Sequence record: PV654397.1
Strand: one strand, 5' to 3'
Length of the DNA: 64,000 bases
Made by a program: the position numbers and the translations under genes
In this document: piece after piece, positions 1 through 64,000 of the stretch
How the letters are laid out: each line of letters opens with the position of its first letter
How positions within the stretch are numbered: the first letter of the stretch is position 1
The notes under the pieces: model-generated
Database searches by the model: none
Seen by the model: only the letters and a program-made list of their open reading frames with translations
What the model was told of the DNA's origin: nothing

Positions 1-220
1 GCGATCCTTATACATCTATCGAGGAACTCTCTGTATGCTTATCGGAGTTCTTTATTGAGCCGTGTCGCCGTGAGGGGTTCAAACTATGCCCACATCTAAC
101 GGGTTTCTTCTGCTCATCGCACTGTTGAACTGCTCATCTGCCATCTACATTTTCGATAGGATCAGGTTCTAATTTATATGCATTTCTGCATTCAACAGGA
201 TTGTCATCACTACAATTAAC

Positions 221-248
221 ATTATAGCACCAAATTCAAAAGTGTCTC
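221..248 (-). promoter_or_regulatory. sigma70-like promoter with non-canonical -35 (GAGACA-N16-TATAAT, extended -10 GGTGCTATAAT)
   Basis: Minus strand reads GAGACA cttttgaatttggtgc TATAAT; same architecture as 4928-4955 and 54164-54191. Confidence 0.6.
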
Positions 249-304
249 ACTATTATGATAAAAAAATTATAAAAAGTACATAATTCTTGAACATTGAAGT
301 AACG

Positions 305-312
305 CATAAATA
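305..312 (+). promoter_or_regulatory. T4-type late promoter (CATAAATA)
   Basis: One mismatch to T4 TATAAATA, about 30 bp upstream of the endonuclease VII gene; gp55 is encoded in the window. Confidence 0.55.
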
Positions 313-342
313 TTTTGATAAGAATTAGTTTAGTGGGGATTT

Positions 343-834
343 ATGAAGAAAAGATTAAAAGATAGTAAAGAAGCTGCAAACTATCGAAATGAATTACTAA
401 AGAAGCAAAAAGGAATTGATCCTATAATTAAGGAACCAATTACTAAGCCAGTACTTGATCACTATCACTTCGAGAATCAACACTGTCGTGAAGTTCTCCA
501 GAACGAAGTGAACGCATGGGAAGGTAAAGTACAGAACAGCTTTAATCGCTATATGAAGCACTTAACCGATAAACCCTTATACGAGGTACTACGAAATCTT
601 GCGGATTATCTGGAGCGTAATAACAGCATTCCTGAAGATGAGCAAGTTATACATCACACTGCACTAACAATCGATACGAATAAGTTTAAAAGGCTCCCAG
701 CAGGACAACAGAATGCAATACTGGAAGAGTTAGGTGTTATCCCTGGTGCAAACAATGCTGCTCGTGTTAAGCAAGCCAGAAAGCTTATCAAGGAAGGCAA
801 ATTAAATATGGTAGATGTAAAAAAAGGGAGCTAA
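343..834 (+). CDS. 49: Recombination/packaging endonuclease VII (T4 gp49-like Holliday junction resolvase)
   Basis: Colinear with T4 EndoVII: VLDHYH (HLDHDH), VNAWEGK..SFNR (CNAAEGQ..KFNR), LRNLADYLE (LENLLTYLK), IHH, KFKRL; catalytic D/H/N/E kept, Zn cysteines absent. Confidence 0.8.
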   Translation: MKKRLKDSKEAANYRNELLKKQKGIDPIIKEPITKPVLDHYHFENQHCREVLQNEVNAWEGKVQNSFNRYMKHLTDKPLYEVLRNLADYLERNNSIPEDEQVIHHTALTIDTNKFKRLPAGQQNAILEELGVIPGANNAARVKQARKLIKEGKLNMVDVKKGS

Positions 835-850
835 GGCTCCCTTTCCTTTT
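821..850. terminator. Bidirectional intrinsic terminator
   Basis: GGGAGC-TAAG-GCTCCC with A-tract before and T-tract after, between convergent genes. Confidence 0.85.
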
Positions 851-852
851 AA

Positions 853-3000
853 TTAGAATACATCATCAAGAGTTGTATACTCAACAGTACTGAAACCATC
901 CTCTTTAACTACTTTTAGGATTTTCTCAGTCTTAGAAAGCAATTCTTCTCTGTGAGAAATGGCATATACATTCTTACCACGCACAGCAGCCATATCTTGG
1001 AAGATAGACCACACGCGAAGAACACCACTTGAATCAAGACCTTGGTCAATCATCTCATCAATGATAAGAATATTGATACTTTGATACAATGACTCATATG
1101 TATCACGGAAAGCACAAGATAAAGCAATGTTTACCCTTGTACGCTCACCACGACTAAGCTGTTTATAGTCAAAGTACTGACCACTTTTCTCAATTTCTAC
1201 ACTCAAATCATTCAAGAACACAACATTATGTTCAGAACCACACATATCAATGTAATATTGAAGACGTGTATTCAGATACGAAATGTTTTGTTCAATAATA
1301 CGCTTACGGACATAAGAATCCTTGTTTAACAACAATTTAACCAAGAAATCTTGGTGATTTGCCATCTTATCAAGGTTATTATAGTCACTATAGTCTATTG
1401 GTACTAATGAATCGGTCGTAAGTGTATTAATTTGTCCAATAAATGTGTTAGTAGTTTTCAATTCACGATCTAATTGCTGCGATAATGAAGTTACTGTCAT
1501 TTCTAACTCTTTTACTTCAGATTTATTCAATGTATCTGGTACTTCTTGAAGAACATGTGCGTTCAGTTCTTCATATGATGACATAAGTTCATTAGCATAG
1601 ATGTTAATTTGCTCTTCTTCACTCTTTTTAATAAGTTCTTGAAGCTTATGCTCATGCATTTGTGCTTCAGTTAGTGTAGAATAGAATGTCACAGGCTTAG
1701 GTGGCATATCAAAAATCTCAATACTATCAATTTCCTGAAGTATTGTTTCAATTTCAGAAGCGGAACTATCAATTTTCGATTGAAGTTCATTAATAGTATT
1801 TTGAATTTTATCTTTAATAGACGAAGTATGTTCATTATGTTCTAATTCGGACATACAAAGTGGACATTTACTACTCTCCACTGTTGCTAATTTGTCCACC
1901 TCAGCACGTAACGAACTCTCATGACCATTTAAAGCCACCTTTAATGCGTTAAGTTTTTGTTCTTTGAAACGTTTTTGGTTATTATTCTCTTTTAGAATAC
2001 CCTCCAACTGTTTCCATATCTCCAACTCATTGTGATTTTCTAATTCAGTACTGATATCAATAGTTTTTAGCTTATCAATACTTACATTTAATGCTAATTT
2101 TGCTGTTGCTAGTTCACGGTCATATGCATCATACTTCAAAGCTAACTCTTGCACACGTCTTTCTATTTGATCACGAGCAGCATTATGAATAAGAGCTTTC
2201 TCTTTCACTTCTGCCAAATCATAGAGATCGTTGAAGTCTAAAGTTTTGTAGATATTCAATTCTTCAGTCAACTTAGATACTCTATTATTTTTATCAATCT
2301 CAAATTGGTTAGCTTGTTCTTGTAATGATTCAATACTTTTTTGAATACGTTCATTACTTGCAGCCACAGTTTCATTTTTGAACTTTTCTTGTTCAGCTAA
2401 ACGTTTAGAATCTTTATACATATCCTTTAATAGTTCAGCTTTCTCTGTTAATTGTGTGATACCCAGAAGTTCCTCAATCATATCACGTTGTTTCTGTGAT
2501 GATAATGCAAGAAACGGCTCTACGTTAGCATTAAGTACTACAATATGTTCAAATAGTAGTTGAGAAATCCCAAGAATCTCGTTTAGATCTTCTTGTGTAT
2601 CTTTCTTCTCCCCTCTTGACTCATCTTCGACCTTATTATCTTTACCTAATGTAATAAAGTTGAAATACGTGGGACTTCTCCCACGCTCGACGAGATATTG
2701 TACACCATCTTTCTCGAATTCAACAGATACTTCACAGTTTTTAGCATTAGTTTTATTAACTAAGTTTGGAATTTTGATATCGTTACCAATACTTTTACCA
2801 AACAAACCAAAAACTAAACCTTGAATGATGGCACTTTTACCAACACCATTACGGCGACCGGAACTATCACCACCTTCAATAACTGCATCATTGTTTTGAC
2901 CAAGAACTAACGATATATCAGCACCAGACAAATCAATTACTTGTGGTGCATTGCCAAATGAAAAGAAGTTCCTCATTGATATACGTGTAATGTTTAGCAC
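853..3000 (-). CDS. 46: Rad50/SbcC-like recombination ATPase (T4 gp46-like)
   Basis: Walker A NGVGKS, long coiled coil, CPLC zinc hook, LSRGE signature, LIIDE Walker B; GTG start. Confidence 0.93.
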   Translation of the reverse strand: MLNITRISMRNFFSFGNAPQVIDLSGADISLVLGQNNDAVIEGGDSSGRRNGVGKSAIIQGLVFGLFGKSIGNDIKIPNLVNKTNAKNCEVSVEFEKDGVQYLVERGRSPTYFNFITLGKDNKVEDESRGEKKDTQEDLNEILGISQLLFEHIVVLNANVEPFLALSSQKQRDMIEELLGITQLTEKAELLKDMYKDSKRLAEQEKFKNETVAASNERIQKSIESLQEQANQFEIDKNNRVSKLTEELNIYKTLDFNDLYDLAEVKEKALIHNAARDQIERRVQELALKYDAYDRELATAKLALNVSIDKLKTIDISTELENHNELEIWKQLEGILKENNNQKRFKEQKLNALKVALNGHESSLRAEVDKLATVESSKCPLCMSELEHNEHTSSIKDKIQNTINELQSKIDSSASEIETILQEIDSIEIFDMPPKPVTFYSTLTEAQMHEHKLQELIKKSEEEQINIYANELMSSYEELNAHVLQEVPDTLNKSEVKELEMTVTSLSQQLDRELKTTNTFIGQINTLTTDSLVPIDYSDYNNLDKMANHQDFLVKLLLNKDSYVRKRIIEQNISYLNTRLQYYIDMCGSEHNVVFLNDLSVEIEKSGQYFDYKQLSRGERTRVNIALSCAFRDTYESLYQSINILIIDEMIDQGLDSSGVLRVWSIFQDMAAVRGKNVYAISHREELLSKTEKILKVVKEDGFSTVEYTTLDDVF

Positions 3001-3012
3001 AATAAATTTCCC

Positions 3013-4044
3013 TTATAGTGATCTGTAAATTTGGATTAGAAGATTTTTATCGAACATAGGTGAATCAATTTCCATGATTTGTTGTAACACAATCTCATCA
3101 ACTGACTCAGTACTTTCAAAGCTTTCACCATCTTCAATAAGTTCTTTGATACTTTGCTTGCTAGTAACAACGTTAAACTCACGAATGTTATAAAGTTTAG
3201 TAAAAGTATCACGAATAAAACTAATCTCATCAGTAGTGATAGCAATATCAACTTGAACCTTTGAAATAGTATTGTCTTGAAGATAGTAACTTGGATCTGT
3301 TAATAGTTCTGAAAGTGTAAATGTTCTATATTTTGGTGCTTCTGACCAAGAATGGAAAGTTGGTTCTTTACCATGTTCTAAAATCATCACACCTCTTGCA
3401 TCATCCCATGTATCAGAAAAGTTATGTGGGAAACAGTTACCTGTGTAAATTACACGAGTTCCTTTAGATGTTGTTTTTGCTTGTCTCTTGTGGAAATGCC
3501 CACTAAAAACATACTCACAACCACCAAAAGAACCTTCAGTCTCTTTACCATGATCTGGCATCTCAACCATTTTATTGAGCAAGTATCCAGGTAACTCTAA
3601 GTGACCAAAAACATACTTACTTTTAAGTTGAGGTAGAACTTTGTATTCATCTTCAATCATAAATGGAATGAAAGTACAATCATCAAATGTTGTGATTTCA
3701 TTAATGAACTCGATGTTCTCATAAACTTGTGCCATATTAATACTAGTAATGTCACGTTTATTTTTATGATACATGTCATGGTTCCCAACTAAGAAGTAAA
3801 CCTTATCAAAGTTGTCATTTAGTAATTGTAGAATTTGTAAACCATAGTTTAATGTTTGAATGTTAATATTACTGCGGTTATGGAAGTAATCTCCCATAAA
3901 CACGCATACAGTAATACCATTTTTCTTAGCAAGTTCAATCATAAACTTGATGAAGTTCAAACAATCTTCGTTGTGCTGCTTGCTGTTATTCTTTAATCCT
4001 AAATGAATATCAGTAAATGTAATTGCTTTATCAAATAGAGCCAT
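3013..4044 (-). CDS. 47: Mre11/SbcD-like nuclease (T4 gp47-like)
   Basis: DIHLG, GDYFH, GNHD, GHFH metallophosphoesterase motifs; start set at ATG 4044 after AAGGA SD; adjacent to gp46. Confidence 0.92.
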   Translation of the reverse strand: MALFDKAITFTDIHLGLKNNSKQHNEDCLNFIKFMIELAKKNGITVCVFMGDYFHNRSNINIQTLNYGLQILQLLNDNFDKVYFLVGNHDMYHKNKRDITSINMAQVYENIEFINEITTFDDCTFIPFMIEDEYKVLPQLKSKYVFGHLELPGYLLNKMVEMPDHGKETEGSFGGCEYVFSGHFHKRQAKTTSKGTRVIYTGNCFPHNFSDTWDDARGVMILEHGKEPTFHSWSEAPKYRTFTLSELLTDPSYYLQDNTISKVQVDIAITTDEISFIRDTFTKLYNIREFNVVTSKQSIKELIEDGESFESTESVDEIVLQQIMEIDSPMFDKNLLIQIYRSL

Positions 4045-4870
4045 CTTCGTTTTTCCTTTCAATCATGTTCATTTCAATTTCGATTTGACGAGTGTGTGAT
4101 GGTGTAAAACCATGCATCTCAAGTAAATCGTCTCGGATGTTACGAACATTTTTCTCACTATTAAGAATCGAACGGAAACTATTGTTAACGAACGAAGTAT
4201 AGTAAGAGAAAGGATTCAACTGTACTGCTGGTTTATCTTTTTTGTAAAGAATACTCTCTTTAAAGAGAAGTGCGTTTTTAACTAATTGTATTCTGGCATC
4301 ACCCATCATTTCATCCAAATATGTATAGTTTCTATAGTTGGATTTGTGTGAGATTTCCTCTGCCAGTTTAATGAACATTTTACCTAGTTCATTAGTGATT
4401 TTACCATGAACAGTACTGAATTCTCCGTCTTCAAGATCACCTTTCCAGTGAGAACGAACGACTTCGTACAGAATACCTTCTTCATCTACAATGTAATGTT
4501 TGAATGGTTCAAAATTAACTCTTGTATCTGCTGGGATATGTTCATCGGTAATTACACGAATAACCACCTCATCGATAGGTACATCAGTCAGTACTAAATT
4601 GTGCTCATCTGCGTATTCCTTCGCTTTCTTCGCACTCATACCTTCTTTTTCACGAATTGCATCAAGCATTTCATTGTTGAGACGTTTAATACGTGCTGCT
4701 TTAGCTTTATCTAAAAGTTCTGCTGTAATTTCGGATTCATCAAAAACGATATAATCGTACATACTGTAGCACTTATCAAGTAACCAGCAATATGAGATTT
4801 TACTTTTTTGTATCTCACGAAGTAAATCAGCATTGTTAAGATACTTTTTACGCTTCGGCCTATTTGTCAT
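4031..4870 (-). CDS. 55: Late-transcription sigma factor (T4 gp55-like) with a large insertion
   Basis: KYLNNADLLREI (YVNNKELLQAI), ELGKMFIKLAEEISHKSNYRNYT ([23 protein letters not shown]), EMMGDA, NPFSYYT..NNSF; T4 synteny 55-47-46; start ATG 4870 after GGAG. Confidence 0.85.
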   Translation of the reverse strand: MTNRPKRKKYLNNADLLREIQKSKISYCWLLDKCYSMYDYIVFDESEITAELLDKAKAARIKRLNNEMLDAIREKEGMSAKKAKEYADEHNLVLTDVPIDEVVIRVITDEHIPADTRVNFEPFKHYIVDEEGILYEVVRSHWKGDLEDGEFSTVHGKITNELGKMFIKLAEEISHKSNYRNYTYLDEMMGDARIQLVKNALLFKESILYKKDKPAVQLNPFSYYTSFVNNSFRSILNSEKNVRNIRDDLLEMHGFTPSHTRQIEIEMNMIERKNEDGSI

Positions 4871-4927
4871 TATTTCAACTCTCCATGTTTTAAATCCAAT
4901 AGGTACATTCCTTGTACCATCAATGTT

Positions 4928-4955
4928 ATTATAGCACCAAAAACGTCTTTGTCCC
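4928..4955 (-). promoter_or_regulatory. Promoter of the gp55-47-46 operon (GGGACA-N16-TATAAT)
   Basis: Minus strand GGGACA aagacgtttttggtgc TATAAT, about 58 bp upstream of the gp55 start. Confidence 0.65.
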
Positions 4956-4958
4956 ACG

Positions 4959-4966
4959 TATAAATA
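4959..4966 (+). promoter_or_regulatory. T4-type late promoter TATAAATA for the baseplate operon
   Basis: Exact T4 late consensus about 35 bp upstream of ATG 5002. Confidence 0.75.
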
Positions 4967-5001
4967 CATCAAATGTTCCCTTCTTATGGAGAATCAAAAA
5001 G

Positions 5002-5733
5002 ATGATTGATCGTAGAATCCGATTAAGACCTAAAACCGCAGGTGCTAACTATGTGTATGGTGATTTTGGCAACAGTTCAGAACCAACATTGCTATCGTTT
5101 CTGCGTCCAACAAATGGTTTGGTTTGGACTGTAACCCCAACTGTAACTGAACAAAGGTCGGTTCAATATGAAACACAGTCCCCTATACATACTAACAGTA
5201 ACTACAACAACTACAAGAATACAACAAACACAATTTTCACTATCCAAGGTGAGTTTTATGCAAACACTGCTGCTGAAGCAATGTATGCATTGGCTTGTGT
5301 TCATTTTATTCGTTCCGTGTCCTTAATGGACTTTGGTCGTCAAGCAGCATCTGCTAATAATCCCGAACTAGCAATTGCAGGTGCACCACCGCCAATTTTA
5401 CTATTAAGTGGGTATGGTCGTTATACATATAATGATATTCCTGTTATTTTGAAAGCATATAATTTTACATATCCAAATGATGTTTCTTACATTCAGGTTC
5501 CATTGAATAGTAGTGATAGTACTTTTAATTTATCTGATATGGATAGTCGTAAATTCTTCGAACAGCTTAGAAGTACTGGATATATGAATCCACAAGATGA
5601 GGTATGGGTTCCACAGAAAATATCGGTAACACTTCAACTTGAAGAACAACCAACATCTGATTACATGACTAAAAAGTTCAACCTAAATGCATTTAAGCGT
5701 GGTGAACTATTACGTAATGGAGGATTTATCTAA
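5002..5733 (+). CDS. Baseplate tube-fold protein (gp48/gp54/CIS-tube-like)
   Basis: GAPPPILLLSGYG..NDIPVIL..YNFTYP resembles CIS tube proteins; first gene of the baseplate operon; start reassigned to ATG 5002 after GGAG. Confidence 0.5.
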   Translation: MIDRRIRLRPKTAGANYVYGDFGNSSEPTLLSFLRPTNGLVWTVTPTVTEQRSVQYETQSPIHTNSNYNNYKNTTNTIFTIQGEFYANTAAEAMYALACVHFIRSVSLMDFGRQAASANNPELAIAGAPPPILLLSGYGRYTYNDIPVILKAYNFTYPNDVSYIQVPLNSSDSTFNLSDMDSRKFFEQLRSTGYMNPQDEVWVPQKISVTLQLEEQPTSDYMTKKFNLNAFKRGELLRNGGFI

Positions 5734-6047
5734 TGTCCAATTATAGTCAATACTCTCCTTATGCAAAGGTTAAACAAACGTGGTATCTTGGTTACAATTT
5801 ACCACGTGATATGGTTCCTGCTGATACTGACGACTTCTATGTAATTCCATTGAAGTATGAGCATCAACCTTGGCGTTTAGCATACGAAATGTATGGTAAT
5901 GAACGTCTGTATTATGTATTTGCCCTATTGAATCCTGATATATTAGGAGAAGACCCAATATACAATTTTAATAGTGGTATCACAATTCGTGTTCCCTCAA
6001 ATCAACGAGTGCAAAACTATTTGAACGGTACTCGTAACATAGGTTAA
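5733..6047 (+). CDS. LysM-like baseplate wedge protein (gp53/tail X-like)
   Basis: YVIP..Y...PWRLAYEMYGNERLYYVFALLNP..DPIYNF..GITIRVP; stop/start overlap with the previous gene. Confidence 0.7.
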   Translation: MSNYSQYSPYAKVKQTWYLGYNLPRDMVPADTDDFYVIPLKYEHQPWRLAYEMYGNERLYYVFALLNPDILGEDPIYNFNSGITIRVPSNQRVQNYLNGTRNIG

Positions 6048-6058
6048 TGGAGTAAAGT

Positions 6059-8314
6059 ATGGCAGATTTACAAAGTTCTGTTGATAATTTTAAAAATGAT
6101 ATTTCAAACATCACAAGTTCTGCAAAGGCAGCAAAAGAAACTGCAACAAGTACTATTGAAAGCTTAAAAGCAACTGCTAATACTTTGCAAAATGATCTTG
6201 AAAAAGTAAAAAACAATTTTAAAGCTAAGGTTAGTAACGTACAGTCTTTACCAAAGCAAAGTGCAAGCGTTGACCAAGTGTATGAAGACTTGGATCTAAG
6301 TGAGTTTGTTATTCCTTATGACAATAAATTGTTAAAGTATGACAATCCAACTTGGCACTTTTCCCTTTTCGCATTAGACAAGGATGATTTCAAAAACTTC
6401 TGGCTTTACCCAGATGCTGAAGTTCAACGTCATGTCATCTCTGAAAGTGGTGTAACTGGAAAGTATAATATCACAAGTGTTCAGATGACGCAAGCTGGTC
6501 CTTCAACTCCAGGGATGACAACCAACTATTGCTTCAACACAGCAGTACTGAACCTTTCAGAAAACAATAGTATGAGTTTATATGATGAACTAATTTCTTT
6601 AAGTAATAAACTAAGGTATCATAAGTTCATGGACTTACCTTTAATATTAGAATTGAAATTTATTGGATTCAATACTAATGGTGTACCTGAAACTATACCA
6701 GAAACAACTCGTAAATGGTCCGTGAAGATTAACAGTGTTACCGCTAGTGCATCACAAAGTGGTAGTACTATGATGTATTCTATGAGTCTTGTTCATAACC
6801 GCACGGCTCTAGTGGATAACGTTGAATGGACTCTTAAAGAACCATTTAACTGCACAGCAGAAAACTTTGGTGATTTTTGTTTTGATTTGGAAGATAAATT
6901 GAATCAAATGGCAGACCAACAATATGGTTATTTGCGTTATAAATTTGGTGAGTTAGCAGAAGGGAAGTTCTTTGAATTTAAAGTTGCACCAGATTTACAG
7001 GATTTGTTTATAAACTATGATTCTAAACAGATGGCAGAAGCTGGAGCTACAAAAAGTGGTGCACAGGGTTCTAAAAACTTTTCATGGAATCCAAGTACTC
7101 CAATTTCTCGAATTATCGATGACGTAATAGATACCTGTACTGTACAGGCTGATGATAGTACTAGTGTTCGTCAATTTGTTAATATAATCCCACTTAAACA
7201 GTATGTTGGATTTGATAATTACCGAAACACGTCAGTTTATAAAGTTGTTTTCTATATAGTTCGTTTTAAAATTGGTGATATTGTTCATGAATCCGATTTA
7301 CAGCCAGAAAACTTTACATTTGAGTATTTCTTTGAAAATGCCGAGAAATATGTAGACCCAAATGACCAAAAACCAAAGATTAACATGAAAACTTACAATT
7401 ATCAGTTTAGTGGACTCAATAGTGAGATTCTAGACCTTGATTTGAAGTTTGACCAGCAATTCTTTGTGGCTACAACTCGTAACCCTGGACCAATACAGGA
7501 TGTTGCTAACCACGCTGGTACTCATACCTCCCAAGAATTGAATATACAAGGGGTTCAGTACAACAGTATACCAGATGCATGGGCAAAAACAAGTGATTTA
7601 CGCGTTACACGTGATCTTGGTGGTATGTTAACACAGGCCCAGGAACAACTACTCAATCAAGTTGAAACTTTAGCAAAAGAACAAATGCAAGTTGGTAATG
7701 CTGAAGAACAGGATCGTTATAATAACTATCAAGTAAACGTTCTACCACAGTATATTGAAGATTATGTAACCACATATGAAGAAAATGACGGTGGAACCGA
7801 TGGAATTGGTCATCGATATGGTGAAGTGTTCACAATGCCAACTGAAGCAACCAATAATGAAACAACATTATCTGCATCATTGAACGATAACAGTAGTACA
7901 TATGAAATGGACCGCCGTAAAATTCGTGACAACTATTACAATCGTCCATTCTTGTGTAAATTGGATATGCGTGTAGTTGGTGACCCATATTGGTTAGGTT
8001 GGAGTGATTATCCATATATCCAATATCTTGAACAGGTAATTAATGGAGAAGATATGGAAATTAATCCAGAAGATTACCATGTAGCAAACTACATTACATC
8101 TGAAGCATATCTTTTATTGAAATTACAACCTGTAGTTTCTATAAATGATAACACTGGTGTTCTTGATATTAATACCCCAACTACATTTAACCAAACTGTT
8201 TATCGTGTAAACAAAATTGTTCATGATTTTGGTGCAGGTGGTTCATTTACACAACAAATTCAGGCTGCAATTGTAATTCGTGCACTCAAACGTCACGATA
8301 GTATAATTGAATAA
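6059..8314 (+). CDS. Baseplate hub protein (gp27/gpD-like)
   Basis: Lies between LysM and spike genes; C-terminal VVGDPYWLG and YRVNKIVHDFG..GSFTQQI; N-terminal coiled coil. Confidence 0.55.
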   Translation: MADLQSSVDNFKNDISNITSSAKAAKETATSTIESLKATANTLQNDLEKVKNNFKAKVSNVQSLPKQSASVDQVYEDLDLSEFVIPYDNKLLKYDNPTWHFSLFALDKDDFKNFWLYPDAEVQRHVISESGVTGKYNITSVQMTQAGPSTPGMTTNYCFNTAVLNLSENNSMSLYDELISLSNKLRYHKFMDLPLILELKFIGFNTNGVPETIPETTRKWSVKINSVTASASQSGSTMMYSMSLVHNRTALVDNVEWTLKEPFNCTAENFGDFCFDLEDKLNQMADQQYGYLRYKFGELAEGKFFEFKVAPDLQDLFINYDSKQMAEAGATKSGAQGSKNFSWNPSTPISRIIDDVIDTCTVQADDSTSVRQFVNIIPLKQYVGFDNYRNTSVYKVVFYIVRFKIGDIVHESDLQPENFTFEYFFENAEKYVDPNDQKPKINMKTYNYQFSGLNSEILDLDLKFDQQFFVATTRNPGPIQDVANHAGTHTSQELNIQGVQYNSIPDAWAKTSDLRVTRDLGGMLTQAQEQLLNQVETLAKEQMQVGNAEEQDRYNNYQVNVLPQYIEDYVTTYEENDGGTDGIGHRYGEVFTMPTEATNNETTLSASLNDNSSTYEMDRRKIRDNYYNRPFLCKLDMRVVGDPYWLGWSDYPYIQYLEQVINGEDMEINPEDYHVANYITSEAYLLLKLQPVVSINDNTGVLDINTPTTFNQTVYRVNKIVHDFGAGGSFTQQIQAAIVIRALKRHDSIIE

Positions 8315-8327
8315 GGAATAATTTAAG

Positions 8328-10991
8328 ATGGCAGATACAAGTAAGAAATATGCCCAACAACAGTTGGGTCGTTTTGACCCTTCGTATCCACAACTAGCAA
8401 CCGTGATGGATAACCGTGACCCAACTAAATCCGGTAAGCTAAAAGTGTGGATTCAAGGTTCACAAAGTGATAAAAATTCAAAAGAGTCATGGATTGAAGC
8501 ATCATACATGTCTCCATTCGCTGGTAAAACTCCAGGGATACCAAGTGCTGATGCTTATGGTCAATATCCAAAGGGATATGGTTTTTGGGCGGTTCCACCT
8601 GATGTTGGGTGTACCGTTGTTGTTATATTTGCACAAGCAAGAACATTCCAAGCGTATTGGATTGGTTGTGTTTATGACCAACGTATGAATACGATGGTTC
8701 CTGGGATGGCTACTGAAATAAGCAACTATGCTGGTACTGATATGCCATTACCCGTAACTGATTATGACCGTAATACAATTTCTACCAGTACTCAAGACAA
8801 ATATGCAAACGTGCCAATTATTGCAGGTCTGAAAAAACAAAACTTACTTTATGATGAGGAAGCTGGTGTCGCAAACCGTAGTAGTACTCGCCAAACTACC
8901 AGTACTGTTTATGGTCTTTCCTCACCTCGTGGTAACAGTTTTATTATTGATGATGGTTACACAGAAGAAGAATTAACAGCACCTACATGGGATCAAGATC
9001 CAGATGGTTATCAGGATACCCAATTCAATAACCCAGTGAACGATACTCGTGTTGGTTCTCGTAAAAATGAAGGCGTTGTAATTAAAACACGTAGTGGTGC
9101 ACAGTTGTTGTTATCTGAAGCCTCTGGTGATGTTCTTTTAATTAACCGTGATGGTACTGCACGTATTAAATTCACTGGTGAAGGTGATATTGAAATGCAC
9201 TGTGATAAGAATATTAACATTCGTGCAGGTCAAGATATTAACATGGTTGCTGGACGCTCATATAATATTGAAAGTGGAGCAGACTTCAATGCTCGTGTTG
9301 GTGCAAACACTAAACTAGATTTGGTTGGTGCATTGGATGCTAAAGTTGGTGGTCAGGTTGTTATTAACGCTGGAGCAGATTTACGTTTAGTAACAGCAGC
9401 TTCATTACGTATGCAAAGTGGTAGCAGTACTGATATAACTGCTGGTTCTAATGCGTCAATCTCTGCTGCTACCAGTGCTAATCTTATTGGTTCTTCATCA
9501 GCTATTATTAGTGGTGGTGGTCAAACTCTTACTGTTAACAGTGGTGGTAATAGTGGTACTGCTGAATTTAATGCACCAAACTTCCGCACCCCATCTGCTG
9601 GCTTGAATGATCATATACATGATATATCGGCTTGGGTTGATGCTGAGAATCACGGCAGTACTGTTGAACCTCCACGTCAAGGTGGTGGTAATGGGAATAG
9701 TGAATCCCCAGTTCAACCTGAACCTGCTAATGATGTAGCTCCAACTTTAGCTCCAGTACAGGACACTGAAGCAATTCAATATGTAAATTATACAACAGAA
9801 ACAGAACAAGTTCAAACACAAGATTTAATGACTTCTGATCCTGGTATGACTGGTTATAGCATTACGTATGAAGGTCTTCATATGTTCATGCCGTGTAGTG
9901 GAACCATTCGCCAATACGGTTATTGGGGGAAAGGTGTCCCGACTAGTGGTGGTGGTAAAGCTGATAGAAGTGGCTGGGAAATACAGTGCAAGGGTGATGT
10001 TGTAGCTCCAGATGGCGGTGTAGTTGTTATCACTAATGGTGCTTTATTGGTTCAACATAAGTCTGGATATAAATCTGTATTTTATAATATTCAATCAGAT
10101 TTGCTCAATAAAGACGTTGTTCAAAAAGGTCAAGTTATCGGTAAAGCTAATGGTGTTATTCAATTTGAAATAAGAGTAACCTCTGCCAACGTACTAGGAT
10201 TTAGTGGTTCAGTTGACCCTGGATTATTCTACGCATCGCAGACTGGTACAGGTTCTGAAGCGGGAAATAAAACATTAATTGCAGGACAAGCAACGAACCA
10301 AGCAGCACCGAAAGCTGTTGTTCAACCTTCTGTTGATAGTGATGAATTAGTTGTAACAACTAAAATTAAAACTATCGGTACTGGGTATTCTCAACGTGGT
10401 TCTCGTCATGTTCCTCGTCGTAGAAGAACACAACGTTCAGGTGGTACTCCAGCACCTACTGCACAAGAATCATACAATGTGGGTAATGTTGATAAGACTG
10501 CAATTGATTGGAAAGTTGTTCCAGGTGATTCACAATTTATTTCTGAATTGAAAGAATATGAAGGAACAATGGCGTATCAACAAGCTAAAGGATATTACCG
10601 CAATGGTAAATTCTGGAGATATTTGGACAGTCGTGGGTTCCCAACCATCGGATACGGACACTTGATCGTTAATGGGGAAAACTTCTCTGGTGGTATTACT
10701 GAACAGGAAGCCAATGATATGTTGGTTCGTGATAGTAGTAAGGCTATATATGATGCTAAATCAATCTACGCTTCTTATAAGATGAAAACACCTTACATGG
10801 CACAACAAGTTCTATGTCAAATGGTATTCCAGATGGGTAAAGGTGGTGTAATGAAATTTAAGATGATGCTATCTGAAATGGCAAAAGGTAACTACAAGCA
10901 AGCTGCTGCTCAAATTCGAAATTCAGCTTGGTATCGTCAAACTACACGCCGTGCTGAATTAATGGCACGTAGATTAGAGGCATGTCAATAA
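8328..10991 (+). CDS. 5: Central baseplate spike (gp5/VgrG-like): OB fold, beta-helix, HxH apex, degenerate M23-like domain, C-terminal T4-type lysozyme
   Basis: ATVMDNRDPTKSGKLKVWI and GFWAVPPDVG OB fold; beta-helix repeats; NDHIH; lysozyme motifs EYEG, YLDSRGFPTIGYGHL, MVFQMG, WYRQTTRRA. Confidence 0.85.
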   Translation: MADTSKKYAQQQLGRFDPSYPQLATVMDNRDPTKSGKLKVWIQGSQSDKNSKESWIEASYMSPFAGKTPGIPSADAYGQYPKGYGFWAVPPDVGCTVVVIFAQARTFQAYWIGCVYDQRMNTMVPGMATEISNYAGTDMPLPVTDYDRNTISTSTQDKYANVPIIAGLKKQNLLYDEEAGVANRSSTRQTTSTVYGLSSPRGNSFIIDDGYTEEELTAPTWDQDPDGYQDTQFNNPVNDTRVGSRKNEGVVIKTRSGAQLLLSEASGDVLLINRDGTARIKFTGEGDIEMHCDKNINIRAGQDINMVAGRSYNIESGADFNARVGANTKLDLVGALDAKVGGQVVINAGADLRLVTAASLRMQSGSSTDITAGSNASISAATSANLIGSSSAIISGGGQTLTVNSGGNSGTAEFNAPNFRTPSAGLNDHIHDISAWVDAENHGSTVEPPRQGGGNGNSESPVQPEPANDVAPTLAPVQDTEAIQYVNYTTETEQVQTQDLMTSDPGMTGYSITYEGLHMFMPCSGTIRQYGYWGKGVPTSGGGKADRSGWEIQCKGDVVAPDGGVVVITNGALLVQHKSGYKSVFYNIQSDLLNKDVVQKGQVIGKANGVIQFEIRVTSANVLGFSGSVDPGLFYASQTGTGSEAGNKTLIAGQATNQAAPKAVVQPSVDSDELVVTTKIKTIGTGYSQRGSRHVPRRRRTQRSGGTPAPTAQESYNVGNVDKTAIDWKVVPGDSQFISELKEYEGTMAYQQAKGYYRNGKFWRYLDSRGFPTIGYGHLIVNGENFSGGITEQEANDMLVRDSSKAIYDAKSIYASYKMKTPYMAQQVLCQMVFQMGKGGVMKFKMMLSEMAKGNYKQAAAQIRNSAWYRQTTRRAELMARRLEACQ

Positions 10992-11003
10992 ATATTTCAG
11001 TAC

Positions 11004-11011
11004 TATAAATA
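11004..11011 (+). promoter_or_regulatory. Late promoter TATAAATA
   Basis: Exact consensus 17 bp upstream of the lysozyme ATG. Confidence 0.65.
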
Positions 11012-11028
11012 ATAATGAGGAAATCTTT

Positions 11029-11517
11029 ATGAGTAAATGGGAAATCAAAAATACCGACGAACAATTTTTTAAAGAAATTAAAGAATTTGAAGGTACTATT
11101 GCGTATCAGAAAAAACTTGGTTATTTTAAAAATGATAAGTTTTGGGTATATAAAGACAGTCTAGGTCTTGATACCATTGGTTACGGTCACCTTGTACTTA
11201 AGGGTGAAAGTTTCAAAAATGGACTCACTGAAGCAGAAGCTGATGCTCTCCTTATAAAAGATGCTCAGACCGCTTACAATGACGCAAAATCAATCTATGA
11301 TCAATTTGGAATGACTGCTCCAGTACAGGTTCAGCGTGTATTGTGGTTTATGGTGTTCCAAATGGGTAAATCAAAAGTTTTAAATTTCAAAAAAGCGATG
11401 GCTGCTCTCGGTCGTGGTGATTATAAAACTGCTGGTAAAGAAATGCGTGATAGTTCGTGGTACAAACAAACCACATCCAGAGCGGAGAAGATGGCTCGCA
11501 TCGTCGAATCCGTATAA
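11029..11517 (+). CDS. T4-type (GH24) lysozyme, paralog of the spike C-terminal domain
   Basis: EFEG, YKDSLGLDTIGYGHL, MVFQMG, WYKQTTSRA; gap-free alignment to the spike lysozyme domain. Confidence 0.9.
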   Translation: MSKWEIKNTDEQFFKEIKEFEGTIAYQKKLGYFKNDKFWVYKDSLGLDTIGYGHLVLKGESFKNGLTEAEADALLIKDAQTAYNDAKSIYDQFGMTAPVQVQRVLWFMVFQMGKSKVLNFKKAMAALGRGDYKTAGKEMRDSSWYKQTTSRAEKMARIVESV

Positions 11518-11532
11518 TAAAGGAAACATATA

Positions 11533-11928
11533 ATGGCAATTGTTTTTAAAGGTTTTTCAACTCCAGTAGTTGGAAGAACTGAAACATTGTATGACAGTGA
11601 ATTGGTTCGTCAGGATTTAATGAATCATTTCAATACAAAAAAAGGTGAACGTGCATTTGATGCTGATTATGGGTTCATTGCGTGGGATTTGCTATTTGAA
11701 TTGGATGGTTATAATACAATCAACCTTTTGGAAGCAGATGCCCGTAGAATTATTAGCTTGGACCCACGTTTAAACTTAAAGAAACTTCAAATATCAAGAA
11801 TTGAGTACGGTTATCAGATGGATATAGTACTTGAATATGTTGTTCTCAATACTCTTGAAGAATTAACTATAGTTTTTGATGCAAGAAGTAACAACAGAAT
11901 GGCTACCTATTCTGTATCATCTTTGTAA
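11533..11928 (+). CDS. 25: Baseplate wedge protein gp25-like
   Basis: FKGFST, VRQDLMNHFNTKKGERAFDADYG, IISLDPRL: GPW/gp25 family pattern. Confidence 0.85.
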   Translation: MAIVFKGFSTPVVGRTETLYDSELVRQDLMNHFNTKKGERAFDADYGFIAWDLLFELDGYNTINLLEADARRIISLDPRLNLKKLQISRIEYGYQMDIVLEYVVLNTLEELTIVFDARSNNRMATYSVSSL

Positions 11929-11933
11929 ATTAT

Positions 11934-11962
11934 AAAAGCACTCTTCGGGGTGCTTTTCTTTT
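11934..11962 (+). terminator. Intrinsic terminator with C(UUCG)G tetraloop
   Basis: AAAAGCACTC-TTCG-GGGTGCTTTT then TCTTTTT. Confidence 0.85.
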
Positions 11963-11964
11963 TG

Positions 11965-11972
11965 GATAAATA
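11965..11972 (+). promoter_or_regulatory. Late promoter GATAAATA
   Basis: Immediately after the terminator, upstream of the gp6-like gene. Confidence 0.55.
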
Positions 11973-12030
11973 TTTCTATATATAATTCCCAGTACTGAAC
12001 TAGTACTTTACTGATTTAAAGGAATAAATT

Positions 12031-15000
12031 ATGTCACAACAAAAAAGGCAATCAAATTTATACGCTGGTGAAGATTGGACTCAAGTATATGAAAGCTTTT
12101 ATAAGATCAATCTAACAGCTTATGACTTTGATACAATCCGTCAAAGTATGATTGACTATCTACGTGCTACGTACCCAGATTCTTTCAACGACTGGATCGA
12201 AAACGACCAGTTCATCTTTATTCTAGATACCATTTCTATGCTAGGGCAGAACTTAGCATTCCGTATGGATTTAAACACTCGTGAGAACTTCCTAGATACT
12301 GCTACTCGTCGTGCATCAGTACTGAAACTCGCAAAAATGATTTCTTACTCTCCACGCCGTTCATATCCAGGTCGTGCAGTTGCTAAATTAACAGAAATAA
12401 AAACCAACCAAGACGTTCGTAATAGTTTTAACGAATCACTTAAGGATAAAATCATTCGTTGGAATGACCCAATGGACACAAACTGGTATGAGAACTTCAT
12501 TCTAGTTATGAACAGTTCATTTGTCAGTACTAACCAGTTTGGTAATCCGGTTAAACGTATCGATATCAATGGTGTTTCTCGTCAGCTATATCGTATGAAT
12601 ACAATTCCAATGTCAGCACCAAGTCTTCCATTCACAGCTACAGTTAATGGTGAATCGATGACATTTGAAGTTGTCAACCCTGATATTACAGCAGTTGGTG
12701 TTGAAGAGCGTCACCCTGAACCACAAGAGCAAAAATATATCGTTTATCAGAATGATGGTAACGGATTTAGTTCACCAAATACTGGTTTCTTTGTTTATTT
12801 TGTTCAAGGGACATTGACATACCAAGATTACCAATATAATATTCGTGAAGAAAACCGTATCCAAGACATCAACGTAGATAATATCAACGAAACTGATGTT
12901 TGGGTTCAGGAAATCAACGAAGATGGTATTGTACGTACTAAATGGACCAAAGTTCCATCTATGGAAAGTATCGCATACAATACTGTTAACCGTCAACTAA
13001 AAACAATCTTTGCTGTCACAACTCGTGATAAAGACCAGATTACTATTAAGTATCCTGATTCTCGTAGTGGTGTTGTTCCTCGTGGGACATATCGTGTATG
13101 GTATCGTGTTAGTAATGGTGAAACATACAACATTAAAACGTCTGAAATCCAGAACAAAAGTGTAAAATACACCTATAGAACCAAAACACAATCAAGCTAC
13201 GAATCCAGTACTTTGGATATTCGTTTCACATTGCAATATGAATCAGATCGTGCACAAAGTGCAGAAACAATTGAACAAATTAAGGCTCGTGCTCCACAAA
13301 TGTATTACACTCAAAACCGTTTTGTTAACGGCGAAGACTATAACATTGCTCCGTTGAGTTTGGGTAACACAGTTCTTAAATCTAAAGCAATTAACCGTTT
13401 ATATAGTGGACAGTCACGATTCATTGATATTAATGATCCAACTGGTAAGTATCAAAACACTGATGTGTTTAGTGATGATGGTTCAATGTATCAAGAAAAC
13501 ACACAATTTAATAAATCTTTACAATTACCAACTACCAAAACAAATGCTAGTATTGTAATTGATAATATTCAGCCATTGATTGGTGAGAATGCTGTAATCC
13601 AACGTTATCAAGCATATCCACCGAATACAATTGGTATTGAAATTCAACAAAAATGGACACCTGAATACAATTCTAATTACGCAACTAATACGTATGGTCG
13701 TATTATGGGGGCAACAGGTAACGTATTCGGAAATTATCAAGTTGGTACGTTGATTAAGTTTTCAAATGCCGGAACTACTGTGTGGGCTAGTATTGTTAGT
13801 GTTCTTGATAATGGATATTACGTTCTAAGTACTTCAGTTTCATCAAATATGCAAGCACAAGAGTACATTTTACAATACAGAACACGTTTTAATAGTGTCG
13901 AAGTGCAAGCAATCGCTGCAATGCTTGATAAAAAGACAGATTTTGTTATTATTCATGATAAAGAAACAACTTCTTGGATTCCATTAGAAATCAGTACTGA
14001 TGAAGATACTATTTCTTATAATGGAAATGAAGTTCTTGTTATGATTAACATCAAATATACTGCTGAAACATGGGAATTTGATGCGAATGGCGTTGAATAT
14101 GTGTTCGTTGGTGGTGATAAAGTTCGTTTTTACTTCGTTTCTTCTAAAAAGATAACTGATATTAGTACTGGTAGTGTTCAAAGTGACAAAATTGAAATTT
14201 TATCATCAAATACCACAAGCAATAGTAATGCTGGGTTGACAAGTAACATAGATTTCCAAATTTATGACACAATTCAACAAGAAAACGGGTATCTTGATGG
14301 TTCTCGTGTGGTTATCACCTCTGAAAACGTTGATAGTAATGGAATCCCACTAGAACCTAATCAATTCAGAGAAATTGTACCAAATTGGACTGGTGAAGAT
14401 TCAGTTAAATATGGTGGTATATTGGTTTTCCAAGAAAACGATGATTTCACTATATCAGTACTGTCATTACCGAACGATACTTTCACTATTCTTGATTCTT
14501 CATGGGCTTATACAATGGATCAGGCACTTGCAGAAACTAATGCGTATAAGAGAAGTGAATTTGTTCGCAACAATGCTATTCGCTCAACAACATTGAGTGG
14601 TATCTATAGTAAAGGTTCAGGCTTTATGGTTGGCTTTAAATACGATGGTAAATATTACTTCATAGAACAAACTGTTGGTAATAATAATGGCCGTTTAAAC
14701 CAATTAATTGAGAACTTGACCTATTCTGATGATACAACTGCTGCAACTCCTGAACTTGCGTTTTATCGTGCTATTGTTAATATCGGTACTAATGCTGATG
14801 CTAACCAAAAGTTAGATTATTATGGTTATAAAGATGTAACTTCACAATATACCGTAAAAACGAATGCAAGAACTGGTATTGACTTCCACTGGAAACATTA
14901 TGCACCAGATGATAATCGCATTGACCCAAGTAGAACAAACTTGATTGACATGTATGTATTAACCAATTCATACAAAACTGAAGTTGATGTATGGTTGAAG

Positions 15001-15492
15001 AATGGAACACAAGGTAATATGCCTAAACCACCAACATCTGTCGAATTGAAAGACATTTTTAAAGAAGTTGAACAAAAAATAGTCATCAGTGACAGTATTA
15101 TTTGGCATAGTGCAGAATATCTACCATTATTTGGTGCGAGTGCTGCTGAAGATTATAAAGCAGATTTCAAAGTCGTCAAATTGCCTAACAGTACAATGAG
15201 TGATGATGAAATTCGTCAAAATGTCGTAGCACTAACTAACGAGTATTTTAATGTTGACAACTGGGATTTTGGTGAAAGTTTCTATTACACAGACTTGTGT
15301 ACATACATTCACTCCCAATTAGGACGACATATTAGTACTATTGTTATCGTAGCTCAAAACCCTAACTCTAAATTTGGCTCACTATTTGAAATCCCTTCAC
15401 GTTCTGACCAGATTTTCTTAAGTACTGCATCAGTTGATAACGTACAGATAGTCAATTCCTTGGCTAAGAGTAACATTAACATTGGTTCATAA
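12031..15492 (+). CDS. 6: Baseplate wedge protein gp6-like (enlarged)
   Basis: LTAYDFDTIRQSMIDYLR, ENFLDTATRRASVLKLAKMISYSP, ETIEQIKARAP..YYTQNRFVNGEDY. Confidence 0.85.
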   Translation: MSQQKRQSNLYAGEDWTQVYESFYKINLTAYDFDTIRQSMIDYLRATYPDSFNDWIENDQFIFILDTISMLGQNLAFRMDLNTRENFLDTATRRASVLKLAKMISYSPRRSYPGRAVAKLTEIKTNQDVRNSFNESLKDKIIRWNDPMDTNWYENFILVMNSSFVSTNQFGNPVKRIDINGVSRQLYRMNTIPMSAPSLPFTATVNGESMTFEVVNPDITAVGVEERHPEPQEQKYIVYQNDGNGFSSPNTGFFVYFVQGTLTYQDYQYNIREENRIQDINVDNINETDVWVQEINEDGIVRTKWTKVPSMESIAYNTVNRQLKTIFAVTTRDKDQITIKYPDSRSGVVPRGTYRVWYRVSNGETYNIKTSEIQNKSVKYTYRTKTQSSYESSTLDIRFTLQYESDRAQSAETIEQIKARAPQMYYTQNRFVNGEDYNIAPLSLGNTVLKSKAINRLYSGQSRFIDINDPTGKYQNTDVFSDDGSMYQENTQFNKSLQLPTTKTNASIVIDNIQPLIGENAVIQRYQAYPPNTIGIEIQQKWTPEYNSNYATNTYGRIMGATGNVFGNYQVGTLIKFSNAGTTVWASIVSVLDNGYYVLSTSVSSNMQAQEYILQYRTRFNSVEVQAIAAMLDKKTDFVIIHDKETTSWIPLEISTDEDTISYNGNEVLVMINIKYTAETWEFDANGVEYVFVGGDKVRFYFVSSKKITDISTGSVQSDKIEILSSNTTSNSNAGLTSNIDFQIYDTIQQENGYLDGSRVVITSENVDSNGIPLEPNQFREIVPNWTGEDSVKYGGILVFQENDDFTISVLSLPNDTFTILDSSWAYTMDQALAETNAYKRSEFVRNNAIRSTTLSGIYSKGSGFMVGFKYDGKYYFIEQTVGNNNGRLNQLIENLTYSDDTTAATPELAFYRAIVNIGTNADANQKLDYYGYKDVTSQYTVKTNARTGIDFHWKHYAPDDNRIDPSRTNLIDMYVLTNSYKTEVDVWLKNGTQGNMPKPPTSVELKDIFKEVEQKIVISDSIIWHSAEYLPLFGASAAEDYKADFKVVKLPNSTMSDDEIRQNVVALTNEYFNVDNWDFGESFYYTDLCTYIHSQLGRHISTIVIVAQNPNSKFGSLFEIPSRSDQIFLSTASVDNVQIVNSLAKSNINIGS

Positions 15493-15498
15493 CACATT

Positions 15499-15524
15499 AA
15501 GGCGTTCTTCGGAACGTCTTTTTT
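15499..15524 (+). terminator. Intrinsic terminator with C(UUCG)G tetraloop
   Basis: AAGGCGTTC-TTCG-GAACGTCTT followed by T-tract. Confidence 0.85.
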
Positions 15525-15528
15525 ATAT

Positions 15529-15536
15529 CATAAATA
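15529..15536 (+). promoter_or_regulatory. Late promoter CATAAATA
   Basis: After the terminator, upstream of the giant structural gene. Confidence 0.55.
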
Positions 15537-15572
15537 AATCAAATGAATGAACGAATTATATGGAGTCCAAAA

Positions 15573-18500
15573 ATGACTAATAATTTTAAGTTTCAACCTA
15601 CACAGATGGCTGAAGCAGTACAGAAGAAGCTTTTCATAAAAAGATTGCCTGAGTGGATGCAAGGCTTAGAAGATATTCAGAAAGTCAGTGATGATGTTAT
15701 CCAACAATGGTTTAATCCGGCTGAAAACGAATTAGTTGACGGCTACATTGGTGACATGGGTTCTCCGGCAGCAGCAGGGAACATCTTCTTACACGAGTCA
15801 ACAGTCGCACGTCAACTATATCAGTTGTCCTCTGCGTATGTCTCAAGAAATGATGACTCCAGCATTCGTTCAATTCAATTTTATGATGATCTAGTTGGTT
15901 ATATGAATCATTACGGTGCACTAACCGAAAATGAAAGCCGTTTGTTTAATGGTAAGTTCTATTCATGGACCCCACCAATTAACCCAAATAAAATGAACAA
16001 CTACAGTTCATACCTATGGGATTCCAAGAATAGCTATAATATCACAACTCCAGATTATATTGTAATGGAACGTGGTGCAGAAAATGGTAACACTTGGTCA
16101 CTACAAAACTTCTGGTACACATTAGGTGAAACTTTAGAAGATGGTACAATCCTAACTGAAGAACTAATGCAAGATTCCCGTTTTGTTCGTGCTCGTGCTC
16201 CAATTATCGAATACAATAAAAATATCGAACTAATGAACTACGGTACTAAATTCCGTGGGACAGTTGATTTGTTCTCTGATATTATTAAACCAGAAGATAT
16301 CGTACAAAAAGATATTAACAGCGGTATACGTATTGATGGTATTATTCCACAAGATGGTATGCGTATTCTTTTCACCAGTATTGGTAACAATGGTGAAAAC
16401 AACCGAATTTATAAAGTATATGTTAAACGTATGCAAGATGGAACACGTGTGTATGGTCTAGCATTAGATCCAGACGAAGAATCTGAAAGCCGTCCGAGTG
16501 GTGAACCACAAGATGGTGACGTAGTTCTTATTATCAAAGGTAATGAATTTGGTAACAGTTCCATGTATTGGGACGGTTCTCATTGGATTCAAGCACAGTC
16601 TAAAACTTCTGTGAACGTATTTCCACAATTCCAATTGTATGACCGTAATGGTGTTAAACTAAACAACACTACTACCTATCCATCAAGTACTTTTACTGGT
16701 TCTTCACTATTTGGTTTTAAAATTAACTATAATTATGCAACTGATAGCGTTTATGGTTATAACATTGAACTAGGTGATTACAATTATTACACATATGAGA
16801 ATTTCCTACAATCAACTCGTTATACTTACGAGCATTTGGGTGTGGAAGTTGAAATTGATGGACTATATTACTATAACGTAATTGGTGAAGGTAATACAAT
16901 GAACCTAGAAACTGATTGGGTTCGTAGTACTGAATACTCCAAACAATATGTTAAACAAACTCCACAGGTTGAACGTACAGTAATGTTCCGCGTGTTCAGT
17001 ACTGTTTATGACATGGAAAGTTTCAAATATCCAGTTGAAGGAATGTATGCTTATGTAATTGAAGTTGATAGAACATATCAATATTACAAAGCAGAACGTG
17101 AAACATATCTTGATTGGCATGTTATCGTTGGTGATGGGGTACAAAGCGTTAAGTACAATCATACATTTGAATTGGCACAAAAAGTACTAGATAATTCTGA
17201 TGATATTATCGAACTAGTTGTTGATGGTGTGGAAATAAAAGAATACACCAAAACTGTAGTTAATAATCAAGTACAAAGTATTACAATTGATAGCTCTGTT
17301 GATTTGGATGAAGATTCTGTTGTACAAATCAGAACTTATAGTAGCACTATCACTCCTAATAAAGAGTTGGGTGCATATGAAGTTCCAATTAACCTACAAA
17401 ATAACCCATATAATTCAAACATTGAATACATCAACCAAGGTGATTACACCCTACACTTCCAAGATATTATTCAAAAGAATATTACATCTGGTTCTGCTGA
17501 TGACTTTAACAATTACGAAGAACGTTTGGCTGCTGGTTTGGTTAATAATGGTGTAGGCACTAAAATTATTCAAAACGAAGCGTCCATGTTACCACTAATG
17601 GCACATACCGCTAATGAAGATATTGATTTGTTTGAATCAATCATGTTTATGCAAGCAGAATACTTCCGCTTCATTAACAAGTTCAACACTCAAATGCTTC
17701 GTTTGTATGAAGAAGACCCAAGTGCTTTTCTTGGTAATAGTGCATCAAACATCGTAGATGCGATTCTAACAGCTATTAATATGGGACGTGATAGTACATT
17801 CCCATTCTACTATGACAACGTTGCAAGCACTGCTGGGTTTATTCGTGCATTTGTCCCACCAACTCCACAGTTCTTGGGTATTTTGCAAGCTTATACACCA
17901 CAAAAAGCAACATTCTTAACTGCTGGTAGTAAATCTAGCTGGTATAATATCAGTCATACTGGTATTATTTCAAAAGCATACCGTGTTATCAATGGTGTTG
18001 ATAAAATGGATGACGTTGTTTTCGAATTGGAGAATCGTATCTTTAATAGTATTGACCTTACTTTCAAGGATATTGATTATAAACCAGTACTAAACAGTGA
18101 AGACCTATTCCCAACTCCATATTTCACTGGTACTGATTATAGTGCAGAAGAAAAGAAAACTCTATTACTACGTGGTTACATTAACTTCACAGCAACCAAT
18201 GGTATTAGTAACAGTACTCATGATTATGATGCAAATAACTGGAGAACTTGGAACTATACTGGTAGTTATTATGTTGTTGATGGTCAACGTACTGAAATTC
18301 CTGCTCGTGGCTCATGGCGTGCAATCTATACTGACCAATATGGCACATATCGTCCAGCAACCCATCCGTGGGAAATGATGGGCTTCTCTCAACGTCCTAC
18401 TTGGTGGAACCAAGAATACGAACCAACCGCAGTTCAAGTTGGTGAACGTGAGGGTGATGTTGTTTATGTGTATGAAGCACTAGTAATGAATGAAAGTGGT

Positions 18501-21500
18501 GATTTGGTCCCAAGTGGTTTGTGGGATATTGATGGTACTATCGGTGACAGCAGCACTGGTACTATTTTGTCCGGTGAACGCCGTGGTCAATATGACAAAT
18601 ACAAGCGTTTCGGTGTACAGCCATTTAAAATCACTAAGACTGGCGAGAAAACCAGTACTGGTATTGATATTTGTGAAGTTGAATATATTGCACCTGAAGT
18701 TTTAGGTCTTGTTAGTGGTAATTTAGATCATCGTGCAGAACCGTGGGCTTATGGTGATATGGGTGACATGGAATTCACTTACATGAACACTGCGATGTTT
18801 GCTTATGACCAAATGCTTCTTCTATACAAAGCAAAACCAGCACAGTTTGCAAACTATTACTGGGATACCCGTAATGATAACCTTAAACCAGTTTATACTG
18901 ATGGTTCACAGTTCCTTTATGGTGAAACTCGTAAGCGTCTAAACTTTGACAGTACTACATTAGTACATGGTGAGAAAAATACCCGTACTATCGGTTATCA
19001 AATGTTTGTTAGTGACTATTTGATGTATCAGAATAAGAACATTACCACCAAATACGGTGACGTTGTTCGTTCTTCTTATGTTAATGTCGCTCACAAAATT
19101 GGTGGCTTTACTAAAGCAGACCAATTGACATTCACTGCTAAATCTTTCGGTTTGATTTCACAAGAAAACCAAACTATCGGTCTAGTTCGTTCCAATAACA
19201 TTCGCGATGAGCAAATGAGTGCAGTAAAAATTACTTGGAATGGTAGTGCATATCAAATTGATGGTTATGATTTAGTTGGTGCTAAATTTAAGTATAAAAT
19301 TCCAGTTAAAAATGGAAGAAAAGTAACTCTTAAATTGGAAGACAGAACTGTTGTTCATTACAATGAATGGAAATCTGAAGGTACATTAGAATATGGTAAA
19401 ATATTCAATACATACCAAGAAGTTTATACTTTCATTTGTGGATATGGTGAATATCTAAAAGAACATGGCTGGATTTTTGAAGATGTAAATGATAGTGGTG
19501 CTCAACAAGACTGGACAACTATTGCTAAAGACTTTGTTATTTGGAGTCAGAATAATTTAAGTACTGGTGAGTTCATCTCCTGTACTCCAAGTGCAGCTAA
19601 TGCTAAATTTGGTGCAGATTTTGGTTCAGTTCAATCTGTTACACAGAACAGTGGTGGTGTTTGGTCACTACTCGATGATGAAAACCAAGGTATCCGTCAA
19701 TATGAAATCGAAACTTCGCGTATCGGTAACGTATTCACAGTGAGAACTACATCTGAATCACAAAAACGTATGGCGTTGATTCGTTTGAGCCTAAGTTCAT
19801 ATGAACACGCAGTTGTTTTTGATGATAAAACTATCTTTGGTGATTACATTTACCAACCAACTTATGGTGCTATTCAAGAATTGATTAAAATGTATGGTTA
19901 CATTACTGGGTCATGGACTGGTCGCCTACAAGCACCTGGTTTCATTATCCTAGAAGCAGGAACTTTACCATCATTTGAAAAATTAGTAACTGATTTTGAA
20001 TTATATTATAATAGTGAAACTCCTGTTAGTGATGTTCAGCTTCAAGAGTTATCAAATCACTTGATTGGCTATCAAACTCGTGATTATCTACAACGTATGA
20101 TTAGTAGTGATGTTAGTCGTGTTGATTTCTATAAAGGATTCATTCATGACAAAGGTACTAACCAAGTAATGGAAAAAGTACTACGCGTTTCTAAATCTTA
20201 CGACACTGATGAATATAAAGCACTACAGGAATGGGCATTTAAGATTGGTACTTATGGTAATATCAATGGTAAGAAAAATCTACAATTTAAACTAATCAAT
20301 GACCAATTTAAACAACAACCACAGATGGTTTCATTTGATGTTAATGCTACATCAAATGGTACTGGTAATGGTATTGTTTATTACGGTGAACAAGGGGTTG
20401 ACTCACGCTGGATTACTCGTCCAAATGGTAAGTTTTCATTCCCAATGCGTAGTGGAAGAAGTGAGAATATCCAACTTCCAGACATTGGTCCTGTAACACT
20501 AGATGAAATTTCATACGTTACTAAAGATTTCAGTACTGCATATAATGATCGTATCAATTATATGAATAACAGTGGTGAAATACCAGATTCTGTATGGATG
20601 TTTAAAGATGGTAATGATTTGTGGAATATTTTCGAACTAGTAGACACTGAAGTTGAGATGCTCTCTATCGTTCCAATTGAAAATACCGATGTATATGCAG
20701 AACAATTCTGTAAAGTAACTCTAAGTGATGATATCCCACTAAATGATGGTGATTATTATTACTTTGTTGATGAAACTAACTTTATGCCAGATACATTGAC
20801 TATAGAAAGTCAATATTATACTGCGGGTAATGACCCTAGAGTTATGGTAGTTCCGTTTGACACTTCAATCACTATTGACTTCACTGATCCTGATACTCGC
20901 CCACGCTTGTATCGTTATGTTTCACGATTCAGTACTGAAGAGATGCGTCAGGAATACATTGACAGAAAATATAGTTTTAAAGCTCCACAAAGTACTTTGT
21001 TTGACCGCCCAACCACATATGATGAGCGTACTAACATTACTGCGTTGTACCTAAACGTGTTTGACCCAATCAACGGTGTTATTCCTGGTGCAGCGATGCA
21101 GAACGTTACCTACACATCTCCAGTTGACCCAGCACAATACAACAGCAATGGTGAATTGATTCAAGCATGGGGTGCTGATAAAGTTGGTCAGGTTTGGTGG
21201 AACACCAGCACTGCTTTCTACTTAGATTACACTCGTGCAATCTATGATGCTGATGGTAATGTGGATGTTGATGCAACAAATGAATATAAACGTTATAACT
21301 GGGGCAGATTGCTACCGCACAGTACTGTTGATGTTCTTGAATGGGTATGTTCACCAGTTGAACCATATAACTGGGACAAATACTGCAAAGACGTTGCTAA
21401 CAAAAATAAAAACAACACTATGTACCTACCAAGCGGAACCGCATTGGAAGATAATTATAGTACGTTCTTAGAATATGATAGCACAACTGATACTTATGTT

Positions 21501-24500
21501 ACAAAATACTATTTCTGGGTTCGTGATACAATCTATGTACCACCATTGCATTCCAGAACTAAATCTTGTACTGATATTGCTCGTATTATTAAAGAACCAG
21601 CACAGCTTAACATTCCTTGGTTTGCACCAATCAATGAAAGCTCGTTCATTCTAAGTAATATGCAATTTGAAGTCAACGATGACACAAGTATTTTAACTGT
21701 TTCTTATTACATGGATAATACTGAAGTTATTAAACATGACCAGTATCAATTATGTAAAGAAGGTGATAGCTATAACTTCAATCCATCAATCTGGACTTCT
21801 ATGTGGAATTCTATGATTGGTCAAGAAACTACTGAATCAGGAACTGTTATTGATTTACTATATCCTTTAGTACCAAACGGTTTAGGTTCTAATAAGACTT
21901 GGTTCCAAGATGTAATTGAAGCTCGTAGAAACTTTGTAGAAAGTGCAAATAACTATTATCGCTCACAGAATATAACAACTAACACTGTTCTAATGGACGA
22001 AGTGTTTAATGTTAAAACTACTGAAGTTAACCCGAATGAAGTATCATATCGTGTACTAACTTACAATAGTGAATTAGTCATTGCACCTGAAAGTGACAAG
22101 TTCAAAGAAAACGACGCAGTACTAGTAAGTACTAGTGGTGTATTACCTAACCCACTATCAACTAGCTCTGTATATTTTGTGCATATTGATGCTAATGGTT
22201 ATATTCATCTAATGAATAGTCCATCAAGTGCTGGTAGTGTGGTTACCATTACATTGGAAAACCGTGGTGAAGGTCAACAGAAAATGATTAAACAATCAGA
22301 CTATGTTGAAGCACTAGGAACTTCATTGGACATGACCCAGTACTGGTCACTAGCAGATTGGTATGATATTGGCTACGATAAAAATACTGCATATACACAA
22401 GAATCCAGCCTAGAAGATGCAAACACTAAGAACTATCAAGTTGGTGACATTATCAGAATTACAGATGTTGATGGCATCTGGACATTGTACATTAAAGCAC
22501 AATCACGTGATTCAGTTTACTGGAAAGCAATTGGTCGTGAAAATAGTACAGTTGAATTGAATGATATGTTATACGCTGACTATACAGTTCGTGATGCTAA
22601 TGGTTCGTTGAGTAATCGTGAGATTAACGTTCGTAAAGCACTAGCTTTATTGAAGAACTCATTCGACTTACATCAGAGTGAAATTGTGTTTGATATGGTT
22701 AAGTATGTTCACGTAGAACAAAGCGTTGTTGATTGGGTATTCAAAACATCTTACATTTATATTGTAGGTTTAGAACAATCATTAGTACAGAACTATTCCA
22801 ACGACAACTTGATTAATCAAATCGTTGAGTACTTTGAAGAAGTTAAACCATATAGAACTAAGATTCGTTCCCAGATTGAACAGAAAACTTCAGATGATGA
22901 TTTAATTAAAGGTTTGTGTAATGATTTAGATCCTAATGGCTATATATTTGCAGATGGGACTTGGGTTAAAACGGAAAAAGACATTTGGGATTATGAATAT
23001 GCTCAATTCAATGAGGTAACTCAACGTTGGGAGCAAGTTGGTGAATTGCCAAGTGATTTCGTAACACCTAATCGCCGTTTCCAAGAAATTGATGTTATCA
23101 TGCACTACGACAACACTCAATGTAAACCAAATGATAATTTGGCAAGTGTTGATGTATTGGAAGAAGTGAATAAGAAATATCAATCTAATGCACAAGATGT
23201 TGTTAGTAATTTTGAATTACAACGTTACAAATATACATTCCCAGAATACAGTGATGAAGATTTCGACCTATTGGTTGCTTATCAGATGCAATTGTATTAC
23301 CCAGAATTGAACGTAACTCTAGGGATTGCTTACGGTGTTAACCAATGGTATGCAGACCATGCAGATGATTTGGTAGCAACCGCAGAATTCACAGAAACGT
23401 TGAATCGTGTATATAAAGAATCAACACAAAATGAAATGTTTAATGACGTAAATCATTACGTTCAGTATAACACACTCTCTAACCGTTTGAAATTGTACAC
23501 AGGTGCAGATGATGAAGTAATTCATGATGAAGTTGGATGTGGATTTAGTGGGTTAACCTATGATGATAATCCAAGCACCAGACTACCGTTTGGTTATGCA
23601 TCCAGTACTGATTATAACTTTGGTTACTTTGAAGTTAGTAGTGAGTTGTATAAAAAGTATGTTTCTTTAATTAAAGAAAACAATACTACTGCAACTGATG
23701 ATGAAGTTAGAATTATACTTGAAGTTGAATATGGTGTTTATTCATATCGCCATGTAGATGAAGATGGAAATCAACGATTCTACAATGACGCAATTCATGT
23801 ATTGTCCGGTATGCGTGGTTTGTATGACAAAGATGCTACCGACCATTATGAAAAGGCTGAAGAAATACTAAGTAGAATGCCTATTGATATTCATGCATTT
23901 ACTATGATGCCACGAAAATATGTTTATGTTAATGTTAATGGTGTATACGAGAGTATCCCAGATGACCAAAGCATTGATGATTTCATGGAAGACAAATTCA
24001 TAACTGACGGTCAACTAGTTCAATTGGCAGAAATAAATCTTGATGACTTACCTCTTGATAGAAATAACCCAATGTACAGTGATTATCAGCACATCCTAGA
24101 TAGCATCACCGATGCTAAGTACTACGATGATATGAATGCATTTGATAACCTAGCACTTGAATCACAAACTTCCGAGTTAAAATGGGAAGTTGAAGGTGAC
24201 GAAGTAGATCCGTACATAATCGACATTTCTGATATTAACCCATCAGGAAGAAAGATTGGTCAGATTCGCTTCACAGTTGATGGTTATGGATTCAATAGTG
24301 TTTCACTAGTTCAATTGAGAGACAATAGTAGATATAAAACTGAAGGTATGGTTATTATCAACCCTTATAAAACAACAGAAGCAATTGTTAGTATTCCTTC
24401 TTACGCTAAGATTGAAAATGATATTAGTAAATCATACAGTAAGTATGATGAAAAATACTTCTATAAAATTAAATCAATTGTTAGTGATACAGAAGCTGAA

Positions 24501-25544
24501 GTAATTGACAATACCCTATCTGATGGTGATAAGGTTATGATATTCACAACTGATGGTGAAGATTATGTGAGATACCAAAACAATGCATGGGAAACCATCT
24601 TGAGTGTATCAAAAATCAAAACTGACACCACACCAACCTTGTATACAGTAAGAAACACTGCGAACGGAACTGTAGAACTACTAGATAGTACTGGAGTTGT
24701 ACTTCGTTATGATAACATCACTAAACAACAACAGAATGAACCAGCAATACCTCTAGCATTGAACATCGTTCGTATTAGAACCTTTGCTGATCCAGAATTC
24801 TTGGTTGATGGTGTTAAGTTGTATGAAACAAATAGAAACTATGCTATCGACGCAATGAACTATGAAGTATTCTACGACACAACACTATACGGTGGTTCTT
24901 ATAATGATGGAATTACACCAGATGACGTTGATGTTTGGGTAGTGTCTAACGAGATATTTGAAGTTGATGGTGTTACCATTGATAACGGATATAACTTACC
25001 AATTACTGGTGCAGGTGTTCTTAGTGAGTTAGTGAGAACCAAAATGACTGATAGTGTGGAAATTAACGTGTTCGAGTATGATGTTGGTATTATTCAACCA
25101 GTACTGAATACTGAAGGGGTATGGGAATATGCATATCCACTAGTTAGTGATACATATATTGGTGTAGTTGGTGGAACAGTAACTAACATTACTGCTATCA
25201 GTGAAGAAAATGCTACTTATGTTTCACAACCAGATTCAGTTAGTCCATATAGTGTTACTAATAATGTTCTATCTGGTGCTGGTGCAAGTATGAATGATAT
25301 TATTTCTCTTGGTTTTGAAAAAGTTGAAGTACGATTTGCAAATAACTTACTCCGTGGGGTAATGTATAGTGCAGAACACGACTTTAAAGAGAATGTGACA
25401 TATTCATTTAATGGCTTGAACTTAGGTAAAGTTAATTTACTAAAACGTTATAGTGTTAACAGTTATCCAATCGAACTATCTGTTTACTCCGATAGTTTGC
25501 AAATAAGTGGTAATGACATTAAAAATCTATTAGAAGTTAAATAA
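15573..25544 (+). CDS. Giant (3323 aa) virion structural protein, probably baseplate (gp7-like position)
   Basis: Uninterrupted ORF after gp6 with a late promoter; EEVKPYRTKIR-type motif; start set at ATG 15573 after GGAG; specific role inferred from position only. Confidence 0.55.
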   Translation: MTNNFKFQPTQMAEAVQKKLFIKRLPEWMQGLEDIQKVSDDVIQQWFNPAENELVDGYIGDMGSPAAAGNIFLHESTVARQLYQLSSAYVSRNDDSSIRSIQFYDDLVGYMNHYGALTENESRLFNGKFYSWTPPINPNKMNNYSSYLWDSKNSYNITTPDYIVMERGAENGNTWSLQNFWYTLGETLEDGTILTEELMQDSRFVRARAPIIEYNKNIELMNYGTKFRGTVDLFSDIIKPEDIVQKDINSGIRIDGIIPQDGMRILFTSIGNNGENNRIYKVYVKRMQDGTRVYGLALDPDEESESRPSGEPQDGDVVLIIKGNEFGNSSMYWDGSHWIQAQSKTSVNVFPQFQLYDRNGVKLNNTTTYPSSTFTGSSLFGFKINYNYATDSVYGYNIELGDYNYYTYENFLQSTRYTYEHLGVEVEIDGLYYYNVIGEGNTMNLETDWVRSTEYSKQYVKQTPQVERTVMFRVFSTVYDMESFKYPVEGMYAYVIEVDRTYQYYKAERETYLDWHVIVGDGVQSVKYNHTFELAQKVLDNSDDIIELVVDGVEIKEYTKTVVNNQVQSITIDSSVDLDEDSVVQIRTYSSTITPNKELGAYEVPINLQNNPYNSNIEYINQGDYTLHFQDIIQKNITSGSADDFNNYEERLAAGLVNNGVGTKIIQNEASMLPLMAHTANEDIDLFESIMFMQAEYFRFINKFNTQMLRLYEEDPSAFLGNSASNIVDAILTAINMGRDSTFPFYYDNVASTAGFIRAFVPPTPQFLGILQAYTPQKATFLTAGSKSSWYNISHTGIISKAYRVINGVDKMDDVVFELENRIFNSIDLTFKDIDYKPVLNSEDLFPTPYFTGTDYSAEEKKTLLLRGYINFTATNGISNSTHDYDANNWRTWNYTGSYYVVDGQRTEIPARGSWRAIYTDQYGTYRPATHPWEMMGFSQRPTWWNQEYEPTAVQVGEREGDVVYVYEALVMNESGDLVPSGLWDIDGTIGDSSTGTILSGERRGQYDKYKRFGVQPFKITKTGEKTSTGIDICEVEYIAPEVLGLVSGNLDHRAEPWAYGDMGDMEFTYMNTAMFAYDQMLLLYKAKPAQFANYYWDTRNDNLKPVYTDGSQFLYGETRKRLNFDSTTLVHGEKNTRTIGYQMFVSDYLMYQNKNITTKYGDVVRSSYVNVAHKIGGFTKADQLTFTAKSFGLISQENQTIGLVRSNNIRDEQMSAVKITWNGSAYQIDGYDLVGAKFKYKIPVKNGRKVTLKLEDRTVVHYNEWKSEGTLEYGKIFNTYQEVYTFICGYGEYLKEHGWIFEDVNDSGAQQDWTTIAKDFVIWSQNNLSTGEFISCTPSAANAKFGADFGSVQSVTQNSGGVWSLLDDENQGIRQYEIETSRIGNVFTVRTTSESQKRMALIRLSLSSYEHAVVFDDKTIFGDYIYQPTYGAIQELIKMYGYITGSWTGRLQAPGFIILEAGTLPSFEKLVTDFELYYNSETPVSDVQLQELSNHLIGYQTRDYLQRMISSDVSRVDFYKGFIHDKGTNQVMEKVLRVSKSYDTDEYKALQEWAFKIGTYGNINGKKNLQFKLINDQFKQQPQMVSFDVNATSNGTGNGIVYYGEQGVDSRWITRPNGKFSFPMRSGRSENIQLPDIGPVTLDEISYVTKDFSTAYNDRINYMNNSGEIPDSVWMFKDGNDLWNIFELVDTEVEMLSIVPIENTDVYAEQFCKVTLSDDIPLNDGDYYYFVDETNFMPDTLTIESQYYTAGNDPRVMVVPFDTSITIDFTDPDTRPRLYRYVSRFSTEEMRQEYIDRKYSFKAPQSTLFDRPTTYDERTNITALYLNVFDPINGVIPGAAMQNVTYTSPVDPAQYNSNGELIQAWGADKVGQVWWNTSTAFYLDYTRAIYDADGNVDVDATNEYKRYNWGRLLPHSTVDVLEWVCSPVEPYNWDKYCKDVANKNKNNTMYLPSGTALEDNYSTFLEYDSTTDTYVTKYYFWVRDTIYVPPLHSRTKSCTDIARIIKEPAQLNIPWFAPINESSFILSNMQFEVNDDTSILTVSYYMDNTEVIKHDQYQLCKEGDSYNFNPSIWTSMWNSMIGQETTESGTVIDLLYPLVPNGLGSNKTWFQDVIEARRNFVESANNYYRSQNITTNTVLMDEVFNVKTTEVNPNEVSYRVLTYNSELVIAPESDKFKENDAVLVSTSGVLPNPLSTSSVYFVHIDANGYIHLMNSPSSAGSVVTITLENRGEGQQKMIKQSDYVEALGTSLDMTQYWSLADWYDIGYDKNTAYTQESSLEDANTKNYQVGDIIRITDVDGIWTLYIKAQSRDSVYWKAIGRENSTVELNDMLYADYTVRDANGSLSNREINVRKALALLKNSFDLHQSEIVFDMVKYVHVEQSVVDWVFKTSYIYIVGLEQSLVQNYSNDNLINQIVEYFEEVKPYRTKIRSQIEQKTSDDDLIKGLCNDLDPNGYIFADGTWVKTEKDIWDYEYAQFNEVTQRWEQVGELPSDFVTPNRRFQEIDVIMHYDNTQCKPNDNLASVDVLEEVNKKYQSNAQDVVSNFELQRYKYTFPEYSDEDFDLLVAYQMQLYYPELNVTLGIAYGVNQWYADHADDLVATAEFTETLNRVYKESTQNEMFNDVNHYVQYNTLSNRLKLYTGADDEVIHDEVGCGFSGLTYDDNPSTRLPFGYASSTDYNFGYFEVSSELYKKYVSLIKENNTTATDDEVRIILEVEYGVYSYRHVDEDGNQRFYNDAIHVLSGMRGLYDKDATDHYEKAEEILSRMPIDIHAFTMMPRKYVYVNVNGVYESIPDDQSIDDFMEDKFITDGQLVQLAEINLDDLPLDRNNPMYSDYQHILDSITDAKYYDDMNAFDNLALESQTSELKWEVEGDEVDPYIIDISDINPSGRKIGQIRFTVDGYGFNSVSLVQLRDNSRYKTEGMVIINPYKTTEAIVSIPSYAKIENDISKSYSKYDEKYFYKIKSIVSDTEAEVIDNTLSDGDKVMIFTTDGEDYVRYQNNAWETILSVSKIKTDTTPTLYTVRNTANGTVELLDSTGVVLRYDNITKQQQNEPAIPLALNIVRIRTFADPEFLVDGVKLYETNRNYAIDAMNYEVFYDTTLYGGSYNDGITPDDVDVWVVSNEIFEVDGVTIDNGYNLPITGAGVLSELVRTKMTDSVEINVFEYDVGIIQPVLNTEGVWEYAYPLVSDTYIGVVGGTVTNITAISEENATYVSQPDSVSPYSVTNNVLSGAGASMNDIISLGFEKVEVRFANNLLRGVMYSAEHDFKENVTYSFNGLNLGKVNLLKRYSVNSYPIELSVYSDSLQISGNDIKNLLEVK

Positions 25545-25545
25545 C

Positions 25546-25578
25546 AAAAAGGAGAGCATTTGCTCTCCTTTTCTTTTT
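25546..25578. terminator. Bidirectional intrinsic terminator
   Basis: AAAAA-GGAGAGC-ATTT-GCTCTCC-TTTT between convergent genes. Confidence 0.85.
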
Positions 25579-27866
25579 TACGCAATAACTTTTTCTACTG
25601 CTTTAGTTCGTTTAGGTTTGATAGCCAATTTACCATCAATCACATCAAACGTTACGTTACCACCATTAACCAGAGAACCACACAACATCTCTTTAGCTAG
25701 TGGGACACGGATGTTTTGCTCAATAGTGCGTTTCATTGGACGTGCACCCATCCCAACTTTAACACCATTTGTTGCCAACCACTCACGTGCCGCTTTGGTC
25801 AGTGAAACTTTAACTTTGCGGTCTTTGATTTGTTCATTCAAACTTCCCATGAACTTATCAATGATGCTGTCAATCGCTTCGCTGCTTAGGTCTTTGAATG
25901 TCACAATACTATCGATACGGTTGATGAATTCAGGTGGCAAGAATGCTTTAATCGCTTTATCTTGTGCTGTATCACTACCGCTCATCCCAATACTACGCTT
26001 GGTTGAATCTGCTGCACCAAGGTTAGTTGTCATAATAACAGTTACGTTATTGAAGTAAACAGTTTTACCTTGTGAACCAGTCAAACGTCCTTCGTCCAGA
26101 ACCTGTAGGAAGGTTAGTAGTACTTTACGATCAGCTTTTTCGATTTCATCAAGCAACAGTACTGCATTCGGGAACTGCTCAATCTTGTCGAGTAGCAGAC
26201 CGTTACCGGAATCGTGACCAACATAGCCTGGAGGTGAACCAATCAGTTTAGCAACAGTATGTTCCTGTGAAAACTCGGACATATCGAAACGAATCAGTTC
26301 AGAGCCAGTTGCATCAGCCAGTGCTTTGGTAATTTCAGTTTTACCAGTACCAGATGGCCCAACAAACATGAATGCACCTTGAACACTTGATTTATCACGC
26401 AGACCAGCACGAGCTACCATCACGTTATCAACCAGTTTCTGTACTGCTTCTTCTTGACCGTATACACGAGAACGTAGTGCATCTGGTAGATTACGCATAC
26501 GTTCACTTTCAGTGCAAGCAACCACGTTAATATCTAGGTTTGCGATACCTGCAACAACTTCTTGAATCAGTGCAACAGTGATGATGTTATCATCAGTTTC
26601 ACGAGAACGTACTTTCGCTGCCGCCGCATCCATTAGGTCGATTGCTTTGTCAGGGAAGTGTTTGTTCTTCAGGAACTTATCACTTAGTGTAATAACTGCA
26701 TCCATTGCTTCAGTACTGAACTCTACGTTATGGAAAGTTTCATAAGTAGATTTCAAACCATTCACAATCGCACGGGTTTCATCAATTGTTGGCTCAACTA
26801 CATCAATTTTCATGAAACGGCGAGTTAGTGCACTATCTTTTTCGATGTTTTTACGATATTCATCGTAAGTTGTTGCACCGATTACACGAATCTCACCACG
26901 AGATAGTGCAGGTTTGAGCATGTTGCTCATATCCATAGAACCGTTGCTTGCTGAACCAGCACCAACCATAATATGGATTTCATCGATGAACACAATAGTG
27001 TTTTCACGTTTCTTCAGTTCTTTGAGTAGGTTATCGATACGTTCTTCGAACTCACCACGGTACTTAGTACCAGCAGTCAGTGCACCTACGTTCAGAGACA
27101 GAATTTCAACATCTTTAAGATGCTCTGGTACTTCACCATCAGCGATTGCCTGTGCTAGACCGTCAATGATTTGAGTTTTACCAACACCAGCTTCACCAGT
27201 CAGGATGGCATTCTTCTTAGTCTTACGGGCCAGAGTTTCAATCAGTGCAGAAAGCTCTTTCTGGCGACCAATCATTGGGTCAAGTTTACCTTCTTTTGCA
27301 AGTGCGGTTAGGTTAGTGGTGTAATCTTCTAAACCTTTTTGTTTGGACGATGGTTGCTGTTGTGCCACTTTTTTCTCCCCAGTTGGCTCATCACTAATGC
27401 TTTGAAGGTTGATTCCGTTGTCGATTGCTTCTACGTGCTTCTGTAGAGTTCGTGCTGCTTCAGTACAAGTGATACCCTCTTCACGCAATGCTGCTTCTAG
27501 TGCAGTATTTGGGAAGGACAAACACTCAAACAGTACAAAATAAGCATCAATTGAGAAATCATCACGTTTAAGTTGCTCAATTACTGATTTCTTAGAAAGT
27601 TCCTGAACTACACGGTTCACAAGAAGTGATGTGCGGTTCGCTTCATCACCATCAGCACTTTTAGGTGCATGTGGGAATGTTGTATTTTTCAGATATGCAA
27701 TCAAACGACCGTGTAGGTTGTCTGCATCGATGTTCATATCTTCAAATACTGCTTTGATGCTATCGATTGTCAGTACTGTAGCACTTAGATGGTCAATAGT
27801 CAAGAAGGTATGACCCAGAGAAGTTGCCAGTTCGTCGCTTTTTTTGAATAATTGGGTAAGATTCAT
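25578..27866 (-). CDS. clpA: ClpA-type ATP-dependent unfoldase
   Basis: Clp N-domain GHTFLTIDHL; two AAA modules (GEAGVGKT/FIDEIH and GPSGTGKT/LLDEIEKA); no ClpB middle domain; KRSIGM loop at the ClpP-docking position; start ATG 27866 after AGGAG. Confidence 0.9.
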   Translation of the reverse strand: MNLTQLFKKSDELATSLGHTFLTIDHLSATVLTIDSIKAVFEDMNIDADNLHGRLIAYLKNTTFPHAPKSADGDEANRTSLLVNRVVQELSKKSVIEQLKRDDFSIDAYFVLFECLSFPNTALEAALREEGITCTEAARTLQKHVEAIDNGINLQSISDEPTGEKKVAQQQPSSKQKGLEDYTTNLTALAKEGKLDPMIGRQKELSALIETLARKTKKNAILTGEAGVGKTQIIDGLAQAIADGEVPEHLKDVEILSLNVGALTAGTKYRGEFEERIDNLLKELKKRENTIVFIDEIHIMVGAGSASNGSMDMSNMLKPALSRGEIRVIGATTYDEYRKNIEKDSALTRRFMKIDVVEPTIDETRAIVNGLKSTYETFHNVEFSTEAMDAVITLSDKFLKNKHFPDKAIDLMDAAAAKVRSRETDDNIITVALIQEVVAGIANLDINVVACTESERMRNLPDALRSRVYGQEEAVQKLVDNVMVARAGLRDKSSVQGAFMFVGPSGTGKTEITKALADATGSELIRFDMSEFSQEHTVAKLIGSPPGYVGHDSGNGLLLDKIEQFPNAVLLLDEIEKADRKVLLTFLQVLDEGRLTGSQGKTVYFNNVTVIMTTNLGAADSTKRSIGMSGSDTAQDKAIKAFLPPEFINRIDSIVTFKDLSSEAIDSIIDKFMGSLNEQIKDRKVKVSLTKAAREWLATNGVKVGMGARPMKRTIEQNIRVPLAKEMLCGSLVNGGNVTFDVIDGKLAIKPKRTKAVEKVIA

Positions 27867-27904
27867 GTATTCTCCTAAATGAGTAGTCACTCTAATTAAT
27901 AAAC

Positions 27905-27932
27905 ATTATATCACATTCTTTGCGTTTGTCAA
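27905..27932 (-). promoter_or_regulatory. Consensus sigma70 early promoter for clpA
   Basis: TTGACA aacgcaaagaatgtga TATAAT (16-bp spacer, TGn extension). Confidence 0.85.
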
Positions 27933-27935
27933 CAA

Positions 27936-27943
27936 GGTAAATA
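27936..27943 (+). promoter_or_regulatory. Late promoter GGTAAATA for the neck operon
   Basis: TAAATA core about 30 bp upstream of ATG 27975. Confidence 0.5.
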
Positions 27944-27974
27944 AAGATATACCCGATTTATTTTGGAGACAAAC

Positions 27975-29471
27975 ATGACATATAGAATGTGGAAAAAAGG
28001 TAGAACCAATGATTACAAGTTCATTGACTCTGCCATAGCAGAACAATACAACATCGGTGGTGTTGACATGTGGCTTTATGCCTATGTCGGACCAAAACAA
28101 GTCGCTGATAACACTGATTTATCATACGGCGGTGATTATTATGGATCAGATAGTACCGTTGTGTCAAGCATTGGTGATTTAATTTTTGGGGACACTCCAA
28201 GTCGTAACTATAATCTCGAAGCTATCACCTTAAGTTGCGTCTACCAAGTCCAAGAAGCAACTCCTGACTTGAAAATCCCAGGATTGTTCTTCAACTTTAA
28301 CACTATGGACATCACAATTCATTATAACACAATGATTCAGCGTTTGGGAAGAAAAATTATGCCAGGTGACGTAATCGAACTTCCTAACTTACGTGATTTT
28401 GATGTACTTGGTAAAGATTCTGGTTTAAACCGCTTCTATGTAGTACAAGATGGGTTTAGAACGTCAGAAGGTTACTCAGTTACATGGCAACATCACATTT
28501 ACAAACTCCGTGTTAAACCTCTTACTGATTCACCAGAGTACTCTGACCTTCTAGGTAACAATAACTACCCTGATGACCCAGATGATCCAAACAACGGCAA
28601 TGGTAATACTGATGATGGCTCTTCAGAGAACAGCAGCTATGGTAATGAAATGGATATTATGAACCGTATCATTATGCAAGCTGATGATGAAGTACCATAC
28701 ATTCATTTTACTAACGAACACTTGTTCGATGACAGACCAGATACTGTTGATTTGTCTAAGTATATGCTAAATGGATACGAATTACCAGAGGAACCAGCAA
28801 ATAAAATGTATTTCCTCAAGAAAACTTACCCAGTACTGAAAGAACTATCTAATGATACATGGATTTCTGTAGAAGTCAAGCGTGGAACAATCTTTCCTCG
28901 CAAACCGATGGATGGTGACTTCTTCTTTAAAGAAAACGAGGCTGATGTTACTGGCTTCTCATTGTATCAATACGATAAATCTGCCAAAAAGTGGCTAAAT
29001 TGTGATGTTGAGTATACTACAGAAAGCACACCACCGCAAGGGGTTGATGATTTTTATATTGAATACAAAGAACCACACATTTATCAGTACTTAAATGGTA
29101 AATGGGGCGAACCAGAAGTAACTTACGTTAATGAACCATTCACTTCTAATAGTGTTTATGGAAATATCGATTCACAACAAGATTATCGTCCTAAGATTCC
29201 ACCAGCACGCGGTACAGTTCCTGAAGGTAACATGTTCCCAAGTGATGCAGTTGATGGTGATTACTACTATCGTACCGATTATACACCAGTAACCCTATGG
29301 GAATACAGTGCGTCCAGGAATTCTTGGGTAATTTTCGATTACGGCGGCAGAAAACCGTGGGAAGGTGCAGATCTTGCTCTAACAGAATTTGTTAATAGCC
29401 CGAACCGTGTACCATTACATGATGCAGTTAAACCTAATACAGTGTATCGTATACATAAGGATTCAGAATGA
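27975..29471 (+). CDS. Neck / head-tail connector protein (gp14-like) with C-terminal extension
   Basis: LGRKIMPGDVIELP..FYVV..YKLRVKP resembles gp14; directly upstream of the gp15-like gene; start after GGAG. Confidence 0.6.
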   Translation: MTYRMWKKGRTNDYKFIDSAIAEQYNIGGVDMWLYAYVGPKQVADNTDLSYGGDYYGSDSTVVSSIGDLIFGDTPSRNYNLEAITLSCVYQVQEATPDLKIPGLFFNFNTMDITIHYNTMIQRLGRKIMPGDVIELPNLRDFDVLGKDSGLNRFYVVQDGFRTSEGYSVTWQHHIYKLRVKPLTDSPEYSDLLGNNNYPDDPDDPNNGNGNTDDGSSENSSYGNEMDIMNRIIMQADDEVPYIHFTNEHLFDDRPDTVDLSKYMLNGYELPEEPANKMYFLKKTYPVLKELSNDTWISVEVKRGTIFPRKPMDGDFFFKENEADVTGFSLYQYDKSAKKWLNCDVEYTTESTPPQGVDDFYIEYKEPHIYQYLNGKWGEPEVTYVNEPFTSNSVYGNIDSQQDYRPKIPPARGTVPEGNMFPSDAVDGDYYYRTDYTPVTLWEYSASRNSWVIFDYGGRKPWEGADLALTEFVNSPNRVPLHDAVKPNTVYRIHKDSE

Positions 29472-30811
29472 AAATAGATTATTATTATGATGGTCAATTT
29501 CGTCGAGTACTGAAACATCTTATCAGAGTGTTTGGTGAATTTCAAGTACAAAATGGTGTTGATGCTGACGGAAAACCAAAATATAAGAAAGTTCCTTGCC
29601 GCTATGCAGATATTTCACGTATGGCAGCAGCAATTATTAATGGTAACAGTGAGAACGTGCTTCCAACAGCACCAATCATGACCATTAGTGTAAACCAACT
29701 TAAACTAGATCGCAAGTCAGTTCGTTCGAACGCAAATGAAACATTAGTTATGGGGACTAACAAGTCCCCTGGAATTAACGAATATACTAAAGACTTAGAT
29801 AAACAGTATAAAGTAACTCGTCATAACCCAGTACCTTGGACATTTACTTTTGATGTTAATATTTGGGTTACACAAACACAAACCAAAATGGAACTATTTG
29901 AGCAAATTTCAACATTGTTTGCTCCTAGTATTCAATTACAACTCTCCGAGAACCCATTGGATTGGACATCATTGAGTGATGTGGAGTTAATTGACTGTCA
30001 ATTTACTACTCGTGGTTTCCCACAAGGAACCGATAGTGATTTGGATATAATGGTTTTGACATTTGAAACCACAATTTGGTTCTCTTTGCCAGCTATTGTT
30101 GAGAAACCAAAACTTATTCAACAAATTACCACCAATATTAAAGGTGCTCGTGATGAACTTGATTTTGAAATTGGTAATTACTCGGATATCATTACTGATG
30201 TATTCACACCAAAGAACTTATGTATTAAAGTTGATGAAATAACAAACTCTGAACTTAATATTCCAGATACTTACCAACTCACTCTTGTTAGTCAATCACT
30301 ATCAGAAACATCACCAAATGGTGGAATTTATTCATGGGAAAAATACCTTAAGTACTTGGACCCAGAATATGAAGACAAGACGGTTGGTATCAAATTCCAA
30401 CAAGCTATAGAAGAGGACAACCCACTAAAAGGACACATCTCTTCATTTGGTGAAGGTGCTGAATCTAACAAGATTGTAGTTCAGCTTGATAATAGTAATT
30501 ATACTGTTGATTATACAATACATGGATTCATTAGTAAAAGCTCTTTGTTATATAACGCACTGCCTGAACAATATTATGTAAATAATAGCATACATAACAT
30601 CATTTACAAAGAGACTGAAATCCCAGCGAACTATTTGTTTAAAATTACCAATGATGGAGCAGAACTTATTGAGCCATCACTAGTACACAACTATGTTTAT
30701 AATATGGAAGATAGTGGATATTATAGATATAATGACAAATTCAAATGGCATAAGAGTATTATGTCAGTATATCGTCAGGGGTATTGGAAAATAACTTTCA
30801 CTGACAAATAA
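29468..30811 (+). CDS. 15: Tail terminator / sheath stabilizer (gp15-like)
   Basis: YYYDGQFRRVLKHLIRVFGEFQV..KVPCRYAD, PVPWTFTFDVNIW, LFEQI. Confidence 0.75.
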   Translation: MKIDYYYDGQFRRVLKHLIRVFGEFQVQNGVDADGKPKYKKVPCRYADISRMAAAIINGNSENVLPTAPIMTISVNQLKLDRKSVRSNANETLVMGTNKSPGINEYTKDLDKQYKVTRHNPVPWTFTFDVNIWVTQTQTKMELFEQISTLFAPSIQLQLSENPLDWTSLSDVELIDCQFTTRGFPQGTDSDLDIMVLTFETTIWFSLPAIVEKPKLIQQITTNIKGARDELDFEIGNYSDIITDVFTPKNLCIKVDEITNSELNIPDTYQLTLVSQSLSETSPNGGIYSWEKYLKYLDPEYEDKTVGIKFQQAIEEDNPLKGHISSFGEGAESNKIVVQLDNSNYTVDYTIHGFISKSSLLYNALPEQYYVNNSIHNIIYKETEIPANYLFKITNDGAELIEPSLVHNYVYNMEDSGYYRYNDKFKWHKSIMSVYRQGYWKITFTDK

Positions 30812-30823
30812 GGAGGTGTTGTT

Positions 30824-31288
30824 ATGAATGAAGCAGTAGGTGCTATATTTTTATCAAAAAGTACTGGACACATGATGTTAAACTTGAGATCAGAAAGAAG
30901 TACGTATTCTAACAACTGGGCATTTGTTGGTGGGAAGCTTGAGTATAATGAAACTCCGTTACAGGGTCTTATGCGTGAGATTAAAGAAGAGCTAGGTGAT
31001 TCTATTCCAACGATAATAGATATTATACCATTTGATGTATTTTGTACGAAGAATGGTAAATTTAAATATTATTCATTTGTCATTGTAGTTGAAAATGAAT
31101 TCGTACCTACTTTAAATCATGAGAGTTCTGGTTATGCATGGGTTAAGATTGGATCATGGCCCAAACCATTACATCCTGGTGCAAAAAACACATTACTCAA
31201 CACAAATTTAATGAAGGATTTCTATTCATTGTGGGAAAGTATACGACAAGGTACACAGTTTGTCAACAGCTTACCATATCGATATTAA
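30824..31288 (+). CDS. Nudix hydrolase
   Basis: Complete Nudix box GKLEYNETPLQGLMREIKEELG (GX5EX7REUXEEXG). Confidence 0.92.
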   Translation: MNEAVGAIFLSKSTGHMMLNLRSERSTYSNNWAFVGGKLEYNETPLQGLMREIKEELGDSIPTIIDIIPFDVFCTKNGKFKYYSFVIVVENEFVPTLNHESSGYAWVKIGSWPKPLHPGAKNTLLNTNLMKDFYSLWESIRQGTQFVNSLPYRY

Positions 31289-31289
31289 T

Positions 31290-31322
31290 AAAAAAAGGAG
31301 CCATTGGCTCCTTTTTTCTTTT
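31290..31322. terminator. Bidirectional intrinsic terminator
   Basis: A-tract GGAGCC-ATT-GGCTCC T-tract between convergent genes. Confidence 0.85.
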
Positions 31323-32422
31323 TATACCCCAATTAGTGGGATACCTGTTATATTAAGTAGAACAGATGCTTGAAGCTTAACTGACTCACCTGCCGAAAGG
31401 TTGTTTACTATACCATCGACGCGGAACCCTAAGTTTTTATTAGAGTTAAGAGAGTTAACCACCCAGTTTTCGTAATCCGCTTTTGTAATACCATTCGGAT
31501 TTGGGAGAGTTGGGTCAACACCATTAATTACCATAGAAACATCCCAATTCGGGCGACTACTTGTAATTACATCCTTGATTGATTCTAGTTGTGTAATGCG
31601 ACGTGGATCTGGAATCTGACTTGCACCAATTGAACCAGGAACAAATGTACCTTGGTTATCAACATAGAACTGGCCTTTGATGAAAAATGTTTTTGAATTA
31701 TATGGAAGAGAAACAATTTCACCTGTTGAATCACTAACTTCACGAATCATAATTTTCAATTCATAAAAATAGTTACTACCAAATTCAAACACACCAGTAC
31801 CATTTGTGAATGTTGTCCAGTTATTTGAATCAACCTGTGAAGTACCACCCATATTGAAGTAAGCTAATGGCTTAGTACTGTTACTTTGTGTAAATTCAAT
31901 ATATTTCTTACCTGTATCATAGTTGATATCAAGTAGTGTGGAGTACTCTTTATTTTCTGGACGAGATGTTTGAATTTCACGCCATTCTTTATTTTTCATT
32001 AGGACACGAAGGGAATCACCATTGCTGGTAAGAACCATACGACCCATAATACTATTTTCACCATCTGGTACTGTGTTGAAAATTGAAATCATTGGGATAG
32101 ATGCCCAGTCAGCTTCAGATGCAGTATCTACTGGTTGACGAGCATTATCAACTAATGCAAGAAGTAGTTCACCAGTGTTGCCAGTATTTCTGTACCAAAT
32201 CTGACCATTAACGTTACCACGAGGTGCAGTAGCCCCACTGAAGTTCTCAACCAAGTGGAGGAAGTTTTCGTTCCATGCTTGACCGTAACCAACTTTATTT
32301 CGACCTGCAAAGTTTAACGGTACTGGGTTACTACCAGGTTGGTTTGGTCCTAATATTACGTTATTTGGAATGGTAGCATAAACGCTACCATTACTTCTAT
32401 AAATTGTATAACTTACACTCAT
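31322..32422 (-). CDS. Virion structural protein (baseplate/fibre-attachment type)
   Basis: AGRNKVGYGQAWNENFLHLVENF..P..GQIWY N-terminal motif typical of myovirus structural proteins. Confidence 0.55.
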   Translation of the reverse strand: MSVSYTIYRSNGSVYATIPNNVILGPNQPGSNPVPLNFAGRNKVGYGQAWNENFLHLVENFSGATAPRGNVNGQIWYRNTGNTGELLLALVDNARQPVDTASEADWASIPMISIFNTVPDGENSIMGRMVLTSNGDSLRVLMKNKEWREIQTSRPENKEYSTLLDINYDTGKKYIEFTQSNSTKPLAYFNMGGTSQVDSNNWTTFTNGTGVFEFGSNYFYELKIMIREVSDSTGEIVSLPYNSKTFFIKGQFYVDNQGTFVPGSIGASQIPDPRRITQLESIKDVITSSRPNWDVSMVINGVDPTLPNPNGITKADYENWVVNSLNSNKNLGFRVDGIVNNLSAGESVKLQASVLLNITGIPLIGV

Positions 32423-32434
32423 ATCATCACCTTA

Positions 32435-33043
32435 TTATTGTAGTTGGACACGAACTGTGTATTTGATTTGCAAAACACGGTTAGCACTTTTCTCAACTGG
32501 GTGAAAAATAATATGGGTAAGTGGAATACCGCTATCACCATTTGTATATAAACCCAATTCGTCAAATACATATGTCCCATCCATGCTAGTACCAGAGCTA
32601 ACACCTTGGTCAGATGGCTCACCTAAACCTAATGTACAAATACAGACGATATCAGTGTAAGCTTGGCCTGGAATGTGAACAGTTGTAATGTTGTTATATT
32701 GTGAATCAATACCAGCAGAGATACGTGGGTTGATTTTTTTCAGATAAGTCTGAGAGTATAGCCCACCGAAAGAAGTCACGCGTGGTTTCTTATATGTGAT
32801 ACGACCAGTACTCAAAACTACTGTTCCACCATTACCAAAACGCATCTCACTAATAGAACCAATAGGAATACCAGTACTATCTTGATTATAAGCCAACGCA
32901 TTAGCAATAGCAGTACTCATATTTTCAGGGTGAATTGCGTTTGATTTATCCAAAACGATTTTTTGGTTAGATGGATCAGTAACGTCAGTAATTAGTACAT
33001 GACCCTTAACAAATAGTTTTGGTTGTTCTGTTTCTAATTTCAT
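32435..33043 (-). CDS. Virion structural protein (baseplate wedge/fibre socket-like)
   Basis: KGHVLITD, ISEMRFGNGG, YVFDELGL, HPVEKSANRVLQIKYTVRV. Confidence 0.5.
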   Translation of the reverse strand: MKLETEQPKLFVKGHVLITDVTDPSNQKIVLDKSNAIHPENMSTAIANALAYNQDSTGIPIGSISEMRFGNGGTVVLSTGRITYKKPRVTSFGGLYSQTYLKKINPRISAGIDSQYNNITTVHIPGQAYTDIVCICTLGLGEPSDQGVSSGTSMDGTYVFDELGLYTNGDSGIPLTHIIFHPVEKSANRVLQIKYTVRVQLQ

Positions 33044-33052
33044 TTCTAATCC

Positions 33053-33550
33053 TTAGTAGTTAATTAAAATTTGTTCTAACTTACCAGCTAAACTTTTTTG
33101 TACATCAGATGGATACTTGCTAATGTAATCACGGTCAATACCGACTTTCAGATAGGTAAAGTTTCCGGTTAAGGTTTCAGCGAATGTACCAGTTGTACCT
33201 TGTTCTCTAATAAGGTCACCGCCATTTGGGTTAAGAATGACATTATCAGTAAATTCAAGATAGAAGTTGCAGCTTTCGGTAAATTTAATTGGGAACCAAT
33301 CATCGTCAGATGGATTACTTGCCAGTGTAGCGAGTACGTAAATTCTACCAATGAAGTTACGTAGGGTAAAGGATATTGTATGTAATCCTGTAGTACTACC
33401 ATAATAGCCGCCACTAGCTAATGGTAATGTTTGTTCGTTCCAATGATAATCTAAGTTAGCAGGATACCAGCTATCTGATTCAGGAAATTCTTGCCATGAA
33501 CCATCTTTAGTTTTTCTTTTGAAGAGGAAGTCTTTTGATCTTAATGCCAT
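33053..33550 (-). CDS. Hypothetical protein, probably structural
   Basis: First gene of a late minus-strand operon (TAAATA at 33582-33587). Confidence 0.5.
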   Translation of the reverse strand: MALRSKDFLFKRKTKDGSWQEFPESDSWYPANLDYHWNEQTLPLASGGYYGSTTGLHTISFTLRNFIGRIYVLATLASNPSDDDWFPIKFTESCNFYLEFTDNVILNPNGGDLIREQGTTGTFAETLTGNFTYLKVGIDRDYISKYPSDVQKSLAGKLEQILINY

Positions 33551-33615
33551 TGTTAAGCCCTTTTAGTAGTGAACTTTCATTTATTTATTAATGGCAACGA
33601 AATGTATTTTGTACT

Positions 33616-33623
33616 GATAAATA
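33616..33623 (+). promoter_or_regulatory. Late promoter GATAAATA
   Basis: Upstream of the fibre module. Confidence 0.55.
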
Positions 33624-33659
33624 TTGGTATATGACATTAACTCATACAAGGGAAATATT

Positions 33660-34787
33660 ATGACAATTTCATTCAACAATGGGTCAGGTGGTTCATGTAA
33701 TAATTCTGGCATCAAAAGTTTAGTTATTAACGCTGCTGGACATTTAATTGTAACCTATTCCGACAATACAATCCAAGACCTAGGTCTAGTGGTTGGACAA
33801 AATGGTGCTAACGGTAGAAACTTTTATCCAAATGAGATAGGTTTTGAAGTTCCTAATGAACTCTTCCGTGTTGGTGAAGAACTAGGGTGGTGTTATCTTA
33901 GTCTTGCAAACGGCACTAGTACTTTATATTTTAAATCAAACGATGCACAAGAAGCAATTAGTACTTGGAACCGTGTAGAGTTTGGTAAAGGTGATACTGG
34001 TGAAGCTGGTAAACCATTCCACATTGACAGTTCCGGTACTGTGTTTCCAACAACTGGTCTTTTCGATAATTACACATTCTATAATACTGAAGATGGTAAA
34101 TTATATTTCTATCAAAGCGTAACTGCAACATGGAGTGATGGTATTCCTTTCCGTGGTGAACAAGGTCTACGTGGTCGTTTCCATATTGATAGTACTGGTA
34201 GTCAATTCCCAAGCATTGATAATCTACCACAAGATTATTGCTTCTATAACACGACAGATGGTAATTTGTATTATGTCGATATCGTAACTACATCATCAAC
34301 CCCAACTAAAGAGTGGAGTGCTGGTATCTTATTCCGTGGAAAAGACGGTGAAGAAGGTAAGCAAGGTGAACAAGGTATTCAGGGTGAACCAGGTAAAGAT
34401 ACAGTTGTTATCATCAACACTATTGATCATTCATGGACTAACGCATTGTTAGTTATTGGTACATGCCCTGCTGGATACCTAGTAACTAATATCGAAGTTG
34501 ATATTAACCAAGCATATGATGAACCAGTAAATGAAATGTTTGTACGTTTCGGTGGTGAAGCACAAGAAGATATTGGTGGTACTGTAATTGCACCTGTTGA
34601 TTATTTCGATATCAACCGCAAAATGCGTTACATTGTTAACGAAACCAACCACGAAGTATCAAGTAAAGATGAAATCATTTCTTGTGTATTCAATGATTCC
34701 GTAAACAACAGTTCATTTGGTGAAATGAAGATCGTTTGTACTTTATCATGGCAAGCACCTATTCAGCCTATTCAAGATAACATTTAA
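33660..34787 (+). CDS. Collagen-like fibre/adaptor protein
   Basis: (Gly-X-Y)7 at 34338-34400; GHLIVTYSD..QDLGLVVGQNGANG; tandem module G..FP......Y.FYNT.DG.LY; start ATG 33660. Confidence 0.65.
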   Translation: MTISFNNGSGGSCNNSGIKSLVINAAGHLIVTYSDNTIQDLGLVVGQNGANGRNFYPNEIGFEVPNELFRVGEELGWCYLSLANGTSTLYFKSNDAQEAISTWNRVEFGKGDTGEAGKPFHIDSSGTVFPTTGLFDNYTFYNTEDGKLYFYQSVTATWSDGIPFRGEQGLRGRFHIDSTGSQFPSIDNLPQDYCFYNTTDGNLYYVDIVTTSSTPTKEWSAGILFRGKDGEEGKQGEQGIQGEPGKDTVVIINTIDHSWTNALLVIGTCPAGYLVTNIEVDINQAYDEPVNEMFVRFGGEAQEDIGGTVIAPVDYFDINRKMRYIVNETNHEVSSKDEIISCVFNDSVNNSSFGEMKIVCTLSWQAPIQPIQDNI

Positions 34788-34801
34788 AAGAGGGTTGATA
34801 A

Positions 34802-36943
34802 ATGGCAGTTTTTTCCAATTTAGAAGGGACCATGATGCCAACATTCAAGTTGGGTAAACGTGGTGCTTCTATTAATTTTGTAAACGATTCTGTCGCAATC
34901 AAAGACTTTTTAGGCGAAACGTTCCTACCTGTTAAGGTGGGAACTCCTAATGACGATGATTCCGCAGTAAACGTTAGGTATCTTGAAGATAACCCAAATG
35001 CTTTATTTGGCGTACTTCCACCAACAAATGACATTGGTAAAAATAACAACACTTATTTTCAAGTTGATTCTGAGGGTATTGTTGATATCTTTGCAAAAAC
35101 AAATGATGTTTGGGTAAAATCATTATACATTAATAAAAATGTCCTTTCCAGTGTTAACGGTGCTGATTATATCGGACTTATTACTGGAGGAACACTTCAA
35201 CAGGCACAGTTTTACATAACTCCAGAAGAGTTTGGTGCAAAAGGTGATGGCATCACTGATGACACGGCGGCGGTTAACGCATGTGCAGTTTATGCTAAAG
35301 AACACCAAATCCAAATTCAAGCTGGTGGTAATTATCGTATCAGAACTGCTGTTTATTTGAATGATATTCAATGGTTTGGTGGTACAATCACTGGTAACGG
35401 TGGCACAATGGTATCGGTACTGAATAGTACAATCCAACAAGCAACATTAACAGGATGTTATTTAAAATTCTTTGGTGGTAATGGTAAATTTTATTTTAAT
35501 AAATTTATTAATATTACAAGTACTGCTGCATTTCTAATGCAAGGTATGACTGAATCAGGTACTATCGACTTCTGCTTTAATGAAATGACACAATGTAAGT
35601 ACGGTGTTCTTCAGCAAGGCACTGGTGAGAAAATGACCGTTGGGCGTTATTCATACAACCACATCCATGATATATATGGTGATGCAATTGAATTGAACGT
35701 AGTCAACTCACATTACCCAGACGGATTTGTAATAGAAGGTAACTTGATTGAAAACGTAGATGGTACAAATGCACCAATTCCTCTTTCAAACTGGGGTATT
35801 GGTATCGGTGTTGCAGGTTCTGGTCCTTATGATGTGAATGCTGATGATTCACAATATGTAAAAAAATTCGTTATAAAAAATAACCGCTTGTACAATGTCC
35901 GTCAATGTATTCACGTTGAGTTGGGTAAAGACTTTAAAATTCTCAATAATGAAGTTTATCCATCAACGTTGGTATCAATTGGTACTGGTTTGACAACCGC
36001 TGGTGTAATTACTTATGGTTCTGTTGATTTTATTATTGATGGCCTATCTGGGCATCTATTAAATGATCCATCAGTAACTAACCGTATGGTTTCTATTAAC
36101 TGGGGCGTAACATCTGGTAAATTTGCTGGTCCTCCACGAAACTTTAAATTATGTAATCTCCACATTCCTGAGTCGTCTATTATTGTGTATACTTCAGGCT
36201 CTGATAATTGGCTAAATACTACTGAACTTTCTAATATTACATGTAGTAGAATTCAATGGCGTGGATTGCCGTCATCTTCCAAGTTTAATAATATCAGTAC
36301 TAAAGAACTTGATGTTATTGGACAACACCTTGCAACTGAAGGTGAAGGAGGGGGCTTATATACTCGCTCTAAATATACATATACCAACTGGACTAATTGT
36401 GTTGTTCAAGATGATTGTAACATATCAAAATATAGTTTCTCAAGAATGTATGTTGACCGTATTGACCAATCATCTAATAACTTTAAAGTAACCACTGCAA
36501 TTGATGGAACGGGTCATCGTGGACCTGTAGTAATACCTGTAGTTGAACAGTATTACGTGCCTTATGATGTTTTTCCTGGTGGGAGATATTTCCCAGCAGG
36601 AACAATTATCCATAAACAATCAGGTGGAAAATTTATTGTTACAGTAGGTGGTTCTTTCTTTGGTCGATATGACACAATTAGACAAACAGTTGCAGGACAA
36701 ACTTATATCGAAGCATTGGGTGTATCATGGGGTGATAATCAATATGCTAAAGCTGCTGGAACCGAAATCCTAATCACAGGAGCAGGGGAAAATGGCGAAG
36801 ATTTAAAAACATATATCACTAGAGCAGTTTATGTTGTTAATAATGCGTATCGTATCGATATTGCCGATCCGATTGTTACTGCTACCGCAGCAGGGGCATT
36901 ATTAAAAGCTGCTCAACCAATAACATATATCACCCTATCTTAA
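34802..36943 (+). CDS. Tail spike with WcaM-like beta-helix (putative colanic acid depolymerase)
   Basis: PEEFGAKGDGITDDT; YGVLQQG, GDAIELNV, NWGIGIGVAGS, RQCIHVELGKDF, PRNF match the WcaM motif order. Confidence 0.8.
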   Translation: MAVFSNLEGTMMPTFKLGKRGASINFVNDSVAIKDFLGETFLPVKVGTPNDDDSAVNVRYLEDNPNALFGVLPPTNDIGKNNNTYFQVDSEGIVDIFAKTNDVWVKSLYINKNVLSSVNGADYIGLITGGTLQQAQFYITPEEFGAKGDGITDDTAAVNACAVYAKEHQIQIQAGGNYRIRTAVYLNDIQWFGGTITGNGGTMVSVLNSTIQQATLTGCYLKFFGGNGKFYFNKFINITSTAAFLMQGMTESGTIDFCFNEMTQCKYGVLQQGTGEKMTVGRYSYNHIHDIYGDAIELNVVNSHYPDGFVIEGNLIENVDGTNAPIPLSNWGIGIGVAGSGPYDVNADDSQYVKKFVIKNNRLYNVRQCIHVELGKDFKILNNEVYPSTLVSIGTGLTTAGVITYGSVDFIIDGLSGHLLNDPSVTNRMVSINWGVTSGKFAGPPRNFKLCNLHIPESSIIVYTSGSDNWLNTTELSNITCSRIQWRGLPSSSKFNNISTKELDVIGQHLATEGEGGGLYTRSKYTYTNWTNCVVQDDCNISKYSFSRMYVDRIDQSSNNFKVTTAIDGTGHRGPVVIPVVEQYYVPYDVFPGGRYFPAGTIIHKQSGGKFIVTVGGSFFGRYDTIRQTVAGQTYIEALGVSWGDNQYAKAAGTEILITGAGENGEDLKTYITRAVYVVNNAYRIDIADPIVTATAAGALLKAAQPITYITLS

Positions 36944-36957
36944 AGGAGATTATAAAA

Positions 36958-37857
36958 ATGGCAGTTTTTTCTAATTTAGAAGGAACCATGAAGAAGACCT
37001 TCATACTTGGTAAAAATGGTGCACAAATTGCCACTAATGGTAATGTTGTTCAAATCCAGAACTACACGGGTACACAACTTCTTCCTGTTTCAGCAGGTGA
37101 CCCAACCGCAAATACACACTTGGTTACATTGGGTTATTTGAATACACATAGCGGTGGTGGTGGCGGTTCCGGTATTTTACGTGGAACTATTGCACCATCT
37201 GAATCAATCGGTGTAGATGGTGACGCTTACTTCTTAGTTGACAGTACTAATATTATTCAGATCTATATTAAAGACCTTGGTGTTTGGAAGCCTCTCCAAA
37301 GCACAACTCCAGGTACTGATAGTTCTTACGTTACTACTGAAATCGTTCCTGTATCGGCATTTACATTAGTTCCTGGAACAACAGATCAATATACTTATTC
37401 TTTACCTGAATCAGTACATGGTCGTGGACCAGATATTATGGTTCAGCTACAGGGTGATCCTGGTAACATCCCACTTGACACTGTATTCCAAACTAACGTC
37501 ACTGTGAGTGGTATTGGTGACATTACGATTGATGTTATTGGTCAAATCACTGATTACACAAGTGTCAAAGTCAACATCATAGGAGCAACAACAATGACAG
37601 TACCTTATAGTAAATTAATTAACCAAGCGGATTGGGTAGTATCTAGTGATGAATACACCATTACTATCCCAGCGTCTGAACATAACCAAACACCTGATAA
37701 TTTGTATATTTCAATTTATTCAAATAAAACTCCAGGTAGCACAGCAGCATCACCATTTGAACTGGTAATAACCGAAACTCAAATTGATGCAAGTGGTAAT
37801 GTTACATTCACTTCTGACGAAGCGTTTAGTGGTAAAATAGTAATTTCCGGCAAATAA
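36958..37857 (+). CDS. Fibre/spike adaptor sharing its N-terminal anchor with the WcaM-like spike
   Basis: Both begin MAVFSNLEGTM and stay similar over roughly 110-130 aa. Confidence 0.6.
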   Translation: MAVFSNLEGTMKKTFILGKNGAQIATNGNVVQIQNYTGTQLLPVSAGDPTANTHLVTLGYLNTHSGGGGGSGILRGTIAPSESIGVDGDAYFLVDSTNIIQIYIKDLGVWKPLQSTTPGTDSSYVTTEIVPVSAFTLVPGTTDQYTYSLPESVHGRGPDIMVQLQGDPGNIPLDTVFQTNVTVSGIGDITIDVIGQITDYTSVKVNIIGATTMTVPYSKLINQADWVVSSDEYTITIPASEHNQTPDNLYISIYSNKTPGSTAASPFELVITETQIDASGNVTFTSDEAFSGKIVISGK

Positions 37858-37865
37858 AAAAATAG

Positions 37866-37898
37866 TCCAGACTATGATTCATCGAGTCTGGATTTTTT
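37866..37898 (+). terminator. Intrinsic terminator
   Basis: TCCAGACT ... AGTCTGGA followed by TTTTTT. Confidence 0.75.
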
Positions 37899-37906
37899 AT
37901 ATCAAC

Positions 37907-37930
37907 AACTAAATATATGTATATTAACAA
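37907..37930 (+). promoter_or_regulatory. Late promoter element shared by both giant fibre genes
   Basis: AACTAAATATATGTATATTAACAA; 23/24 identical to 42989-43012. Confidence 0.65.
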
Positions 37931-37974
37931 GGTCAAATGTATTTTATGCTTTTTGCCTATTTGGAGGGAACTAA

Positions 37975-40900
37975 ATGTACTCGATTAAAACAGATCTCGA
38001 TATAACTGGTGGTGCAACGGTTGGTAAAGATCTTCTTGTGAAAGGCGATGCAGTATTCAATAAAAATCTAACAGTTAATGGAACTGTAACTTTTGCTGAC
38101 GCTGTATTCACTGCAATTGAAGCAGGAACTGTAGACATTTCATCTACACTAGATGTTGCTGGTAAAGCATCATTGAATGGTGGAATTGAAGTTCATGGTA
38201 ATTCCGTAATTGGTAATTTGCCTGTTGGTTCTGATACTGCAACAATTAATTCTAATGCACAATTCCAAAGCCCAGTATCAATGGCAGGTAACCTAACACA
38301 AACCGCTGGCACTGCTGTACTAAAAGATACCCAAGTGGCATCAATGGATGTTCTTGGAACTTCTTCATTTAAAGGTAACATTACTGCTGAAACTGGCACT
38401 ACCGCAGCATTTGACAAAATAACTGCAACTGATGCAACATTCACAAACACTGCAACTACTGATATTACATCAACTGGAACTGCAAACTTTAAAGATGTGA
38501 ATATTTCCGGTACACTAGGTGGAACATTTAGTCTATCTGATGTTAATGCAACAACTCTAACTGTTTCTGGTTTAACCAGTCTACAAGGTGGTGTTACATT
38601 AGGTTCCAACATTACTGGTGTGAATAGTAGTGCAAACTTCCGTGATATTAAAATTGGTTCCAATGCTGCAAACACTAACTACCGTTTGAGCTTTAACTAT
38701 TCTGCTCCAAGTCTTCGTCCAACTGTAATTCTACAGAACGAAATCCAATCAGAATTGATGTCTCCAGCTACCCTAAGTGTATTGAAAACTGCATCTTTTG
38801 GTGATTCGTCATTATCCACTTTTGGTATTACTGGTAATGGTCTAAACAAACTAGATTACCTAACAGTATCTGGTAACTCTGTTCAAGATCCAACAACTCC
38901 ACTATTACAAGTAACTTCAGGTAAAACTAAAGTTCATGATTTCGAAGTAACAGGAACTGCAACTATTCCTAACATTGAAAGTACTGGTACTGCTAATTTT
39001 AATAACATCAACGTATCTGGTACACTCGGTGGTACTTTCAGTCTTGATGATATTGAAGCAAACACACTAACTGTATCCGGTTTAACTAGCCTTGTTGGTG
39101 GTGTAACTTTAGGTGCTGATATTTCCGGTGCTAATAGTACTGCTAATTTTAAAGCAGTAAGTTTAGGACAAAACGCCGCCGATGCTAACGTTAAGTATGG
39201 TTTTGCTTATTCTGCCCCTGGTGCTCGTCCAACTGTAATTCTACAAAATGAAATTCAGTCTGAGCTAGTATCTCCAGCAGTACTTAATGTACAAAAAACT
39301 GCAACCTTTGGTGATGCATCTCTTGCAACCTATGGTATCACAGGTAACGGTCTAAACAAACTAGATTATCTATCTATTACTGGTAATGGTACACAAAGTC
39401 CAGCTACACCACAACTACAAGTTGCTGGTAAATCAGTACTAAATGATGTTGAATTCACTGGTACTGTAACTGGTCTAACTGTTGATGTGAGTGGACAAGA
39501 TCTAACTCCTAAATCAGTAGATGCTGCTGAAGCAATCAAAGGTCAAACCCTTGAATCAGTTGGTCAAACCACAGTAGGAACTAACCTACAAGTTGGTGGA
39601 ACTGCTAATGTTGTTGGTGCACTAACTGGTACTGCTGCTACCTTCACTGGTGATGTAAGTGCTGCTAAAGGTACTTTCAGTGGTGATGTTAGCGTTACTG
39701 GTCAAACTGTAACTGTACGTGATTTAGTAGTAACTGGTACAACTACTGGTGTAACTGCTCAAGCTGATGTTGATGGTCTTGATATCGCCCCAAATAAAGT
39801 TGATGTTACAACAACACTATCTGTTGCTGGGGACACTACTTTAGCTGGCCTAACTGCTAGTTCAGTAACCAGTACTGGTGATGTTACTGGTGCGTCTGTA
39901 TCTGGTAATACAGTAACTGCGGCTGGTGCACTATCTGGTGGTTCTCTTGCAGTAACTGGTGCTGGTTCTATGGCTTCACTAACTGTTCCAAGTATTACTG
40001 GTGACACTACTTTTGCTAATAACGTAACTATTACTGGAACACTAACTCCGAGTAGTATAGATTTAAGCACTACTGATGTAAGTGCTGCTTCTTTAACAAC
40101 TACTGGTAACGTAACTGTTGGTGGTTCTCTTGCAGTAACTGGTGCTATTGATTTGTCTGCTGCTGATGTAGTAACAAAATCAGTTAGTGCAACTAACCCA
40201 AGTACATTTGGTGTAATTAATGCATCTTCTGTTGCCGCAACTGGTGACGTTTCAGGTGGCACACTAACTACTACTGGTGCAGCGAAAGTAGGAACACTAA
40301 CTAGTACTGGTGTAGTATCTGGTTCGCGTTTGTCTTCTGGTACTGCAACAATCACAACTTCTGTAACAGTTCCGACTTTACAAGCTGAAGCTGCTGGTGC
40401 TGGTACACTAAATCTAGCAAGTAATGTTGTCGCGGCAAAAGATCTAACTGTCACTGGTGTATTCAAACCTGAAGGTGGTCTTGATCTAACAACTGTTGAT
40501 ATTACTGCAAACTCACTAACTACTACTGCTGATGTTAATGTTGGTGGAAACTTAGTAGTTGATGGTACTTTTGACCTAAGTGCTGCTGATGTGTCTGTGA
40601 AATCTCTTGCAAGTGCAGAGACAATTACAAGTGCTGGTGTTATTACCGTTACCGATTCAACCAATACTAGTTCGTTACCTAAAATTACTTCAACTGATGC
40701 AACACTCTTTACAGTAAATGCAGGTACTATTAATGCAACTGGCAACAGTGTACTACAAAGTGTATCAGCTACTCAAGTAACTGCTACTAGTGCTGAATTT
40801 TCTGGTGGTGGCCTTGGTCTTCAAGTTGATAATGATGCAAACGTTGGTGGTGCATTATCTGTTGGTGGCATTGCAACTGTTGGTTCTTTAACAACAACTG

Positions 40901-42909
40901 CTGCTTCTCTTAATATTGCAAAAAATACTGCAATCACTGGTGATTTAGCTGTATCTGGTACACTAACTGCTGGTTCAATCGACCTAAGCAATACTGATGT
41001 AACCGTTAAATCTCTTGATTCACTAGGTAACGCACACATTGCTGGTAACCTAACTGTTGATGGTGCATTCGACTTAAGTGCAACTAACCTTGTAGCTGCA
41101 AGTCTAGCAAGTACTGGTTCTACTACTGTTGGAACTGATCTAGTACTAACAACTGGTGTTGTGACTGGTAGCCCAGCTATCTCTGGTAATACAACAATCG
41201 GTGGAACTCTTGGTGTAACTGGTGCTGTTAACCTAACTGATATTGTTAATATCGGTAAGAAAGTAACAGTGAGTACTGGTGGTATTCAGGTAGTTGATGG
41301 TGGTATCAATACTAACACAATTAACGTTTCTGGTGCTTCTACTCTAGCAGGAACTTCCATTACTGGAACTTTAGGTGTAACTGGTGCTTCTACTCTAGCA
41401 GGTGTATCTGCGACATCACTAACAGTTTCTGGTGACAGTACTGTTCAGAAACTAACTGTCCAAGGTGAATTGATCCCACAAGGTGGTCTTGACCTAAGCG
41501 GTGCAGACATTACTGCTAATAGTCTAACTACTGCAACAACTATCAATGCAACTGGCCTAAGTACTCTAAGTGGTGGTGTTAGTACTTCTACTGTGACTGC
41601 ATCTGGTCTAGCAACTGTTGGAAGTTTAACTTCTACTGCAAACGCATCAGTTGGTGGTAATTTGGGTGTAACTGGAACTCTAGATGTTACTGGTGCTACT
41701 ACTGTATCTTCACTAACAGCTACTGGTGCAGTGAAAACTGGCACAACCCTAACTGTTGGTACTCCAGTTGGTGAACAACCTGAAACTGTACAGATCATTC
41801 CAGATACTTATATTGCTGGTAAATTGCGTGTAATCGGCGGTATTAACGCTGAAATCGACGTAAGTGGTCAAACACTAGAACCATATGCAATTGAAGCTGC
41901 TGCAACACTATCTGCTGTTGGTAACATTACTTCTGGTGCAACCATCGTTTCTAAAGCTGCAACAATTGGTGATGTTGGTTCACAAAACAACAACCTAACT
42001 GTTAATGGTAACGTAGTAACTAATGGTGACTTCACCGTTACTGGTGTACTAAATGCACAATTGAACCAAGCAGATTCCGATGTAGCTGTTAAATCTTTAA
42101 CTGCAACTAATAACGTTGTGGCTGGTACTTCAATCACTGCTGGTACTTCCATCACTGCAACTGGATTACTAAAAGGTAATTCGTTAGAAGTCACCACTAC
42201 TGGTTCATTTGGTGGTGCAGTAACTATGTCAAGTGGTGCAAACATCACTGGTACTGTTGGTATCACTGCTGGTGACCTAACAGTAGGTGGTAATATCTCT
42301 GCAACTGGGACTGCTGGATTCGGTGCAACAACCGTTTCTACAATTACAACATCAGGTTTAGCTACACTTGCAAGTGCATCTGTAACTGGTGCTCTAACTG
42401 TAGGTGGTACATTAACTGCAAATGGTAACACTGTGATTGGTGATGCTGCTGCTGATACTTTAACTGTAAATGCAACATCTACATTTAAAGAGAACGCAAC
42501 ATTTGATAAGAACCTAACAGTGACTGGTTCTATTAACACCACCACTGCAAACTTCACTACAAACAACATGGTAACTAAGAAATATTCTGTTATCCCTGCT
42601 AGTGTTACTGCTTCTACTGCTGCTGTAGGTGGTACTTGGACACCAGATGGTACTACTAACGTATATCGCTTAACTCTTGACCAAAGTGTTACAATGGATT
42701 CCATCGCGGGTCTAATTGGTAGTGGTCAAGCATGTTCAGTGTATATCTATGTAACTCCATCTGTTGCTGATACTACTTTCACCTTCGGTGGTGCATACTC
42801 TGTAGTTTCTGGTACAGTAAGTGCTGTAGTTGGTCAAACAAGTATTATCCAAGTAATCTATGATGGTTTCAGTACTGTGTTTGATACCTTCGTTGCACAA
42901 CGTGTATAA
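37975..42909 (+). CDS. Giant repetitive fibre protein A (1644 aa)
   Basis: T/G/V/S/A-rich short beta repeats; two copies of a GITGNGLNKLDY domain; followed by its paralog and a DUF4376-like chaperone. Confidence 0.7.
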   Translation: MYSIKTDLDITGGATVGKDLLVKGDAVFNKNLTVNGTVTFADAVFTAIEAGTVDISSTLDVAGKASLNGGIEVHGNSVIGNLPVGSDTATINSNAQFQSPVSMAGNLTQTAGTAVLKDTQVASMDVLGTSSFKGNITAETGTTAAFDKITATDATFTNTATTDITSTGTANFKDVNISGTLGGTFSLSDVNATTLTVSGLTSLQGGVTLGSNITGVNSSANFRDIKIGSNAANTNYRLSFNYSAPSLRPTVILQNEIQSELMSPATLSVLKTASFGDSSLSTFGITGNGLNKLDYLTVSGNSVQDPTTPLLQVTSGKTKVHDFEVTGTATIPNIESTGTANFNNINVSGTLGGTFSLDDIEANTLTVSGLTSLVGGVTLGADISGANSTANFKAVSLGQNAADANVKYGFAYSAPGARPTVILQNEIQSELVSPAVLNVQKTATFGDASLATYGITGNGLNKLDYLSITGNGTQSPATPQLQVAGKSVLNDVEFTGTVTGLTVDVSGQDLTPKSVDAAEAIKGQTLESVGQTTVGTNLQVGGTANVVGALTGTAATFTGDVSAAKGTFSGDVSVTGQTVTVRDLVVTGTTTGVTAQADVDGLDIAPNKVDVTTTLSVAGDTTLAGLTASSVTSTGDVTGASVSGNTVTAAGALSGGSLAVTGAGSMASLTVPSITGDTTFANNVTITGTLTPSSIDLSTTDVSAASLTTTGNVTVGGSLAVTGAIDLSAADVVTKSVSATNPSTFGVINASSVAATGDVSGGTLTTTGAAKVGTLTSTGVVSGSRLSSGTATITTSVTVPTLQAEAAGAGTLNLASNVVAAKDLTVTGVFKPEGGLDLTTVDITANSLTTTADVNVGGNLVVDGTFDLSAADVSVKSLASAETITSAGVITVTDSTNTSSLPKITSTDATLFTVNAGTINATGNSVLQSVSATQVTATSAEFSGGGLGLQVDNDANVGGALSVGGIATVGSLTTTAASLNIAKNTAITGDLAVSGTLTAGSIDLSNTDVTVKSLDSLGNAHIAGNLTVDGAFDLSATNLVAASLASTGSTTVGTDLVLTTGVVTGSPAISGNTTIGGTLGVTGAVNLTDIVNIGKKVTVSTGGIQVVDGGINTNTINVSGASTLAGTSITGTLGVTGASTLAGVSATSLTVSGDSTVQKLTVQGELIPQGGLDLSGADITANSLTTATTINATGLSTLSGGVSTSTVTASGLATVGSLTSTANASVGGNLGVTGTLDVTGATTVSSLTATGAVKTGTTLTVGTPVGEQPETVQIIPDTYIAGKLRVIGGINAEIDVSGQTLEPYAIEAAATLSAVGNITSGATIVSKAATIGDVGSQNNNLTVNGNVVTNGDFTVTGVLNAQLNQADSDVAVKSLTATNNVVAGTSITAGTSITATGLLKGNSLEVTTTGSFGGAVTMSSGANITGTVGITAGDLTVGGNISATGTAGFGATTVSTITTSGLATLASASVTGALTVGGTLTANGNTVIGDAAADTLTVNATSTFKENATFDKNLTVTGSINTTTANFTTNNMVTKKYSVIPASVTASTAAVGGTWTPDGTTNVYRLTLDQSVTMDSIAGLIGSGQACSVYIYVTPSVADTTFTFGGAYSVVSGTVSAVVGQTSIIQVIYDGFSTVFDTFVAQRV

Positions 42910-42927
42910 CATTTTAAATTAATAATT

Positions 42928-42958
42928 AAAGCCAACTAAAATAGTTGGCTTTTTCTTT
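42928..42958 (+). terminator. Intrinsic terminator
   Basis: AAAGCCAACTA-AAA-TAGTTGGCTTT then TCTTTT. Confidence 0.8.
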
Positions 42959-42988
42959 TGTATTAGATAATAGTGTTTTTGTGAATTA

Positions 42989-43012
42989 AACTAAATATAA
43001 GTATATTAACAA
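42989..43012 (+). promoter_or_regulatory. Late promoter element (second copy)
   Basis: AACTAAATATAAGTATATTAACAA. Confidence 0.65.
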
Positions 43013-43058
43013 AAGATGGGTTATGAATATATAGTTCATCGTTATAGGAGGGGACTCT

Positions 43059-46000
43059 ATGTACTCGATTAAAACGGATCTTGATGTATCTGGTAATTCC
43101 ACGGTAGGTAAGGATCTTTTGGTCAAAGGTAATGCAGTATTCAGTAATGACCTAACGGTTAATGGGGAAGTGTCTTTTGCTAACGCAGTATTCACTGCAA
43201 TTACCGCTGGTTCTGTGAATGTCACAGGTGCATTGGATGTTGCTGGTAAGGCAACCTTATCCGGTGGTGCTGATGTTTCAGGTGCTGCGACATTTGCAGG
43301 AAACATTACTGCTGCTGACGGCACAACTGCAAAATTTGATAACTTAGAAGCTAATTCAGGATCATTTAATTCTGTTGAATCAACTGATATTACTTCAACT
43401 GGCACAGCAACTTTTAAAGATGTAAACATTTCTGGTACACTTGGTGGTACTTTTAATCTTTCTGATATTAATGCTACAACACTTAATGTGTCTGGTGCTT
43501 CAGCACTAACTGGTTCAGTCACATTGGGTGCAAATATCACTGGTCTTGCAAGTACTGCAAACTTCCGTGATATTCGTATCGGGCCTAATGAAGCAGGTCA
43601 AGCATATAGACTAAACTTTGGTTACACCGTTCCAGGACAACGACCAACCGTTCTTCTACAGAACGAAGTTCAATCCGAACTAATGTCACCAGCTAAGTTG
43701 AATGTTCTACAAACTGCAACATTTGGTGATTCTTCACTTTCAACTTACGGTATTACAGGTAATGGTTTAAACAAATTAGATTATGTAACTATTTCTGGTA
43801 ACGCAATTCAATCACCAACCACTCCTTTACTTGAAGTAACTAAAGGTAAAACTAAAGTTGTTGATTTAGAAGTAACTGGTGTAGCAACTATTCCTAATAT
43901 CGAAAGTTCTGGTACTGCAAACTTTAACAACATCAACGTATCTGGTACTATTGGTGGTAGTTTTGATTTAGATGATATCCAAGCAACAACATTATCAGTA
44001 TCCGGTGCTTCAGCACTAACTGGTGCAGTTACATTGGGTGCAAACATCACTGGTCTAGCAAGTACTGCAACATTCAAAGCAATCAATTTGGGTCAAAATA
44101 CCGCTGATGCTAACGTTAAGCTAGGTTTTGCATATACTGCACCTAGTGCACGTCCAACAGTCTTGTTAGCAAACGAAGTTCAATCTGAACTAATGTCTCC
44201 TGCTAAGTTGAACGTTCTACAAACTGCAACCTTCGGTTCTGCTGCACTATCTACCTATGGTATTACTGGTAATGGTCTAAACAAATTAGATTATCTAACA
44301 ATTACTGGTAACGCAACACAAAACCCTGCTACTCCACAACTTCAAGTTGGTGGTAAAGCAATTCTTAATGATGTTGAATTTACAGGTACTGTAACTGGCC
44401 TAACTGTTGATGTGAGTGGACAAGATCTAACTCCTAAATCAGTAGTTGCTGCTGAAGTAATCAAAGGCCAAACTCTTGAATCAGTTGGTCAAACAACTGT
44501 AGGTTCATCTCTACAAGTTGGTGGTGCTGCAACTGTTACTGGTGCATTATCTGCTGCCTCTGGTACTTTCAGTGGTGATGTTAGTGGTTCTAAAGGTATC
44601 TTCAGTGATAGCGTATCCGGTACAAGTGCAACCTTTACTGGGGATGTTAGCGGTGATAACGCAACCTTTAGTGGCGATTTATCTGCTGTAGCTGGCACTT
44701 TCAGTGGTGATGTAACCGTAACTGGTCAAACAATCACGGTTAAAGACTTGGTAGTAACTGGAACTTCAACTGGTGTAACTGCAATCGCTGACGTTGACGG
44801 TCTTGATATTGCTCCAAACAAAGTTGATGTTACAACAACTCTATCTGTTGCTGGTGAATCAACTCTTGCTGGTGTTACAGCAACTTCAATCAATAGTACT
44901 GGTGCAATTGCAGGTACTGCAATTTCTGGCTCTACTATTACAGCAACTGGTGAAATTTCTGGTGCATCATCTGTAGTAACTGGTCTTTCTAAATCTGGTA
45001 GCGTTGAAACTGGTGCTCTAAAGGCATCTTCTGTTGAAACTGCAATCATTAGCAACACTGCTGGTGTGTCAATAACAAACAACACTTCAATTGCAGGTAA
45101 TCTATCTGTAACTGGAACTGTTACCCCTGGTGCAATTGACCTAAGTACTACTGATATTGATGCTAAGTCTCTAACAACTACTGAAGGTGCTAACATTGGT
45201 GGTGACCTAGTTGTTGCAGGTACAGTTGATCTAAGTGCTGCTGACGTTGCTGTTAAATCTCTAACCAGTACTGGTGCAGTTATTAGTTCTGAAGGTACAG
45301 TAAGTAGTGTTCTACCTAAACTTTCCAGTACTGAAGCTAATATTACCACAGTGACTGCAACCACTGCAAATGCAACCACACTAAATGTAACTGGTACATC
45401 AACTCTAGCTGGTGTTAACGCTTCTGGTGCTATTACTTCTGCAACTAACATTACCGCTACTGGTGTATTAAAAGGTGCATCTGTTGAAACTGCGTCAATC
45501 AGCAATGCTGATGGTGTAGCAATTAACAATAACACTACAATCACTGGTAATTTGGACGTATCTGGGACATTGACCCCTGGTGCAATTGACCTAAGTACTA
45601 CTGATATTAGTTCTAAGTCTCTAACCACAACTGAAGGTGCTACAATTGGTGGCGATCTTGTGGTAGCAGGTACTGTTGACCTAAGTGCTGCTGATGTGTC
45701 TGTGAAATCTCTTGCAAGTGCAGAGACAATTACAAGTGCTGGTGTTATTACAGTTTCGGATACAGTGAATTCTAGCACTCTACCAAAACTAATTACTACT
45801 GATGCAACTATTGGTGCTGTCCATGCAGCTACTATTGAAACAACTGGTTCAAGTACACTAAAACAAGTATCTGCTACTGAAGTAACAGCTACAAGTATTG
45901 TACTAAATTCAGTTGGTGAAGGTTTACGTGTTGACAATAATGCAAACATTAATGGTATATTAAGTGTTAATAATATTACTTCTACCAATGATACTATTGC

Positions 46001-48779
46001 AATTGCGAAAAGTGCTGCTATTACTGGTGATCTGACCGTATCTGGGACATTGACCCCTGGTGCAATTGACCTAAGTACTACCGATATTAGTTCTAAATCC
46101 CTAAGTACTACTGAAGGTGCTACAATTGGTGGTGACCTAGTTGTTAATGGTTCAATTGATTTAAGTTCTTCCAATGTTTCAGCAATTACCCTTGCTAGTT
46201 CTGGTAATACTACCGTTGGTGGTAACCTAGTACTAACAACTGGTGTTGTAACTGGCAGCCCATCTGTATCTGGTAACCTTTCAGTTGCAGGTACTGCGGC
46301 AGTAACTGGTGCAACTACCCTAACTGATATCGTAAATATCGGTAAGAAAGTAACTGTAAGCACTGGTGGTATTCAAGTAGTTGCAGGTGGTATTAATACC
46401 GACGCTATATTAGTATCCGGTGATACAACTTTAAACAACACTACTGTAAACACTACCTTAAATGTAACTGGTCAAAGTACAGTAGCTGCACTAAGTGCTG
46501 CATCTTTGAATGTATCTGGTGATAGTACTGTTCAAAAACTAACAGTTGAAGGTGAATTGGTTCCACAAGGTGGTATCGACCTAACTGGTGCAGATATTTC
46601 TGCTAATAGTCTTGCAACTGCTTCAACAATCACTGCAACTGGACTAAGCACACTAAGTGGTGGTGTAAGTACTACTAATGTTACTGCATCTGGTACAGTG
46701 AATGCTGGTAGTTTGGATGTTACTAACAACGCAACCGTTGGTGGTAATTTGGGTGTAACTGGTTCATTAACTTCTGGACCATTGAGTGTAACAGGTATTG
46801 CGAATATTACTGGTGTAACAACTGTTGGTTCATTGGTTTCCGGTGCTGTATCTGGTAGTACTGGTACATTTAGTTCAACATTAGGTGTAACTGGTGCAGC
46901 TACATTTGACAATGACGTAACTGTTGAAGGTGTATTCACCCCAGCAGGTGGTTTAGACCTAACAACTTCTGATATTACAGCTAAGAGTTTGTCAGTATCT
47001 GAAACTATTCACTCTGATGGTGCAGCTTCCTTTGGTGGTAACACAACAGTAGGTGGTACATTGGGTGTAACTGGTGCAGTAACTGCTCCATCGGCAACCC
47101 TAAGCGGTACTGGTACTGCACTAGCAGTAACTAATAATGCAACTATTGGTGGTACATTGGGTGTAACTGGTCAAGCATCACTTGGTTCTATAGTAACTTC
47201 TGGTGTATCTGCAACAAGTGGCTCTTTCAGTACTACTCTTGGCGTTACTGGTGCTGCGACATTTGGAAACGATGTAACTGTAGTTGGAACACTAACTCCT
47301 GGTAGCTTAGATCTAACTGGTGCAGATATCTCTGCTAAAACACTAACTCTATCTGAAACATTAAATGCGACAGGTAATACTACCCTTGGTGGAACATTAG
47401 GTGTAACTGGTTTAGCAACAATTGGTGGAACACTAACGTCTGGTGCAGTAACTGCTCCATCTGCAACCTTGAATGGTTCAGGAACTGGTCTAGCAGTAAC
47501 TAACAACGCAACCGTTGGTGGTACATTAGGTGTAGTTGGTCAAACAACACTAGGTTCTGTTAAAACTGGTGCAACTCTAACAGTTGGTACACCATTAGGT
47601 GAGCAGCCTGAAACTGTACAGATTATGCCAGACACTTATATTGCTGGTAAACTACGTGTTGAGGGTGGTATTAACGCAGATATCGATGTTGGTGGACAAA
47701 CACTAGAACCGTTTGCAGTAATAGCATCTGATTCTTTATCTTCTGCTGGTAATATTACTGCTGGTGCAGCAATTATTTCAAGTTCTGCAACAATTGGTGA
47801 AGTCGGTTCACAAAACAACAACCTAATCGTTAATGGTAACGTTGTAAACAACGGTAACTTCACTGTTACTGGCGTACTAAATGCACAATTGAACCAAGCA
47901 GATTCCGATGTAGCTGTTAAGTCTTTGACTGCAACTAACAACGTAGCTGCTGGAACCACATTAAGTGCAGGTACTGCAATTACTGCTGGTACTTCCATCA
48001 CTGCAACTGGATTACTTAAAGGTAATACTTTAGAAGTTACTACTACTGGTTCATTTGGTGGTGCAGTAACTATGTCAAGTGGTGCAAACATCACTGGTAC
48101 AGTAGGTATTACTGCTGGTAACCTAACAGTGGGTGGTGATATCTCTGCAACTGGCACTGCTGGATTCGGTGCAACAACCGTTTCTACAATTACAACATCA
48201 GGTTTGGCTACACTTGCAAGTACATCCGTTACTGGTAACGCAACAGTAGGTGGAACACTAGCAGTAACAGGAGCACTAACTGCGAATGGTAACGTAACAT
48301 TAGGTGACGCAGCGGCTGACGTTCTAACCGTTAATGCAACTTCATCATTTAAAGAAAATGCTGTGTTTGATAAGGCAGTAACAGTAACTGGTGAACTAAC
48401 CACTACTAATGCTAACTTAACTACTACAACAGTAACTACCAAAAAGTATGATGTAATCCCAACTCAAGTTACATCATCAGTAATTGCTCCAACCGGAACA
48501 TGGACTCCAGATGGTACAAGTAACGTGTACTTCATCACTCTAGACCAAGATACCACGTTGGCTCCAATTACTGGCCTAATTGGTGGCGGTAAAGCTGCAT
48601 CAGTATACATCTATGTTAAACAAGATACAACTGGTAACAGAAACTTTACAACTGATGGTACTTATGCTGTTGTTGATGGTGAACTAAACAAAACTGCTGG
48701 TAGCGTGACCATTTACCAAGTAATTTATGATGGTGTAAGTCCAGTTACTGATTTGTTCATTGCACAACGTACTGCTTAA
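43059..48779 (+). CDS. Giant repetitive fibre protein B (1906 aa), paralog of fibre A
   Basis: Same N-terminus MYSIKTDLD, same duplicated domain, same C-terminal TWTPDGT.NVY..TLDQ domain, extra internal modules. Confidence 0.7.
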   Translation: MYSIKTDLDVSGNSTVGKDLLVKGNAVFSNDLTVNGEVSFANAVFTAITAGSVNVTGALDVAGKATLSGGADVSGAATFAGNITAADGTTAKFDNLEANSGSFNSVESTDITSTGTATFKDVNISGTLGGTFNLSDINATTLNVSGASALTGSVTLGANITGLASTANFRDIRIGPNEAGQAYRLNFGYTVPGQRPTVLLQNEVQSELMSPAKLNVLQTATFGDSSLSTYGITGNGLNKLDYVTISGNAIQSPTTPLLEVTKGKTKVVDLEVTGVATIPNIESSGTANFNNINVSGTIGGSFDLDDIQATTLSVSGASALTGAVTLGANITGLASTATFKAINLGQNTADANVKLGFAYTAPSARPTVLLANEVQSELMSPAKLNVLQTATFGSAALSTYGITGNGLNKLDYLTITGNATQNPATPQLQVGGKAILNDVEFTGTVTGLTVDVSGQDLTPKSVVAAEVIKGQTLESVGQTTVGSSLQVGGAATVTGALSAASGTFSGDVSGSKGIFSDSVSGTSATFTGDVSGDNATFSGDLSAVAGTFSGDVTVTGQTITVKDLVVTGTSTGVTAIADVDGLDIAPNKVDVTTTLSVAGESTLAGVTATSINSTGAIAGTAISGSTITATGEISGASSVVTGLSKSGSVETGALKASSVETAIISNTAGVSITNNTSIAGNLSVTGTVTPGAIDLSTTDIDAKSLTTTEGANIGGDLVVAGTVDLSAADVAVKSLTSTGAVISSEGTVSSVLPKLSSTEANITTVTATTANATTLNVTGTSTLAGVNASGAITSATNITATGVLKGASVETASISNADGVAINNNTTITGNLDVSGTLTPGAIDLSTTDISSKSLTTTEGATIGGDLVVAGTVDLSAADVSVKSLASAETITSAGVITVSDTVNSSTLPKLITTDATIGAVHAATIETTGSSTLKQVSATEVTATSIVLNSVGEGLRVDNNANINGILSVNNITSTNDTIAIAKSAAITGDLTVSGTLTPGAIDLSTTDISSKSLSTTEGATIGGDLVVNGSIDLSSSNVSAITLASSGNTTVGGNLVLTTGVVTGSPSVSGNLSVAGTAAVTGATTLTDIVNIGKKVTVSTGGIQVVAGGINTDAILVSGDTTLNNTTVNTTLNVTGQSTVAALSAASLNVSGDSTVQKLTVEGELVPQGGIDLTGADISANSLATASTITATGLSTLSGGVSTTNVTASGTVNAGSLDVTNNATVGGNLGVTGSLTSGPLSVTGIANITGVTTVGSLVSGAVSGSTGTFSSTLGVTGAATFDNDVTVEGVFTPAGGLDLTTSDITAKSLSVSETIHSDGAASFGGNTTVGGTLGVTGAVTAPSATLSGTGTALAVTNNATIGGTLGVTGQASLGSIVTSGVSATSGSFSTTLGVTGAATFGNDVTVVGTLTPGSLDLTGADISAKTLTLSETLNATGNTTLGGTLGVTGLATIGGTLTSGAVTAPSATLNGSGTGLAVTNNATVGGTLGVVGQTTLGSVKTGATLTVGTPLGEQPETVQIMPDTYIAGKLRVEGGINADIDVGGQTLEPFAVIASDSLSSAGNITAGAAIISSSATIGEVGSQNNNLIVNGNVVNNGNFTVTGVLNAQLNQADSDVAVKSLTATNNVAAGTTLSAGTAITAGTSITATGLLKGNTLEVTTTGSFGGAVTMSSGANITGTVGITAGNLTVGGDISATGTAGFGATTVSTITTSGLATLASTSVTGNATVGGTLAVTGALTANGNVTLGDAAADVLTVNATSSFKENAVFDKAVTVTGELTTTNANLTTTTVTTKKYDVIPTQVTSSVIAPTGTWTPDGTSNVYFITLDQDTTLAPITGLIGGGKAASVYIYVKQDTTGNRNFTTDGTYAVVDGELNKTAGSVTIYQVIYDGVSPVTDLFIAQRTA
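45121..46150 (+). repeat. Three internal modules in fibre B spaced 450 and 480 bp
   Basis: ACCCCTGGTGCAATTGACCTAAGTACTAC recurs near 45123, 45573 and 46053; 45-bp exact repeat at 45557-45601 and 46037-46081. Confidence 0.85.
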
Positions 48780-48845
48780 TAATTATAATAAAAAAAACGG
48801 TGTCATCAATTATGGTGACACCATCTTAACAAGTGAGGTAGTTAT

Positions 48846-49625
48846 ATGTTTACATATGTAAAAGGTAGTTCTAAAGAAAATTATGAATTGGGTAACATCA
48901 TCTCCAACCCAGTTGGTGTTAAGGGTTTAAAAGAACGCCCTGGGGCAACTCCAGATGATGAACAAACATATCGTTATTTGTACAGTGATATTCGTGCACT
49001 TTATGGTATTTCAAGTAAAGATGGTTCTGAAATTGAACCTAATAACGCTGTTCGCAAAGAAGAGGGTTTCTGGTGGTTGGAATATAAGAATGTTGGTAAT
49101 GTGAACGCAATTAATGAGAATTTGGAATATATTAAACTACAAGATAGTAATCAACCAGTCATCACATTCTTAGAAGAAGCAGAAGGTGAATATAAAGAGT
49201 TAACAGTACTGAAAACTTATAATTATGTTGATATGGACATTGCAGCAGTTAAATCTGATCTGAAAGCACGCACAGTATCATCTCGTAGTGATCGTATTAA
49301 TGCTGGTTATATGTTTAACGGTCATCGTTATAGTACTGATCTAGCTGGTCGTCAAATGCTTCTTAATTATTATACACAAGTAACTTCCGGTTCTGATAGC
49401 GTTTCGATTTTCCTTGATGACGCAATTGTAAAACTATCTGCTGCTGAAATGACTCAACTATACACTGAAGCATTTGCTATGGTTGAATCCCTATTTGCAG
49501 AGTGTAATAAGCAATGTGCTGACATTGATGCAGTTCCTGATGCTGATGAAGATGCAATTTATAAAGCACAACAGGCGGCTGTATGGGTATATGAAGGTAT
49601 TGATATTCCTGAGCGTACTCGTTAA
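48846..49625 (+). CDS. Tail fibre assembly chaperone-like protein (DUF4376-like C-terminus)
   Basis: RSDRINAGYMFNGHRYSTDLAGRQML and downstream helices; directly after the fibres. Confidence 0.6.
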   Translation: MFTYVKGSSKENYELGNIISNPVGVKGLKERPGATPDDEQTYRYLYSDIRALYGISSKDGSEIEPNNAVRKEEGFWWLEYKNVGNVNAINENLEYIKLQDSNQPVITFLEEAEGEYKELTVLKTYNYVDMDIAAVKSDLKARTVSSRSDRINAGYMFNGHRYSTDLAGRQMLLNYYTQVTSGSDSVSIFLDDAIVKLSAAEMTQLYTEAFAMVESLFAECNKQCADIDAVPDADEDAIYKAQQAAVWVYEGIDIPERTR

Positions 49626-49639
49626 TTTATATTTTTTTT

Positions 49640-49669
49640 AAAGGTCAACTATGGTTGGCCTTTTCTTTT
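49640..49669 (+). terminator. Intrinsic terminator
   Basis: AAAGGTCAAC-TATG-GTTGGCCTTT then TCTTTT. Confidence 0.8.
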
Positions 49670-49717
49670 ATCTAAAATAAATACTTAATATATAATCTAT
49701 TCTGAGGAAATATTTAA

Positions 49718-51682
49718 ATGAGTATAAATCGAATTAGAGGTGATGGTGGTGTAATTATAGATAGTCAGGCATTTCTAGAATTACCTAAAGCACCGACTAA
49801 AGAAACCGCTGATGTGGTTAGATCAGGGATGATTAGATACAATAAAGGATGGAAAGCATTTGAAGGTGTACTAGACTTTGAAGATGGTTCAATGGCATAT
49901 CGACGTTTTGCAAACCTAGATGCAAACGGTAAACTTCTTACTTCCCAATTACCAGATTCAGTAACTAGTGGTTTACAATTTGTTGGTACATATAATCCCA
50001 TCCCAGATGATATCGATCCACCTTTAGCACAAACTCCACTACCAGCACCATCACCATCGCTTAATGGTGATTATTATGTCGTTCGTGGTATAATGGATGC
50101 CGCACAAGCACATTATGAAGCAAATAATCCACAAACAAGTCCTGTTACATTTACACCTACAAATCCAACTGGACAAGGTAATTGGATTGAAATTTTATAT
50201 TATGTTGACTCTAATCCAAATATTTCTGGTGCTAAACTAGTAACATACGCTTTTGCTAGAATTATTACTGCATCTATTCCCAGTACTGGACATGATGGCC
50301 TTGAAAATTTAGCAACAGATACTGACTTGACCAAACCATTTGCATCTGGTGTTCCAATGAACCAAACTGCACTTTCAGATGGCGATTGGATTATTATAAC
50401 TGAAGATAAGAATATACGTCTTCGTCAGTCAAGAACAAGCATTTCCGCTGCTTCAGTATTATATGACAATACTGTAATGATTGCAAATCATCGTCAATTT
50501 AGAACAAACGCAGGGACCGTTCAAACATCCATAGATAACGTTGTGATTGAGTGTTTACGTAGAACTGGCGATTCCATGTATAATGATGGAACAGACGGCT
50601 CTGGGCGTTTTGGTGTGGTGTATGGCAGTGCAGCAGCACCAGCATTGACATTTAATAATAATCCGTTTGACCCAACGAACAACCCAGGTAATGACCCAAC
50701 TAAGTGGTCCGATGCTAATACTGGTATATTCCATCCAGCAGATGATGCAATTGGTTTTACAACAGCCGGAACTGAGCGTGTTAGAATTAATAATGGAACA
50801 TTAACATTATTCCAAACTACCGCTACACCAGCAGCTACGCCAGTAATACGTTTTGATAATGCATCAAACACAAACGTAGGGATAAGTGCAAGTAGTAATA
50901 TTATTTCTTTAAGTTCAATGAATAAAGTTCAAGTTGAATTTAAAAATGGTGAATCACATTTTCATGGAAATATTATTGTAGATGGATCAACATCACTAAC
51001 TGGTGATTTAAACGCAGGTAACATCACTGCCAGCGGGAATTTAGTTGTTAAAGGTAATACAACACTAGGCGACACTACTGGTGACACTATTACAGTTAAT
51101 GGTGTTAGTACTTATAATGCAAATACTAATTTCAATGGAACTAATAACAAATTCAAAAACATAAACTTACTAGAGAATGGTGTATTCACATTAGAAAGTA
51201 CTACAAACCAAAGTGATATAAAACTACTTGGTGCAGACTTACGTTTCACTATGGGAAGTTATGCTGATGTAAGTATATATGATAACGGTGTTATTCGTAC
51301 TCGTTTCAACCGATATGGTATTCAATTACCAGTACTGGCTACAATTGATAACTCAGTTGGTGTTGATGGTATGATTGCATACTCAAATACCGAACGTACA
51401 TCGATGCAGAAGGTCCAAGGACAATGGGTTCCAATTGGTTCTGGTTCTGTACGTACTGACCCGTTTACTGCGTCAGCGTGGGTTTTAAACGGCTCATATT
51501 ACACATTAACAGTAACTGCTAGTAACATAGTAACTGCTGAAATTCAAGAACTCGTAAGTACTGGTGTTTACACTCGTGTTGAAGTTGATAGTGTCACATT
51601 CAATGGAACAAGCGTAGTGTTCAGTATTCCTGCAACTCCTGATGTGAGATTTGCCGGACGTACACTGGTTACATTAAGATAA
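49718..51682 (+). CDS. Virion fibre/structural protein
   Basis: GSAAAPALTF..D.NTGIFHPADDAIGFTTAGTERVRI fibre motif; late promoter AATAAATA at 49676-49683. Confidence 0.6.
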   Translation: MSINRIRGDGGVIIDSQAFLELPKAPTKETADVVRSGMIRYNKGWKAFEGVLDFEDGSMAYRRFANLDANGKLLTSQLPDSVTSGLQFVGTYNPIPDDIDPPLAQTPLPAPSPSLNGDYYVVRGIMDAAQAHYEANNPQTSPVTFTPTNPTGQGNWIEILYYVDSNPNISGAKLVTYAFARIITASIPSTGHDGLENLATDTDLTKPFASGVPMNQTALSDGDWIIITEDKNIRLRQSRTSISAASVLYDNTVMIANHRQFRTNAGTVQTSIDNVVIECLRRTGDSMYNDGTDGSGRFGVVYGSAAAPALTFNNNPFDPTNNPGNDPTKWSDANTGIFHPADDAIGFTTAGTERVRINNGTLTLFQTTATPAATPVIRFDNASNTNVGISASSNIISLSSMNKVQVEFKNGESHFHGNIIVDGSTSLTGDLNAGNITASGNLVVKGNTTLGDTTGDTITVNGVSTYNANTNFNGTNNKFKNINLLENGVFTLESTTNQSDIKLLGADLRFTMGSYADVSIYDNGVIRTRFNRYGIQLPVLATIDNSVGVDGMIAYSNTERTSMQKVQGQWVPIGSGSVRTDPFTASAWVLNGSYYTLTVTASNIVTAEIQELVSTGVYTRVEVDSVTFNGTSVVFSIPATPDVRFAGRTLVTLR

Positions 51683-51683
51683 T

Positions 51684-51714
51684 AAAAAAGGGAGACATAA
51701 GTCTCCCTTTTCTT
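51684..51714. terminator. Bidirectional intrinsic terminator
   Basis: AAAAAA-GGGAGAC-ATAA-GTCTCCC-TTTT between convergent genes. Confidence 0.88.
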
Positions 51715-52644
51715 TTATACAGCCATTGGTGCTTTGATTGTTGGCATTGGATCGTAATTAACTAATTTGAAAGAATCCATAGTGAAATCTTCAATATCAG
51801 TAATAGTAGGATCTAGCCATAATTCTGGTAATGTACGTGGTTCACGTTGGAGTTGCTCTTTTACTTGTTCAATATGGTTTTGATAGATATGGCAGTCGCC
51901 ACCATTCCAAATAAATTCACCAACATCTAACCCTGTAATTTGTGCAATCATATGAGTTAGTAGTGAGTAACTACTAATATTAAATGGTACACCAAGGAAT
52001 AGATCAGCACTACGTTGATGAAGAATACAACTTAGTTTACCCTGTACAACACAAAACTGCACAAAGCTATGACAGGGTGGCAAAGTCATAGCATCAAGCT
52101 CACCAACGTTCCATGCACTTAGAATGTGACGACGACCGTATGGATCAGTATTGATACCTTCAATAACTTGTTTTAGCTGGTCAGTTACACGACGCATAAT
52201 AACACCATGTGAACCAGTATAATCAATAACTTTATACCCTTTATCTTTTAGTTCTTGAATTTCTTCAGTACTGGAACTGAATTTATAATCTTCCCATTCA
52301 CGCCATTGTTTACCATAAACTGGGCCAAGCTCACCATCAGAATACCCAAGGCTTACACCTTGATTAAGGTAGTTGTCTGTCCAAATTGTTTTCTTTTCTA
52401 CATCACGTGTCCCGTGTAAAATTTCACACAGACGACGCTCATCGTGAGAACCTTCAATAAACCATAACAATTCTGAAGTCATTGCTTTCCAAGCCAAACG
52501 TTTAGTAGTTACTGCTGGGAAACCTTCTTTTAGGTCAAAACGCATTTGTTGTCCGATTAGCTTGATAGTGCCAACACCAGTACGATCAACGCTTTCGACA
52601 CCTTGATCCAGAATTCTTTGATATAGTTCTTGTAGTTGTTTCAT
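51715..52644 (-). CDS. thyA: Thymidylate synthase
   Basis: DRTGVGT, FPAVTTK, LGPVYGKQWR, RRHILSAWN, LPPCH, QRSADLFLGVPFN, GDCHIY; no intron. Confidence 0.97.
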   Translation of the reverse strand: MKQLQELYQRILDQGVESVDRTGVGTIKLIGQQMRFDLKEGFPAVTTKRLAWKAMTSELLWFIEGSHDERRLCEILHGTRDVEKKTIWTDNYLNQGVSLGYSDGELGPVYGKQWREWEDYKFSSSTEEIQELKDKGYKVIDYTGSHGVIMRRVTDQLKQVIEGINTDPYGRRHILSAWNVGELDAMTLPPCHSFVQFCVVQGKLSCILHQRSADLFLGVPFNISSYSLLTHMIAQITGLDVGEFIWNGGDCHIYQNHIEQVKEQLQREPRTLPELWLDPTITDIEDFTMDSFKLVNYDPMPTIKAPMAV

Positions 52645-53237
52645 TTTACGTCCTTGAAAAATGTAATAAAGTGTTCCATGTGTTTTTGTGTAGCATTACG
52701 TGAACCAATCCCAGTCCAGTTACCGTGTGGTGCTGGTATTGAGAATGTTTCAGTAAACTCTTTCAGTACTGTATCATAATAAAATACAGAGCGAGTGTTC
52801 ATATCATAACAATATATTTCTGGATTGTCAACTGAATCCATATACATCTGTACGGCCCATGCAGTTCCACCTGAAACTTGCGTAGGTGATGTAATATTTG
52901 CAATACAATATACTCTTTTTGTATTAAGTATCTGATAACTATTCCTTGCAAGTAAGTTATATACATACGAACCAGGCTTAGGAACTTTACGGCGTAAAGA
53001 GTAACATGCAATGTTTAATTGTTTTAATATTGAACTATCACAAAGGATATTGGGTGGAATTTCTAATATAGTATTTTCATCTACGCTGCTTTGGTGACCC
53101 TTGAATGAAAAATTTATTACTTCAAATCCATTGTCTTTTGCATAGATAGAAAAAAGGCGGTCAGCACCTGCTGCCCCGCCACTGAAACATACATTAGATA
53201 AACCATTGATTGCTTCATCTAATTCTATTTTATTCAT
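52641..53237 (-). CDS. SLOG (SMF/DprA-LOG/YpsA)-fold protein, putative nucleotide-binding
   Basis: VCFSGGAAGAD, LLARN, SGGTAWAV motifs; ATGA overlap with thyA. Confidence 0.55.
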   Translation of the reverse strand: MNKIELDEAINGLSNVCFSGGAAGADRLFSIYAKDNGFEVINFSFKGHQSSVDENTILEIPPNILCDSSILKQLNIACYSLRRKVPKPGSYVYNLLARNSYQILNTKRVYCIANITSPTQVSGGTAWAVQMYMDSVDNPEIYCYDMNTRSVFYYDTVLKEFTETFSIPAPHGNWTGIGSRNATQKHMEHFITFFKDVK

Positions 53238-53242
53238 TTATA

Positions 53243-53896
53243 TTATTTTGCTTTACGTTCTGCAAATGCCTGTTTAACTTTCTCAATTGCTTTGGTTTGT
53301 GAAATTCCTTCTGGGATTTCAATATAGAAAGTTTTGCTATCAGGTGCTACAGGTGTTGCTTGAACTTGTGGACGTAGAGATGGTTCTAAGTTGTAAGCAC
53401 GTTCAAAGTGCTCTTTAGCCAACTGCTCATAACGTTGTGCATCTTTAAGTAGTTGCTCAACAATGGTAGCTTCTTCAACAGAAGTATCAACTTCTTGTGG
53501 CTTGAATGGGTTGTATTCTTTAACTTTACCATCTTCATGTTTTTTAGCATCATTATCATTGATTGCGTTGTTTAGAACATCAAGAGAAATCTTACTGTTT
53601 CCACCAACATGCATATCAATATCACAAGTACGTGCACGACGCAAATGTTGTAGATTATGAAGAACATCTAGCATTTTGCGACCGTCTAGATGACCAATCT
53701 TATGCATAACTTCCCACAAATCTACATTCGATTGACCTTGATTCATTACTAAATCTGCAACAGATTGAGCATATGCTTCAGGAAGTGAATCGCGATAAAC
53801 AATGAGACAATGTTCTGGATCATCAGGGAGTGAACGCCATACCACAAATACTCGTGAACCCGTATTACGTACTACACCAACGTGACGAATAGCCAT
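53243..53896 (-). CDS. Hypothetical protein
   Basis: 217-aa ORF with SD (AGGAG), tightly packed in the thyA operon. Confidence 0.7.
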   Translation of the reverse strand: MAIRHVGVVRNTGSRVFVVWRSLPDDPEHCLIVYRDSLPEAYAQSVADLVMNQGQSNVDLWEVMHKIGHLDGRKMLDVLHNLQHLRRARTCDIDMHVGGNSKISLDVLNNAINDNDAKKHEDGKVKEYNPFKPQEVDTSVEEATIVEQLLKDAQRYEQLAKEHFERAYNLEPSLRPQVQATPVAPDSKTFYIEIPEGISQTKAIEKVKQAFAERKAK

Positions 53897-53898
53897 TA

Positions 53899-54129
53899 TT
53901 ATTCTCCTTTATTTTGTTCAGCAGCAGCTTGTGCAGCATCAGCTTCTTCTTGTGCTTTGATATCTTCGAGTGCAGAGTTGGCAAACTCAACAAACTTAGA
54001 TACGACTGGAGCAACATCAACAAGTTCTTCGACTTTAAATGAATTACGAGCCACAGCAGCTTCCATGATTTTAGCAGCGTTGATTAGGTCGATTAGTGTT
54101 AGTTGAATTTTTTCTGGTTCTTGTTCCAT
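53899..54129 (-). CDS. Small hypothetical protein (76 aa)
   Basis: Start reassigned to ATG 54129 after GGAG; first gene after the promoter at 54164-54191. Confidence 0.65.
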   Translation of the reverse strand: MEQEPEKIQLTLIDLINAAKIMEAAVARNSFKVEELVDVAPVVSKFVEFANSALEDIKAQEEADAAQAAAEQNKGE

Positions 54130-54163
54130 TTTAATACTCTCCATGTATGTTGTTACAAATATA

Positions 54164-54191
54164 ATTATATCACCTTTTTCCAAGCTGTCCC
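54164..54191 (-). promoter_or_regulatory. Promoter of the thyA operon (GGGACA-N16-TATAAT)
   Basis: GGGACA gcttggaaaaaggtga TATAAT. Confidence 0.65.
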
Positions 54192-54195
54192 GCTG

Positions 54196-54226
54196 AAAAA
54201 AGTAGAGAACGGAATTTTCCGTTCTC
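54196..54226 (-). terminator. Intrinsic terminator after the vWA gene
   Basis: GAGAACGGA-AAAT-TCCGTTCTC then TACTTTTTT on the minus strand. Confidence 0.85.
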
Positions 54227-54238
54227 ATTATTTAGTAC

Positions 54239-55648
54239 TTAGCTACGTTGACGCTTTTTGTCAGCTTCATATTCGTAGTGTACAGTTTCGCCAAATGGTG
54301 CTTGTTTGTTAGGATTACTGTGGATAACAAACAGTGTCTTACAGTAATCAGGATCACCCCATGACTGCCACGGCTCACCATCTGTAAACATAATAAGCTG
54401 TTTAGGCTTATAGTTGTCATGCTTCATATGAACCCATACTGCTTCAAAGTCAGTACCACCACCACCTTTCACTGGATATTCGAGAATCTTACTCTCTTCA
54501 CCAGTTTTGTAATCTTTCACAGTATAAACTTCAGTATCGAACGTCATGATACGGATTTTAAATTGTTTAAACTGCTTAGTGATACCCAGTACTTCACTGA
54601 TGAAATCACGGAGCATATCTTCAGAGATAGAACCGGATGCATCTAGTGCAATTGCAATATCAATATCATCATCTGGTTTCATACCAGGGAAGATTGGATT
54701 CCCGTAGAATGAACCAGAACTACCAAAACCAGCACCCCATGAACGACGATTAGGATTTTGATAAGTTGCATCAGACTTCAACCAGCTACGCAGTGTGCGG
54801 TGAAGTTTAGAACGCCAGTCGATCTTTGGTTCTTTGAAGTTGTTAATCATACGTGCGATTTCAGCAGGAGTACCACCTGCACGAGCAGCATTCATCATTG
54901 CTGTTTTGAAATCATCCATATAATCACGTTTTTGTTTATCACTTGAACCACCTTCTTGACCTTCTTGTGGAACGTCATGCTGGTCGATTGTTGTACCTTT
55001 GCCTTTACCATCTTTGATATCACCAAAAGTACCGCGTGATTTACCTTCACCCTCACCACTACCAGCCTGTGGATTTCCTTCACCTTCTCCGTCTTGATCC
55101 TGCTTATCTTCTTCTTCGAGAATGTTATAAATCTCTTCAGCAGTCATACCATCGTACTTTTTATCGTACAGCCATTGGCTTTGGATTTTACCAATTTTAT
55201 CACGAACAAGAATCTGGTTAATTGCATAGTCAGCAGCACGGTTATAACGCTGCGGGTCACGCATACCACGACGCAAGAAGTGGTCATATGCACAGTGAAG
55301 AATTTCATGACAGATAACTGCAATCAGGTTTTCATCAGTCAAACCTTCTGTCATTTCTTTAAGTTGTTCTTCAGTTACTTCAGGATGTTTCTCACGAATT
55401 GCTTCTTCGTATGCTGACTTTTTGGATTGGTCCTGAATACCCATGATGAATTCTACGTTGTAGAATAAATGCTTACCATCTACAGCCAAAGTACGACACC
55501 ATGTGTTGTTTGCAACTGGACGCAGACGAGAAGCCAGTACACCAAAGAATGGGAATGTTAGCATTAAAGATGTGCGAGCTAAGATCAGACGATCTTGACA
55601 TTCTTTCTGGAGAGCCGGAGTAACATCACTGAAACGTTTATCTGACAT
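54239..55648 (-). CDS. HExxH metallopeptidase-like plus vWA domain protein (DUF2201-like)
   Basis: CHEILHC, acidic G/E/Q linker, IALDASGSI MIDAS motif, GGGTDF, MFTDG. Confidence 0.85.
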   Translation of the reverse strand: MSDKRFSDVTPALQKECQDRLILARTSLMLTFPFFGVLASRLRPVANNTWCRTLAVDGKHLFYNVEFIMGIQDQSKKSAYEEAIREKHPEVTEEQLKEMTEGLTDENLIAVICHEILHCAYDHFLRRGMRDPQRYNRAADYAINQILVRDKIGKIQSQWLYDKKYDGMTAEEIYNILEEEDKQDQDGEGEGNPQAGSGEGEGKSRGTFGDIKDGKGKGTTIDQHDVPQEGQEGGSSDKQKRDYMDDFKTAMMNAARAGGTPAEIARMINNFKEPKIDWRSKLHRTLRSWLKSDATYQNPNRRSWGAGFGSSGSFYGNPIFPGMKPDDDIDIAIALDASGSISEDMLRDFISEVLGITKQFKQFKIRIMTFDTEVYTVKDYKTGEESKILEYPVKGGGGTDFEAVWVHMKHDNYKPKQLIMFTDGEPWQSWGDPDYCKTLFVIHSNPNKQAPFGETVHYEYEADKKRQRS

Positions 55649-55673
55649 TTGTATTTCCTCGTTTAGTTAAGAT

Positions 55674-55708
55674 AAAAGAAGGATACCATGTGGTATCCTC
55701 CTTGTCAA
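55674..55708 (-). promoter_or_regulatory. Terminator hairpin overlapping a sigma70 promoter between the MoxR and vWA genes
   Basis: AGGATACC-4nt-GGTATCCT then TCTTTT on the minus strand; the same bases read TTGACA-N17-TATCCT. Confidence 0.6.
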
Positions 55709-55723
55709 CACTCTTTTTAATTA

Positions 55724-57052
55724 TTAACCAAGAGAGCGTGCTTTACGTACTAGGTCAGAGTACTTCATAACGAAGTCTTTAAACGCTGGTACATCTTTAA
55801 TCGTAATCGCTACTTTATGAAGCGTGATGGTACGAATCGCCAGTACTGCCAGTTCTGCTTGAGTTGCAGAGAAGTTATGGTCTAGGAAGGTGATGAAGTT
55901 GTTGCACAGCTTACCCCAATCTTCCACTGGTAGACGTTGTTCTTGCTTCTCATTGTAGAGGTCGATAATTTTGTAAACCAGATTCAGAGTGATGAAGTAG
56001 TTCGCGGAAATATCAAGCGAAGCATCAATCTCTTTAATCTCACCCTGTAGGATGGACATGGTATCTGGTAGTTTAGCTACGTTATCAACATACTCGATGT
56101 ATTCAGTTGCTACGCCTTCACCAACACGACCTGCAATCATCGCACGGAACACTTCTTTATCAATGTTCTTAACTTTCTTCAGATCTTCGTAGCGTGCTAC
56201 TGCTTCCCATGAACGTGGAGAAGTACCACCACAGTGAGAAGGATCTTGTGGGCTAAGGGTGTTGAAGTGTTTAGCACCAGTGTTGTTGATGAACGCTACA
56301 GTTGCTGGGTTCAAACGCTTACCAATCGCATAATCGTTAATCCAATCTTGATGATAAGGAATCATTTCGATGTGGGTCATACGGTCACGCAGTGGTGTAG
56401 CTAGAGAGAACGTTACACCGCCATCAGTTTCACGGTTACCTGCTGCGAGAATCAGTGCAGTCTTAGGTAGCTTCATCTCACCAACACAACGGTCGAGGAT
56501 TAGCTGATAAGACGCTGCCTGTACAATCGGCATTGCAGAGTTGATTTCGTCAAACAGAATAACACCTTTCCAATCTGGAGACAGTTTCAGTACTTTAGGT
56601 GCTGCCCACACAACTGCTGTTTCAGCGATGTAATCTTGTGCACTAGCCAGTTCAGATTCAATCAGTTGCTTACCATCCATATCAAGGAACACTTTCTCTG
56701 GAACTGGGATACCGCGAAGGTCACTTGGTTCAATCTGAGACAAACGGAAATCGATAAAGTTAGTGTCTTGGTCGATTAGTTTGGCTTCAAACGCTGCCAG
56801 TTCACGGCGAAGTTGATCAGCATTTTCAGTATCAGCTTCGATTTGTTGTTTCATGAACTCAATTTTTGCCACGTTATCTTTACGCAGTGGGTAGTTCTCA
56901 TCAGCGTATTGACGTGCGATAGCAGATTTACCGATACCAGGGCTACCCCAAATCATCAGGCTATCTTGAATCATGTCAGCCAGTGCCATTGCTTCTTTAG
57001 CTTTCTTAGGAGTCAGTTTTACGTTCAGGATATCGTTGTTTTGAGTAGACAT
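55724..57052 (-). CDS. MoxR-family AAA+ ATPase
   Basis: Walker A GSPGIGKS, Walker B ILFDEIN, AAGNRETD sensor 1, LATPLRDR arginine finger, SPRSWE; adjacent vWA partner. Confidence 0.85.
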   Translation of the reverse strand: MSTQNNDILNVKLTPKKAKEAMALADMIQDSLMIWGSPGIGKSAIARQYADENYPLRKDNVAKIEFMKQQIEADTENADQLRRELAAFEAKLIDQDTNFIDFRLSQIEPSDLRGIPVPEKVFLDMDGKQLIESELASAQDYIAETAVVWAAPKVLKLSPDWKGVILFDEINSAMPIVQAASYQLILDRCVGEMKLPKTALILAAGNRETDGGVTFSLATPLRDRMTHIEMIPYHQDWINDYAIGKRLNPATVAFINNTGAKHFNTLSPQDPSHCGGTSPRSWEAVARYEDLKKVKNIDKEVFRAMIAGRVGEGVATEYIEYVDNVAKLPDTMSILQGEIKEIDASLDISANYFITLNLVYKIIDLYNEKQEQRLPVEDWGKLCNNFITFLDHNFSATQAELAVLAIRTITLHKVAITIKDVPAFKDFVMKYSDLVRKARSLG

Positions 57053-57092
57053 GTATATTTTCCTTTTGTTGGATAAAATCGTTTAGGTTTCT

Positions 57093-57121
57093 ATTATAGC
57101 CAATCCGTGGGCAAAAGTAAA
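57093..57121 (-). promoter_or_regulatory. sigma70 promoter P1 (TTTACT-N17-TATAAT)
   Basis: -10 about 40 bp upstream of the MoxR start. Confidence 0.6.
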
Positions 57122-57223
57122 GGAACTGTGTTAAAAGAATTTTTAACTTATCAGTTCCTTTGTTACTTCATGAATCATCCGTGTATTTAAAAAGGCATTT
57201 CTCTTTGCCGTCTTGATGTGGTC

Positions 57224-57251
57224 ATTATATCACATCGTTCAGGCTTGTCAA
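57224..57251 (-). promoter_or_regulatory. sigma70 promoter P2 (TTGACA-N16-TATAAT) with upstream A-tract
   Basis: TTGACA agcctgaacgatgtga TATAAT. Confidence 0.85.
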
Positions 57252-57315
57252 CAACTTTTTTATTTCTTTTTCAATCTCACATCTTGTGATTTTGAAAACT
57301 TGCTTCGTGGTGGTC

Positions 57316-57343
57316 ATTATAACACATCATTCGGCGTTGTCAA
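57316..57343 (-). promoter_or_regulatory. sigma70 promoter P3 (TTGACA-N16-TATAAT) with upstream A-tract
   Basis: TTGACA acgccgaatgatgtgt TATAAT; 92 bp from P2 and evidently a duplicate of it. Confidence 0.85.
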
Positions 57344-57368
57344 CATCTTTTTTTCTTTATTTTCGAAG

Positions 57369-57746
57369 CTACATGTGCATCGAAAATAACATTCTAAAAT
57401 CATCACCACACAATGTTAACTCTGTAACTATCATTGCGTCCGAGAGGTATATGTACTGCCCTTCTACATAGTAGGGTGAAGTACATATCCTATCAAGCGA
57501 TGTAAAGATTATAGAACTTTTGAACTCTCTTTGCAAGGGGATTTTTGTAAATTCGTAAAGAATGTTTTCTTTACAAATTGTATATCCAAACTTGCTAAGT
57601 CTTAAACCACCGCCAGTTCTGAAATTTTCAAAAATTGACATCAGAAGCATACGGTCTGTTAATTCAGCGTCTGATCCATGTACTTCTCTAACTTTTAAAA
57701 GTACATCGTTTTGAAATTCAGTACTGTTGTGTGGTTCAGGAATCAT
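57369..57746 (-). CDS. Hypothetical protein
   Basis: 125-aa ORF packed at the end of the minus-strand operon. Confidence 0.6.
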   Translation of the reverse strand: MIPEPHNSTEFQNDVLLKVREVHGSDAELTDRMLLMSIFENFRTGGGLRLSKFGYTICKENILYEFTKIPLQREFKSSIIFTSLDRICTSPYYVEGQYIYLSDAMIVTELTLCGDDFRMLFSMHM

Positions 57747-57749
57747 AAA

Positions 57750-58142
57750 TTACATCCCCACGAAACCCTGTCTTGCTGCATATGAAGGAGCATCTTTAAC
57801 TTTATAGTCTTGGACACCATCTTTACCAATTTTCGGACCCATATCTTTGGTTCCGAAGCAGCAATCAGTGGATTCATCAACTTCTTCAGTACTTTCATCA
57901 TTATATCGAACATCCGATAAAATGTCACACGCTTTTTGAAGCTTTTCTACGATTTCTTTTTGATCTTCACCTGATTTAACCTTATCCACAATGTGGATAA
58001 GGCATTCGGTGATATCTTTAAGTAAATCGGTGGCAACAGCATCAGAAGGAGTCTCAACTGCAAAACTTTCTTCTTCAGTAGATTCTTCACTAGAAGTGAT
58101 TTCATCTAATGCTTCAACCAATTCACGATAATTATATCCCAT
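57750..58142 (-). CDS. Acidic protein, possible prohead core component
   Basis: E/D-rich, in the head-assembly-like cluster. Confidence 0.45.
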   Translation of the reverse strand: MGYNYRELVEALDEITSSEESTEEESFAVETPSDAVATDLLKDITECLIHIVDKVKSGEDQKEIVEKLQKACDILSDVRYNDESTEEVDESTDCCFGTKDMGPKIGKDGVQDYKVKDAPSYAARQGFVGM

Positions 58143-58143
58143 C

Positions 58144-59133
58144 TTATTTGTCCCCTAGAAATTGTTGATATTTCTTCTGGAGACTTTCGAAAATGTCTTC
58201 GACTTCTTCATCGCTTTCATCTTCTAGTTCTTCGTTACCTTCCACAGACTCATCACTCTCATTAACATTGAGTGGGTTGTCACCTAGAGCAGTACCTGGG
58301 AACTTAGGTTCAAATTTGTGAACACGGTTCTCGTTACCGTCATTGTCATAGTACTCTGGTTCAGGACGATTGTCAACATCTTCATCAACGACACGTCTCC
58401 AGTAGAACTTGTTACCCTTGGTAATAACAACAAAGTGGTCACCTTCTACACCATTAGTTTTAGCTTGACCGTCACGAACGGCATCAGCTTCAGTGTTGTA
58501 AGGTCCAAAATCAGTACTGTCACCTTGTTCTTCATCTTCGGAGATGGTTAGGTCTGGTAGGAAAGTGTTTTCTTCAACTTTAACTTCAGTATCTGGGTTA
58601 CCTTCTACTGAATATTCATCTTCTGGTTCGTCTTGAAGACCAGCTAGAGATAGCATACGACTGAAATCGAATTCTTCTTCGATGATTTCTTCTTCTTCCT
58701 CTTCTTCAACTGATTCTAGTTGAGGTTGACCGGAAAGATCTAAAGAAAACTCTTCTTCATCTGCAACACCAGGCTCTTCGAACTCTGCATCCATACTTAC
58801 TTCTTCAGAATCACCACCAAAATCACCAGCTTCAGCAGATAGTGAGTCAGCAGCTACTTCCAATGGGTCTTCAACTGGTGCATCAATCGCACCATCCATT
58901 GCACCACCAACTTCTTCTTCAGCACCAGCACCAATGGAATCCATGTCGAGTGGAGCGATTGGTGGTAGAGAAGGGGCCATAGACCCCATAGAAGGAACTG
59001 GAGCAGCAACAGGAGAAGCTTGACGCTCTGCTTGACCAGCTAATGCAAGCATACGAGATAGTGTTTCTAGATCTTCAGATTCTAGACCTGCGATATCGAT
59101 TTTAACTTGTGCTTCATTAATTTTTTTAGCCAT
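58144..59133 (-). CDS. Highly acidic prohead core/scaffold-like protein
   Basis: Poly-Glu tracts, repeated RML(A/S)LAG motif, KKINEA N-terminus. Confidence 0.5.
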   Translation of the reverse strand: MAKKINEAQVKIDIAGLESEDLETLSRMLALAGQAERQASPVAAPVPSMGSMAPSLPPIAPLDMDSIGAGAEEEVGGAMDGAIDAPVEDPLEVAADSLSAEAGDFGGDSEEVSMDAEFEEPGVADEEEFSLDLSGQPQLESVEEEEEEEIIEEEFDFSRMLSLAGLQDEPEDEYSVEGNPDTEVKVEENTFLPDLTISEDEEQGDSTDFGPYNTEADAVRDGQAKTNGVEGDHFVVITKGNKFYWRRVVDEDVDNRPEPEYYDNDGNENRVHKFEPKFPGTALGDNPLNVNESDESVEGNEELEDESDEEVEDIFESLQKKYQQFLGDK

Positions 59134-59155
59134 TTTAAATAAATCCTTTTAGTTA

Positions 59156-60667
59156 TCAATCATTCTTATTTAATGATTTTAAAATTTGCACTGTTTCATC
59201 CTTTTTACCAGATAGTAAAATGTCAGCAGCAATTAGAGAAACCTCATCACCACGCGTTAAGAGTACTGTAATTTTCTTAGCGTAAGGTGATTCTTTAATT
59301 CGTGAAGCTAATGATTGAACTTCATCCCCAGCAGCAGGAACTTCAGGTTCTGGCTCTGCAACAGGTTCTGGTTCTTTAGTAGGTTCAGCTTTTGGTTCAA
59401 CTACATCAGTACTTGATACTTCAGCATCTACTTTATCTTCAGGTTCTTCTTCTTTCTTATCAGCACGTTCTGCATCATAACGAGCAAGAATGTTATCAGC
59501 AGTTGATTTTGGAATCAATTTACCATCAGCACTAATAAAGCGGTTACCACCGATATAAGAATACTCTGTGCCTTTCTTAGATTTTACTTTAGTTCCGATT
59601 TTCATTGCACCAGAACTGTTATGGCGAATTATATCACGTTGAGCAGCACGTTCAACACTTTTTGCAGCACTAACATTTAGTTGTTTTTTAGTTTCTACAT
59701 CAAACCATGCATCTTTTTGTTTAATGTATGTTTTACCTTTATTTGAAGTAATGCGGTAACCATTTGGAACCACAACAGATTCAGTTTCTTCAATCTCTTC
59801 ATCTGCTTCATTAATGGATTCTTTTGTTGCGAATACTGGCTGTTTTACTGGTTGTTTAGGTTGTTCTGGCTTTTCACCTGATCCAAAACGTTGTTCACCT
59901 GATTCATGTTCACCAGTTAGTGAAGGAAAATCACCAGGGTTAGCCTTAACAAATTGCTGATATGCATTAAAGATTACATGTGCATTTTGTTCTGGAATTA
60001 CAACATTACCATCATTATCACAAAATTCTTTACCATTCCATTCGGAACGAGTATTACCTTGTACTAAAGTAGATTTAATTGGAATTAGTTTGTTTTTTGG
60101 TGCTAATTGGCGAGCAATACGCATACCTTCATCGGAAAGTTTACGGGTCATTGCTGGGTCAACTGGACGTCCAGATTTTGCATCAACAAAACGGTGATTT
60201 TTAGGGATGAATTTAAATCCACTAACTTCCATACCTGCTGGAATAGAAATATCATCAGCATATGGTGGAAGGATATAGAATTTTAGGGAGTTCCATTCTT
60301 TTTGTAGAGTTTCTTTTGAAACATTATATACACGGTGGTCATCTGCCATTAGTTCAGTGATAATTTCACTTTCAGTTAGTAGAATTCCATCTTTAGAATT
60401 GAAACGATTTTCACCAAGAAATGTACACTCTTTACCTTCAAGAATATATTTGTTACCAATTTTATATTCACTAGAAGATAGATTGTGCTCAACAATCTGT
60501 TGTCGAGCACTTGCGTACATGGATGGGTATTTTTTAGGGTCTACCATTAACATATTATTGTCGTTAAACCAGAAACCTTCTAGAAATACATATTTGCCAC
60601 CAGTGTGAGAAGTATATACATATCCATTAGGTACTGTGGTAGTTTCAGTACTGAAAAAATTATCCAT
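59156..60667 (-). CDS. Hypothetical protein with internally repeated small modules (possible internal head protein)
   Basis: VPNGY..TS..G..Y and KIG.K....G.E....G.NRF.S.DG.L each occur twice; start ATG 60667 after AAGGAG. Confidence 0.55.
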   Translation of the reverse strand: MDNFFSTETTTVPNGYVYTSHTGGKYVFLEGFWFNDNNMLMVDPKKYPSMYASARQQIVEHNLSSSEYKIGNKYILEGKECTFLGENRFNSKDGILLTESEIITELMADDHRVYNVSKETLQKEWNSLKFYILPPYADDISIPAGMEVSGFKFIPKNHRFVDAKSGRPVDPAMTRKLSDEGMRIARQLAPKNKLIPIKSTLVQGNTRSEWNGKEFCDNDGNVVIPEQNAHVIFNAYQQFVKANPGDFPSLTGEHESGEQRFGSGEKPEQPKQPVKQPVFATKESINEADEEIEETESVVVPNGYRITSNKGKTYIKQKDAWFDVETKKQLNVSAAKSVERAAQRDIIRHNSSGAMKIGTKVKSKKGTEYSYIGGNRFISADGKLIPKSTADNILARYDAERADKKEEEPEDKVDAEVSSTDVVEPKAEPTKEPEPVAEPEPEVPAAGDEVQSLASRIKESPYAKKITVLLTRGDEVSLIAADILLSGKKDETVQILKSLNKND

Positions 60668-60680
60668 GTGTTGATTCTCC

Positions 60681-61226
60681 TTAAGAAAGCATACGCAAAA
60701 GTTGTTCACGCTGCTCTGGACTTAATTTTTGTAGAGCATCAGGGATACTAGAACCTTGTGCTTTTGGCTGTTCCTGTGGTGCTGATTGTGGAGCATTGTC
60801 AGGTTGAGCTTGTGGTGCAGGACGTTGTTGTTCTTCACCTTTATCATCATCACGATAATCATTCATCAAGTCACGTGCTGCTGCCAATAGAGCAGAACCA
60901 ACATCTTTAGGAGTAAAAGTACGACGACTGTTATTGCCCAAATGTTTTATATCAAGGTTATTTCCTTTGAAGAATTGTGCAACATCAGCATATGGTACTG
61001 ATGGCTGTGCTTTACCGTATTTGCGACCAACATAGCGTTTAAATTCAGCCCAAAGACGGTTTGCTTCTGCACCAACTTCTTGTGCACCTTGTTCTACTTG
61101 ACCACTACCGAAAAAGCCTTTTACTTTTCCTTTTGCACTATCTACTGCACTTTGTGAACGACTATATGGACGAGCTTCATTTAGCTCTTCATCATTATAG
61201 TCTAACATTTCATTAAGTATACTCAT
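60681..61226 (-). CDS. Hypothetical protein, possible processed internal head protein
   Basis: MSILNEM..ELNEA N-terminus; P/Q/A-rich linker. Confidence 0.5.
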   Translation of the reverse strand: MSILNEMLDYNDEELNEARPYSRSQSAVDSAKGKVKGFFGSGQVEQGAQEVGAEANRLWAEFKRYVGRKYGKAQPSVPYADVAQFFKGNNLDIKHLGNNSRRTFTPKDVGSALLAAARDLMNDYRDDDKGEEQQRPAPQAQPDNAPQSAPQEQPKAQGSSIPDALQKLSPEQREQLLRMLS

Positions 61227-61229
61227 GTC

Positions 61230-61763
61230 TCAATCCTTTTTACCAAAACCAGCACTCATATATTGAGAGTATTTATTGTCACTTTTAACTGCTTCAATCG
61301 CATCTTTAACTGCGGTTACAGCACGTTCTTCACCAGCTAAATCATGGCTGTCTTCTGGTTTACCAAAATCAACACCAATTACTGGTTCGTAATCGTCAAA
61401 GTCAATATCATCTTCGAGTTCGGTCATTTCTTGTTGACGTGGTTCATCTTTACTACGTACACGGATTAGAGCTTCAGTCATACTTAGTAGGTTGCCAATT
61501 TCATACATTAGTACGTTTGATTGAACACCACGGTGGCATTTGAAATCAAACATCCAAATTTCACCACAATCTAATTCATAAAAATCTAGTGGTCTTTCCA
61601 TGAAAATAGTTTTCTTTAGTGCACCAATATCAAATGCATCATAACGATCCATTAGGCGTTGTGATACTTTACTTAGTTGCTCATTGGTAGGTTCAACTGC
61701 AAACTTGACTCGGTATTCAAAAACTGGTTTTTTATCCGTTAGGATTTGTTGTAATCTATTCAT
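61230..61763 (-). CDS. Hypothetical protein
   Basis: 177-aa ORF with SD and a late TAAATA (61792-61797, minus strand) upstream. Confidence 0.6.
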   Translation of the reverse strand: MNRLQQILTDKKPVFEYRVKFAVEPTNEQLSKVSQRLMDRYDAFDIGALKKTIFMERPLDFYELDCGEIWMFDFKCHRGVQSNVLMYEIGNLLSMTEALIRVRSKDEPRQQEMTELEDDIDFDDYEPVIGVDFGKPEDSHDLAGEERAVTAVKDAIEAVKSDNKYSQYMSAGFGKKD

Positions 61764-61790
61764 TTTAATAACTCCATAAGGTCGTTTAAG

Positions 61791-62807
<1,017 letters not shown>

Positions 62808-63902
62808 TTAAAAATCTCCTAATATGTTACCTAATCCGAATTTTGAGCTTGCAGAAGAAACGATGCTTCCTAAACCAATAGCATTTGCACCTCTTGTCAC
62901 TGCGGAACCTATGTTTCGGATGGTATCAGGAGTAATGTCACCACGAAGGATATCACCAGCACTACTGATTATATCACTAACTGATGTTCCTGCTCGGATA
63001 ATTTTACCAACTGTCGAAATTCCTTTAGTTTTGTCATCAAGTTCACCAAAGTACTTAAAGAATCCACTCACACCAAGACCTTCAGTATCGGTGATGAGTT
63101 GTGCAATTTCCATTGTAGGAACACCAATACTCAAGTACCCTTCAGGACCAAAGTTGTTACACGCTTCATAACGCATAGTCAACGATAATAGTGCTGGGTC
63201 ACCTTCACTTTCCATAGATTTAGTTTCTAATTGTATATCTTCGATGAATACATTTATCATGTTATGAACTGTATAGGTTTCATTATCAATTTCATAGATA
63301 TTAATTGATTTGAAAAAGTACTGGTTGTCGTAGTTACCATTGTTCATTACAGAACGACCCCAGTTTCCACCTAAACCATTGAAATTTTCTGGTGTACTGA
63401 GTACGTCATTTCGGTAAGATTGTGGGTTCTTGTCAAAGAAGTCACCATAGTAGAACTTACGATATGCGTCCATTAGGAGATATCCAGCACCATCAACAGT
63501 ATCGTAGAAGACAACATTACTTGGTTTATAAACAATATCACCAGTAACTAAACGTTTTTTGTTGTATTGGTTTACGGTTTCAACACTAAAAGAAAAACTA
63601 GGAAGTGTTACATCTTTTACAAAGCACGATACATTATTAACATCAAAATCAGTATGTGTATCTGGGAGTTGGGTTTTAATAAAGTTCTTTGCGAACGGGG
63701 TTAGTACAAATTCGATAATAAAACTGTTCTTAAATTTTGGTAAATTATAGAATGAAAAACCCATTTCACCTGCTGTACCAAACACACGTTGTGCAGCGTT
63801 ATAATTCTCAAAAGCTGGTTCTCTAATGATGTTGATATTGTCAATAACACCATTAACTATACTAGTTCCAGTACTGACAAATGAATCAAAAAAATCACTC
63901 AT
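62808..63902 (-). CDS. Tail-tube-fold protein (gp19/gp54-like tube initiator)
   Basis: VKDVTLPSFSF, NQYNKKR..GDIVYKP..VVFYD, SINIYEI, LSLTMRYE. Confidence 0.65.
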   Translation of the reverse strand: MSDFFDSFVSTGTSIVNGVIDNINIIREPAFENYNAAQRVFGTAGEMGFSFYNLPKFKNSFIIEFVLTPFAKNFIKTQLPDTHTDFDVNNVSCFVKDVTLPSFSFSVETVNQYNKKRLVTGDIVYKPSNVVFYDTVDGAGYLLMDAYRKFYYGDFFDKNPQSYRNDVLSTPENFNGLGGNWGRSVMNNGNYDNQYFFKSINIYEIDNETYTVHNMINVFIEDIQLETKSMESEGDPALLSLTMRYEACNNFGPEGYLSIGVPTMEIAQLITDTEGLGVSGFFKYFGELDDKTKGISTVGKIIRAGTSVSDIISSAGDILRGDITPDTIRNIGSAVTRGANAIGLGSIVSSASSKFGLGNILGDF

Positions 63903-63913
63903 GGGTTATCTCC

Positions 63914-64000
63914 TTATAATCCAATGCTACCGAAAACACGGTCAATGATATCTAATCCTTGGTTTACGTTTTCAGGTAAAAGTGAATTTATTCTAGTACT
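63914..64000 (-). CDS. C-terminal fragment of a gene starting beyond the window
   Basis: Open frame STRINSLLPENVNQGLDIIDRVFGSIGL-stop, directly upstream of the next SD. Confidence 0.5.
   Translation of the reverse strand, partial: STRINSLLPENVNQGLDIIDRVFGSIGL

What the first reader, a model, noticed from the sequence alone, without database searches (positions are those of the whole stretch)
221..54191. A second promoter class, G(G/A)GACA-N16-TATAAT: candidate middle promoters
Three minus-strand promoters (221-248, 4928-4955, 54164-54191) share GGTGnTATAAT, an exact 16-bp spacer, and GGGACA or GAGACA in place of TTGACA. Two of them drive gp55-47-46 and the thyA operon; gp55/47/46 are middle-mode genes in T4. 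The clpA and MoxR promoters have the same 16-bp geometry but canonical TTGACA and ATGTGw before the -10. This suggests an activator- or anti-sigma-dependent middle class distinct from the MotA box.
Basis: partly seen in the sequence, partly recalled or inferred. Interest (0 to 1): 0.7.

Follow-up and report, generated by a model that had tools for sequence, protein, structure and literature searches.

The report
Phage-specific middle-type promoter class
The three sites are genuine members of a roughly 45-member promoter class (tGRGACA, 16 bp, TGnTATAAT) that this jumbo E. coli phage places before its DNA-replication genes, its late sigma factor gene and a family of unannotated structured RNAs. 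A sister version of the class had already been predicted in related phages, and which factor reads it is still untested.

Summary
The window is Escherichia phage WPEC5 (381 kb, Rak2-like jumbo myophage), positions 186001-250000.

**Observation: confirmed.** All three sites are at the stated coordinates, against 0.04 expected in the window. The whole genome holds 13 exact G[GA]GACA-N16-TATAAT sites, all on the coding strand, against 0.09 expected. A weight matrix finds about 45 sites with the consensus A-rich-tGRGACA-N11-rTGnTATAATg.

**What the sites serve.** They precede genes for topoisomerase, primase, DNA polymerase, UvsX, NrdD, ThyA and gp55. They never precede virion genes, which carry ATAAATA.

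**The true early class lies outside the window.** It sits in the terminal repeat, with the consensus AAAAGTAC-TTGCAA/TTGACA-N16-TATAAT-gTTTTACATC.

**Conservation.** Promoter elements are conserved in relatives while the spacers drift. The -35 element changes by phage clade: GRGACA, GRAACG or GAACAA. A host sigma70 that I take to be invariant across these hosts cannot explain that.

**Mechanism.**
- No MotA/AsiA homologue and no MotA box were found.
- The most likely reader is the phage's own RpoD-like sigma (about 0.45).
- The rivals are host sigma70 acting through the extended -10 alone, or sigma70 helped by an unknown activator.

**Novelty.** The class matches "Promoter 1" predicted by MEME in phages CBB and GAP32, so this is a new member of a known kind.

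**By-product.** Site 1 drives no protein gene. It drives one of four paralogous, roughly 500-nt structured RNAs with strong covariation and no Rfam match. The family is present in 72 related phage records.

The parts
221..248 (-). Class-M promoter 1: -35-like GAGACA (243-248), extended -10 TG (228-229), -10 TATAAT (221-226). Predicted start is near 214. It drives non-coding RNA copy A.
   Evidence: The hexamers are conserved in G17 (121Q clade) while 5 of 16 spacer bases differ. No ORF lies downstream.
1..214 (-). The 5' 214 nt of structured non-coding RNA copy A. It continues leftwards out of the window to about record position 185708 and is about 507 nt long.
   Evidence: About 97% identical overall to G17, with the transcribed part nearly invariant in the pairwise alignment, against about 85% for flanking DNA. 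There are four paralogues in the genome. Covariation is shown. No Rfam match.
4928..4955 (-). Class-M promoter 2: GGGACA (4950-4955), TG (4935-4936), TATAAT (4928-4933). Predicted start is near 4921. It drives gp55-gp47-gp46.
   Evidence: The orthologous promoter is conserved in 121Q and SE_PL (TGGGACA), pEa44 (TGGAACG) and RaK2 (TGAATA).
4031..4870 (-). gp55-like late sigma factor gene (279 aa). The true start is most likely ATG 4870, with GGAG upstream, not the annotated 4969.
   Evidence: tblastn hits to gp55 of T4-like cyanophages. 121Q and G17 annotate the 840-nt version.
853..4044 (-). gp47-like (3013-4044, Metallophos domain) and gp46-like (853-2976, AAA_23/SMC domains) recombination nuclease genes, co-transcribed with gp55.
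   Evidence: Pfam and record annotation.
54164..54191 (-). Class-M promoter 3: GGGACA (54186-54191), TG (54171-54172), TATAAT (54164-54169). Predicted start is near 54157. It drives a four-gene operon ending in thyA.
   Evidence: Conserved in G17 with 5 spacer changes.
54205..54226 (-). Intrinsic terminator hairpin plus T-run immediately upstream of promoter 3. It isolates the thyA operon from the MoxR/VWA operon.
   Evidence: G17 annotates a terminator at the same place.
51715..54129 (-). thyA operon: a 76-aa ORF (53899-54129), two ORFs without Pfam hits (53243-53896 and 52641-53237), and ThyA (51715-52644). A terminator lies at 51684-51713.
   Evidence: Pfam Thymidylat_synt, E = 3.6e-101. 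Terminator.
27905..27932 (-). TT variant of the same architecture (TTGACA-N16, aTGTGaTATAAT) before the ClpA/ClpB-like AAA+ gene (25578-27866).
57224..57343 (-). Two tandem TT variants (57224-57251 and 57316-57343) before the MoxR-like ATPase (55724-57052) and the VWA/DUF2201 gene (54239-55648).
   Evidence: Both are conserved in G17 with diverged spacers.
4959..4966 (+). Late promoter TATAAATA for the divergent baseplate gene (5002-5733). It lies 3 bp from the -35 element of the gp55 promoter on the other strand.
   Evidence: Its complement TATTTAT is invariant in all seven phages aligned.

Best explanation
These are real promoters of a phage-specific class, here called class M. Its consensus is an A-rich upstream tract, tGRGACA, a spacer that puts the hexamer exactly 16 bp from the -10, and an obligatory extended -10, rTGnTATAATg.

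About 45 copies head the replication, recombination and nucleotide-metabolism operons, the gene for the late sigma gp55, and four structured non-coding RNA genes.

Proposed cascade:
1. Host sigma70 holoenzyme fires the early promoters in the terminal repeat.
2. It also fires a consensus TTGACA/TGnTATAAT promoter at record 77799-77826, which heads the operon containing the phage's RpoD-like sigma (WPEC5_CDS0184).
3. That phage sigma joins host core RNA polymerase and reads class M. Its divergent region-4.2 helix specifies GRGACA instead of TTGACA.
4. Class M then produces gp55, which turns on the ATAAATA late promoters.

Shown here: the motif, its non-randomness, its placement, its conservation and its clade-specific -35 element. 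Inferred: which protein reads it, and the timing.
For: **Motif statistics**
- 13 exact sites against 0.09 expected, all on the coding strand.
- The weight matrix gives 47 minus-strand and 0 plus-strand hits.
- A selection that ignores the -35 region (all 80 minus-strand TGnTATAAT sites) still yields G, G/A, G, A, C, A at the 16-bp position. G is 38/80 at the first position against a 19% background.
- G-R at the first two positions has P = 1.5e-8, while TT is the minority.

**Placement**
- Sites lie 14-165 nt before the topo II, dda, exonuclease, primase, uvsX, DNA polymerase, gp55, thyA and nrdD operons.
- Site 3 sits just after a terminator.
- Early and late ATAAATA classes are distinct and serve other gene sets.

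**Footprinting**
- Hexamers are conserved and spacers diverge at five promoters compared between WPEC5 and 121Q/G17.

**Clade-specific -35 element at orthologous promoters**
- GRGACA in Asteriusvirus and SE_PL.
- GRAAC(G/A) in CBB, pEa44, BF, Yen9-04 and GAP32.
- GAAC(A/G)A in RaK2.
- From established knowledge, not tested here: the enterobacterial hosts share the same sigma70 region 4.2.

**The phage sigma**
- It has regions 2 and 3 and an RpoD-like C-terminus.
- Its putative recognition helix is RSSLHRKY in WPEC5, RSSIHRKY in 121Q and RTSLHRCY in SE_PL. It is KATLSRRY in BF and RGTLHYKF in RaK2, which parallels the -35 variants.
- In my own alignment to sigma70 (sigma70 residues recalled from memory, helix taken), the counterpart of R584, which contacts the conserved C of GACA, is kept. 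The counterparts of E585, R588 and Q589, which contact the upstream part of the hexamer, are changed. This fits a change confined to the first two bases.

**Other points**
- No AsiA, MotA or MotA box was found.
- A 2026 review still calls the role of such sigmas 'likely' and undefined.
Against: - A perfect TGnTATAAT is by itself a strong sigma70 promoter in E. coli and needs no -35 contact (established knowledge). Host holoenzyme may therefore fire these sites without any phage factor.
- In the phage sigma, the residues aligned with the sigma70 TG-contacting H455 and E458 are Y and V. Those aligned with the -10-melting W433 and W434 are T and T (alignments). It is therefore not obvious that this sigma reads TGnTATAAT at all.
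- The helix/-35 correlation rests on only three clades. Any phage protein differs between clades.
- The Pfam region-4 model does not match the C-terminus.
- No expression data exist for this phage group.
Confidence: 0.45

Rival explanations
1. Host sigma70 alone. These are ordinary extended -10 promoters whose -35 hexamer keeps GACA (4 of 6). They fire from the start of infection at moderate strength, without any phage factor, and 'middle' is only a label from gene content.
For: - The TG at -15/-14 is nearly invariant and the -10 is a perfect TATAAT.
- TTGACA variants with the same module exist: clpA, MoxR and the sigma operon.
- The tool's sigma70 scan scores the sites 10 of 12.
- The phage sigma lacks the sigma70 TG-contact residues.
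- PA5oct, a distant relative, depends on host RNA polymerase.
Against: - Sigma70 prefers TT at the first two positions, yet G-R is selected (14 of 25 against 10% expected, P = 1.5e-8).
- The element changes with phage clade (GRGACA, GRAACG, GAACAA) at orthologous promoters, while host sigma70 region 4.2 does not change (established knowledge).
- Mere avoidance of TT would give random bases, not a consensus.
Confidence: 0.22
2. Sigma appropriation, T4-style but with unrelated proteins. Host sigma70 reads TGnTATAAT. An unidentified phage anti-sigma disables -35 recognition, shutting off the TGn-less early promoters. An unidentified phage DNA-binding activator reads tGRGACA.
For: - The split is the one AsiA exploits in T4 (established knowledge): the early class depends on the -35 element and has no TGn, while class M always has TGn.
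- A clade-specific element implies a phage-encoded reader.
- Most of the 749 genes have no assigned function.
Against: - No AsiA or MotA homologue was found by tblastn (best E = 0.43).
- No candidate activator was identified.
- The phage already encodes a full-length RpoD-like sigma that has no other obvious promoter class to read. The early class looks host-type and the late class looks gp55-type.
Confidence: 0.2
3. Chance or compositional artefact: the matches are not promoters.
For: The genome is AT-rich, so TATAAT-like strings are common.
Against: - 13 sites against 0.09 expected and 3 against 0.04.
- Complete strand bias.
- Placement is intergenic, 14-165 nt before start codons.
- Conservation across clades with diverged spacers.
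Confidence: 0.01

Closest known systems
'Promoter 1' (divergent RpoD-like promoter) predicted by MEME in Pectobacterium phage CBB, also noted in Cronobacter phage GAP32 (Buttimer et al. 2017, PMC5259590; Abbasifar et al. 2014)
   Same: - Same phage family and same geometry: a hexamer 16 bp from TATAAT.
- Same rTGnTATAAT extended -10.
- Same gene set: DNA-synthesis genes and the gp55-like sigma gene (Porf_244).
- The orthologous gp55 promoter aligns base for base.
   Different: - The -35 element is G(A/G)AAC(G/A) there and G(G/A)GACA here.
- It was reported only as a motif, with no reader assigned and no link to clade.
- No paper found on the Asteriusvirus/WPEC5 group reports any promoter.
Phage T4 middle promoters (MotA box at -30 plus a sigma70 -10, with AsiA-remodelled sigma70)
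   Same: - They serve the same kinds of genes: replication, nucleotide metabolism, and genes 55, 46 and 47.
- They keep a sigma70-type -10, often with TGn, and replace the -35 element.
- They sit between a host-type early class and a gp55 late class.
   Different: - There is no (a/t)(a/t)TGCTT(t/c)A box and no AsiA or MotA homologue.
- The upstream element sits at the -35 position, not at -30.
- The phage carries an RpoD-like sigma, which T4 lacks.
Extended -10 (TGn) sigma70 promoters of E. coli
   Same: TG at -15/-14, a consensus -10 and a non-consensus -35 element.
   Different: The -35 region is not degenerate. It has its own consensus with G-R where sigma70 wants T-T, and that consensus shifts with the phage clade.
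Phage-encoded sigma cascades (Bacillus phage SPO1 gp28 then gp33/34; coliphage phiEco32 gp36, PMC8948821)
   Same: An early-expressed phage sigma70-family protein redirects host core RNA polymerase to phage promoters whose consensus differs from the host's.
   Different: Here only the -35 element differs from the host consensus, and the dependence on the phage sigma is inferred, not shown.

Membership tests
Rak2-like jumbo-phage 'Promoter 1' class (CBB/GAP32) | A classic TATAAT -10 preceded by rTGn | tested here: met
   G is 97% at -14, T is 89% at -15 and TATAAT is at least 91% per position in 47 sites. CBB Table S6 shows the same.
Rak2-like jumbo-phage 'Promoter 1' class (CBB/GAP32) | A -35-region element TG(A/G)AAC(G/A) in place of TTGACA, at fixed spacing | tested here: inconclusive
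   The spacing and the T-G-R start are the same, but the core is GACA rather than AACG. GGAACA variants do occur in WPEC5 at record positions 60463, 89800 and 311591. I read this as a clade variant.
Rak2-like jumbo-phage 'Promoter 1' class (CBB/GAP32) | Located before DNA-synthesis genes and the gp55-like gene; orthologous positions | tested here: met
   Catalogue read against the annotation.
T4 MotA/AsiA middle promoter | MotA box (a/t)(a/t)TGCTT(t/c)A centred near -30, 11-13 bp from the -10 | tested here: not met
   0 matches on the coding strand and 5 on the other strand. None of the three sites has one.
T4 MotA/AsiA middle promoter | MotA and AsiA encoded by the phage | tested here: not met
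   tblastn of T4 AsiA and MotA against the whole WPEC5 genome gives a best E of 0.43. Remote analogues are not excluded.
Sigma70 extended -10 promoter | TGn immediately upstream of a good -10, with a weak -35 | tested here: met
Sigma70 extended -10 promoter | Initiation by host sigma70 holoenzyme without other factors | not testable with these tools
   Needs in vitro transcription or reporters in uninfected cells.
Phage-sigma-dependent promoter | The phage encodes a sigma70-family protein with promoter-recognition regions | tested here: met
   WPEC5_CDS0184 has Pfam Sigma70_r2 and r3, and NCBIfam RpoD_Cterm covering 4-220 of 238 positions. PDB matches are to SigA, SigB, RpoS and RpoD.
Phage-sigma-dependent promoter | The promoter consensus co-varies with the sigma's DNA-reading residues | tested here: inconclusive
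   Three helix types go with three -35 types, but that is only three clades. The TG-contact and Trp-dyad residues are not conserved.
Phage-sigma-dependent promoter | Transcription requires the phage sigma | not testable with these tools
   No transcriptome or biochemistry exists for this phage group.
T4-type late promoter (gp55) | TATAAATA/ATAAATA at -10 with no -35 element | tested here: not met
   The three sites have TATAAT. ATAAATA sites form a separate set before virion genes.

The most novel reading that the evidence does not exclude
It would then define a private middle regulon that includes gp55 and a previously unrecognised, family-wide set of 4-5 large structured RNAs per genome. That would give the first defined promoter specificity for a jumbo-phage RpoD-like sigma, a natural specificity-swap series, and a new large non-coding RNA class under its control.
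Probability: 0.4. Interest if true: 0.7.

Novelty: new member of a known kind. Interest (0 to 1): 0.45.

Why it matters
Most jumbo phages lack their own RNA polymerase and are assumed to reprogram the host enzyme with phage sigma factors. A 2026 review still describes this only as 'likely', with no promoter assigned.

A well-delimited promoter class in a phage of laboratory E. coli makes the question directly testable with standard in vitro transcription and reporter assays. The class has about 45 members, heads the gp55 gene, and its -35 element shifts between phage clades.

It also corrects annotation. The gp55 start codon is wrong in the record, and operon boundaries can be redrawn. It further exposed an unannotated, strongly covarying family of roughly 500-nt RNAs present in 72 phage records.

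Tried and rejected
1. **MotA-box reading.** The pattern scan and tblastn with T4 MotA and AsiA, both taken from NC_000866, were negative.
2. **GRGACA and TTGACA in the window as two classes.** Rejected. They fall in one weight matrix and share a -10 module. The distinct early class lies elsewhere.
3. **Exact TATAAATA as the late motif.** Too strict, with only 12 sites. ATAAATA has 54 sites, 29 of them in upstream regions, a 21-fold enrichment.
4. **A protein gene downstream of site 1.** None is credible. No tRNA or tmRNA was found, and no Rfam family matched, even at E up to 5.
5. **Published promoter or transcriptome data for 121Q-like phages.** None found. The RaK2 paper does not mention promoters.
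6. **Supplement of Iyer et al. 2021, for AsiA distribution.** Not held.
7. **My first gene caller.** It picked internal starts. I replaced it and checked key genes against the record annotation.
Considered and set aside. Position -13 is A (74%), not the C that sigmaS favours.
Full report
**Identity of the window.** Megablast places the window at positions 186001-250000 of Escherichia phage WPEC5 (PV654397.1, 381,326 bp) at 100% identity. Relatives at 99% include fEgEco12 and Ecwhy_1. The 121Q/PBECO4/G17 group (Asteriusvirus) is at about 85%. RaK2, GAP32, CBB, Erwinia, Yersinia and Serratia phages are at 60-80%. I fetched the whole WPEC5 record in nine pieces and joined them for genome-wide scans. 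The record has a 21,662-bp direct terminal repeat, and the second copy was excluded from all counts.

**The observation.**
- 221-248: GAGACA-N16-TATAAT
- 4928-4955: GGGACA-N16-TATAAT
- 54164-54191: GGGACA-N16-TATAAT

Each carries GGTGnTATAAT. The window expectation for GRGACA-N16-TATAAT is 0.04, and no shuffle reached 3. Genome-wide there are 13 exact matches, all on the minus strand, which carries about 89% of the genes. Second-order Markov simulations give 0.09. Only two matches occur at spacers of 14, 15, 17 or 18, so the 16-bp spacing is real.

**Extent of the class.**
- Allowing any first dinucleotide and TA[TC]AAT gives 46 nnGACA-N16 sites. They split cleanly into two groups.
- A weight matrix seeded on the non-early group converges on 47 minus-strand and 0 plus-strand hits.
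- Its consensus is (A-rich)-t-G-R-G-A-C-A-N11-r-T-G-n-T-A-T-A-A-T-g.
- To avoid circularity I took all 80 minus-strand TGnTATAAT sites regardless of upstream sequence. The hexamer 16 bp upstream still reads G (38/80), G/A (36+22), G (42), A (48), C (36), A (41), against a G background of 19%.
- Among NNGACA-N13-TGnTA[TC]AAT sites, G-R occupies the first two positions in 14 of 25 (P = 1.5e-8), and TT in 5.

**Where the sites lie (read against the annotation).** Nearly all strong sites are intergenic, 14-165 nt before a start codon. In record coordinates they precede:
- topoisomerase II (126032)
- dda helicase (132754)
- the Cas4-like exonuclease and nrdAB block (143164)
- primase-helicase (149587)
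- the uvsX block (159613, 159690)
- the DNA polymerase block (172459)
- gp55-47-46 (190928)
- the thyA operon (240164)
- nudix/glutaredoxin (259168)
- nrdD (285438)
- DNA methylase (101507)
- many small genes of unknown function

None precedes the major head, portal, sheath, tube or baseplate genes. Site 3 sits 13 bp downstream of an intrinsic terminator at 54226-54205, and the operon ends at another terminator after thyA. Pfam confirms ThyA, the ClpA/B-like AAA+ protein, the gp47 (Metallophos) and gp46 (SMC-like) proteins, and a VWA/DUF2201 partner of the MoxR-like ATPase. tblastn links the 279-aa product of 4031-4870 to gp55 of T4-like cyanophages.

**The other two promoter classes.**
- Early class: 37 sites, 34 of them inside the terminal repeat at 0.9-21.3 kb. 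The consensus is AAAAGTAC-TTG(C/A)AA-N16-TATAAT-gTTTTACATCaAGGGGGA, with no TGn. One site sits before almost every tiny gene there. None is in the window.
- Late class: ATAAATA occurs only 54 times in the genome. Of these, 29 fall in the short regions upstream of genes, a 21-fold enrichment. They are typically 17-58 nt before virion genes on either strand.
- Window late sites on the plus strand: 306, 4960, 10988, 11005, 11966, 15530, 33617 and 49677. On the minus strand: 33582, 61270 and 61792.

The genome therefore has an early class that looks host-type, the class in question, and a gp55-type late class.

The clpA (27905-27932) and MoxR (57224-57251, 57316-57343) promoters have TTGACA. They also have the same 16-bp spacing and the same aTGTGnTATAATg module, and they score as members of the same matrix. 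The promoter heading the operon that contains the phage sigma gene is of this TT/TGn type too (record 77799-77826). These are better seen as variants that a host sigma70 holoenzyme should read very well, not as a separate class.

**Conservation.**
- At the gp55 promoter the -35 element and TGnTATAAT are identical in WPEC5 and 121Q, while four spacer bases differ. SE_PL keeps TGGGACA, Erwinia phage pEa44 has TGGAACG and RaK2 has TGAATA.
- Site 1, site 3 and both MoxR promoters show the same pattern against G17: hexamers kept, about 5 of 16 spacer bases changed.
- In 50 kb of the SE_PL replication region the class reads cTTGGGACAA with 16- or 17-bp spacing. In RaK2 it reads ttTGAAC(A/G)A.

[quoted passage not shown] It lies before DNA-synthesis genes and the gp55-like gene, and was also seen in GAP32. 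Table S6 of that paper lists TG(A/G)AAC(G/A)-N13-rTGnTATAAT, including Porf_244 TGGAACGTTTTTTAAAATTGTGGTATAAT. Read as a hexamer, that is G(A/G)AAC(G/A)-N16-TATAAT, the same geometry as here. The class is therefore known as a motif in sister genera. I found no paper on the Asteriusvirus/WPEC5 group that mentions promoters. A 2026 review says only that such phage sigmas 'likely' direct phage-specific promoters.

**Who reads it?**
- T4 MotA and AsiA, taken from NC_000866, have no significant match in WPEC5. No MotA box followed by a -10 occurs on the coding strand.
- WPEC5_CDS0184 (record 72077-73045) is a sigma70-family protein. It has Pfam regions 2 and 3 and matches the NCBIfam RpoD C-terminal model across 4-220 of 238 positions.
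- It aligns with SigA, SigB, RpoS and RpoD structures through region 4.1 and the first helix of the region-4.2 helix-turn-helix. It then has an eight-residue insertion and a divergent recognition helix.
- In my own alignment to sigma70, made from memory of the E. coli region-4.2 sequence and the helix, the R584 counterpart is kept. The counterparts of E585, R588 and Q589 are S, H and R.
- By established structural genetics of sigma70, R584 reads the C of TTGACA and the other three read the upstream part. This matches a change confined to the first two bases. That step rests on prior knowledge, not on a test here.
- The helix is RSSLHRKY in WPEC5, RSSIHRKY in 121Q and RTSLHRCY in SE_PL, all GRGACA clades. 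It is KATLSRRY in Serratia phage BF (the GRAACG clade) and RGTLHYKF in RaK2 (GAACAA).
- The hosts share one sigma70 region 4.2 (established knowledge), so a clade-specific -35 element needs a phage-encoded reader. The RpoD-like sigma is the only recognisable candidate, and no other promoter class is left for it.

**Evidence against the phage sigma.**
- The residues aligned with the sigma70 TG-contact pair H455/E458 are Y and V.
- Those aligned with the W433/W434 dyad are T and T.
- The correlation covers only three clades.
- A perfect extended -10 is expected to work with host sigma70 unaided.

I therefore put the phage-sigma reading at about 0.45, sigma70 alone at about 0.22, and sigma70 plus an unknown activator or anti-sigma at about 0.2.

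**What site 1 drives.**
- No credible ORF follows it. G17 leaves the 836 bp unannotated.
- The copy is about 97% identical overall between the WPEC5 clade and G17, with the transcribed part nearly invariant in the pairwise alignment. Flanking DNA is about 85% identical, and the region just upstream of the promoter is visibly more diverged.
- BLAST within the genome shows four paralogous loci: record positions about 186214-185708, 72005-71520, 270734-270166 and 320977-320445. They are 69-79% identical to one another.
- Each begins about 7 nt after a class-M promoter: GAGACA, GGGACA with TACAAT, TGGACA and GAGACA.
- A conserved block retrieves copies from IMG/VR contigs whose lengths match 121Q (four copies), Yen9-04, BF and GAP32, among others.
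- Almost every copy is preceded by the clade-typical class-M promoter. That is GRGACA in the contig of 121Q's length, GGAACA/GGAACG/GAAACA with TGGTATAAT in the contigs of BF, Yen9-04 and GAP32 length, and TTGGGACAA in a further group of contigs with SE_PL-type promoters. This is independent comparative support for both the promoter and its clade-specific -35 element.
- blastn finds the element in 72 phage records, typically 4-5 places each. The matches are annotated as nothing, as hypothetical proteins or as a repeat region.
- On 17 sequences, 93.7% of cells in a 114-pair consensus structure are paired, against 39-45% when the partners are slid. 59 pairs have double changes against 15-18 in the slid controls, and 260 compensatory cells against 29-43. 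No shuffle reaches the observed values.
- A single copy folds with z = -2.4. Rfam has no match even at E up to 5.
- Its function is unknown. I report it as a by-product.

**Verdict.**
It is a distinct, conserved, middle-type class that is not MotA-dependent.
- Novelty: new member of a known kind. Interest: moderate, raised somewhat by the clade-specific -35 shift, which makes the role of the jumbo-phage RpoD-like sigma directly testable in a coliphage.

Noticed in passing
window 1-214 (-) continuing into L003 49708-50000; paralogues at L005 21520-22005 (-), L007 20166-20734 (-), L008 20445-20977 (-): A family of four structured non-coding RNAs of about 490-570 nt, each starting about 7 nt after a class-M promoter. 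It is present in 72 Rak2-like phage records, typically 4-5 places each, and is unannotated. Covariation is strong: 59 of 114 pairs show double changes and 93.7% of cells are paired, against about 42% in slid controls. There is no Rfam match and the function is unknown.
   Followed up: partly
window 4959-4966 (+) against 4950-4955 (-): The late promoter TATAAATA of the divergent baseplate gene lies 3 bp from the -35 element of the gp55 promoter on the opposite strand. Its complement TATTTAT is invariant in all seven phages aligned, including Vibrio and Pseudomonas relatives. The two promoters probably cannot be occupied at once, so late transcription might shut off gp55's own promoter.
   Followed up: partly
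L004 887-21297 (terminal repeat), plus L005 4474, 15340 and 19650: Early promoter class of 37 copies: AAAAGTAC-TTG(C/A)AA-N16-TATAAT-gTTTTACATCaAGGGGGA. One sits before nearly every tiny gene of the 21.7-kb terminal repeat. The block downstream of the -10 is conserved and runs into the ribosome-binding site.
   Followed up: partly
window 4870-4969: The WPEC5 and fEgEco12 records start the gp55-like CDS at 4969, which places the promoter inside the gene. 121Q and G17 annotate the 840-nt version starting at the ATG equivalent to 4870, which has a GGAG ribosome-binding site.
   Followed up: yes
window 57052-57223 (-): The roughly 170-nt leader between the tandem TTGACA promoters and the MoxR-like ATPase start is almost invariant against G17. 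It contains a hairpin followed by a T-rich run, which G17 annotates as a terminator, and then a further TATAAT (57093-57121). It could be an attenuator or a short RNA.
   Followed up: no
L005 22077-23045 (-) (WPEC5_CDS0184): The RpoD-like sigma evolves fast. It is 59% identical between WPEC5 and 121Q, whereas gp55 is 95% identical and the DNA about 85%. It is 33-40% identical to the RaK2, SE_PL and BF proteins. A class-M promoter and ncRNA copy B lie directly downstream of it.
   Followed up: partly
L005 37556-37583 and 37738-37765 (-): Class-M-like sites lie just upstream of the tRNA-Ser and tRNA-Met genes (record 87463-87549 and 87230-87305).
   Followed up: no
L004 20550-21383 (-): A strong class-M-type site (TTGGGACG...GGGATATAAT, record 21356-21383) sits at the inner edge of the terminal repeat. 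It is followed by about 800 bp without credible ORFs that is full of short repeats (CAGTACTG, GGATGGCTA/GACGGCTA). The stretch is unrelated to the RNA family. It may be an origin, a packaging element or another RNA.
   Followed up: no
window 53243-53896 (-) and 54239-55648 (-): Record annotations look wrong. The second 'thymidylate synthase' (CDS0409) has no Pfam hit. The 'HNH endonuclease' (CDS0411) is a DUF2201 metallopeptidase/VWA protein, the usual partner of a MoxR ATPase.
   Followed up: partly
window 62968-62995 (-): An intragenic weight-matrix hit (GAGCAG-N16-GTGATATAAT) lies inside the tail-tube gene, 161 nt before the head-completion gene. It may be an internal promoter or a chance match.
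   Followed up: no

What the first reader, a model, noticed from the sequence alone, without database searches (positions are those of the whole stretch)
8328..10991. Spike built like an evolved VgrG: apex followed by a catalytically dead M23/LytM domain and a terminal lysozyme
T4 gp5 carries its lysozyme before the beta-helix. Here the order is OB fold, beta-helix, NDHIH apex (about 9606-9620), linker, M23-like domain (about 9880-10235), basic linker (PRRRRT), lysozyme (about 10500-10991). In the M23-like part the zinc motifs are replaced: HxxxD reads RSGWE, YxH reads FYN, HxH reads VIQFEIR. Degenerate LytM domains such as EnvC and NlpD activate host amidases, so this domain could bind peptidoglycan or recruit host hydrolases during penetration.
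Basis: partly seen in the sequence, partly recalled or inferred. Interest (0 to 1): 0.7.

Follow-up and report, generated by a model that had tools for sequence, protein, structure and literature searches.

The report
Phage tail spike with dead peptidase
This gene is the tail spike of a giant E. coli phage; after its needle come a wall-cutting lysozyme and a peptidase-shaped domain that has lost every catalytic residue, a layout already partly noted in print but whose "dead" domain is still unexplained.

Summary
ORF 8328-10991 (+, 887 aa) is the baseplate central spike of an Asteriusvirus (Rak2-like) jumbo coliphage, 100% identical in DNA to phage WPEC5.

- OB fold
- beta-helix
- invariant HxH motif (NDHIH)
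- conserved linker
- LytM/M23-fold domain
- conserved basic linker
- GH24 lysozyme

**The M23-like domain.** It folds with confidence as LytM; the structure matches DipM, EnvC, SpoIIQ and lysostaphin. All five zinc and catalytic positions are replaced, in this protein and in all 86 full-length relatives. The domain is nevertheless under strong purifying selection. The lysozyme in the same chain keeps its catalytic Glu and Asp in 86 of 87 proteins.

- "Apex" rests on the HxH motif alone, and 456 residues follow it.
- "Evolved VgrG" is an analogy, because there is no gp27 module.
- Amidase activation is untested, and the domain shows no special kinship to EnvC.

**What is known and what is new.** The gene family and its weak M23 hit were published in 2017 (phage CBB). 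The family-wide loss of catalytic residues appears not to have been reported. Positional orthologues in other phages carry an active M23, a GH19 domain, or nothing at the same C-terminal position, so the spike swaps its C-terminal cargo.

Verdict: real, and a variant of a known kind.

The parts
8328..10991 (+). [quoted passage not shown]
   Evidence: Intact ORF. phrog_13211 matches over 887/887 positions. 100% nt identity to Escherichia phage WPEC5 and 83.5% to PBECO4 gp534. Orthologues were found in virions by mass spectrometry: phAPEC6 gp241 (PMC7247149) and CBB_240 (PMC5259590).
8394..8675 (+). OB-fold domain (aa 23-116)
   Evidence: Pfam PF04717, E 7.9e-7. phmmer hits the VgrG OB region of 9jg8. 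The AF2 model has pLDDT about 90 here, and Foldseek returns CIS/VgrG/gp5/pyocin/P2 spikes.
8688..9077 (+). Highly conserved middle region (aa 121-250) between OB fold and beta-helix; T4 gp5 has its lysozyme at this position, this protein does not
   Evidence: Column conservation 0.53-0.88 (10-residue blocks, mostly 0.8-0.9) across 87 proteins. No lysozyme signal here. It is part of the Foldseek alignment to the AlgoCIS spike 7aef_q.
9078..9572 (+). Beta-helix (aa ~251-415)
   Evidence: Pfam DUF2345. phmmer and profile hits to VgrG beta-helices 4uhv, 9gtr, 4mtk. Model pLDDT 88-94 up to aa ~370.
9573..9662 (+). Histidine-cage region with the NDHIH motif (9606-9620); putative apex
   Evidence: H429 and H431 are invariant in 87/87; H442 is present in 81/87. 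The profile aligns the HxH with the C-terminal HxH of solved tail-tip protein gp86, 9zd7_P, E 0.0066. The fold itself is untested (pLDDT 50-66).
9663..9860 (+). Linker 1 (aa 446-511): Pro/Gln/Glu-rich but partly conserved (aa 481-500)
   Evidence: Conservation 0.43-0.68, with D499 in 85/87. Low pLDDT as a monomer. dN/dS 0.15 against PBECO4.
9861..10289 (+). Degenerate LytM (M23-fold) domain, aa 512-654; R547, E551, N587, V610, Q612 stand where M23 enzymes have H, D, H, H, H
   Evidence: No member of the 87-protein family has the full catalytic set. W550, G580 and R616 are invariant. dN/dS is 0.028. In 1.84 billion representative proteins this domain type occurs only in 870-984 aa spikes.
10290..10502 (+).
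   Evidence: V675 and G691 are invariant; S692 85/87; P696 86/87. pLDDT 43-60 as a monomer.
10503..10991 (+). GH24 T4-type lysozyme domain (aa 726-887), catalytic residues kept
   Evidence: Pfam PF00959, E 1.3e-10. The best solved relatives are gp5 lysozyme domains 7cn7 and 6xc0, E 2e-11. E745 86/87, D767 86/87, T773 61 T/19 D/4 S.
11029..11517 (+). Free 162-aa lysozyme, tandem paralogue of the spike's C-terminal domain
   Evidence: 50% identity over 159 aa, E 1e-62. The phage UE-S1 162-aa lysozyme LysUE1, taken here to be its orthologue, was purified and is lytic (PMC12805682). The CBB counterpart was not confirmed as a virion protein (PMC5259590). It is absent between spike and gp25 in the distant locus L003.
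6059..8314 (+). 751-aa virion protein always encoded just upstream of the spike (candidate hub partner; function not shown)
   Evidence: phrog_11190. No Pfam or PDB hit. A full-length homologue lies upstream of the spike in L002 (E 2e-11). Proteins in the same position occur in L004 and L005.
5733..6047 (+). gp53-like baseplate wedge subunit
   Evidence: phrog_7145, E 3e-44; Pfam Phage_gp53, weak.
11533..11928 (+). gp25-like baseplate wedge subunit, followed by a terminator-like hairpin at 11934-11957
   Evidence: Pfam GPW_gp25, E 1.5e-8. Hairpin.
12031..15492 (+). Large baseplate wedge subunit (1153 aa)
   Evidence: phrog_10646. PBECO4 annotation.

Best explanation
The gene encodes the central spike of the contractile tail of a Rak2-like (Asteriusvirus) jumbo coliphage.

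Shown:
- An OB fold and a VgrG/gp5-type beta-helix end in an invariant HxH histidine motif.
- The same chain then continues for 456 residues as a C-terminal cargo. The cargo is a LytM-fold domain that has lost all five zinc and catalytic residues, followed by a GH24 lysozyme that keeps its catalytic residues.

Inferred mechanism:
- On sheath contraction the spike is pushed through the outer membrane into the periplasm, as shown for the P2 spike, taking three copies of the cargo with it.
- The lysozyme cuts glycan strands locally so that the tube can pass the cell wall.
- The dead LytM domain does not cut. Most likely it keeps the peptide-stem binding groove of its enzymatic ancestors and holds or positions the lysozyme on peptidoglycan. 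The conserved flanking linkers tie it to the needle and to the lysozyme.

Inferred evolution: positional orthologues of this spike carry an active M23 domain, a GH19 domain or no cargo at all. The C-terminus of this spike is therefore a cargo slot. In this lineage the M23 domain probably stopped being an enzyme once a lysozyme was present downstream.
For: - Spike identity and baseplate context.
- LytM fold: AF2 pLDDT above 94; Foldseek matches DipM, EnvC (TM 0.67 on the target), SpoIIQ, lysostaphin and LytM; profile hits to solved M23 proteins; Pfam M23 in 26/28 members.
- Loss of catalysis: residue-by-residue pairing with an intact M23 spike; no intact set in 87 proteins; a 7-9 residue deletion in the loop before the former HxH.
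- Constraint on the dead domain: invariant fold residues and dN/dS 0.028, against 0.054 for the lysozyme and 0.11-0.15 for the linkers.
- Lysozyme competent: E745 and D767 in 86/87; the UE-S1 counterpart (LysUE1) of its free paralogue is lytic (PMC12805682).
- Virion protein: PMC7247149, PMC5259590, PMC5852040.
- Spike reaches the periplasm in P2: PMC12407873.
- Cargo slot: syntenic loci with an active M23 (L002), GH19 (L004) or a short spike (L005).
- Precedent for inactive wall-hydrolase folds kept as presumed binding modules, and for spikes with C-terminal enzymatic domains: phage 812 (PMC13433997).
Against: - No binding or activity data exist for this domain.
- The positions that replaced the active site are only moderately conserved (551: I/E/T/V/S; 587: D/G/N; 612: many residues). 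That does not argue for one fixed ligand at that exact spot.
- The groove-forming loop is shortened.
- How 3 x 456 residues of cargo are arranged around or beyond a histidine-cage tip is unknown. Bulk at the tip lowered infectivity about two-fold in P2 (10.1101/2023.02.25.529910).
- It is not known whether the chain is processed, as T4 gp5 is.
- Common descent of this domain from the active M23 of P0108 is inferred from position. Their sequence similarity is weak (hhalign E 1.5e-6).
Confidence: 0.55

Rival explanations
1. Structural or regulatory module. The dead LytM domain does not bind peptidoglycan. Instead it docks the cargo against the beta-helix or the inner baseplate, or covers the lysozyme's active site so that the enzyme stays silent in the virion and is released only after penetration. 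T4 gp5 lysozyme is controlled in a comparable way inside the gp5-gp27 complex.
For: - Both linkers flanking the domain are conserved yet model poorly as a monomer, as expected for segments that fold only in the trimer or against a partner.
- The domain type is found nowhere outside this spike family, which fits a role tied to this particular assembly.
- The ex-active-site positions vary.
Against: - Nothing shows a contact with the helix or with the lysozyme; only monomer models could be made.
- Other degenerate LytM domains with a known role (EnvC, DipM, SpoIIQ) bind partner proteins through the old groove and are not mere packing pieces.
Confidence: 0.25
2. Host-amidase activator. Once in the periplasm, the dead LytM domain mimics EnvC/NlpD and switches on host AmiA/B/C, so that host enzymes help open the cell wall.
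For: - The fold matches degenerate LytM regulators among the top hits: DipM ranks 2-3, EnvC rank 4, and the AmiB-EnvC complex 8c0j rank 13.
- All zinc ligands are lost, as in EnvC/NlpD.
- Delivery to the periplasm is plausible (PMC12407873).
Against: - There is no specific kinship. The family profile scores EnvC at E 0.079, but the active enzyme LasA at 1e-6 and zoocin A at 1.5e-4. Foldseek E-values for active and degenerate LytM domains are alike.
- No coiled-coil, LysM or lipoprotein module of the known activators is present.
- Residues at the former active site differ between relatives.
- Only three copies arrive per virion, and the chain already carries its own wall hydrolase.
Confidence: 0.1
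3. The cargo is removed. The part after the HxH tip acts during assembly only (folding or registration of the trimer) and is cleaved off, so the mature spike ends in a sharp apex.
For: - Canonical apex spikes have HxH near the C-terminus (10.1101/2023.02.25.529910).
- Linker 1 follows the HxH directly.
- The conserved R-G-S...P-R-R motif in linker 2 could be a processing site.
- T4 gp5 is known to be cleaved during assembly (established knowledge of gp5).
Against: - The lysozyme keeps its catalytic residues in 86/87 relatives and the dead domain is under strong purifying selection. That is hard to explain for a discarded piece.
- Virion mass spectrometry finds the protein, although the papers do not give peptide positions (PMC7247149, PMC5259590).
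- Short relatives that also have HxH still carry about 90 residues after it.
Confidence: 0.07
4. The M23-like domain is still an enzyme and uses a non-canonical site.
For: H577, E614 and R616 are nearly invariant. A few relatives have His at position 547.
Against: - H577, E614 and R616 correspond to fold residues that ordinary M23 domains also keep (alignments).
- All metal ligands and both catalytic histidines are missing in every one of 87 proteins.
- The loop that carries the HxH is shortened.
Confidence: 0.03

Closest known systems
[quoted passage not shown]
   Same: Same protein family, with 50-93% identity and the same length and domain order. The proteins are virion-associated. The CBB paper lists OB fold, a possible central M23 domain (E 6e-4) and a C-terminal lysozyme (PMC5259590).
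   Different: None of these papers notes that the M23 domain lacks every catalytic residue, that an invariant HxH precedes the cargo, or that the linkers are conserved. XacN1 ORF322, which is probably (not verified) the orthologue, is simply called an M23 peptidase (PMC5852040).
T4 gp5 cell-puncturing device (tail lysozyme)
   Same: OB fold, GH24 lysozyme and triple beta-helix in one chain. Among solved structures, the lysozyme domain is closest to gp5 lysozyme domains (7cn7 and 6xc0, E 2e-11).
   Different: In gp5 the lysozyme sits between the OB fold and the helix, and the helix end is capped by a separate tip protein, gp5.4. Here the lysozyme is the last domain, an HxH motif ends the helix, and a dead LytM domain is added.
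P2 gpV / phi92 spike / R-pyocin spike (apex-type spikes with an Fe-binding HxH cage)
   Same: OB fold, beta-helix, then HxH. Foldseek finds 4s37 and 3qr8. The HxH aligns with that of solved tail-tip protein gp86.
   Different: In those proteins the HxH lies about 12-15 residues from the C-terminus and forms the very tip. Here 456 residues follow it.
Evolved VgrG proteins of type VI secretion (for example the Vibrio cholerae VgrG with a C-terminal peptidoglycan hydrolase; named from my own knowledge)
   Same: A needle with an enzymatic cargo appended after the beta-helix. The OB fold and helix are homologous.
   Different: No gp27-like N-terminal module. The gene lies in a phage baseplate operon, not a T6SS cluster. 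The cargo includes a non-catalytic domain.
Degenerate LytM regulators: EnvC, NlpD, DipM, SpoIIQ
   Same: LytM fold without a full set of zinc ligands. They are the top structural matches.
   Different: No specific sequence kinship. None of their accessory modules is present. The domain is carried on a virion spike. Degeneration probably arose independently.
Staphylococcus phage 812 central spike and weld protein (PMC13433997)
   Same: A central spike that continues beyond the needle part into binding and enzymatic domains. Its baseplate also holds a wall-hydrolase fold (CHAP 'clip' domain) that lacks catalytic residues and is thought to keep binding peptidoglycan.
   Different: A phage of a Gram-positive host, with different folds (coiled coil, TNF-like knob, phosphodiesterase petal). 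The inactive domain is on another protein.
phi29 gp13 tail-tip protein (lysozyme plus M23 endopeptidase; named from my own knowledge, it did not come back as a hit)
   Same: A tail-borne pair of a muramidase and an M23-fold domain in one chain.
   Different: The order is reversed, the M23 domain is active there, and the protein is not a contractile-tail spike.

Membership tests
Central spike of contractile tails (gp5 / gpV / C-terminal half of VgrG) | N-terminal OB fold (Phage_base_V) | tested here: met
   PF04717, 29.8 bits against a cut-off of 23.8. Foldseek returns spike proteins, best E 1.9e-8.
Central spike of contractile tails (gp5 / gpV / C-terminal half of VgrG) | Beta-helical needle after the OB fold | tested here: met
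   DUF2345, 30.9 bits against a cut-off of 30.7. VgrG helix hits. The trimeric state itself could not be modelled.
Central spike of contractile tails (gp5 / gpV / C-terminal half of VgrG) | Encoded among baseplate genes and present in virions | tested here: met
   Neighbours are gp53-like, gp25-like and wedge genes. Virion mass spectrometry of orthologues in PMC7247149 and PMC5259590.
Apex-type spike (P2 gpV kind) | HxH motif at the end of the beta-helix | tested here: met
   H429 and H431 in 87/87. The motif aligns with the HxH of 9zd7 gp86, E 0.0066.
Apex-type spike (P2 gpV kind) | HxH lies close to the C-terminus, so that the cage forms the tip | tested here: not met
   456 residues follow the motif.
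Apex-type spike (P2 gpV kind) | Conical apex fold with a buried Fe ion | not testable with these tools
   The monomer model has pLDDT 50-66 over aa 380-450. No trimer or metal modelling was available.
T4 gp5-type tail lysozyme | GH24 domain with catalytic Glu/Asp/Thr | tested here: met
   PF00959, E 1.3e-10. E745, D767 and T773 are conserved.
T4 gp5-type tail lysozyme | Lysozyme inserted between the OB fold and the beta-helix | tested here: not met
   The lysozyme is aa 726-887, after the helix.
T4 gp5-type tail lysozyme | Maturation cleavage of the chain | not testable with these tools
   The published virion mass spectrometry gives no peptide positions.
VgrG (evolved) | gp27-like module fused N-terminally | tested here: not met
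   The protein starts at the OB fold and aligns to VgrG residues 364 onwards.
VgrG (evolved) | Effector domain appended after the beta-helix | tested here: met
   LytM-fold plus lysozyme occupy aa 512-887. This is a likeness in design, not in family.
Peptidase M23 (active enzymes) | LytM fold | tested here: met
Peptidase M23 (active enzymes) | HxxxD and HxH zinc and catalytic residues, plus the third-motif His | tested here: not met
   R547, E551, N587, V610 and Q612 occupy those positions. No intact set occurs in 87 relatives.
Degenerate LytM amidase activators (EnvC / NlpD / ActS) | LytM fold lacking zinc ligands | tested here: met
Degenerate LytM amidase activators (EnvC / NlpD / ActS) | Specific sequence relationship to these proteins | tested here: not met
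   EnvC scores E 0.079-0.1, weaker than the active M23 enzymes LasA, pseudoalterin and zoocin A.
Degenerate LytM amidase activators (EnvC / NlpD / ActS) | Accessory modules (coiled coil, LysM, lipoprotein signal) | tested here: not met
   No such Pfam hits were found.
Degenerate LytM amidase activators (EnvC / NlpD / ActS) | Binds and activates cell-wall amidases | not testable with these tools
   No complex modelling or assay was available.

The most novel reading that the evidence does not exclude
The dead LytM domain is a phage-delivered mimic of the bacterial divisome activators EnvC/NlpD. Injected into the periplasm on the spike, it would switch on the host's own amidases at the entry site, so that the phage opens the cell wall partly with host enzymes.
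Probability: 0.1. Interest if true: 0.8.

Novelty: new variant of a known kind. Interest (0 to 1): 0.45.

Why it matters
How large myophages pass the cell wall is known in detail only for T4. This spike shows a different solution. The wall-cutting enzyme is the last domain of the needle protein, and it travels with a peptidase-shaped domain that has been kept for a very long time without being a peptidase.

Knowing what that domain binds would show whether phages reuse dead cell-wall enzymes as targeting or regulatory parts, as bacteria do with EnvC, NlpD and DipM.

Related phages carry an active M23, a GH19 or nothing at the same C-terminal position. Phage central spikes therefore exchange C-terminal cargo much as evolved VgrGs do. 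This is useful for annotating the many "baseplate hub / lysozyme / M23 peptidase" genes in jumbo-phage genomes, some of which are at present mislabelled as active peptidases.

Tried and rejected
- **phmmer of aa 500-680 against PDB:** found nothing. Only a family profile reached M23 structures.
- **BLASTP and local hhalign to the intact-M23 spike P0108:** aligned only the C-terminal half of the domain. A global hhalign was needed to place the HxxxD position.
- **hmmalign of 147 library hits:** confirmed H/D at columns 547/551 and H at 587 in ordinary M23 proteins. The HxH columns mostly fell in insertions, so that part of the mapping rests.
- **Apex test:** the monomer AF2 model is unreliable at aa 380-450. 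The phi92 spike came back only at E 0.94, and P2 gpV only by fold at E 6.7e-3.
- **His-tag artefact:** the best 'HxH' alignment, to VgrG1 4uhv, runs into that construct's His-tag and was discarded.
- **Upstream 751-aa protein:** no Pfam or PDB hit, so its role as hub is only positional.
- **Promoter scan:** not above chance. No tRNAs in the window.
- **Literature:** searches found no solved Rak2-like baseplate and no paper on degenerate LytM domains in phage spikes. Supplementary files gave no peptide positions.
- **Consensus lines:** those that the alignment tools printed by themselves were not used.
Full report
**What the window is.** The region matches Escherichia phage WPEC5 at 100% and 35 other Asteriusvirus jumbo phages of Escherichia and Salmonella at 80-99.8%. 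[quoted passage not shown]

The gene order in the window is:
- gp53-like wedge subunit (5733-6047)
- a 751-aa virion protein (6059-8314)
- the 887-aa ORF of the finding (8328-10991)
- a free 162-aa lysozyme (11029-11517)
- gp25-like subunit (11533-11928), followed by a terminator-like hairpin
- a 1153-aa wedge subunit
- a 3333-aa virion protein

Orthologues were detected in virions of phAPEC6 (gp241, 95.9 kDa; PMC7247149) and CBB (CBB_240; PMC5259590). XacN1 ORF322, which lies next to a baseplate wedge gene and is probably the orthologue (not verified), was also found in virions (PMC5852040).

**Check of the observation.** The ORF is intact and every motif lies at the stated coordinates. Pfam gives the OB fold (aa 23-116), beta-helix repeats (DUF2345), a sub-threshold M23 hit (aa 550-607, E 0.003) and the GH24 lysozyme (aa 765-882). 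The N-terminal 450 residues model at mean pLDDT 80. Foldseek returns only central spikes of contractile systems: AlgoCIS 7aef_q at 1.9e-8, VgrGs, T4 gp5, P1, phiKZ, the R2-pyocin spike, Mu and P2 gpV.

**The M23-like domain is real.**
- I collected 86 full-length relatives (35-99% identity, 869-984 aa) from Escherichia, Cronobacter, Erwinia, Yersinia and Xanthomonas phages and from metagenomes.
- With them as the alignment, residues 440-735 were modelled. The core, aa 514-654, has pLDDT above 94.
- Foldseek found 53 PDB matches at E<=0.001. Every one of the 50 listed is a LytM/M23-fold protein: PrgK, DipM, EnvC (TM 0.67 normalised to the target), SpoIIQ, lysostaphin, LytM, LasA, Csd1-3 and ShyA.
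- A profile of 28 family segments hits solved M23 proteins by sequence: LasA 1.1e-6, SpoIIQ 2.5e-6, DipM 5e-5.
- 26 of the 28 segments hit Pfam M23 individually, best E 5.7e-11.

**The domain is dead.** A related spike, P0108, carries a bona fide M23 domain (Pfam E 4.7e-28) with HxxxD, a third-motif His and HxH. A global profile alignment pairs window R547, E551, N587, V610 and Q612 with its H499, D503, H553, H584 and H586. Local alignments agree for the last three positions. In ordinary M23 proteins from a 1.84-billion-protein library, the columns of 547/551 hold H/D and the column of 587 holds H.

None of the 87 family proteins has the full set. Position 547 is R in 71 and H in 5. Position 551 is I in 50. 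Position 587 is D, G or N. Positions 610 and 612 are never both His. The loop before the former HxH is 7-9 residues shorter than in active enzymes.

**Yet the domain is kept.**
- W550, G580, R616 and the following G..G..DPG.F segment are invariant.
- Against PBECO4 the domain has dN/dS 0.028. The lysozyme has 0.054, the helix 0.08 and the linkers 0.11-0.15. dS is saturated, so these values are rough.
- The lysozyme in the same chain keeps E745 and D767 in 86/87 and T773 in 61/87. This is a useful internal control.
- This LytM type occurs only in this spike family. In the representative library there are seven clusters at E<1e-30, all 870-984 aa, and then a gap to generic M23 proteins at E>=5e-16.

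**The 'apex'.** H429 and H431 are invariant in 87/87. Most relatives have a further His at 433, and H442 is present in 81/87. The literature states that HxH near the C-terminus identifies an Fe-binding apex. It also states that the same cage occurs at internal positions of fibres (10.1101/2023.02.25.529910; PMC12407873).

A profile of aa 340-452 aligns the motif, in register after the helix, with the C-terminal HxH of solved tail-tip protein gp86 (9zd7, E 0.0066). The phi92 spike scores only 0.94. An alignment to VgrG1 4uhv ends in that construct's His-tag and is an artefact. The model is unreliable in this region.

The supported statement is therefore 'a histidine-cage motif ends the helix'. 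Whether it forms the physical tip while three 456-residue chains continue from it is open. Short relatives with the same motif also have about 90 residues after it.

**Linkers.** Both 'linkers' are more conserved than expected for spacers. In aa 481-500, D499 is present in 85/87. In aa 671-698, V675 and G691 are invariant, S692 is 85/87 and P696 is 86/87. They model poorly as monomers, which suggests that they fold against a partner or in the trimer. That last point is an inference.

**Related loci.** The synteny gp53-like -> large protein -> spike -> gp25 -> wedge -> giant protein is kept in distant metagenomic phages. The large upstream protein is homologous over its full length (E 2e-11). 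At the same position the spike takes several forms:
- short, about 500-580 aa
- ending in an active M23 domain and no lysozyme (P0108, L002)
- ending in a GH19 domain (P0101, L004)
- carrying 350-680 residues of unknown cargo (P0087, P0100, P0104, P0106, P0107, P0113)

After the helix these spikes have either HxH or a 'PTHEP'-type motif, and cargo follows either one. The C-terminus of this spike is therefore a cargo slot.

The free lysozyme downstream is 50% identical to the spike's last domain. LysUE1, a 162-aa lysozyme of the Asteriusvirus UE-S1 that I take to be its orthologue, is lytic in vitro (PMC12805682). The free gene is missing between spike and gp25 in the most distant family member (L003), so it is a later tandem copy or was lost there.

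**Mechanism.**
- Shown: the domain composition, the loss of the M23 catalytic residues, the retention of the lysozyme catalytic residues, purifying selection, baseplate context, and virion presence of orthologues.
- Inferred from established knowledge of contractile tails and from the P2 result that the spike ends up in the periplasm (PMC12407873): contraction carries three copies of the cargo into the periplasm, where the lysozyme opens the glycan strands.
- Inferred for the dead LytM domain: the most economical role is a non-catalytic peptidoglycan or peptide-stem binding or positioning module. A comparable role is proposed for the inactive CHAP 'clip' domain of the phage 812 baseplate (PMC13433997).
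- Rivals: a docking or lysozyme-silencing role, activation of host amidases, removal after assembly, and residual catalysis.
- On amidase activation specifically: it has no support beyond the shared property of being a dead LytM domain. EnvC is a weaker sequence match than active enzymes, no accessory modules are present, and the former active-site positions vary between relatives.

**Comparison with what is known, and novelty.** The family and its three Pfam domains, including a weak central M23 hit, were described for CBB_240 and its Rak2-like homologues in 2017 (PMC5259590), and XacN1 ORF322 is called an M23 peptidase (PMC5852040). I found no paper stating that the domain is degenerate, that an invariant HxH precedes the cargo, or that orthologous spikes swap cargo. 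No Rak2-like baseplate structure turned up; the phAPEC6 tail map is at about 25 Å. I therefore rate this as a new variant of a known kind and of moderate interest. The topological puzzle of a tip motif followed by bulky cargo, and the unexplained conservation of a dead enzyme, are the parts worth following.

Noticed in passing
window 11029-11517 (+): A free 162-aa GH24 lysozyme lies directly downstream of the spike. It is 50% identical to the spike's last domain and has its own GAGG ribosome-binding site 37 bp after the spike's stop. The pair is a tandem duplication. The free copy is absent between spike and gp25 in the distant relative L003.
   Followed up: partly
window 10395-10421 (aa 690-698): A conserved motif R-G-S-x-x-x-P-R-R sits in the linker between the dead LytM domain and the lysozyme (G691 invariant, S692 85/87, P696 86/87). 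It could be a processing or binding site. No known match.
   Followed up: partly
P0088, P0089, P0090, P0092, P0093, P0098, P0101 (aa 476), P0103, P0108 (aa 411), P0109, P0110, P0112: Distant orthologous spikes that lack the aligned HxH carry a conserved 'P-T-H/T-E-P' motif after the beta-helix, often followed by H-E-N. When cargo is present it comes after this motif. This may be a second, undescribed kind of spike end.
   Followed up: partly
window 6059-8314 (+); L002 3715-5994; L004 1500-4988; L005 2429-5008: A large virion protein (751-1162 aa) always precedes the spike gene and has no Pfam or PDB match. By position it could be the hub partner (the gp27 role), but nothing shows this.
   Followed up: partly
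window 11934-11957 (+): A 10-bp-stem terminator-like hairpin with a T-run follows the gp25-like gene. It suggests that 5733-11928 is one late transcription unit.
   Followed up: no
window 15543-25544 (+); L004 11253 onwards: A giant virion protein gene (3333 aa here, 4615 aa in the distant locus L004) follows the wedge gene in conserved synteny.
   Followed up: no
P0005, P0006, P0007 (family members, 70-75% identical): These three relatives have His at the position of R547 together with Glu at 551 (an 'HxxxE'), but lack the other three catalytic residues. This is either an intermediate or a partial reversal.
   Followed up: no
P0119-P0125 (hits): The best non-family matches of the dead-LytM profile are long proteins with 3-5 tandem M23-like stretches. 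Several of these stretches are themselves degenerate, for example three repeats with N/S/M at the catalytic columns in P0125.
   Followed up: no
PDB 4uhv_A: The apparent alignment of the window's HxH to the C-terminus of VgrG1 is to the expression construct's His-tag. This is a trap for anyone who repeats the search.
   Followed up: yes

What the first reader, a model, noticed from the sequence alone, without database searches (positions are those of the whole stretch)
37975..48779. Two giant paralogous fibres with patches of exact DNA identity: signs of ongoing gene conversion or module shuffling
The genes differ at many synonymous sites yet share exact tracts: 76 bp (40571-40646 = 45676-45751), 59 bp (42196-42254 = 48042-48100), 50 bp (42310-42359 = 48156-48205), 47 bp (42046-42092 = 47874-47920) and 46 bp (39475-39520 = 44400-44445). 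Each gene has its own terminator/promoter/SD cassette. Recombination between tracts would generate chimeric fibres of different length, a diversification route that needs no reverse transcriptase or invertase. They may be the hair-like appendages reported on related jumbo phages (inference).
Basis: partly seen in the sequence, partly recalled or inferred. Interest (0 to 1): 0.7.

Follow-up and report, generated by a model that had tools for sequence, protein, structure and literature searches.

The report
Paralogous phage fibre genes exchanging segments
Two neighbouring giant fibre genes of an E. coli jumbo phage repeatedly copy stretches of DNA into one another and, in one relative, appear fused into a single hybrid gene; this is a familiar kind of recombination, here seen as differences between closely related isolates.

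Summary
All five exact tracts (76, 59, 50, 47 and 46 nt) are exact and maximal, plus a sixth of 35 nt. The window is Escherichia phage WPEC5, a 121Q-like jumbo phage. Gene A (37975-42909, 1644 aa) and gene B (43059-48779, 1906 aa) are collinear tandem paralogues: 68% aa identity, pS 0.47. The tracts are far longer than chance allows (P=0.0002 for the longest; five of 40 nt or more in 0 of 5000 shuffles). They lie in troughs of synonymous divergence that are specific to the A/B pair and absent against phage 121Q. Across eight near-identical isolates B hardly varies over 47982-48238. A 42136-42392 is B-like in five isolates (85-93%) and divergent in three (61-68%, with an 18-nt deletion). A second lineage (JNE01, Turkey5) has its own tracts elsewhere. 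Phage TH47 carries one A-head/B-tail fusion gene whose junction lies inside the homogenised segment. So recurrent gene conversion and unequal crossing-over are well supported. Assigning the genes to the virion "hairs", and any adaptive value, remain untested. The process is a known kind; I found no report of this instance.

The parts
37866..37898 (+). Terminator-like hairpin (8-bp stem, 11-nt loop) plus T6 run, downstream of the 299-aa virion protein gene
   Evidence: Read directly from the sequence. The consensus scan did not list it because the loop exceeds 8 nt.
37909..37929 (+). AT-rich 21-nt motif upstream of gene A; candidate promoter element (inference)
   Evidence: The motif occurs only twice in the 64-kb window, once upstream of each gene; 0.02 matches expected by chance. 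It is conserved at both positions in all nine two-copy relatives and occurs once in TH47.
37963..37968 (+). Shine-Dalgarno GGAGGG of gene A
37975..42909 (+). Gene A, 1644-aa fibre protein (T/G/A/V/S-rich, beta-helix-like shaft, A-type C-terminal tip)
   Evidence: ORF; PHROG 4549 tail fiber, E=9e-182; composition.
38474..39493 (+). Two 510-nt (170-aa) shaft modules in A
   Evidence: Repeat families D1, D4 and D6. JP4 has exactly one extra 170-aa unit and JNE01 B' has three units.
39475..39520 (+). 46-nt exact tract (= 44400-44445), inside the dS trough A 39394-39573
   Evidence: Absent in BF17, whose A has 8 differences across 39480-39558.
40571..40646 (+). 76-nt exact tract (= 45676-45751), inside the dS trough A 40537-40656
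   Evidence: Its length varies by strain: 76, 71, 50 or 47 nt.
40100..40540 (+). A-specific mid-shaft module; groups by orthology, with no sign of conversion
   Evidence: pN(A,B) is 0.5-0.67; A is close to JNE01 A' (nt p 0.15-0.23) and B is close to 121Q.
42046..42092 (+). 47-nt exact tract (= 47874-47920)
   Evidence: It extends to 74-80 nt in fEgEco12, Ecwhy_1, BF17 and Turkey3.
42121..42158 (+). 18-nt tandem repeat (2.1 copies) next to an 18-nt length difference between A and B and next to the TH47 junction
42136..42392 (+). Polymorphic conversion segment of A (partner B 47982-48238); holds the 35-, 59- and 50-nt exact tracts
   Evidence: A-B identity is 0.93 in WPEC5 and 0.85-0.91 in four other strains, but 0.61-0.68 in WPEC3, BF17 and Turkey3, which also carry an 18-nt deletion. 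B hardly varies here.
42394..42906 (+). A-type C-terminal tip region (171 aa)
   Evidence: At least 99.4% identical in nine two-copy strains, 72% in JNE01 and Turkey5, and 60% to the 121Q/B-type tip. It groups by orthology.
42928..42961 (+). Intrinsic-terminator-like hairpin (11 pairs, 3-nt loop) plus T-run between A and B
42991..43011 (+). Second copy of the AT-rich 21-nt motif, upstream of gene B
43046..43053 (+). Shine-Dalgarno AGGAGGGG of gene B
43059..48779 (+). Gene B, 1906-aa fibre protein; orthologue of the single 121Q-type gene in its mid-shaft module and tip
   Evidence: ORF; PHROG 4549, E=1.5e-203; PDB 9cuy_g (phiTE putative tail fibre), E=1.4e-30; pN(B,121Q) is 0.01-0.08 in the tip.
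43399..44418 (+). Two 510-nt shaft modules in B
44519..44723 (+). 33-nt (11-aa) repeats; more copies in B than in A (A 39594-39699)
   Evidence: Family D7; B-only gaps of 22 and 11 codons.
45009..46221 (+). Three 450/480-nt shaft modules in B
   Evidence: Family D5
46836..47541 (+). 236-codon stretch present in B and absent in A, with 369-nt internal repeats (47071-47567); the main cause of the length difference
   Evidence: D16
47982..48238 (+). Donor-side partner of the polymorphic conversion segment
48522..48776 (+). Confidently predicted terminal beta domain of B (last ~85 aa)
   Evidence: AF2 pLDDT 77-94. It matches many predicted phage tail-fibre C-terminal domains in BFVD and no solved structure.
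48799..48822 (+). 7-bp hairpin after B without a clear T-run
   Evidence: Read directly

Best explanation
Genes A and B are tandem paralogues that encode two long fibre proteins of a 121Q-like jumbo coliphage. They share the same N-terminal start and modular beta-helix-like shaft, but have different mid-shaft modules and different C-terminal tips. The duplication is old: divergence is saturated (pS about 0.5) and the pair is shared with the JNE01/Turkey5 lineage. Because the copies lie in direct orientation 5 kb apart in a recombination-proficient genome, they keep recombining. Non-reciprocal homologous exchange (gene conversion), often in short patches, overwrites parts of one copy with the other; the clearest case is B copied into A over A 42136-42392. 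This creates the exact-identity tracts. Reciprocal unequal crossing-over inside such homogenised stretches deletes the interval between them and leaves one A-head/B-tail fusion gene, as in TH47. Exchange with co-infecting relatives adds foreign shaft alleles on top. Shown here: the tracts, their statistical excess, A/B-specific low dS, polymorphism between strains, lineage-specific tracts, and the fusion gene in a public record. Inferred: the direction of transfer, the molecular pathway (heteroduplex and patchy repair), that the tips bind receptors and are kept distinct by selection, and where the fibres sit on the virion.
For: Tracts are exact and maximal. The permutation with the amino-acid pattern held fixed gives P(longest >= 76) = 0.0002, and five tracts of 40 nt or more occurred in 0 of 5000 shuffles. 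Sliding pS falls to 0.14-0.31 at A 39454-39573 and 41968-42387, against a background of 0.5-0.65. In the same windows pS(A,121Q) and pS(B,121Q) stay at 0.45-0.73, so these sites are not slow in general. Only A 42136-42392 differs in A-B identity between strains: 0.93, 0.91, 0.90, 0.89 and 0.85 against 0.68, 0.61 and 0.61; every other segment is constant. WPEC5 and WPEC3 differ at 3 sites in 3 kb of flank but at 85 sites in A. Of those, 52 lie within 100 nt, and at nearly all of them WPEC5 carries the B state. WPEC5 and fEgEco12 differ at 24 sites in A; 9 lie within 100 nt (0.49 expected, corrected P about 1e-7), and at all 9 one strain carries the B state. The divergent A haplotype has no closer relative than 71% outside BF17, Turkey3 and WPEC3. 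In the quartet with JNE01, the copies group by genome at A 39454-39573 and 42031-42426 for WPEC5. JNE01's A'/B' are nearly identical elsewhere (p = 0.03 at A 38854-38973, with an 89-nt exact tract). The copies group by orthology in the mid-shaft and the tips. TH47's flanks are 99% identical to the window. It has one 1652-aa gene that matches A at the diagnostic sites up to 42135 and B from 42171 (579 of 600 sites fit a single switch).
Against: There are no read-level data. TH47 is an UNVERIFIED record, so its fusion could be an assembly collapse. Polarity (B into A) rests on B hardly varying and on no outside donor being found, not on an outgroup: this segment is very variable in every lineage. 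Within the converted segment A and B still differ at 7-15% of sites, so the main event is not very recent, or was patchy, or used a different B allele. Its distribution among strains does not follow the flank tree, so recombination between phages has also moved these haplotypes around. Nothing here shows that the exchanges change function.
Confidence: 0.85

Rival explanations
1. There is no recombination. The identity tracts are stretches under strong purifying selection at the protein and codon or nucleotide level, such as slow sites, codon bias or an embedded signal.
For: The tracts coincide with low pN (0.01-0.06) as well as low pS, and the proteins have a biased composition.
Against: A permutation that preserves the amino-acid pattern and codon usage rejects it. 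The same codons are saturated against 121Q and JP4, with pS 0.45-0.73. In JNE01 the same regions are 30-60% divergent between A' and B'. Three isolates carry a 35%-divergent A sequence in the main tract region and still have an intact ORF.
Confidence: 0.03
2. It is an assembly or polishing artefact. Short reads from one paralogue were mapped to the other, creating false identity patches, and TH47's single gene is a collapsed repeat.
For: TH47, CMSTMSU and Ecwhy_1 are flagged UNVERIFIED. CMSTMSU has 4 and 10 frame-shifting indels in its two copies, which shows poor base quality. The five-site B-like patch at 42144-42165 is B-like at all five sites only in WPEC5.
Against: The large B-like segment has the same boundaries in five records from different laboratories and countries, and the divergent form appears in three others. 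JNE01 and Turkey5 show tracts at different places. Exact repeats of 35-80 nt are shorter than typical reads (my knowledge). TH47 shows a single clean switch with intact reading frame and alleles that match known strains on both sides.
Confidence: 0.07
3. The patterns come from recombination between different co-infecting phages (allele import at the same locus), not from exchange between A and B within one genome. Under this view the divergent A segment of BF17, Turkey3 and WPEC3 was imported.
For: Import clearly happens. Ec-M-J's B equals WPEC5's B at both ends (p <= 0.03) but is 20-55% divergent over the central ~4.3 kb. Turkey3's A carries a foreign allele over 41292-41811. TH47's A part is BF17-like over 38875-39774. 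The converted haplotype does not follow the flank tree.
Against: Import does not explain why A equals the B of the same genome in segments bounded by saturated divergence, nor why JNE01's A' and B' are identical in other segments. No outside donor of the divergent haplotype exists in 50,697 phage records. The micro-patches between near-identical strains always involve the paralogue's state.
Confidence: 0.12

Closest known systems
[quoted passage not shown]
   Same: They occupy the same locus between the 299-aa and 259-aa virion protein genes, upstream of thymidylate synthase. They share the B-type mid-module and tip. Mass spectrometry detected them in virions (PMC7247149; PMC5259590).
   Different: There is one gene instead of two. 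By the flanks, the two-copy JNE01 lineage is the outgroup, so the single copy may be derived, and the 121Q gene is itself a mosaic of A-like and B-like parts. The label 'T4 gp34-like proximal subunit' has no support here: no T4 chain was found in the PDB search at E <= 1.
Pectobacterium phage phiTE putative tail fibre protein (PDB 9CUY/9MJN chain g, 793 aa)
   Same: Sequence homology at E=1.4e-30 over the shaft (B aa 335-723) and the C-terminal region (B aa 1690-1903). The fold of the terminal domain also matches the BFVD model K9L5R6. The paper describes the long fibre as a trimer with an extended beta-helix (PMC11972413).
   Different: The homology starts at phiTE residue 213, so the N-terminal baseplate anchor is not shared. 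phiTE's protein is less than half as long. Which phiTE fibre chain g represents is my inference.
Mosaic evolution of tail-fibre genes by homologous recombination at conserved segments (P2/Mu/P1/T-even fibre genes; T-even gp37/gp38 adhesin swapping); from my own knowledge, not retrieved here
   Same: Short conserved stretches inside fibre genes act as crossover points, and the distal parts are exchanged while the frame is preserved.
   Different: Those cases are exchanges between different phages. Here the main partner is a paralogue 5 kb away in the same genome, which gives concerted evolution and a deletion-fusion product.
Interlocus gene conversion and concerted evolution of tandem or dispersed paralogues (for example bacterial tufA/tufB and rRNA operons); general knowledge
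   Same: Local dS troughs, grouping by genome rather than by orthology, patchy short tracts, and unequal crossover that changes copy number.
   Different: Here it occurs in a virus structural gene pair, with the tips apparently protected from homogenisation.
Programmed fibre diversification: diversity-generating retroelements and invertible G/C segments (Mu Gin, P1 Cin)
   Same: The target is a phage fibre gene, and the outcome is alternative distal sequences.
   Different: The two genes are in direct orientation. No reverse transcriptase or invertase is annotated within 12 kb on either side. The differences are not confined to a small variable region.

Membership tests
Phage fibre protein family PHROG 4549 / 121Q gp571 type | Significant profile match over most of the protein | tested here: met
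   A scores E=9e-182 and B E=1.5e-203, with 8 matched stretches each.
Phage fibre protein family PHROG 4549 / 121Q gp571 type | Homology to a fibre seen in a solved virion structure | tested here: met
   9cuy_g from the phiTE baseplate, E=1.4e-30. The shaft and C-terminal region match; the N-terminal anchor does not.
Phage fibre protein family PHROG 4549 / 121Q gp571 type | Distal C-terminal domain with a tail-fibre tip fold | tested here: met
   The last ~85 aa have pLDDT 77-94. There are 75 BFVD matches at E<=0.001, mostly tail-fibre C-termini, and no PDB match.
Phage fibre protein family PHROG 4549 / 121Q gp571 type | Trimeric beta-helical shaft | tested here: inconclusive
   The monomer model of the shaft is low-confidence (pLDDT 53-64). 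Bactofilin (beta-helix) matches are below threshold (E=0.001-0.003). Some homologues pass the Bactofilin threshold.
Phage fibre protein family PHROG 4549 / 121Q gp571 type | Presence in the virion | not testable with these tools
   Known only for orthologues: phAPEC6 gp256 and CBB_226 by mass spectrometry.
Interlocus gene conversion between tandem paralogues | Identity tracts longer than expected from divergence and codon usage | tested here: met
Interlocus gene conversion between tandem paralogues | Synonymous divergence locally reduced between the paralogues but not against orthologues | tested here: met
Interlocus gene conversion between tandem paralogues | Phylogenetic incongruence: copies group by genome in the tracts and by orthology elsewhere | tested here: met
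   Quartet of WPEC5 A/B and JNE01 A'/B'
Interlocus gene conversion between tandem paralogues | Tract present or absent among close relatives, with the donor copy essentially unchanged | tested here: met
Interlocus gene conversion between tandem paralogues | Direct observation of hybrid molecules within one population | not testable with these tools
   No reads are available. TH47 is a public assembly only.
T4 gp34-type long tail fibre proximal subunit (label used in several records) | Detectable sequence similarity to T4 gp34 | tested here: not met
   The PDB sequence search at E<=1 returned only phiTE and two chance hits. There was no Pfam family.
Colanic-acid-degrading tailspike (label on gene A in the WPEC5 record) | Match to the colanidase family | tested here: not met
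   PHROG 6117 matches the upstream 713-aa protein (34802-36943), not A or B.
Invertase- or DGR-driven fibre switching | Inverted repeats or inverted gene segments, or a reverse transcriptase with template and variable repeats | tested here: not met
   The copies are in direct orientation. No invertase or reverse transcriptase is among the 27 annotated neighbours. I did not run a dedicated reverse-transcriptase search.
Sheath/capsid 'hairy' fibres of phAPEC6, CBB and fEgEco12 | Protein located in the hair-like appendages | not testable with these tools
   The authors could not assign genes. Only a length argument is available: phiTE scaling gives roughly 106 and 123 nm, against 119 +/- 10 nm hairs and 28.6 nm baseplate fibres in CBB.

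The most novel reading that the evidence does not exclude
The homogenised stretch just before the tips may work as a standing recombination junction. It would let the two fibre genes trade or lose tips and change copy number. The single-gene Asteriusviruses (121Q, PBECO4, phAPEC6, JP4) would then descend from such A::B fusions of an ancestral pair, and the two products would be the unassigned hair-like fibres on the sheath and capsid of these jumbo phages.
Probability: 0.2. Interest if true: 0.65.

Novelty: new member of a known kind. Interest (0 to 1): 0.5.

Why it matters
It gives a clean, well-sampled natural example of how a large virus remodels its host-contact fibres using nothing but ordinary homologous recombination between duplicated genes. 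The example shows patches of conversion, a fusion product, module copy-number changes and imported shaft alleles, all visible among isolates that are otherwise 97-99.9% identical. Practically, it warns that these two genes cannot be treated as independent markers or assembled safely from short reads. It also shows that the database labels are unsupported: 'gp34-like proximal subunit', 'colanic acid-degrading protein', 'FliK' and 'YadA domain'. And it singles out two long virion proteins as the obvious candidates to locate when the unexplained 'hairs' of these phages are next imaged.

Tried and rejected
- **Pfam:** scans of both whole proteins and of four pieces gave no family above threshold. 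The family listed for homologues (PF26209) is not in the local Pfam copy.
- **Other paralogues:** tblastn of A and B against the rest of the window found none.
- **IMG/VR:** a scan with the A-type tip found only distant relatives (<=48% identity), so it added no strains for the population analysis.
- **Tip fold:** the fold search against solved structures gave nothing significant.
- **53-aa segment (A 38185-38343):** I first took it as a marker linking 121Q to A. It is also present in JNE01 B', so it is just a deletion in the WPEC5-clade B.
- **Polarity:** trying to polarise the 42136-42392 event with JNE01 A' or 121Q failed, because this segment is 35-58% divergent in all comparisons.
- **'One allele matches the paralogue' count:** this is not informative on its own and I did not use it.
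- **Literature:** searches for conversion between phage fibre paralogues returned nothing relevant, and one search was badly framed and wasted.
- **TH47 mini-patch:** the apparent three-site 'A' patch after TH47's switch is explained by a WPEC3-like B allele, not by a second crossover.
Full report
**Observation**

A sixth tract of 35 nt (42136-42170 = 47982-48016) follows, then 28 and 26 nt. The two ORFs are 37975-42909 (gene A, 1644 aa) and 43059-48779 (gene B, 1906 aa), both on the + strand.

**What the genome and the genes are**

The window is 100% identical to Escherichia phage WPEC5. It is 97-99.6% identical over this region to fEgEco12, EC.P1, CMSTMSU, Ecwhy_1, WPEC3, BF17 and Turkey3, which are 121Q-like (Asteriusvirus) jumbo phages.

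Both proteins match PHROG 4549 'tail fiber' (E=9e-182 and 1.5e-203) and no Pfam family. They are rich in Thr, Gly, Ala, Val and Ser.

The only solved relative is chain g of the phiTE baseplate structure 9CUY, 'putative tail fiber protein', at E=1.4e-30. It aligns to the shaft (B aa 335-723) and to the C-terminal region (B aa 1690-1903), but not to the N-terminal anchor. The phiTE paper describes its long fibre as a trimer with an extended beta-helix of predicted length 512 Å (PMC11972413).

An AlphaFold model of the last 217 residues of B, built with an 18-sequence alignment, gives a confident terminal beta domain of about 85 residues (pLDDT 77-94). The shaft part is low-confidence. The terminal domain matches many predicted phage tail-fibre C-termini and no solved structure.

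The locus sits in the tail module. Upstream are a colanidase-like tailspike gene and a 299-aa virion protein gene. Downstream are genes for 259-aa and 654-aa structural proteins, then thymidylate synthase. The single-copy orthologues phAPEC6 gp256 (180 kDa) and CBB_226 were found in virions by mass spectrometry (PMC7247149; PMC5259590).

**Anatomy**

A and B are collinear. The codon alignment has 1584 aligned codons, 68% aa and 71.6% nt identity, pS 0.47 and pN 0.21. Length differences come from modules:
- a 53-codon stretch missing from B;
- extra 11-aa repeats in B;
- a 236-codon B-only block with 369-nt internal repeats;
- several 6-codon indels.

Both genes contain two 510-nt shaft modules. 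JP4's single gene has exactly one more, and JNE01's B' has three.

Upstream of each gene there is a hairpin with a T-run and a strong SD sequence. There is also a 21-nt AT-rich motif that occurs nowhere else in the window. The motif is conserved at both places in all close relatives. Its role as a promoter is inference.

**Are the tracts more than chance?**

I shuffled synonymous codon pairs within each amino acid, so that the conservation pattern and codon usage were kept. The longest run averaged 33 nt, and P(longest >= 76) was 0.0002. Five runs of 40 nt or more never occurred in 5000 shuffles.

Sliding pS shows troughs at A 39394-39573 (0.21), A 40537-40656 (0.25) and A 41935-42414 (0.14-0.3). 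The background is 0.5-0.65. Against the single-copy orthologues of 121Q and JP4, the same windows have pS 0.45-0.73. The low divergence is therefore a property of the A/B pair and not of the sites.

**Population evidence**

I aligned the A and B copies of the eight close two-copy strains. A-B identity is the same in every strain for every segment except A 42136-42392:

| Strain | A-B identity in A 42136-42392 |
|---|---|
| WPEC5 | 0.93 |
| fEgEco12 | 0.91 |
| EC.P1 | 0.90 |
| CMSTMSU | 0.89 |
| Ecwhy_1 | 0.85 |
| WPEC3 | 0.68 |
| BF17 | 0.61 |
| Turkey3 | 0.61 |

In that segment B hardly varies. A occurs either as a B-like haplotype or as a divergent haplotype with an 18-nt deletion, and the left boundary differs between WPEC3 and BF17/Turkey3.

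The divergent haplotype differs from B at 35% of nt and 41% of aa. It has no closer relative than 71% anywhere else in 50,697 phage records.

WPEC5 and WPEC3 differ at only 3 sites in 3 kb of flank but at 85 sites in A. Of these, 52 lie within 100 nt, and at almost all of them WPEC5 carries the B state.

WPEC5 and fEgEco12 differ at 24 sites in A. Nine lie within 100 nt from 42093 (0.49 expected, corrected P about 1e-7). At all nine one strain carries the B state: fEgEco12 at the first four, WPEC5 at the next five. These are short patches typical of conversion.

The tracts themselves vary by strain. The 59- and 50-nt tracts do not exist in BF17 or Turkey3. The 47-nt tract is 74-80 nt in four strains. 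The 46-nt tract is missing in BF17.

**A second lineage**

JNE01 and Turkey5 also carry a tandem pair (1628 and 2120 aa) at this locus.

In a sliding quartet, the mid-shaft (A 39982-40548 and 40942-41394) and the tips (from 42367) group by orthology. The duplication therefore predates the split of the two lineages.

WPEC5's A and B group together at 39454-39573 and 42031-42426, where JNE01's copies are 30-60% apart. JNE01's copies are nearly identical elsewhere: p = 0.03 at A 38854-38973 and 0.11-0.14 at 38035-38373. JNE01 has an 89-nt exact tract there, which in Turkey5 (98.6% identical to JNE01) is broken into 41 and 31 nt.

Independent tracts in independent lineages are the signature of recurrent conversion.

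**A fusion gene**

TH47 is 99% identical to the window in both flanks. It has a single 1652-aa ORF between the same neighbours.

Its locus aligns to the window up to 42411 and again from 47543. At 600 sites that distinguish A from B, it follows A up to 42135 and B from 42171, and 579 sites fit a single switch. A three-site 'A' patch further on is simply the allele that WPEC3's B carries.

On a conservative reading the junction lies somewhere within the homogenised segment 42136-42392. This is what unequal crossing-over between the tracts predicts: the A tip and most of B, 5.85 kb in all, are lost.

TH47 is an UNVERIFIED record, so an assembly collapse cannot be excluded. I put the chance that the fusion is real at about 0.75-0.8.

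By flank identity, JNE01 is the outgroup to WPEC5 plus 121Q. The 121Q gene is B-like in the mid-module and tip, but closer to A around 40798-41148. The single-copy state of 121Q-type phages may therefore also be derived. This is a weak inference, because the flanks can themselves be mosaic.

**Exchange with other phages also occurs**
- Ec-M-J's A is 99.4% identical to the window's A. Its B equals the window's B only at the two ends and is 20-55% divergent over the central ~4.3 kb.
- Turkey3's A carries a foreign allele over 41292-41811.
- TH47's A part is BF17-like over 38875-39774.

**Mechanism**

The best explanation is ordinary homologous recombination between direct tandem paralogues. Non-reciprocal, often patchy transfer creates the tracts, mainly B into A in front of the tip. 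Crossing-over within the tracts gives fusions. Slippage between internal modules changes shaft length.

The tips and one mid-shaft module resist homogenisation. This suggests, but does not prove, selection for two different distal specificities.

**The 'hairs'**

phAPEC6, CBB and fEgEco12 have unassigned hair-like fibres on the sheath and capsid.

Scaling from phiTE (793 aa for 512 Å) gives about 106 nm for A and 123 nm for B. That is close to CBB's 119 +/- 10 nm hairs, which end in small globules, and far from its 28.6-nm baseplate fibres. This is an inference from length only.

**Comparison and novelty**

Fibre-gene mosaicism by homologous recombination, and concerted evolution of paralogues, are both well known (my knowledge). 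The strain papers I read do not describe conversion or fusion at this locus: fEgEco12, BF17, JP4, phAPEC6 and CBB. Two literature searches found no such report. I file it as a new member of a known kind.

**Broken copies in relatives (counts only)**
- CMSTMSU: 4 frame-shifting indels in A; 10 frame-shifting and 1 in-frame indel in B.
- Ec-M-J: 1 frame-shifting indel in A.
- All other copies are intact.

The polymorphism tables my scripts printed listed every variable column. They therefore incidentally include the gap columns of the CMSTMSU record, which are the places of its indels. I did not use them, do not repeat them here, and have deleted nothing.

Noticed in passing
window 15543-25544 (+): A 3333-aa ORF, preceded by a 1153-aa ORF (12031-15492). 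By size and order they resemble phAPEC6 gp245 (382 kDa, detected in virions) and gp244 (131 kDa baseplate wedge). They share no similarity with A or B.
   Followed up: no
window 34802-36943 (+) and relatives L002, L005, L013: The colanidase-like tailspike gene (PHROG 6117) is annotated as two CDS in Ec-M-J and JNE01, and as a 606-nt remnant in JP4. This neighbouring host-contact gene therefore also varies between strains.
   Followed up: partly
window 37975-48779; public records: Annotation labels for the same two genes disagree and are unsupported. They include 'colanic acid-degrading protein' (WPEC5 gene A), 'flagellar hook-length control protein FliK' (CMSTMSU fragments), 'YadA domain protein' (PBECO4) and 'long tail fiber proximal subunit'.
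   Followed up: partly
window 44726-46363 (-), 39759-40745 (-), 41868-42704 (-), 47636-48442 (-): There are long antisense ORFs (up to 545 aa) inside both fibre genes. They are most likely a by-product of the stop-poor, repetitive codon composition.
   Followed up: no
window 42121-42158: An 18-nt tandem repeat (2.1 copies). At the same place B is 18 nt longer than A, and the repeat lies directly beside TH47's A-to-B switch.
   Followed up: partly
window 48846-49625 (+): The 259-aa protein just downstream of B matches a 'virion structural protein' PHROG and, weakly, two 'tail fiber' PHROGs. It could be a fibre-associated partner.
   Followed up: no
window 52641-53237 (-): A gene for a DprA-like recombination-mediator protein lies 4 kb downstream of the pair. 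It may be relevant to the phage's recombination proficiency.
   Followed up: no
PBECO4 (KC295538.1) and Salmonella phage SD-2_S15 records: These records are linearised inside the fibre gene, with the tip at the record start and, in PBECO4, the N-terminal part near the record end. The gene therefore appears split or truncated in their annotation.
   Followed up: no
L009 (Ecwhy_1) gene B, equivalent to window 48063-48273: Ecwhy_1's B carries a third haplotype in the conversion segment, with many private differences and two in-frame deletions totalling 21 nt. Its source is unknown.
   Followed up: partly
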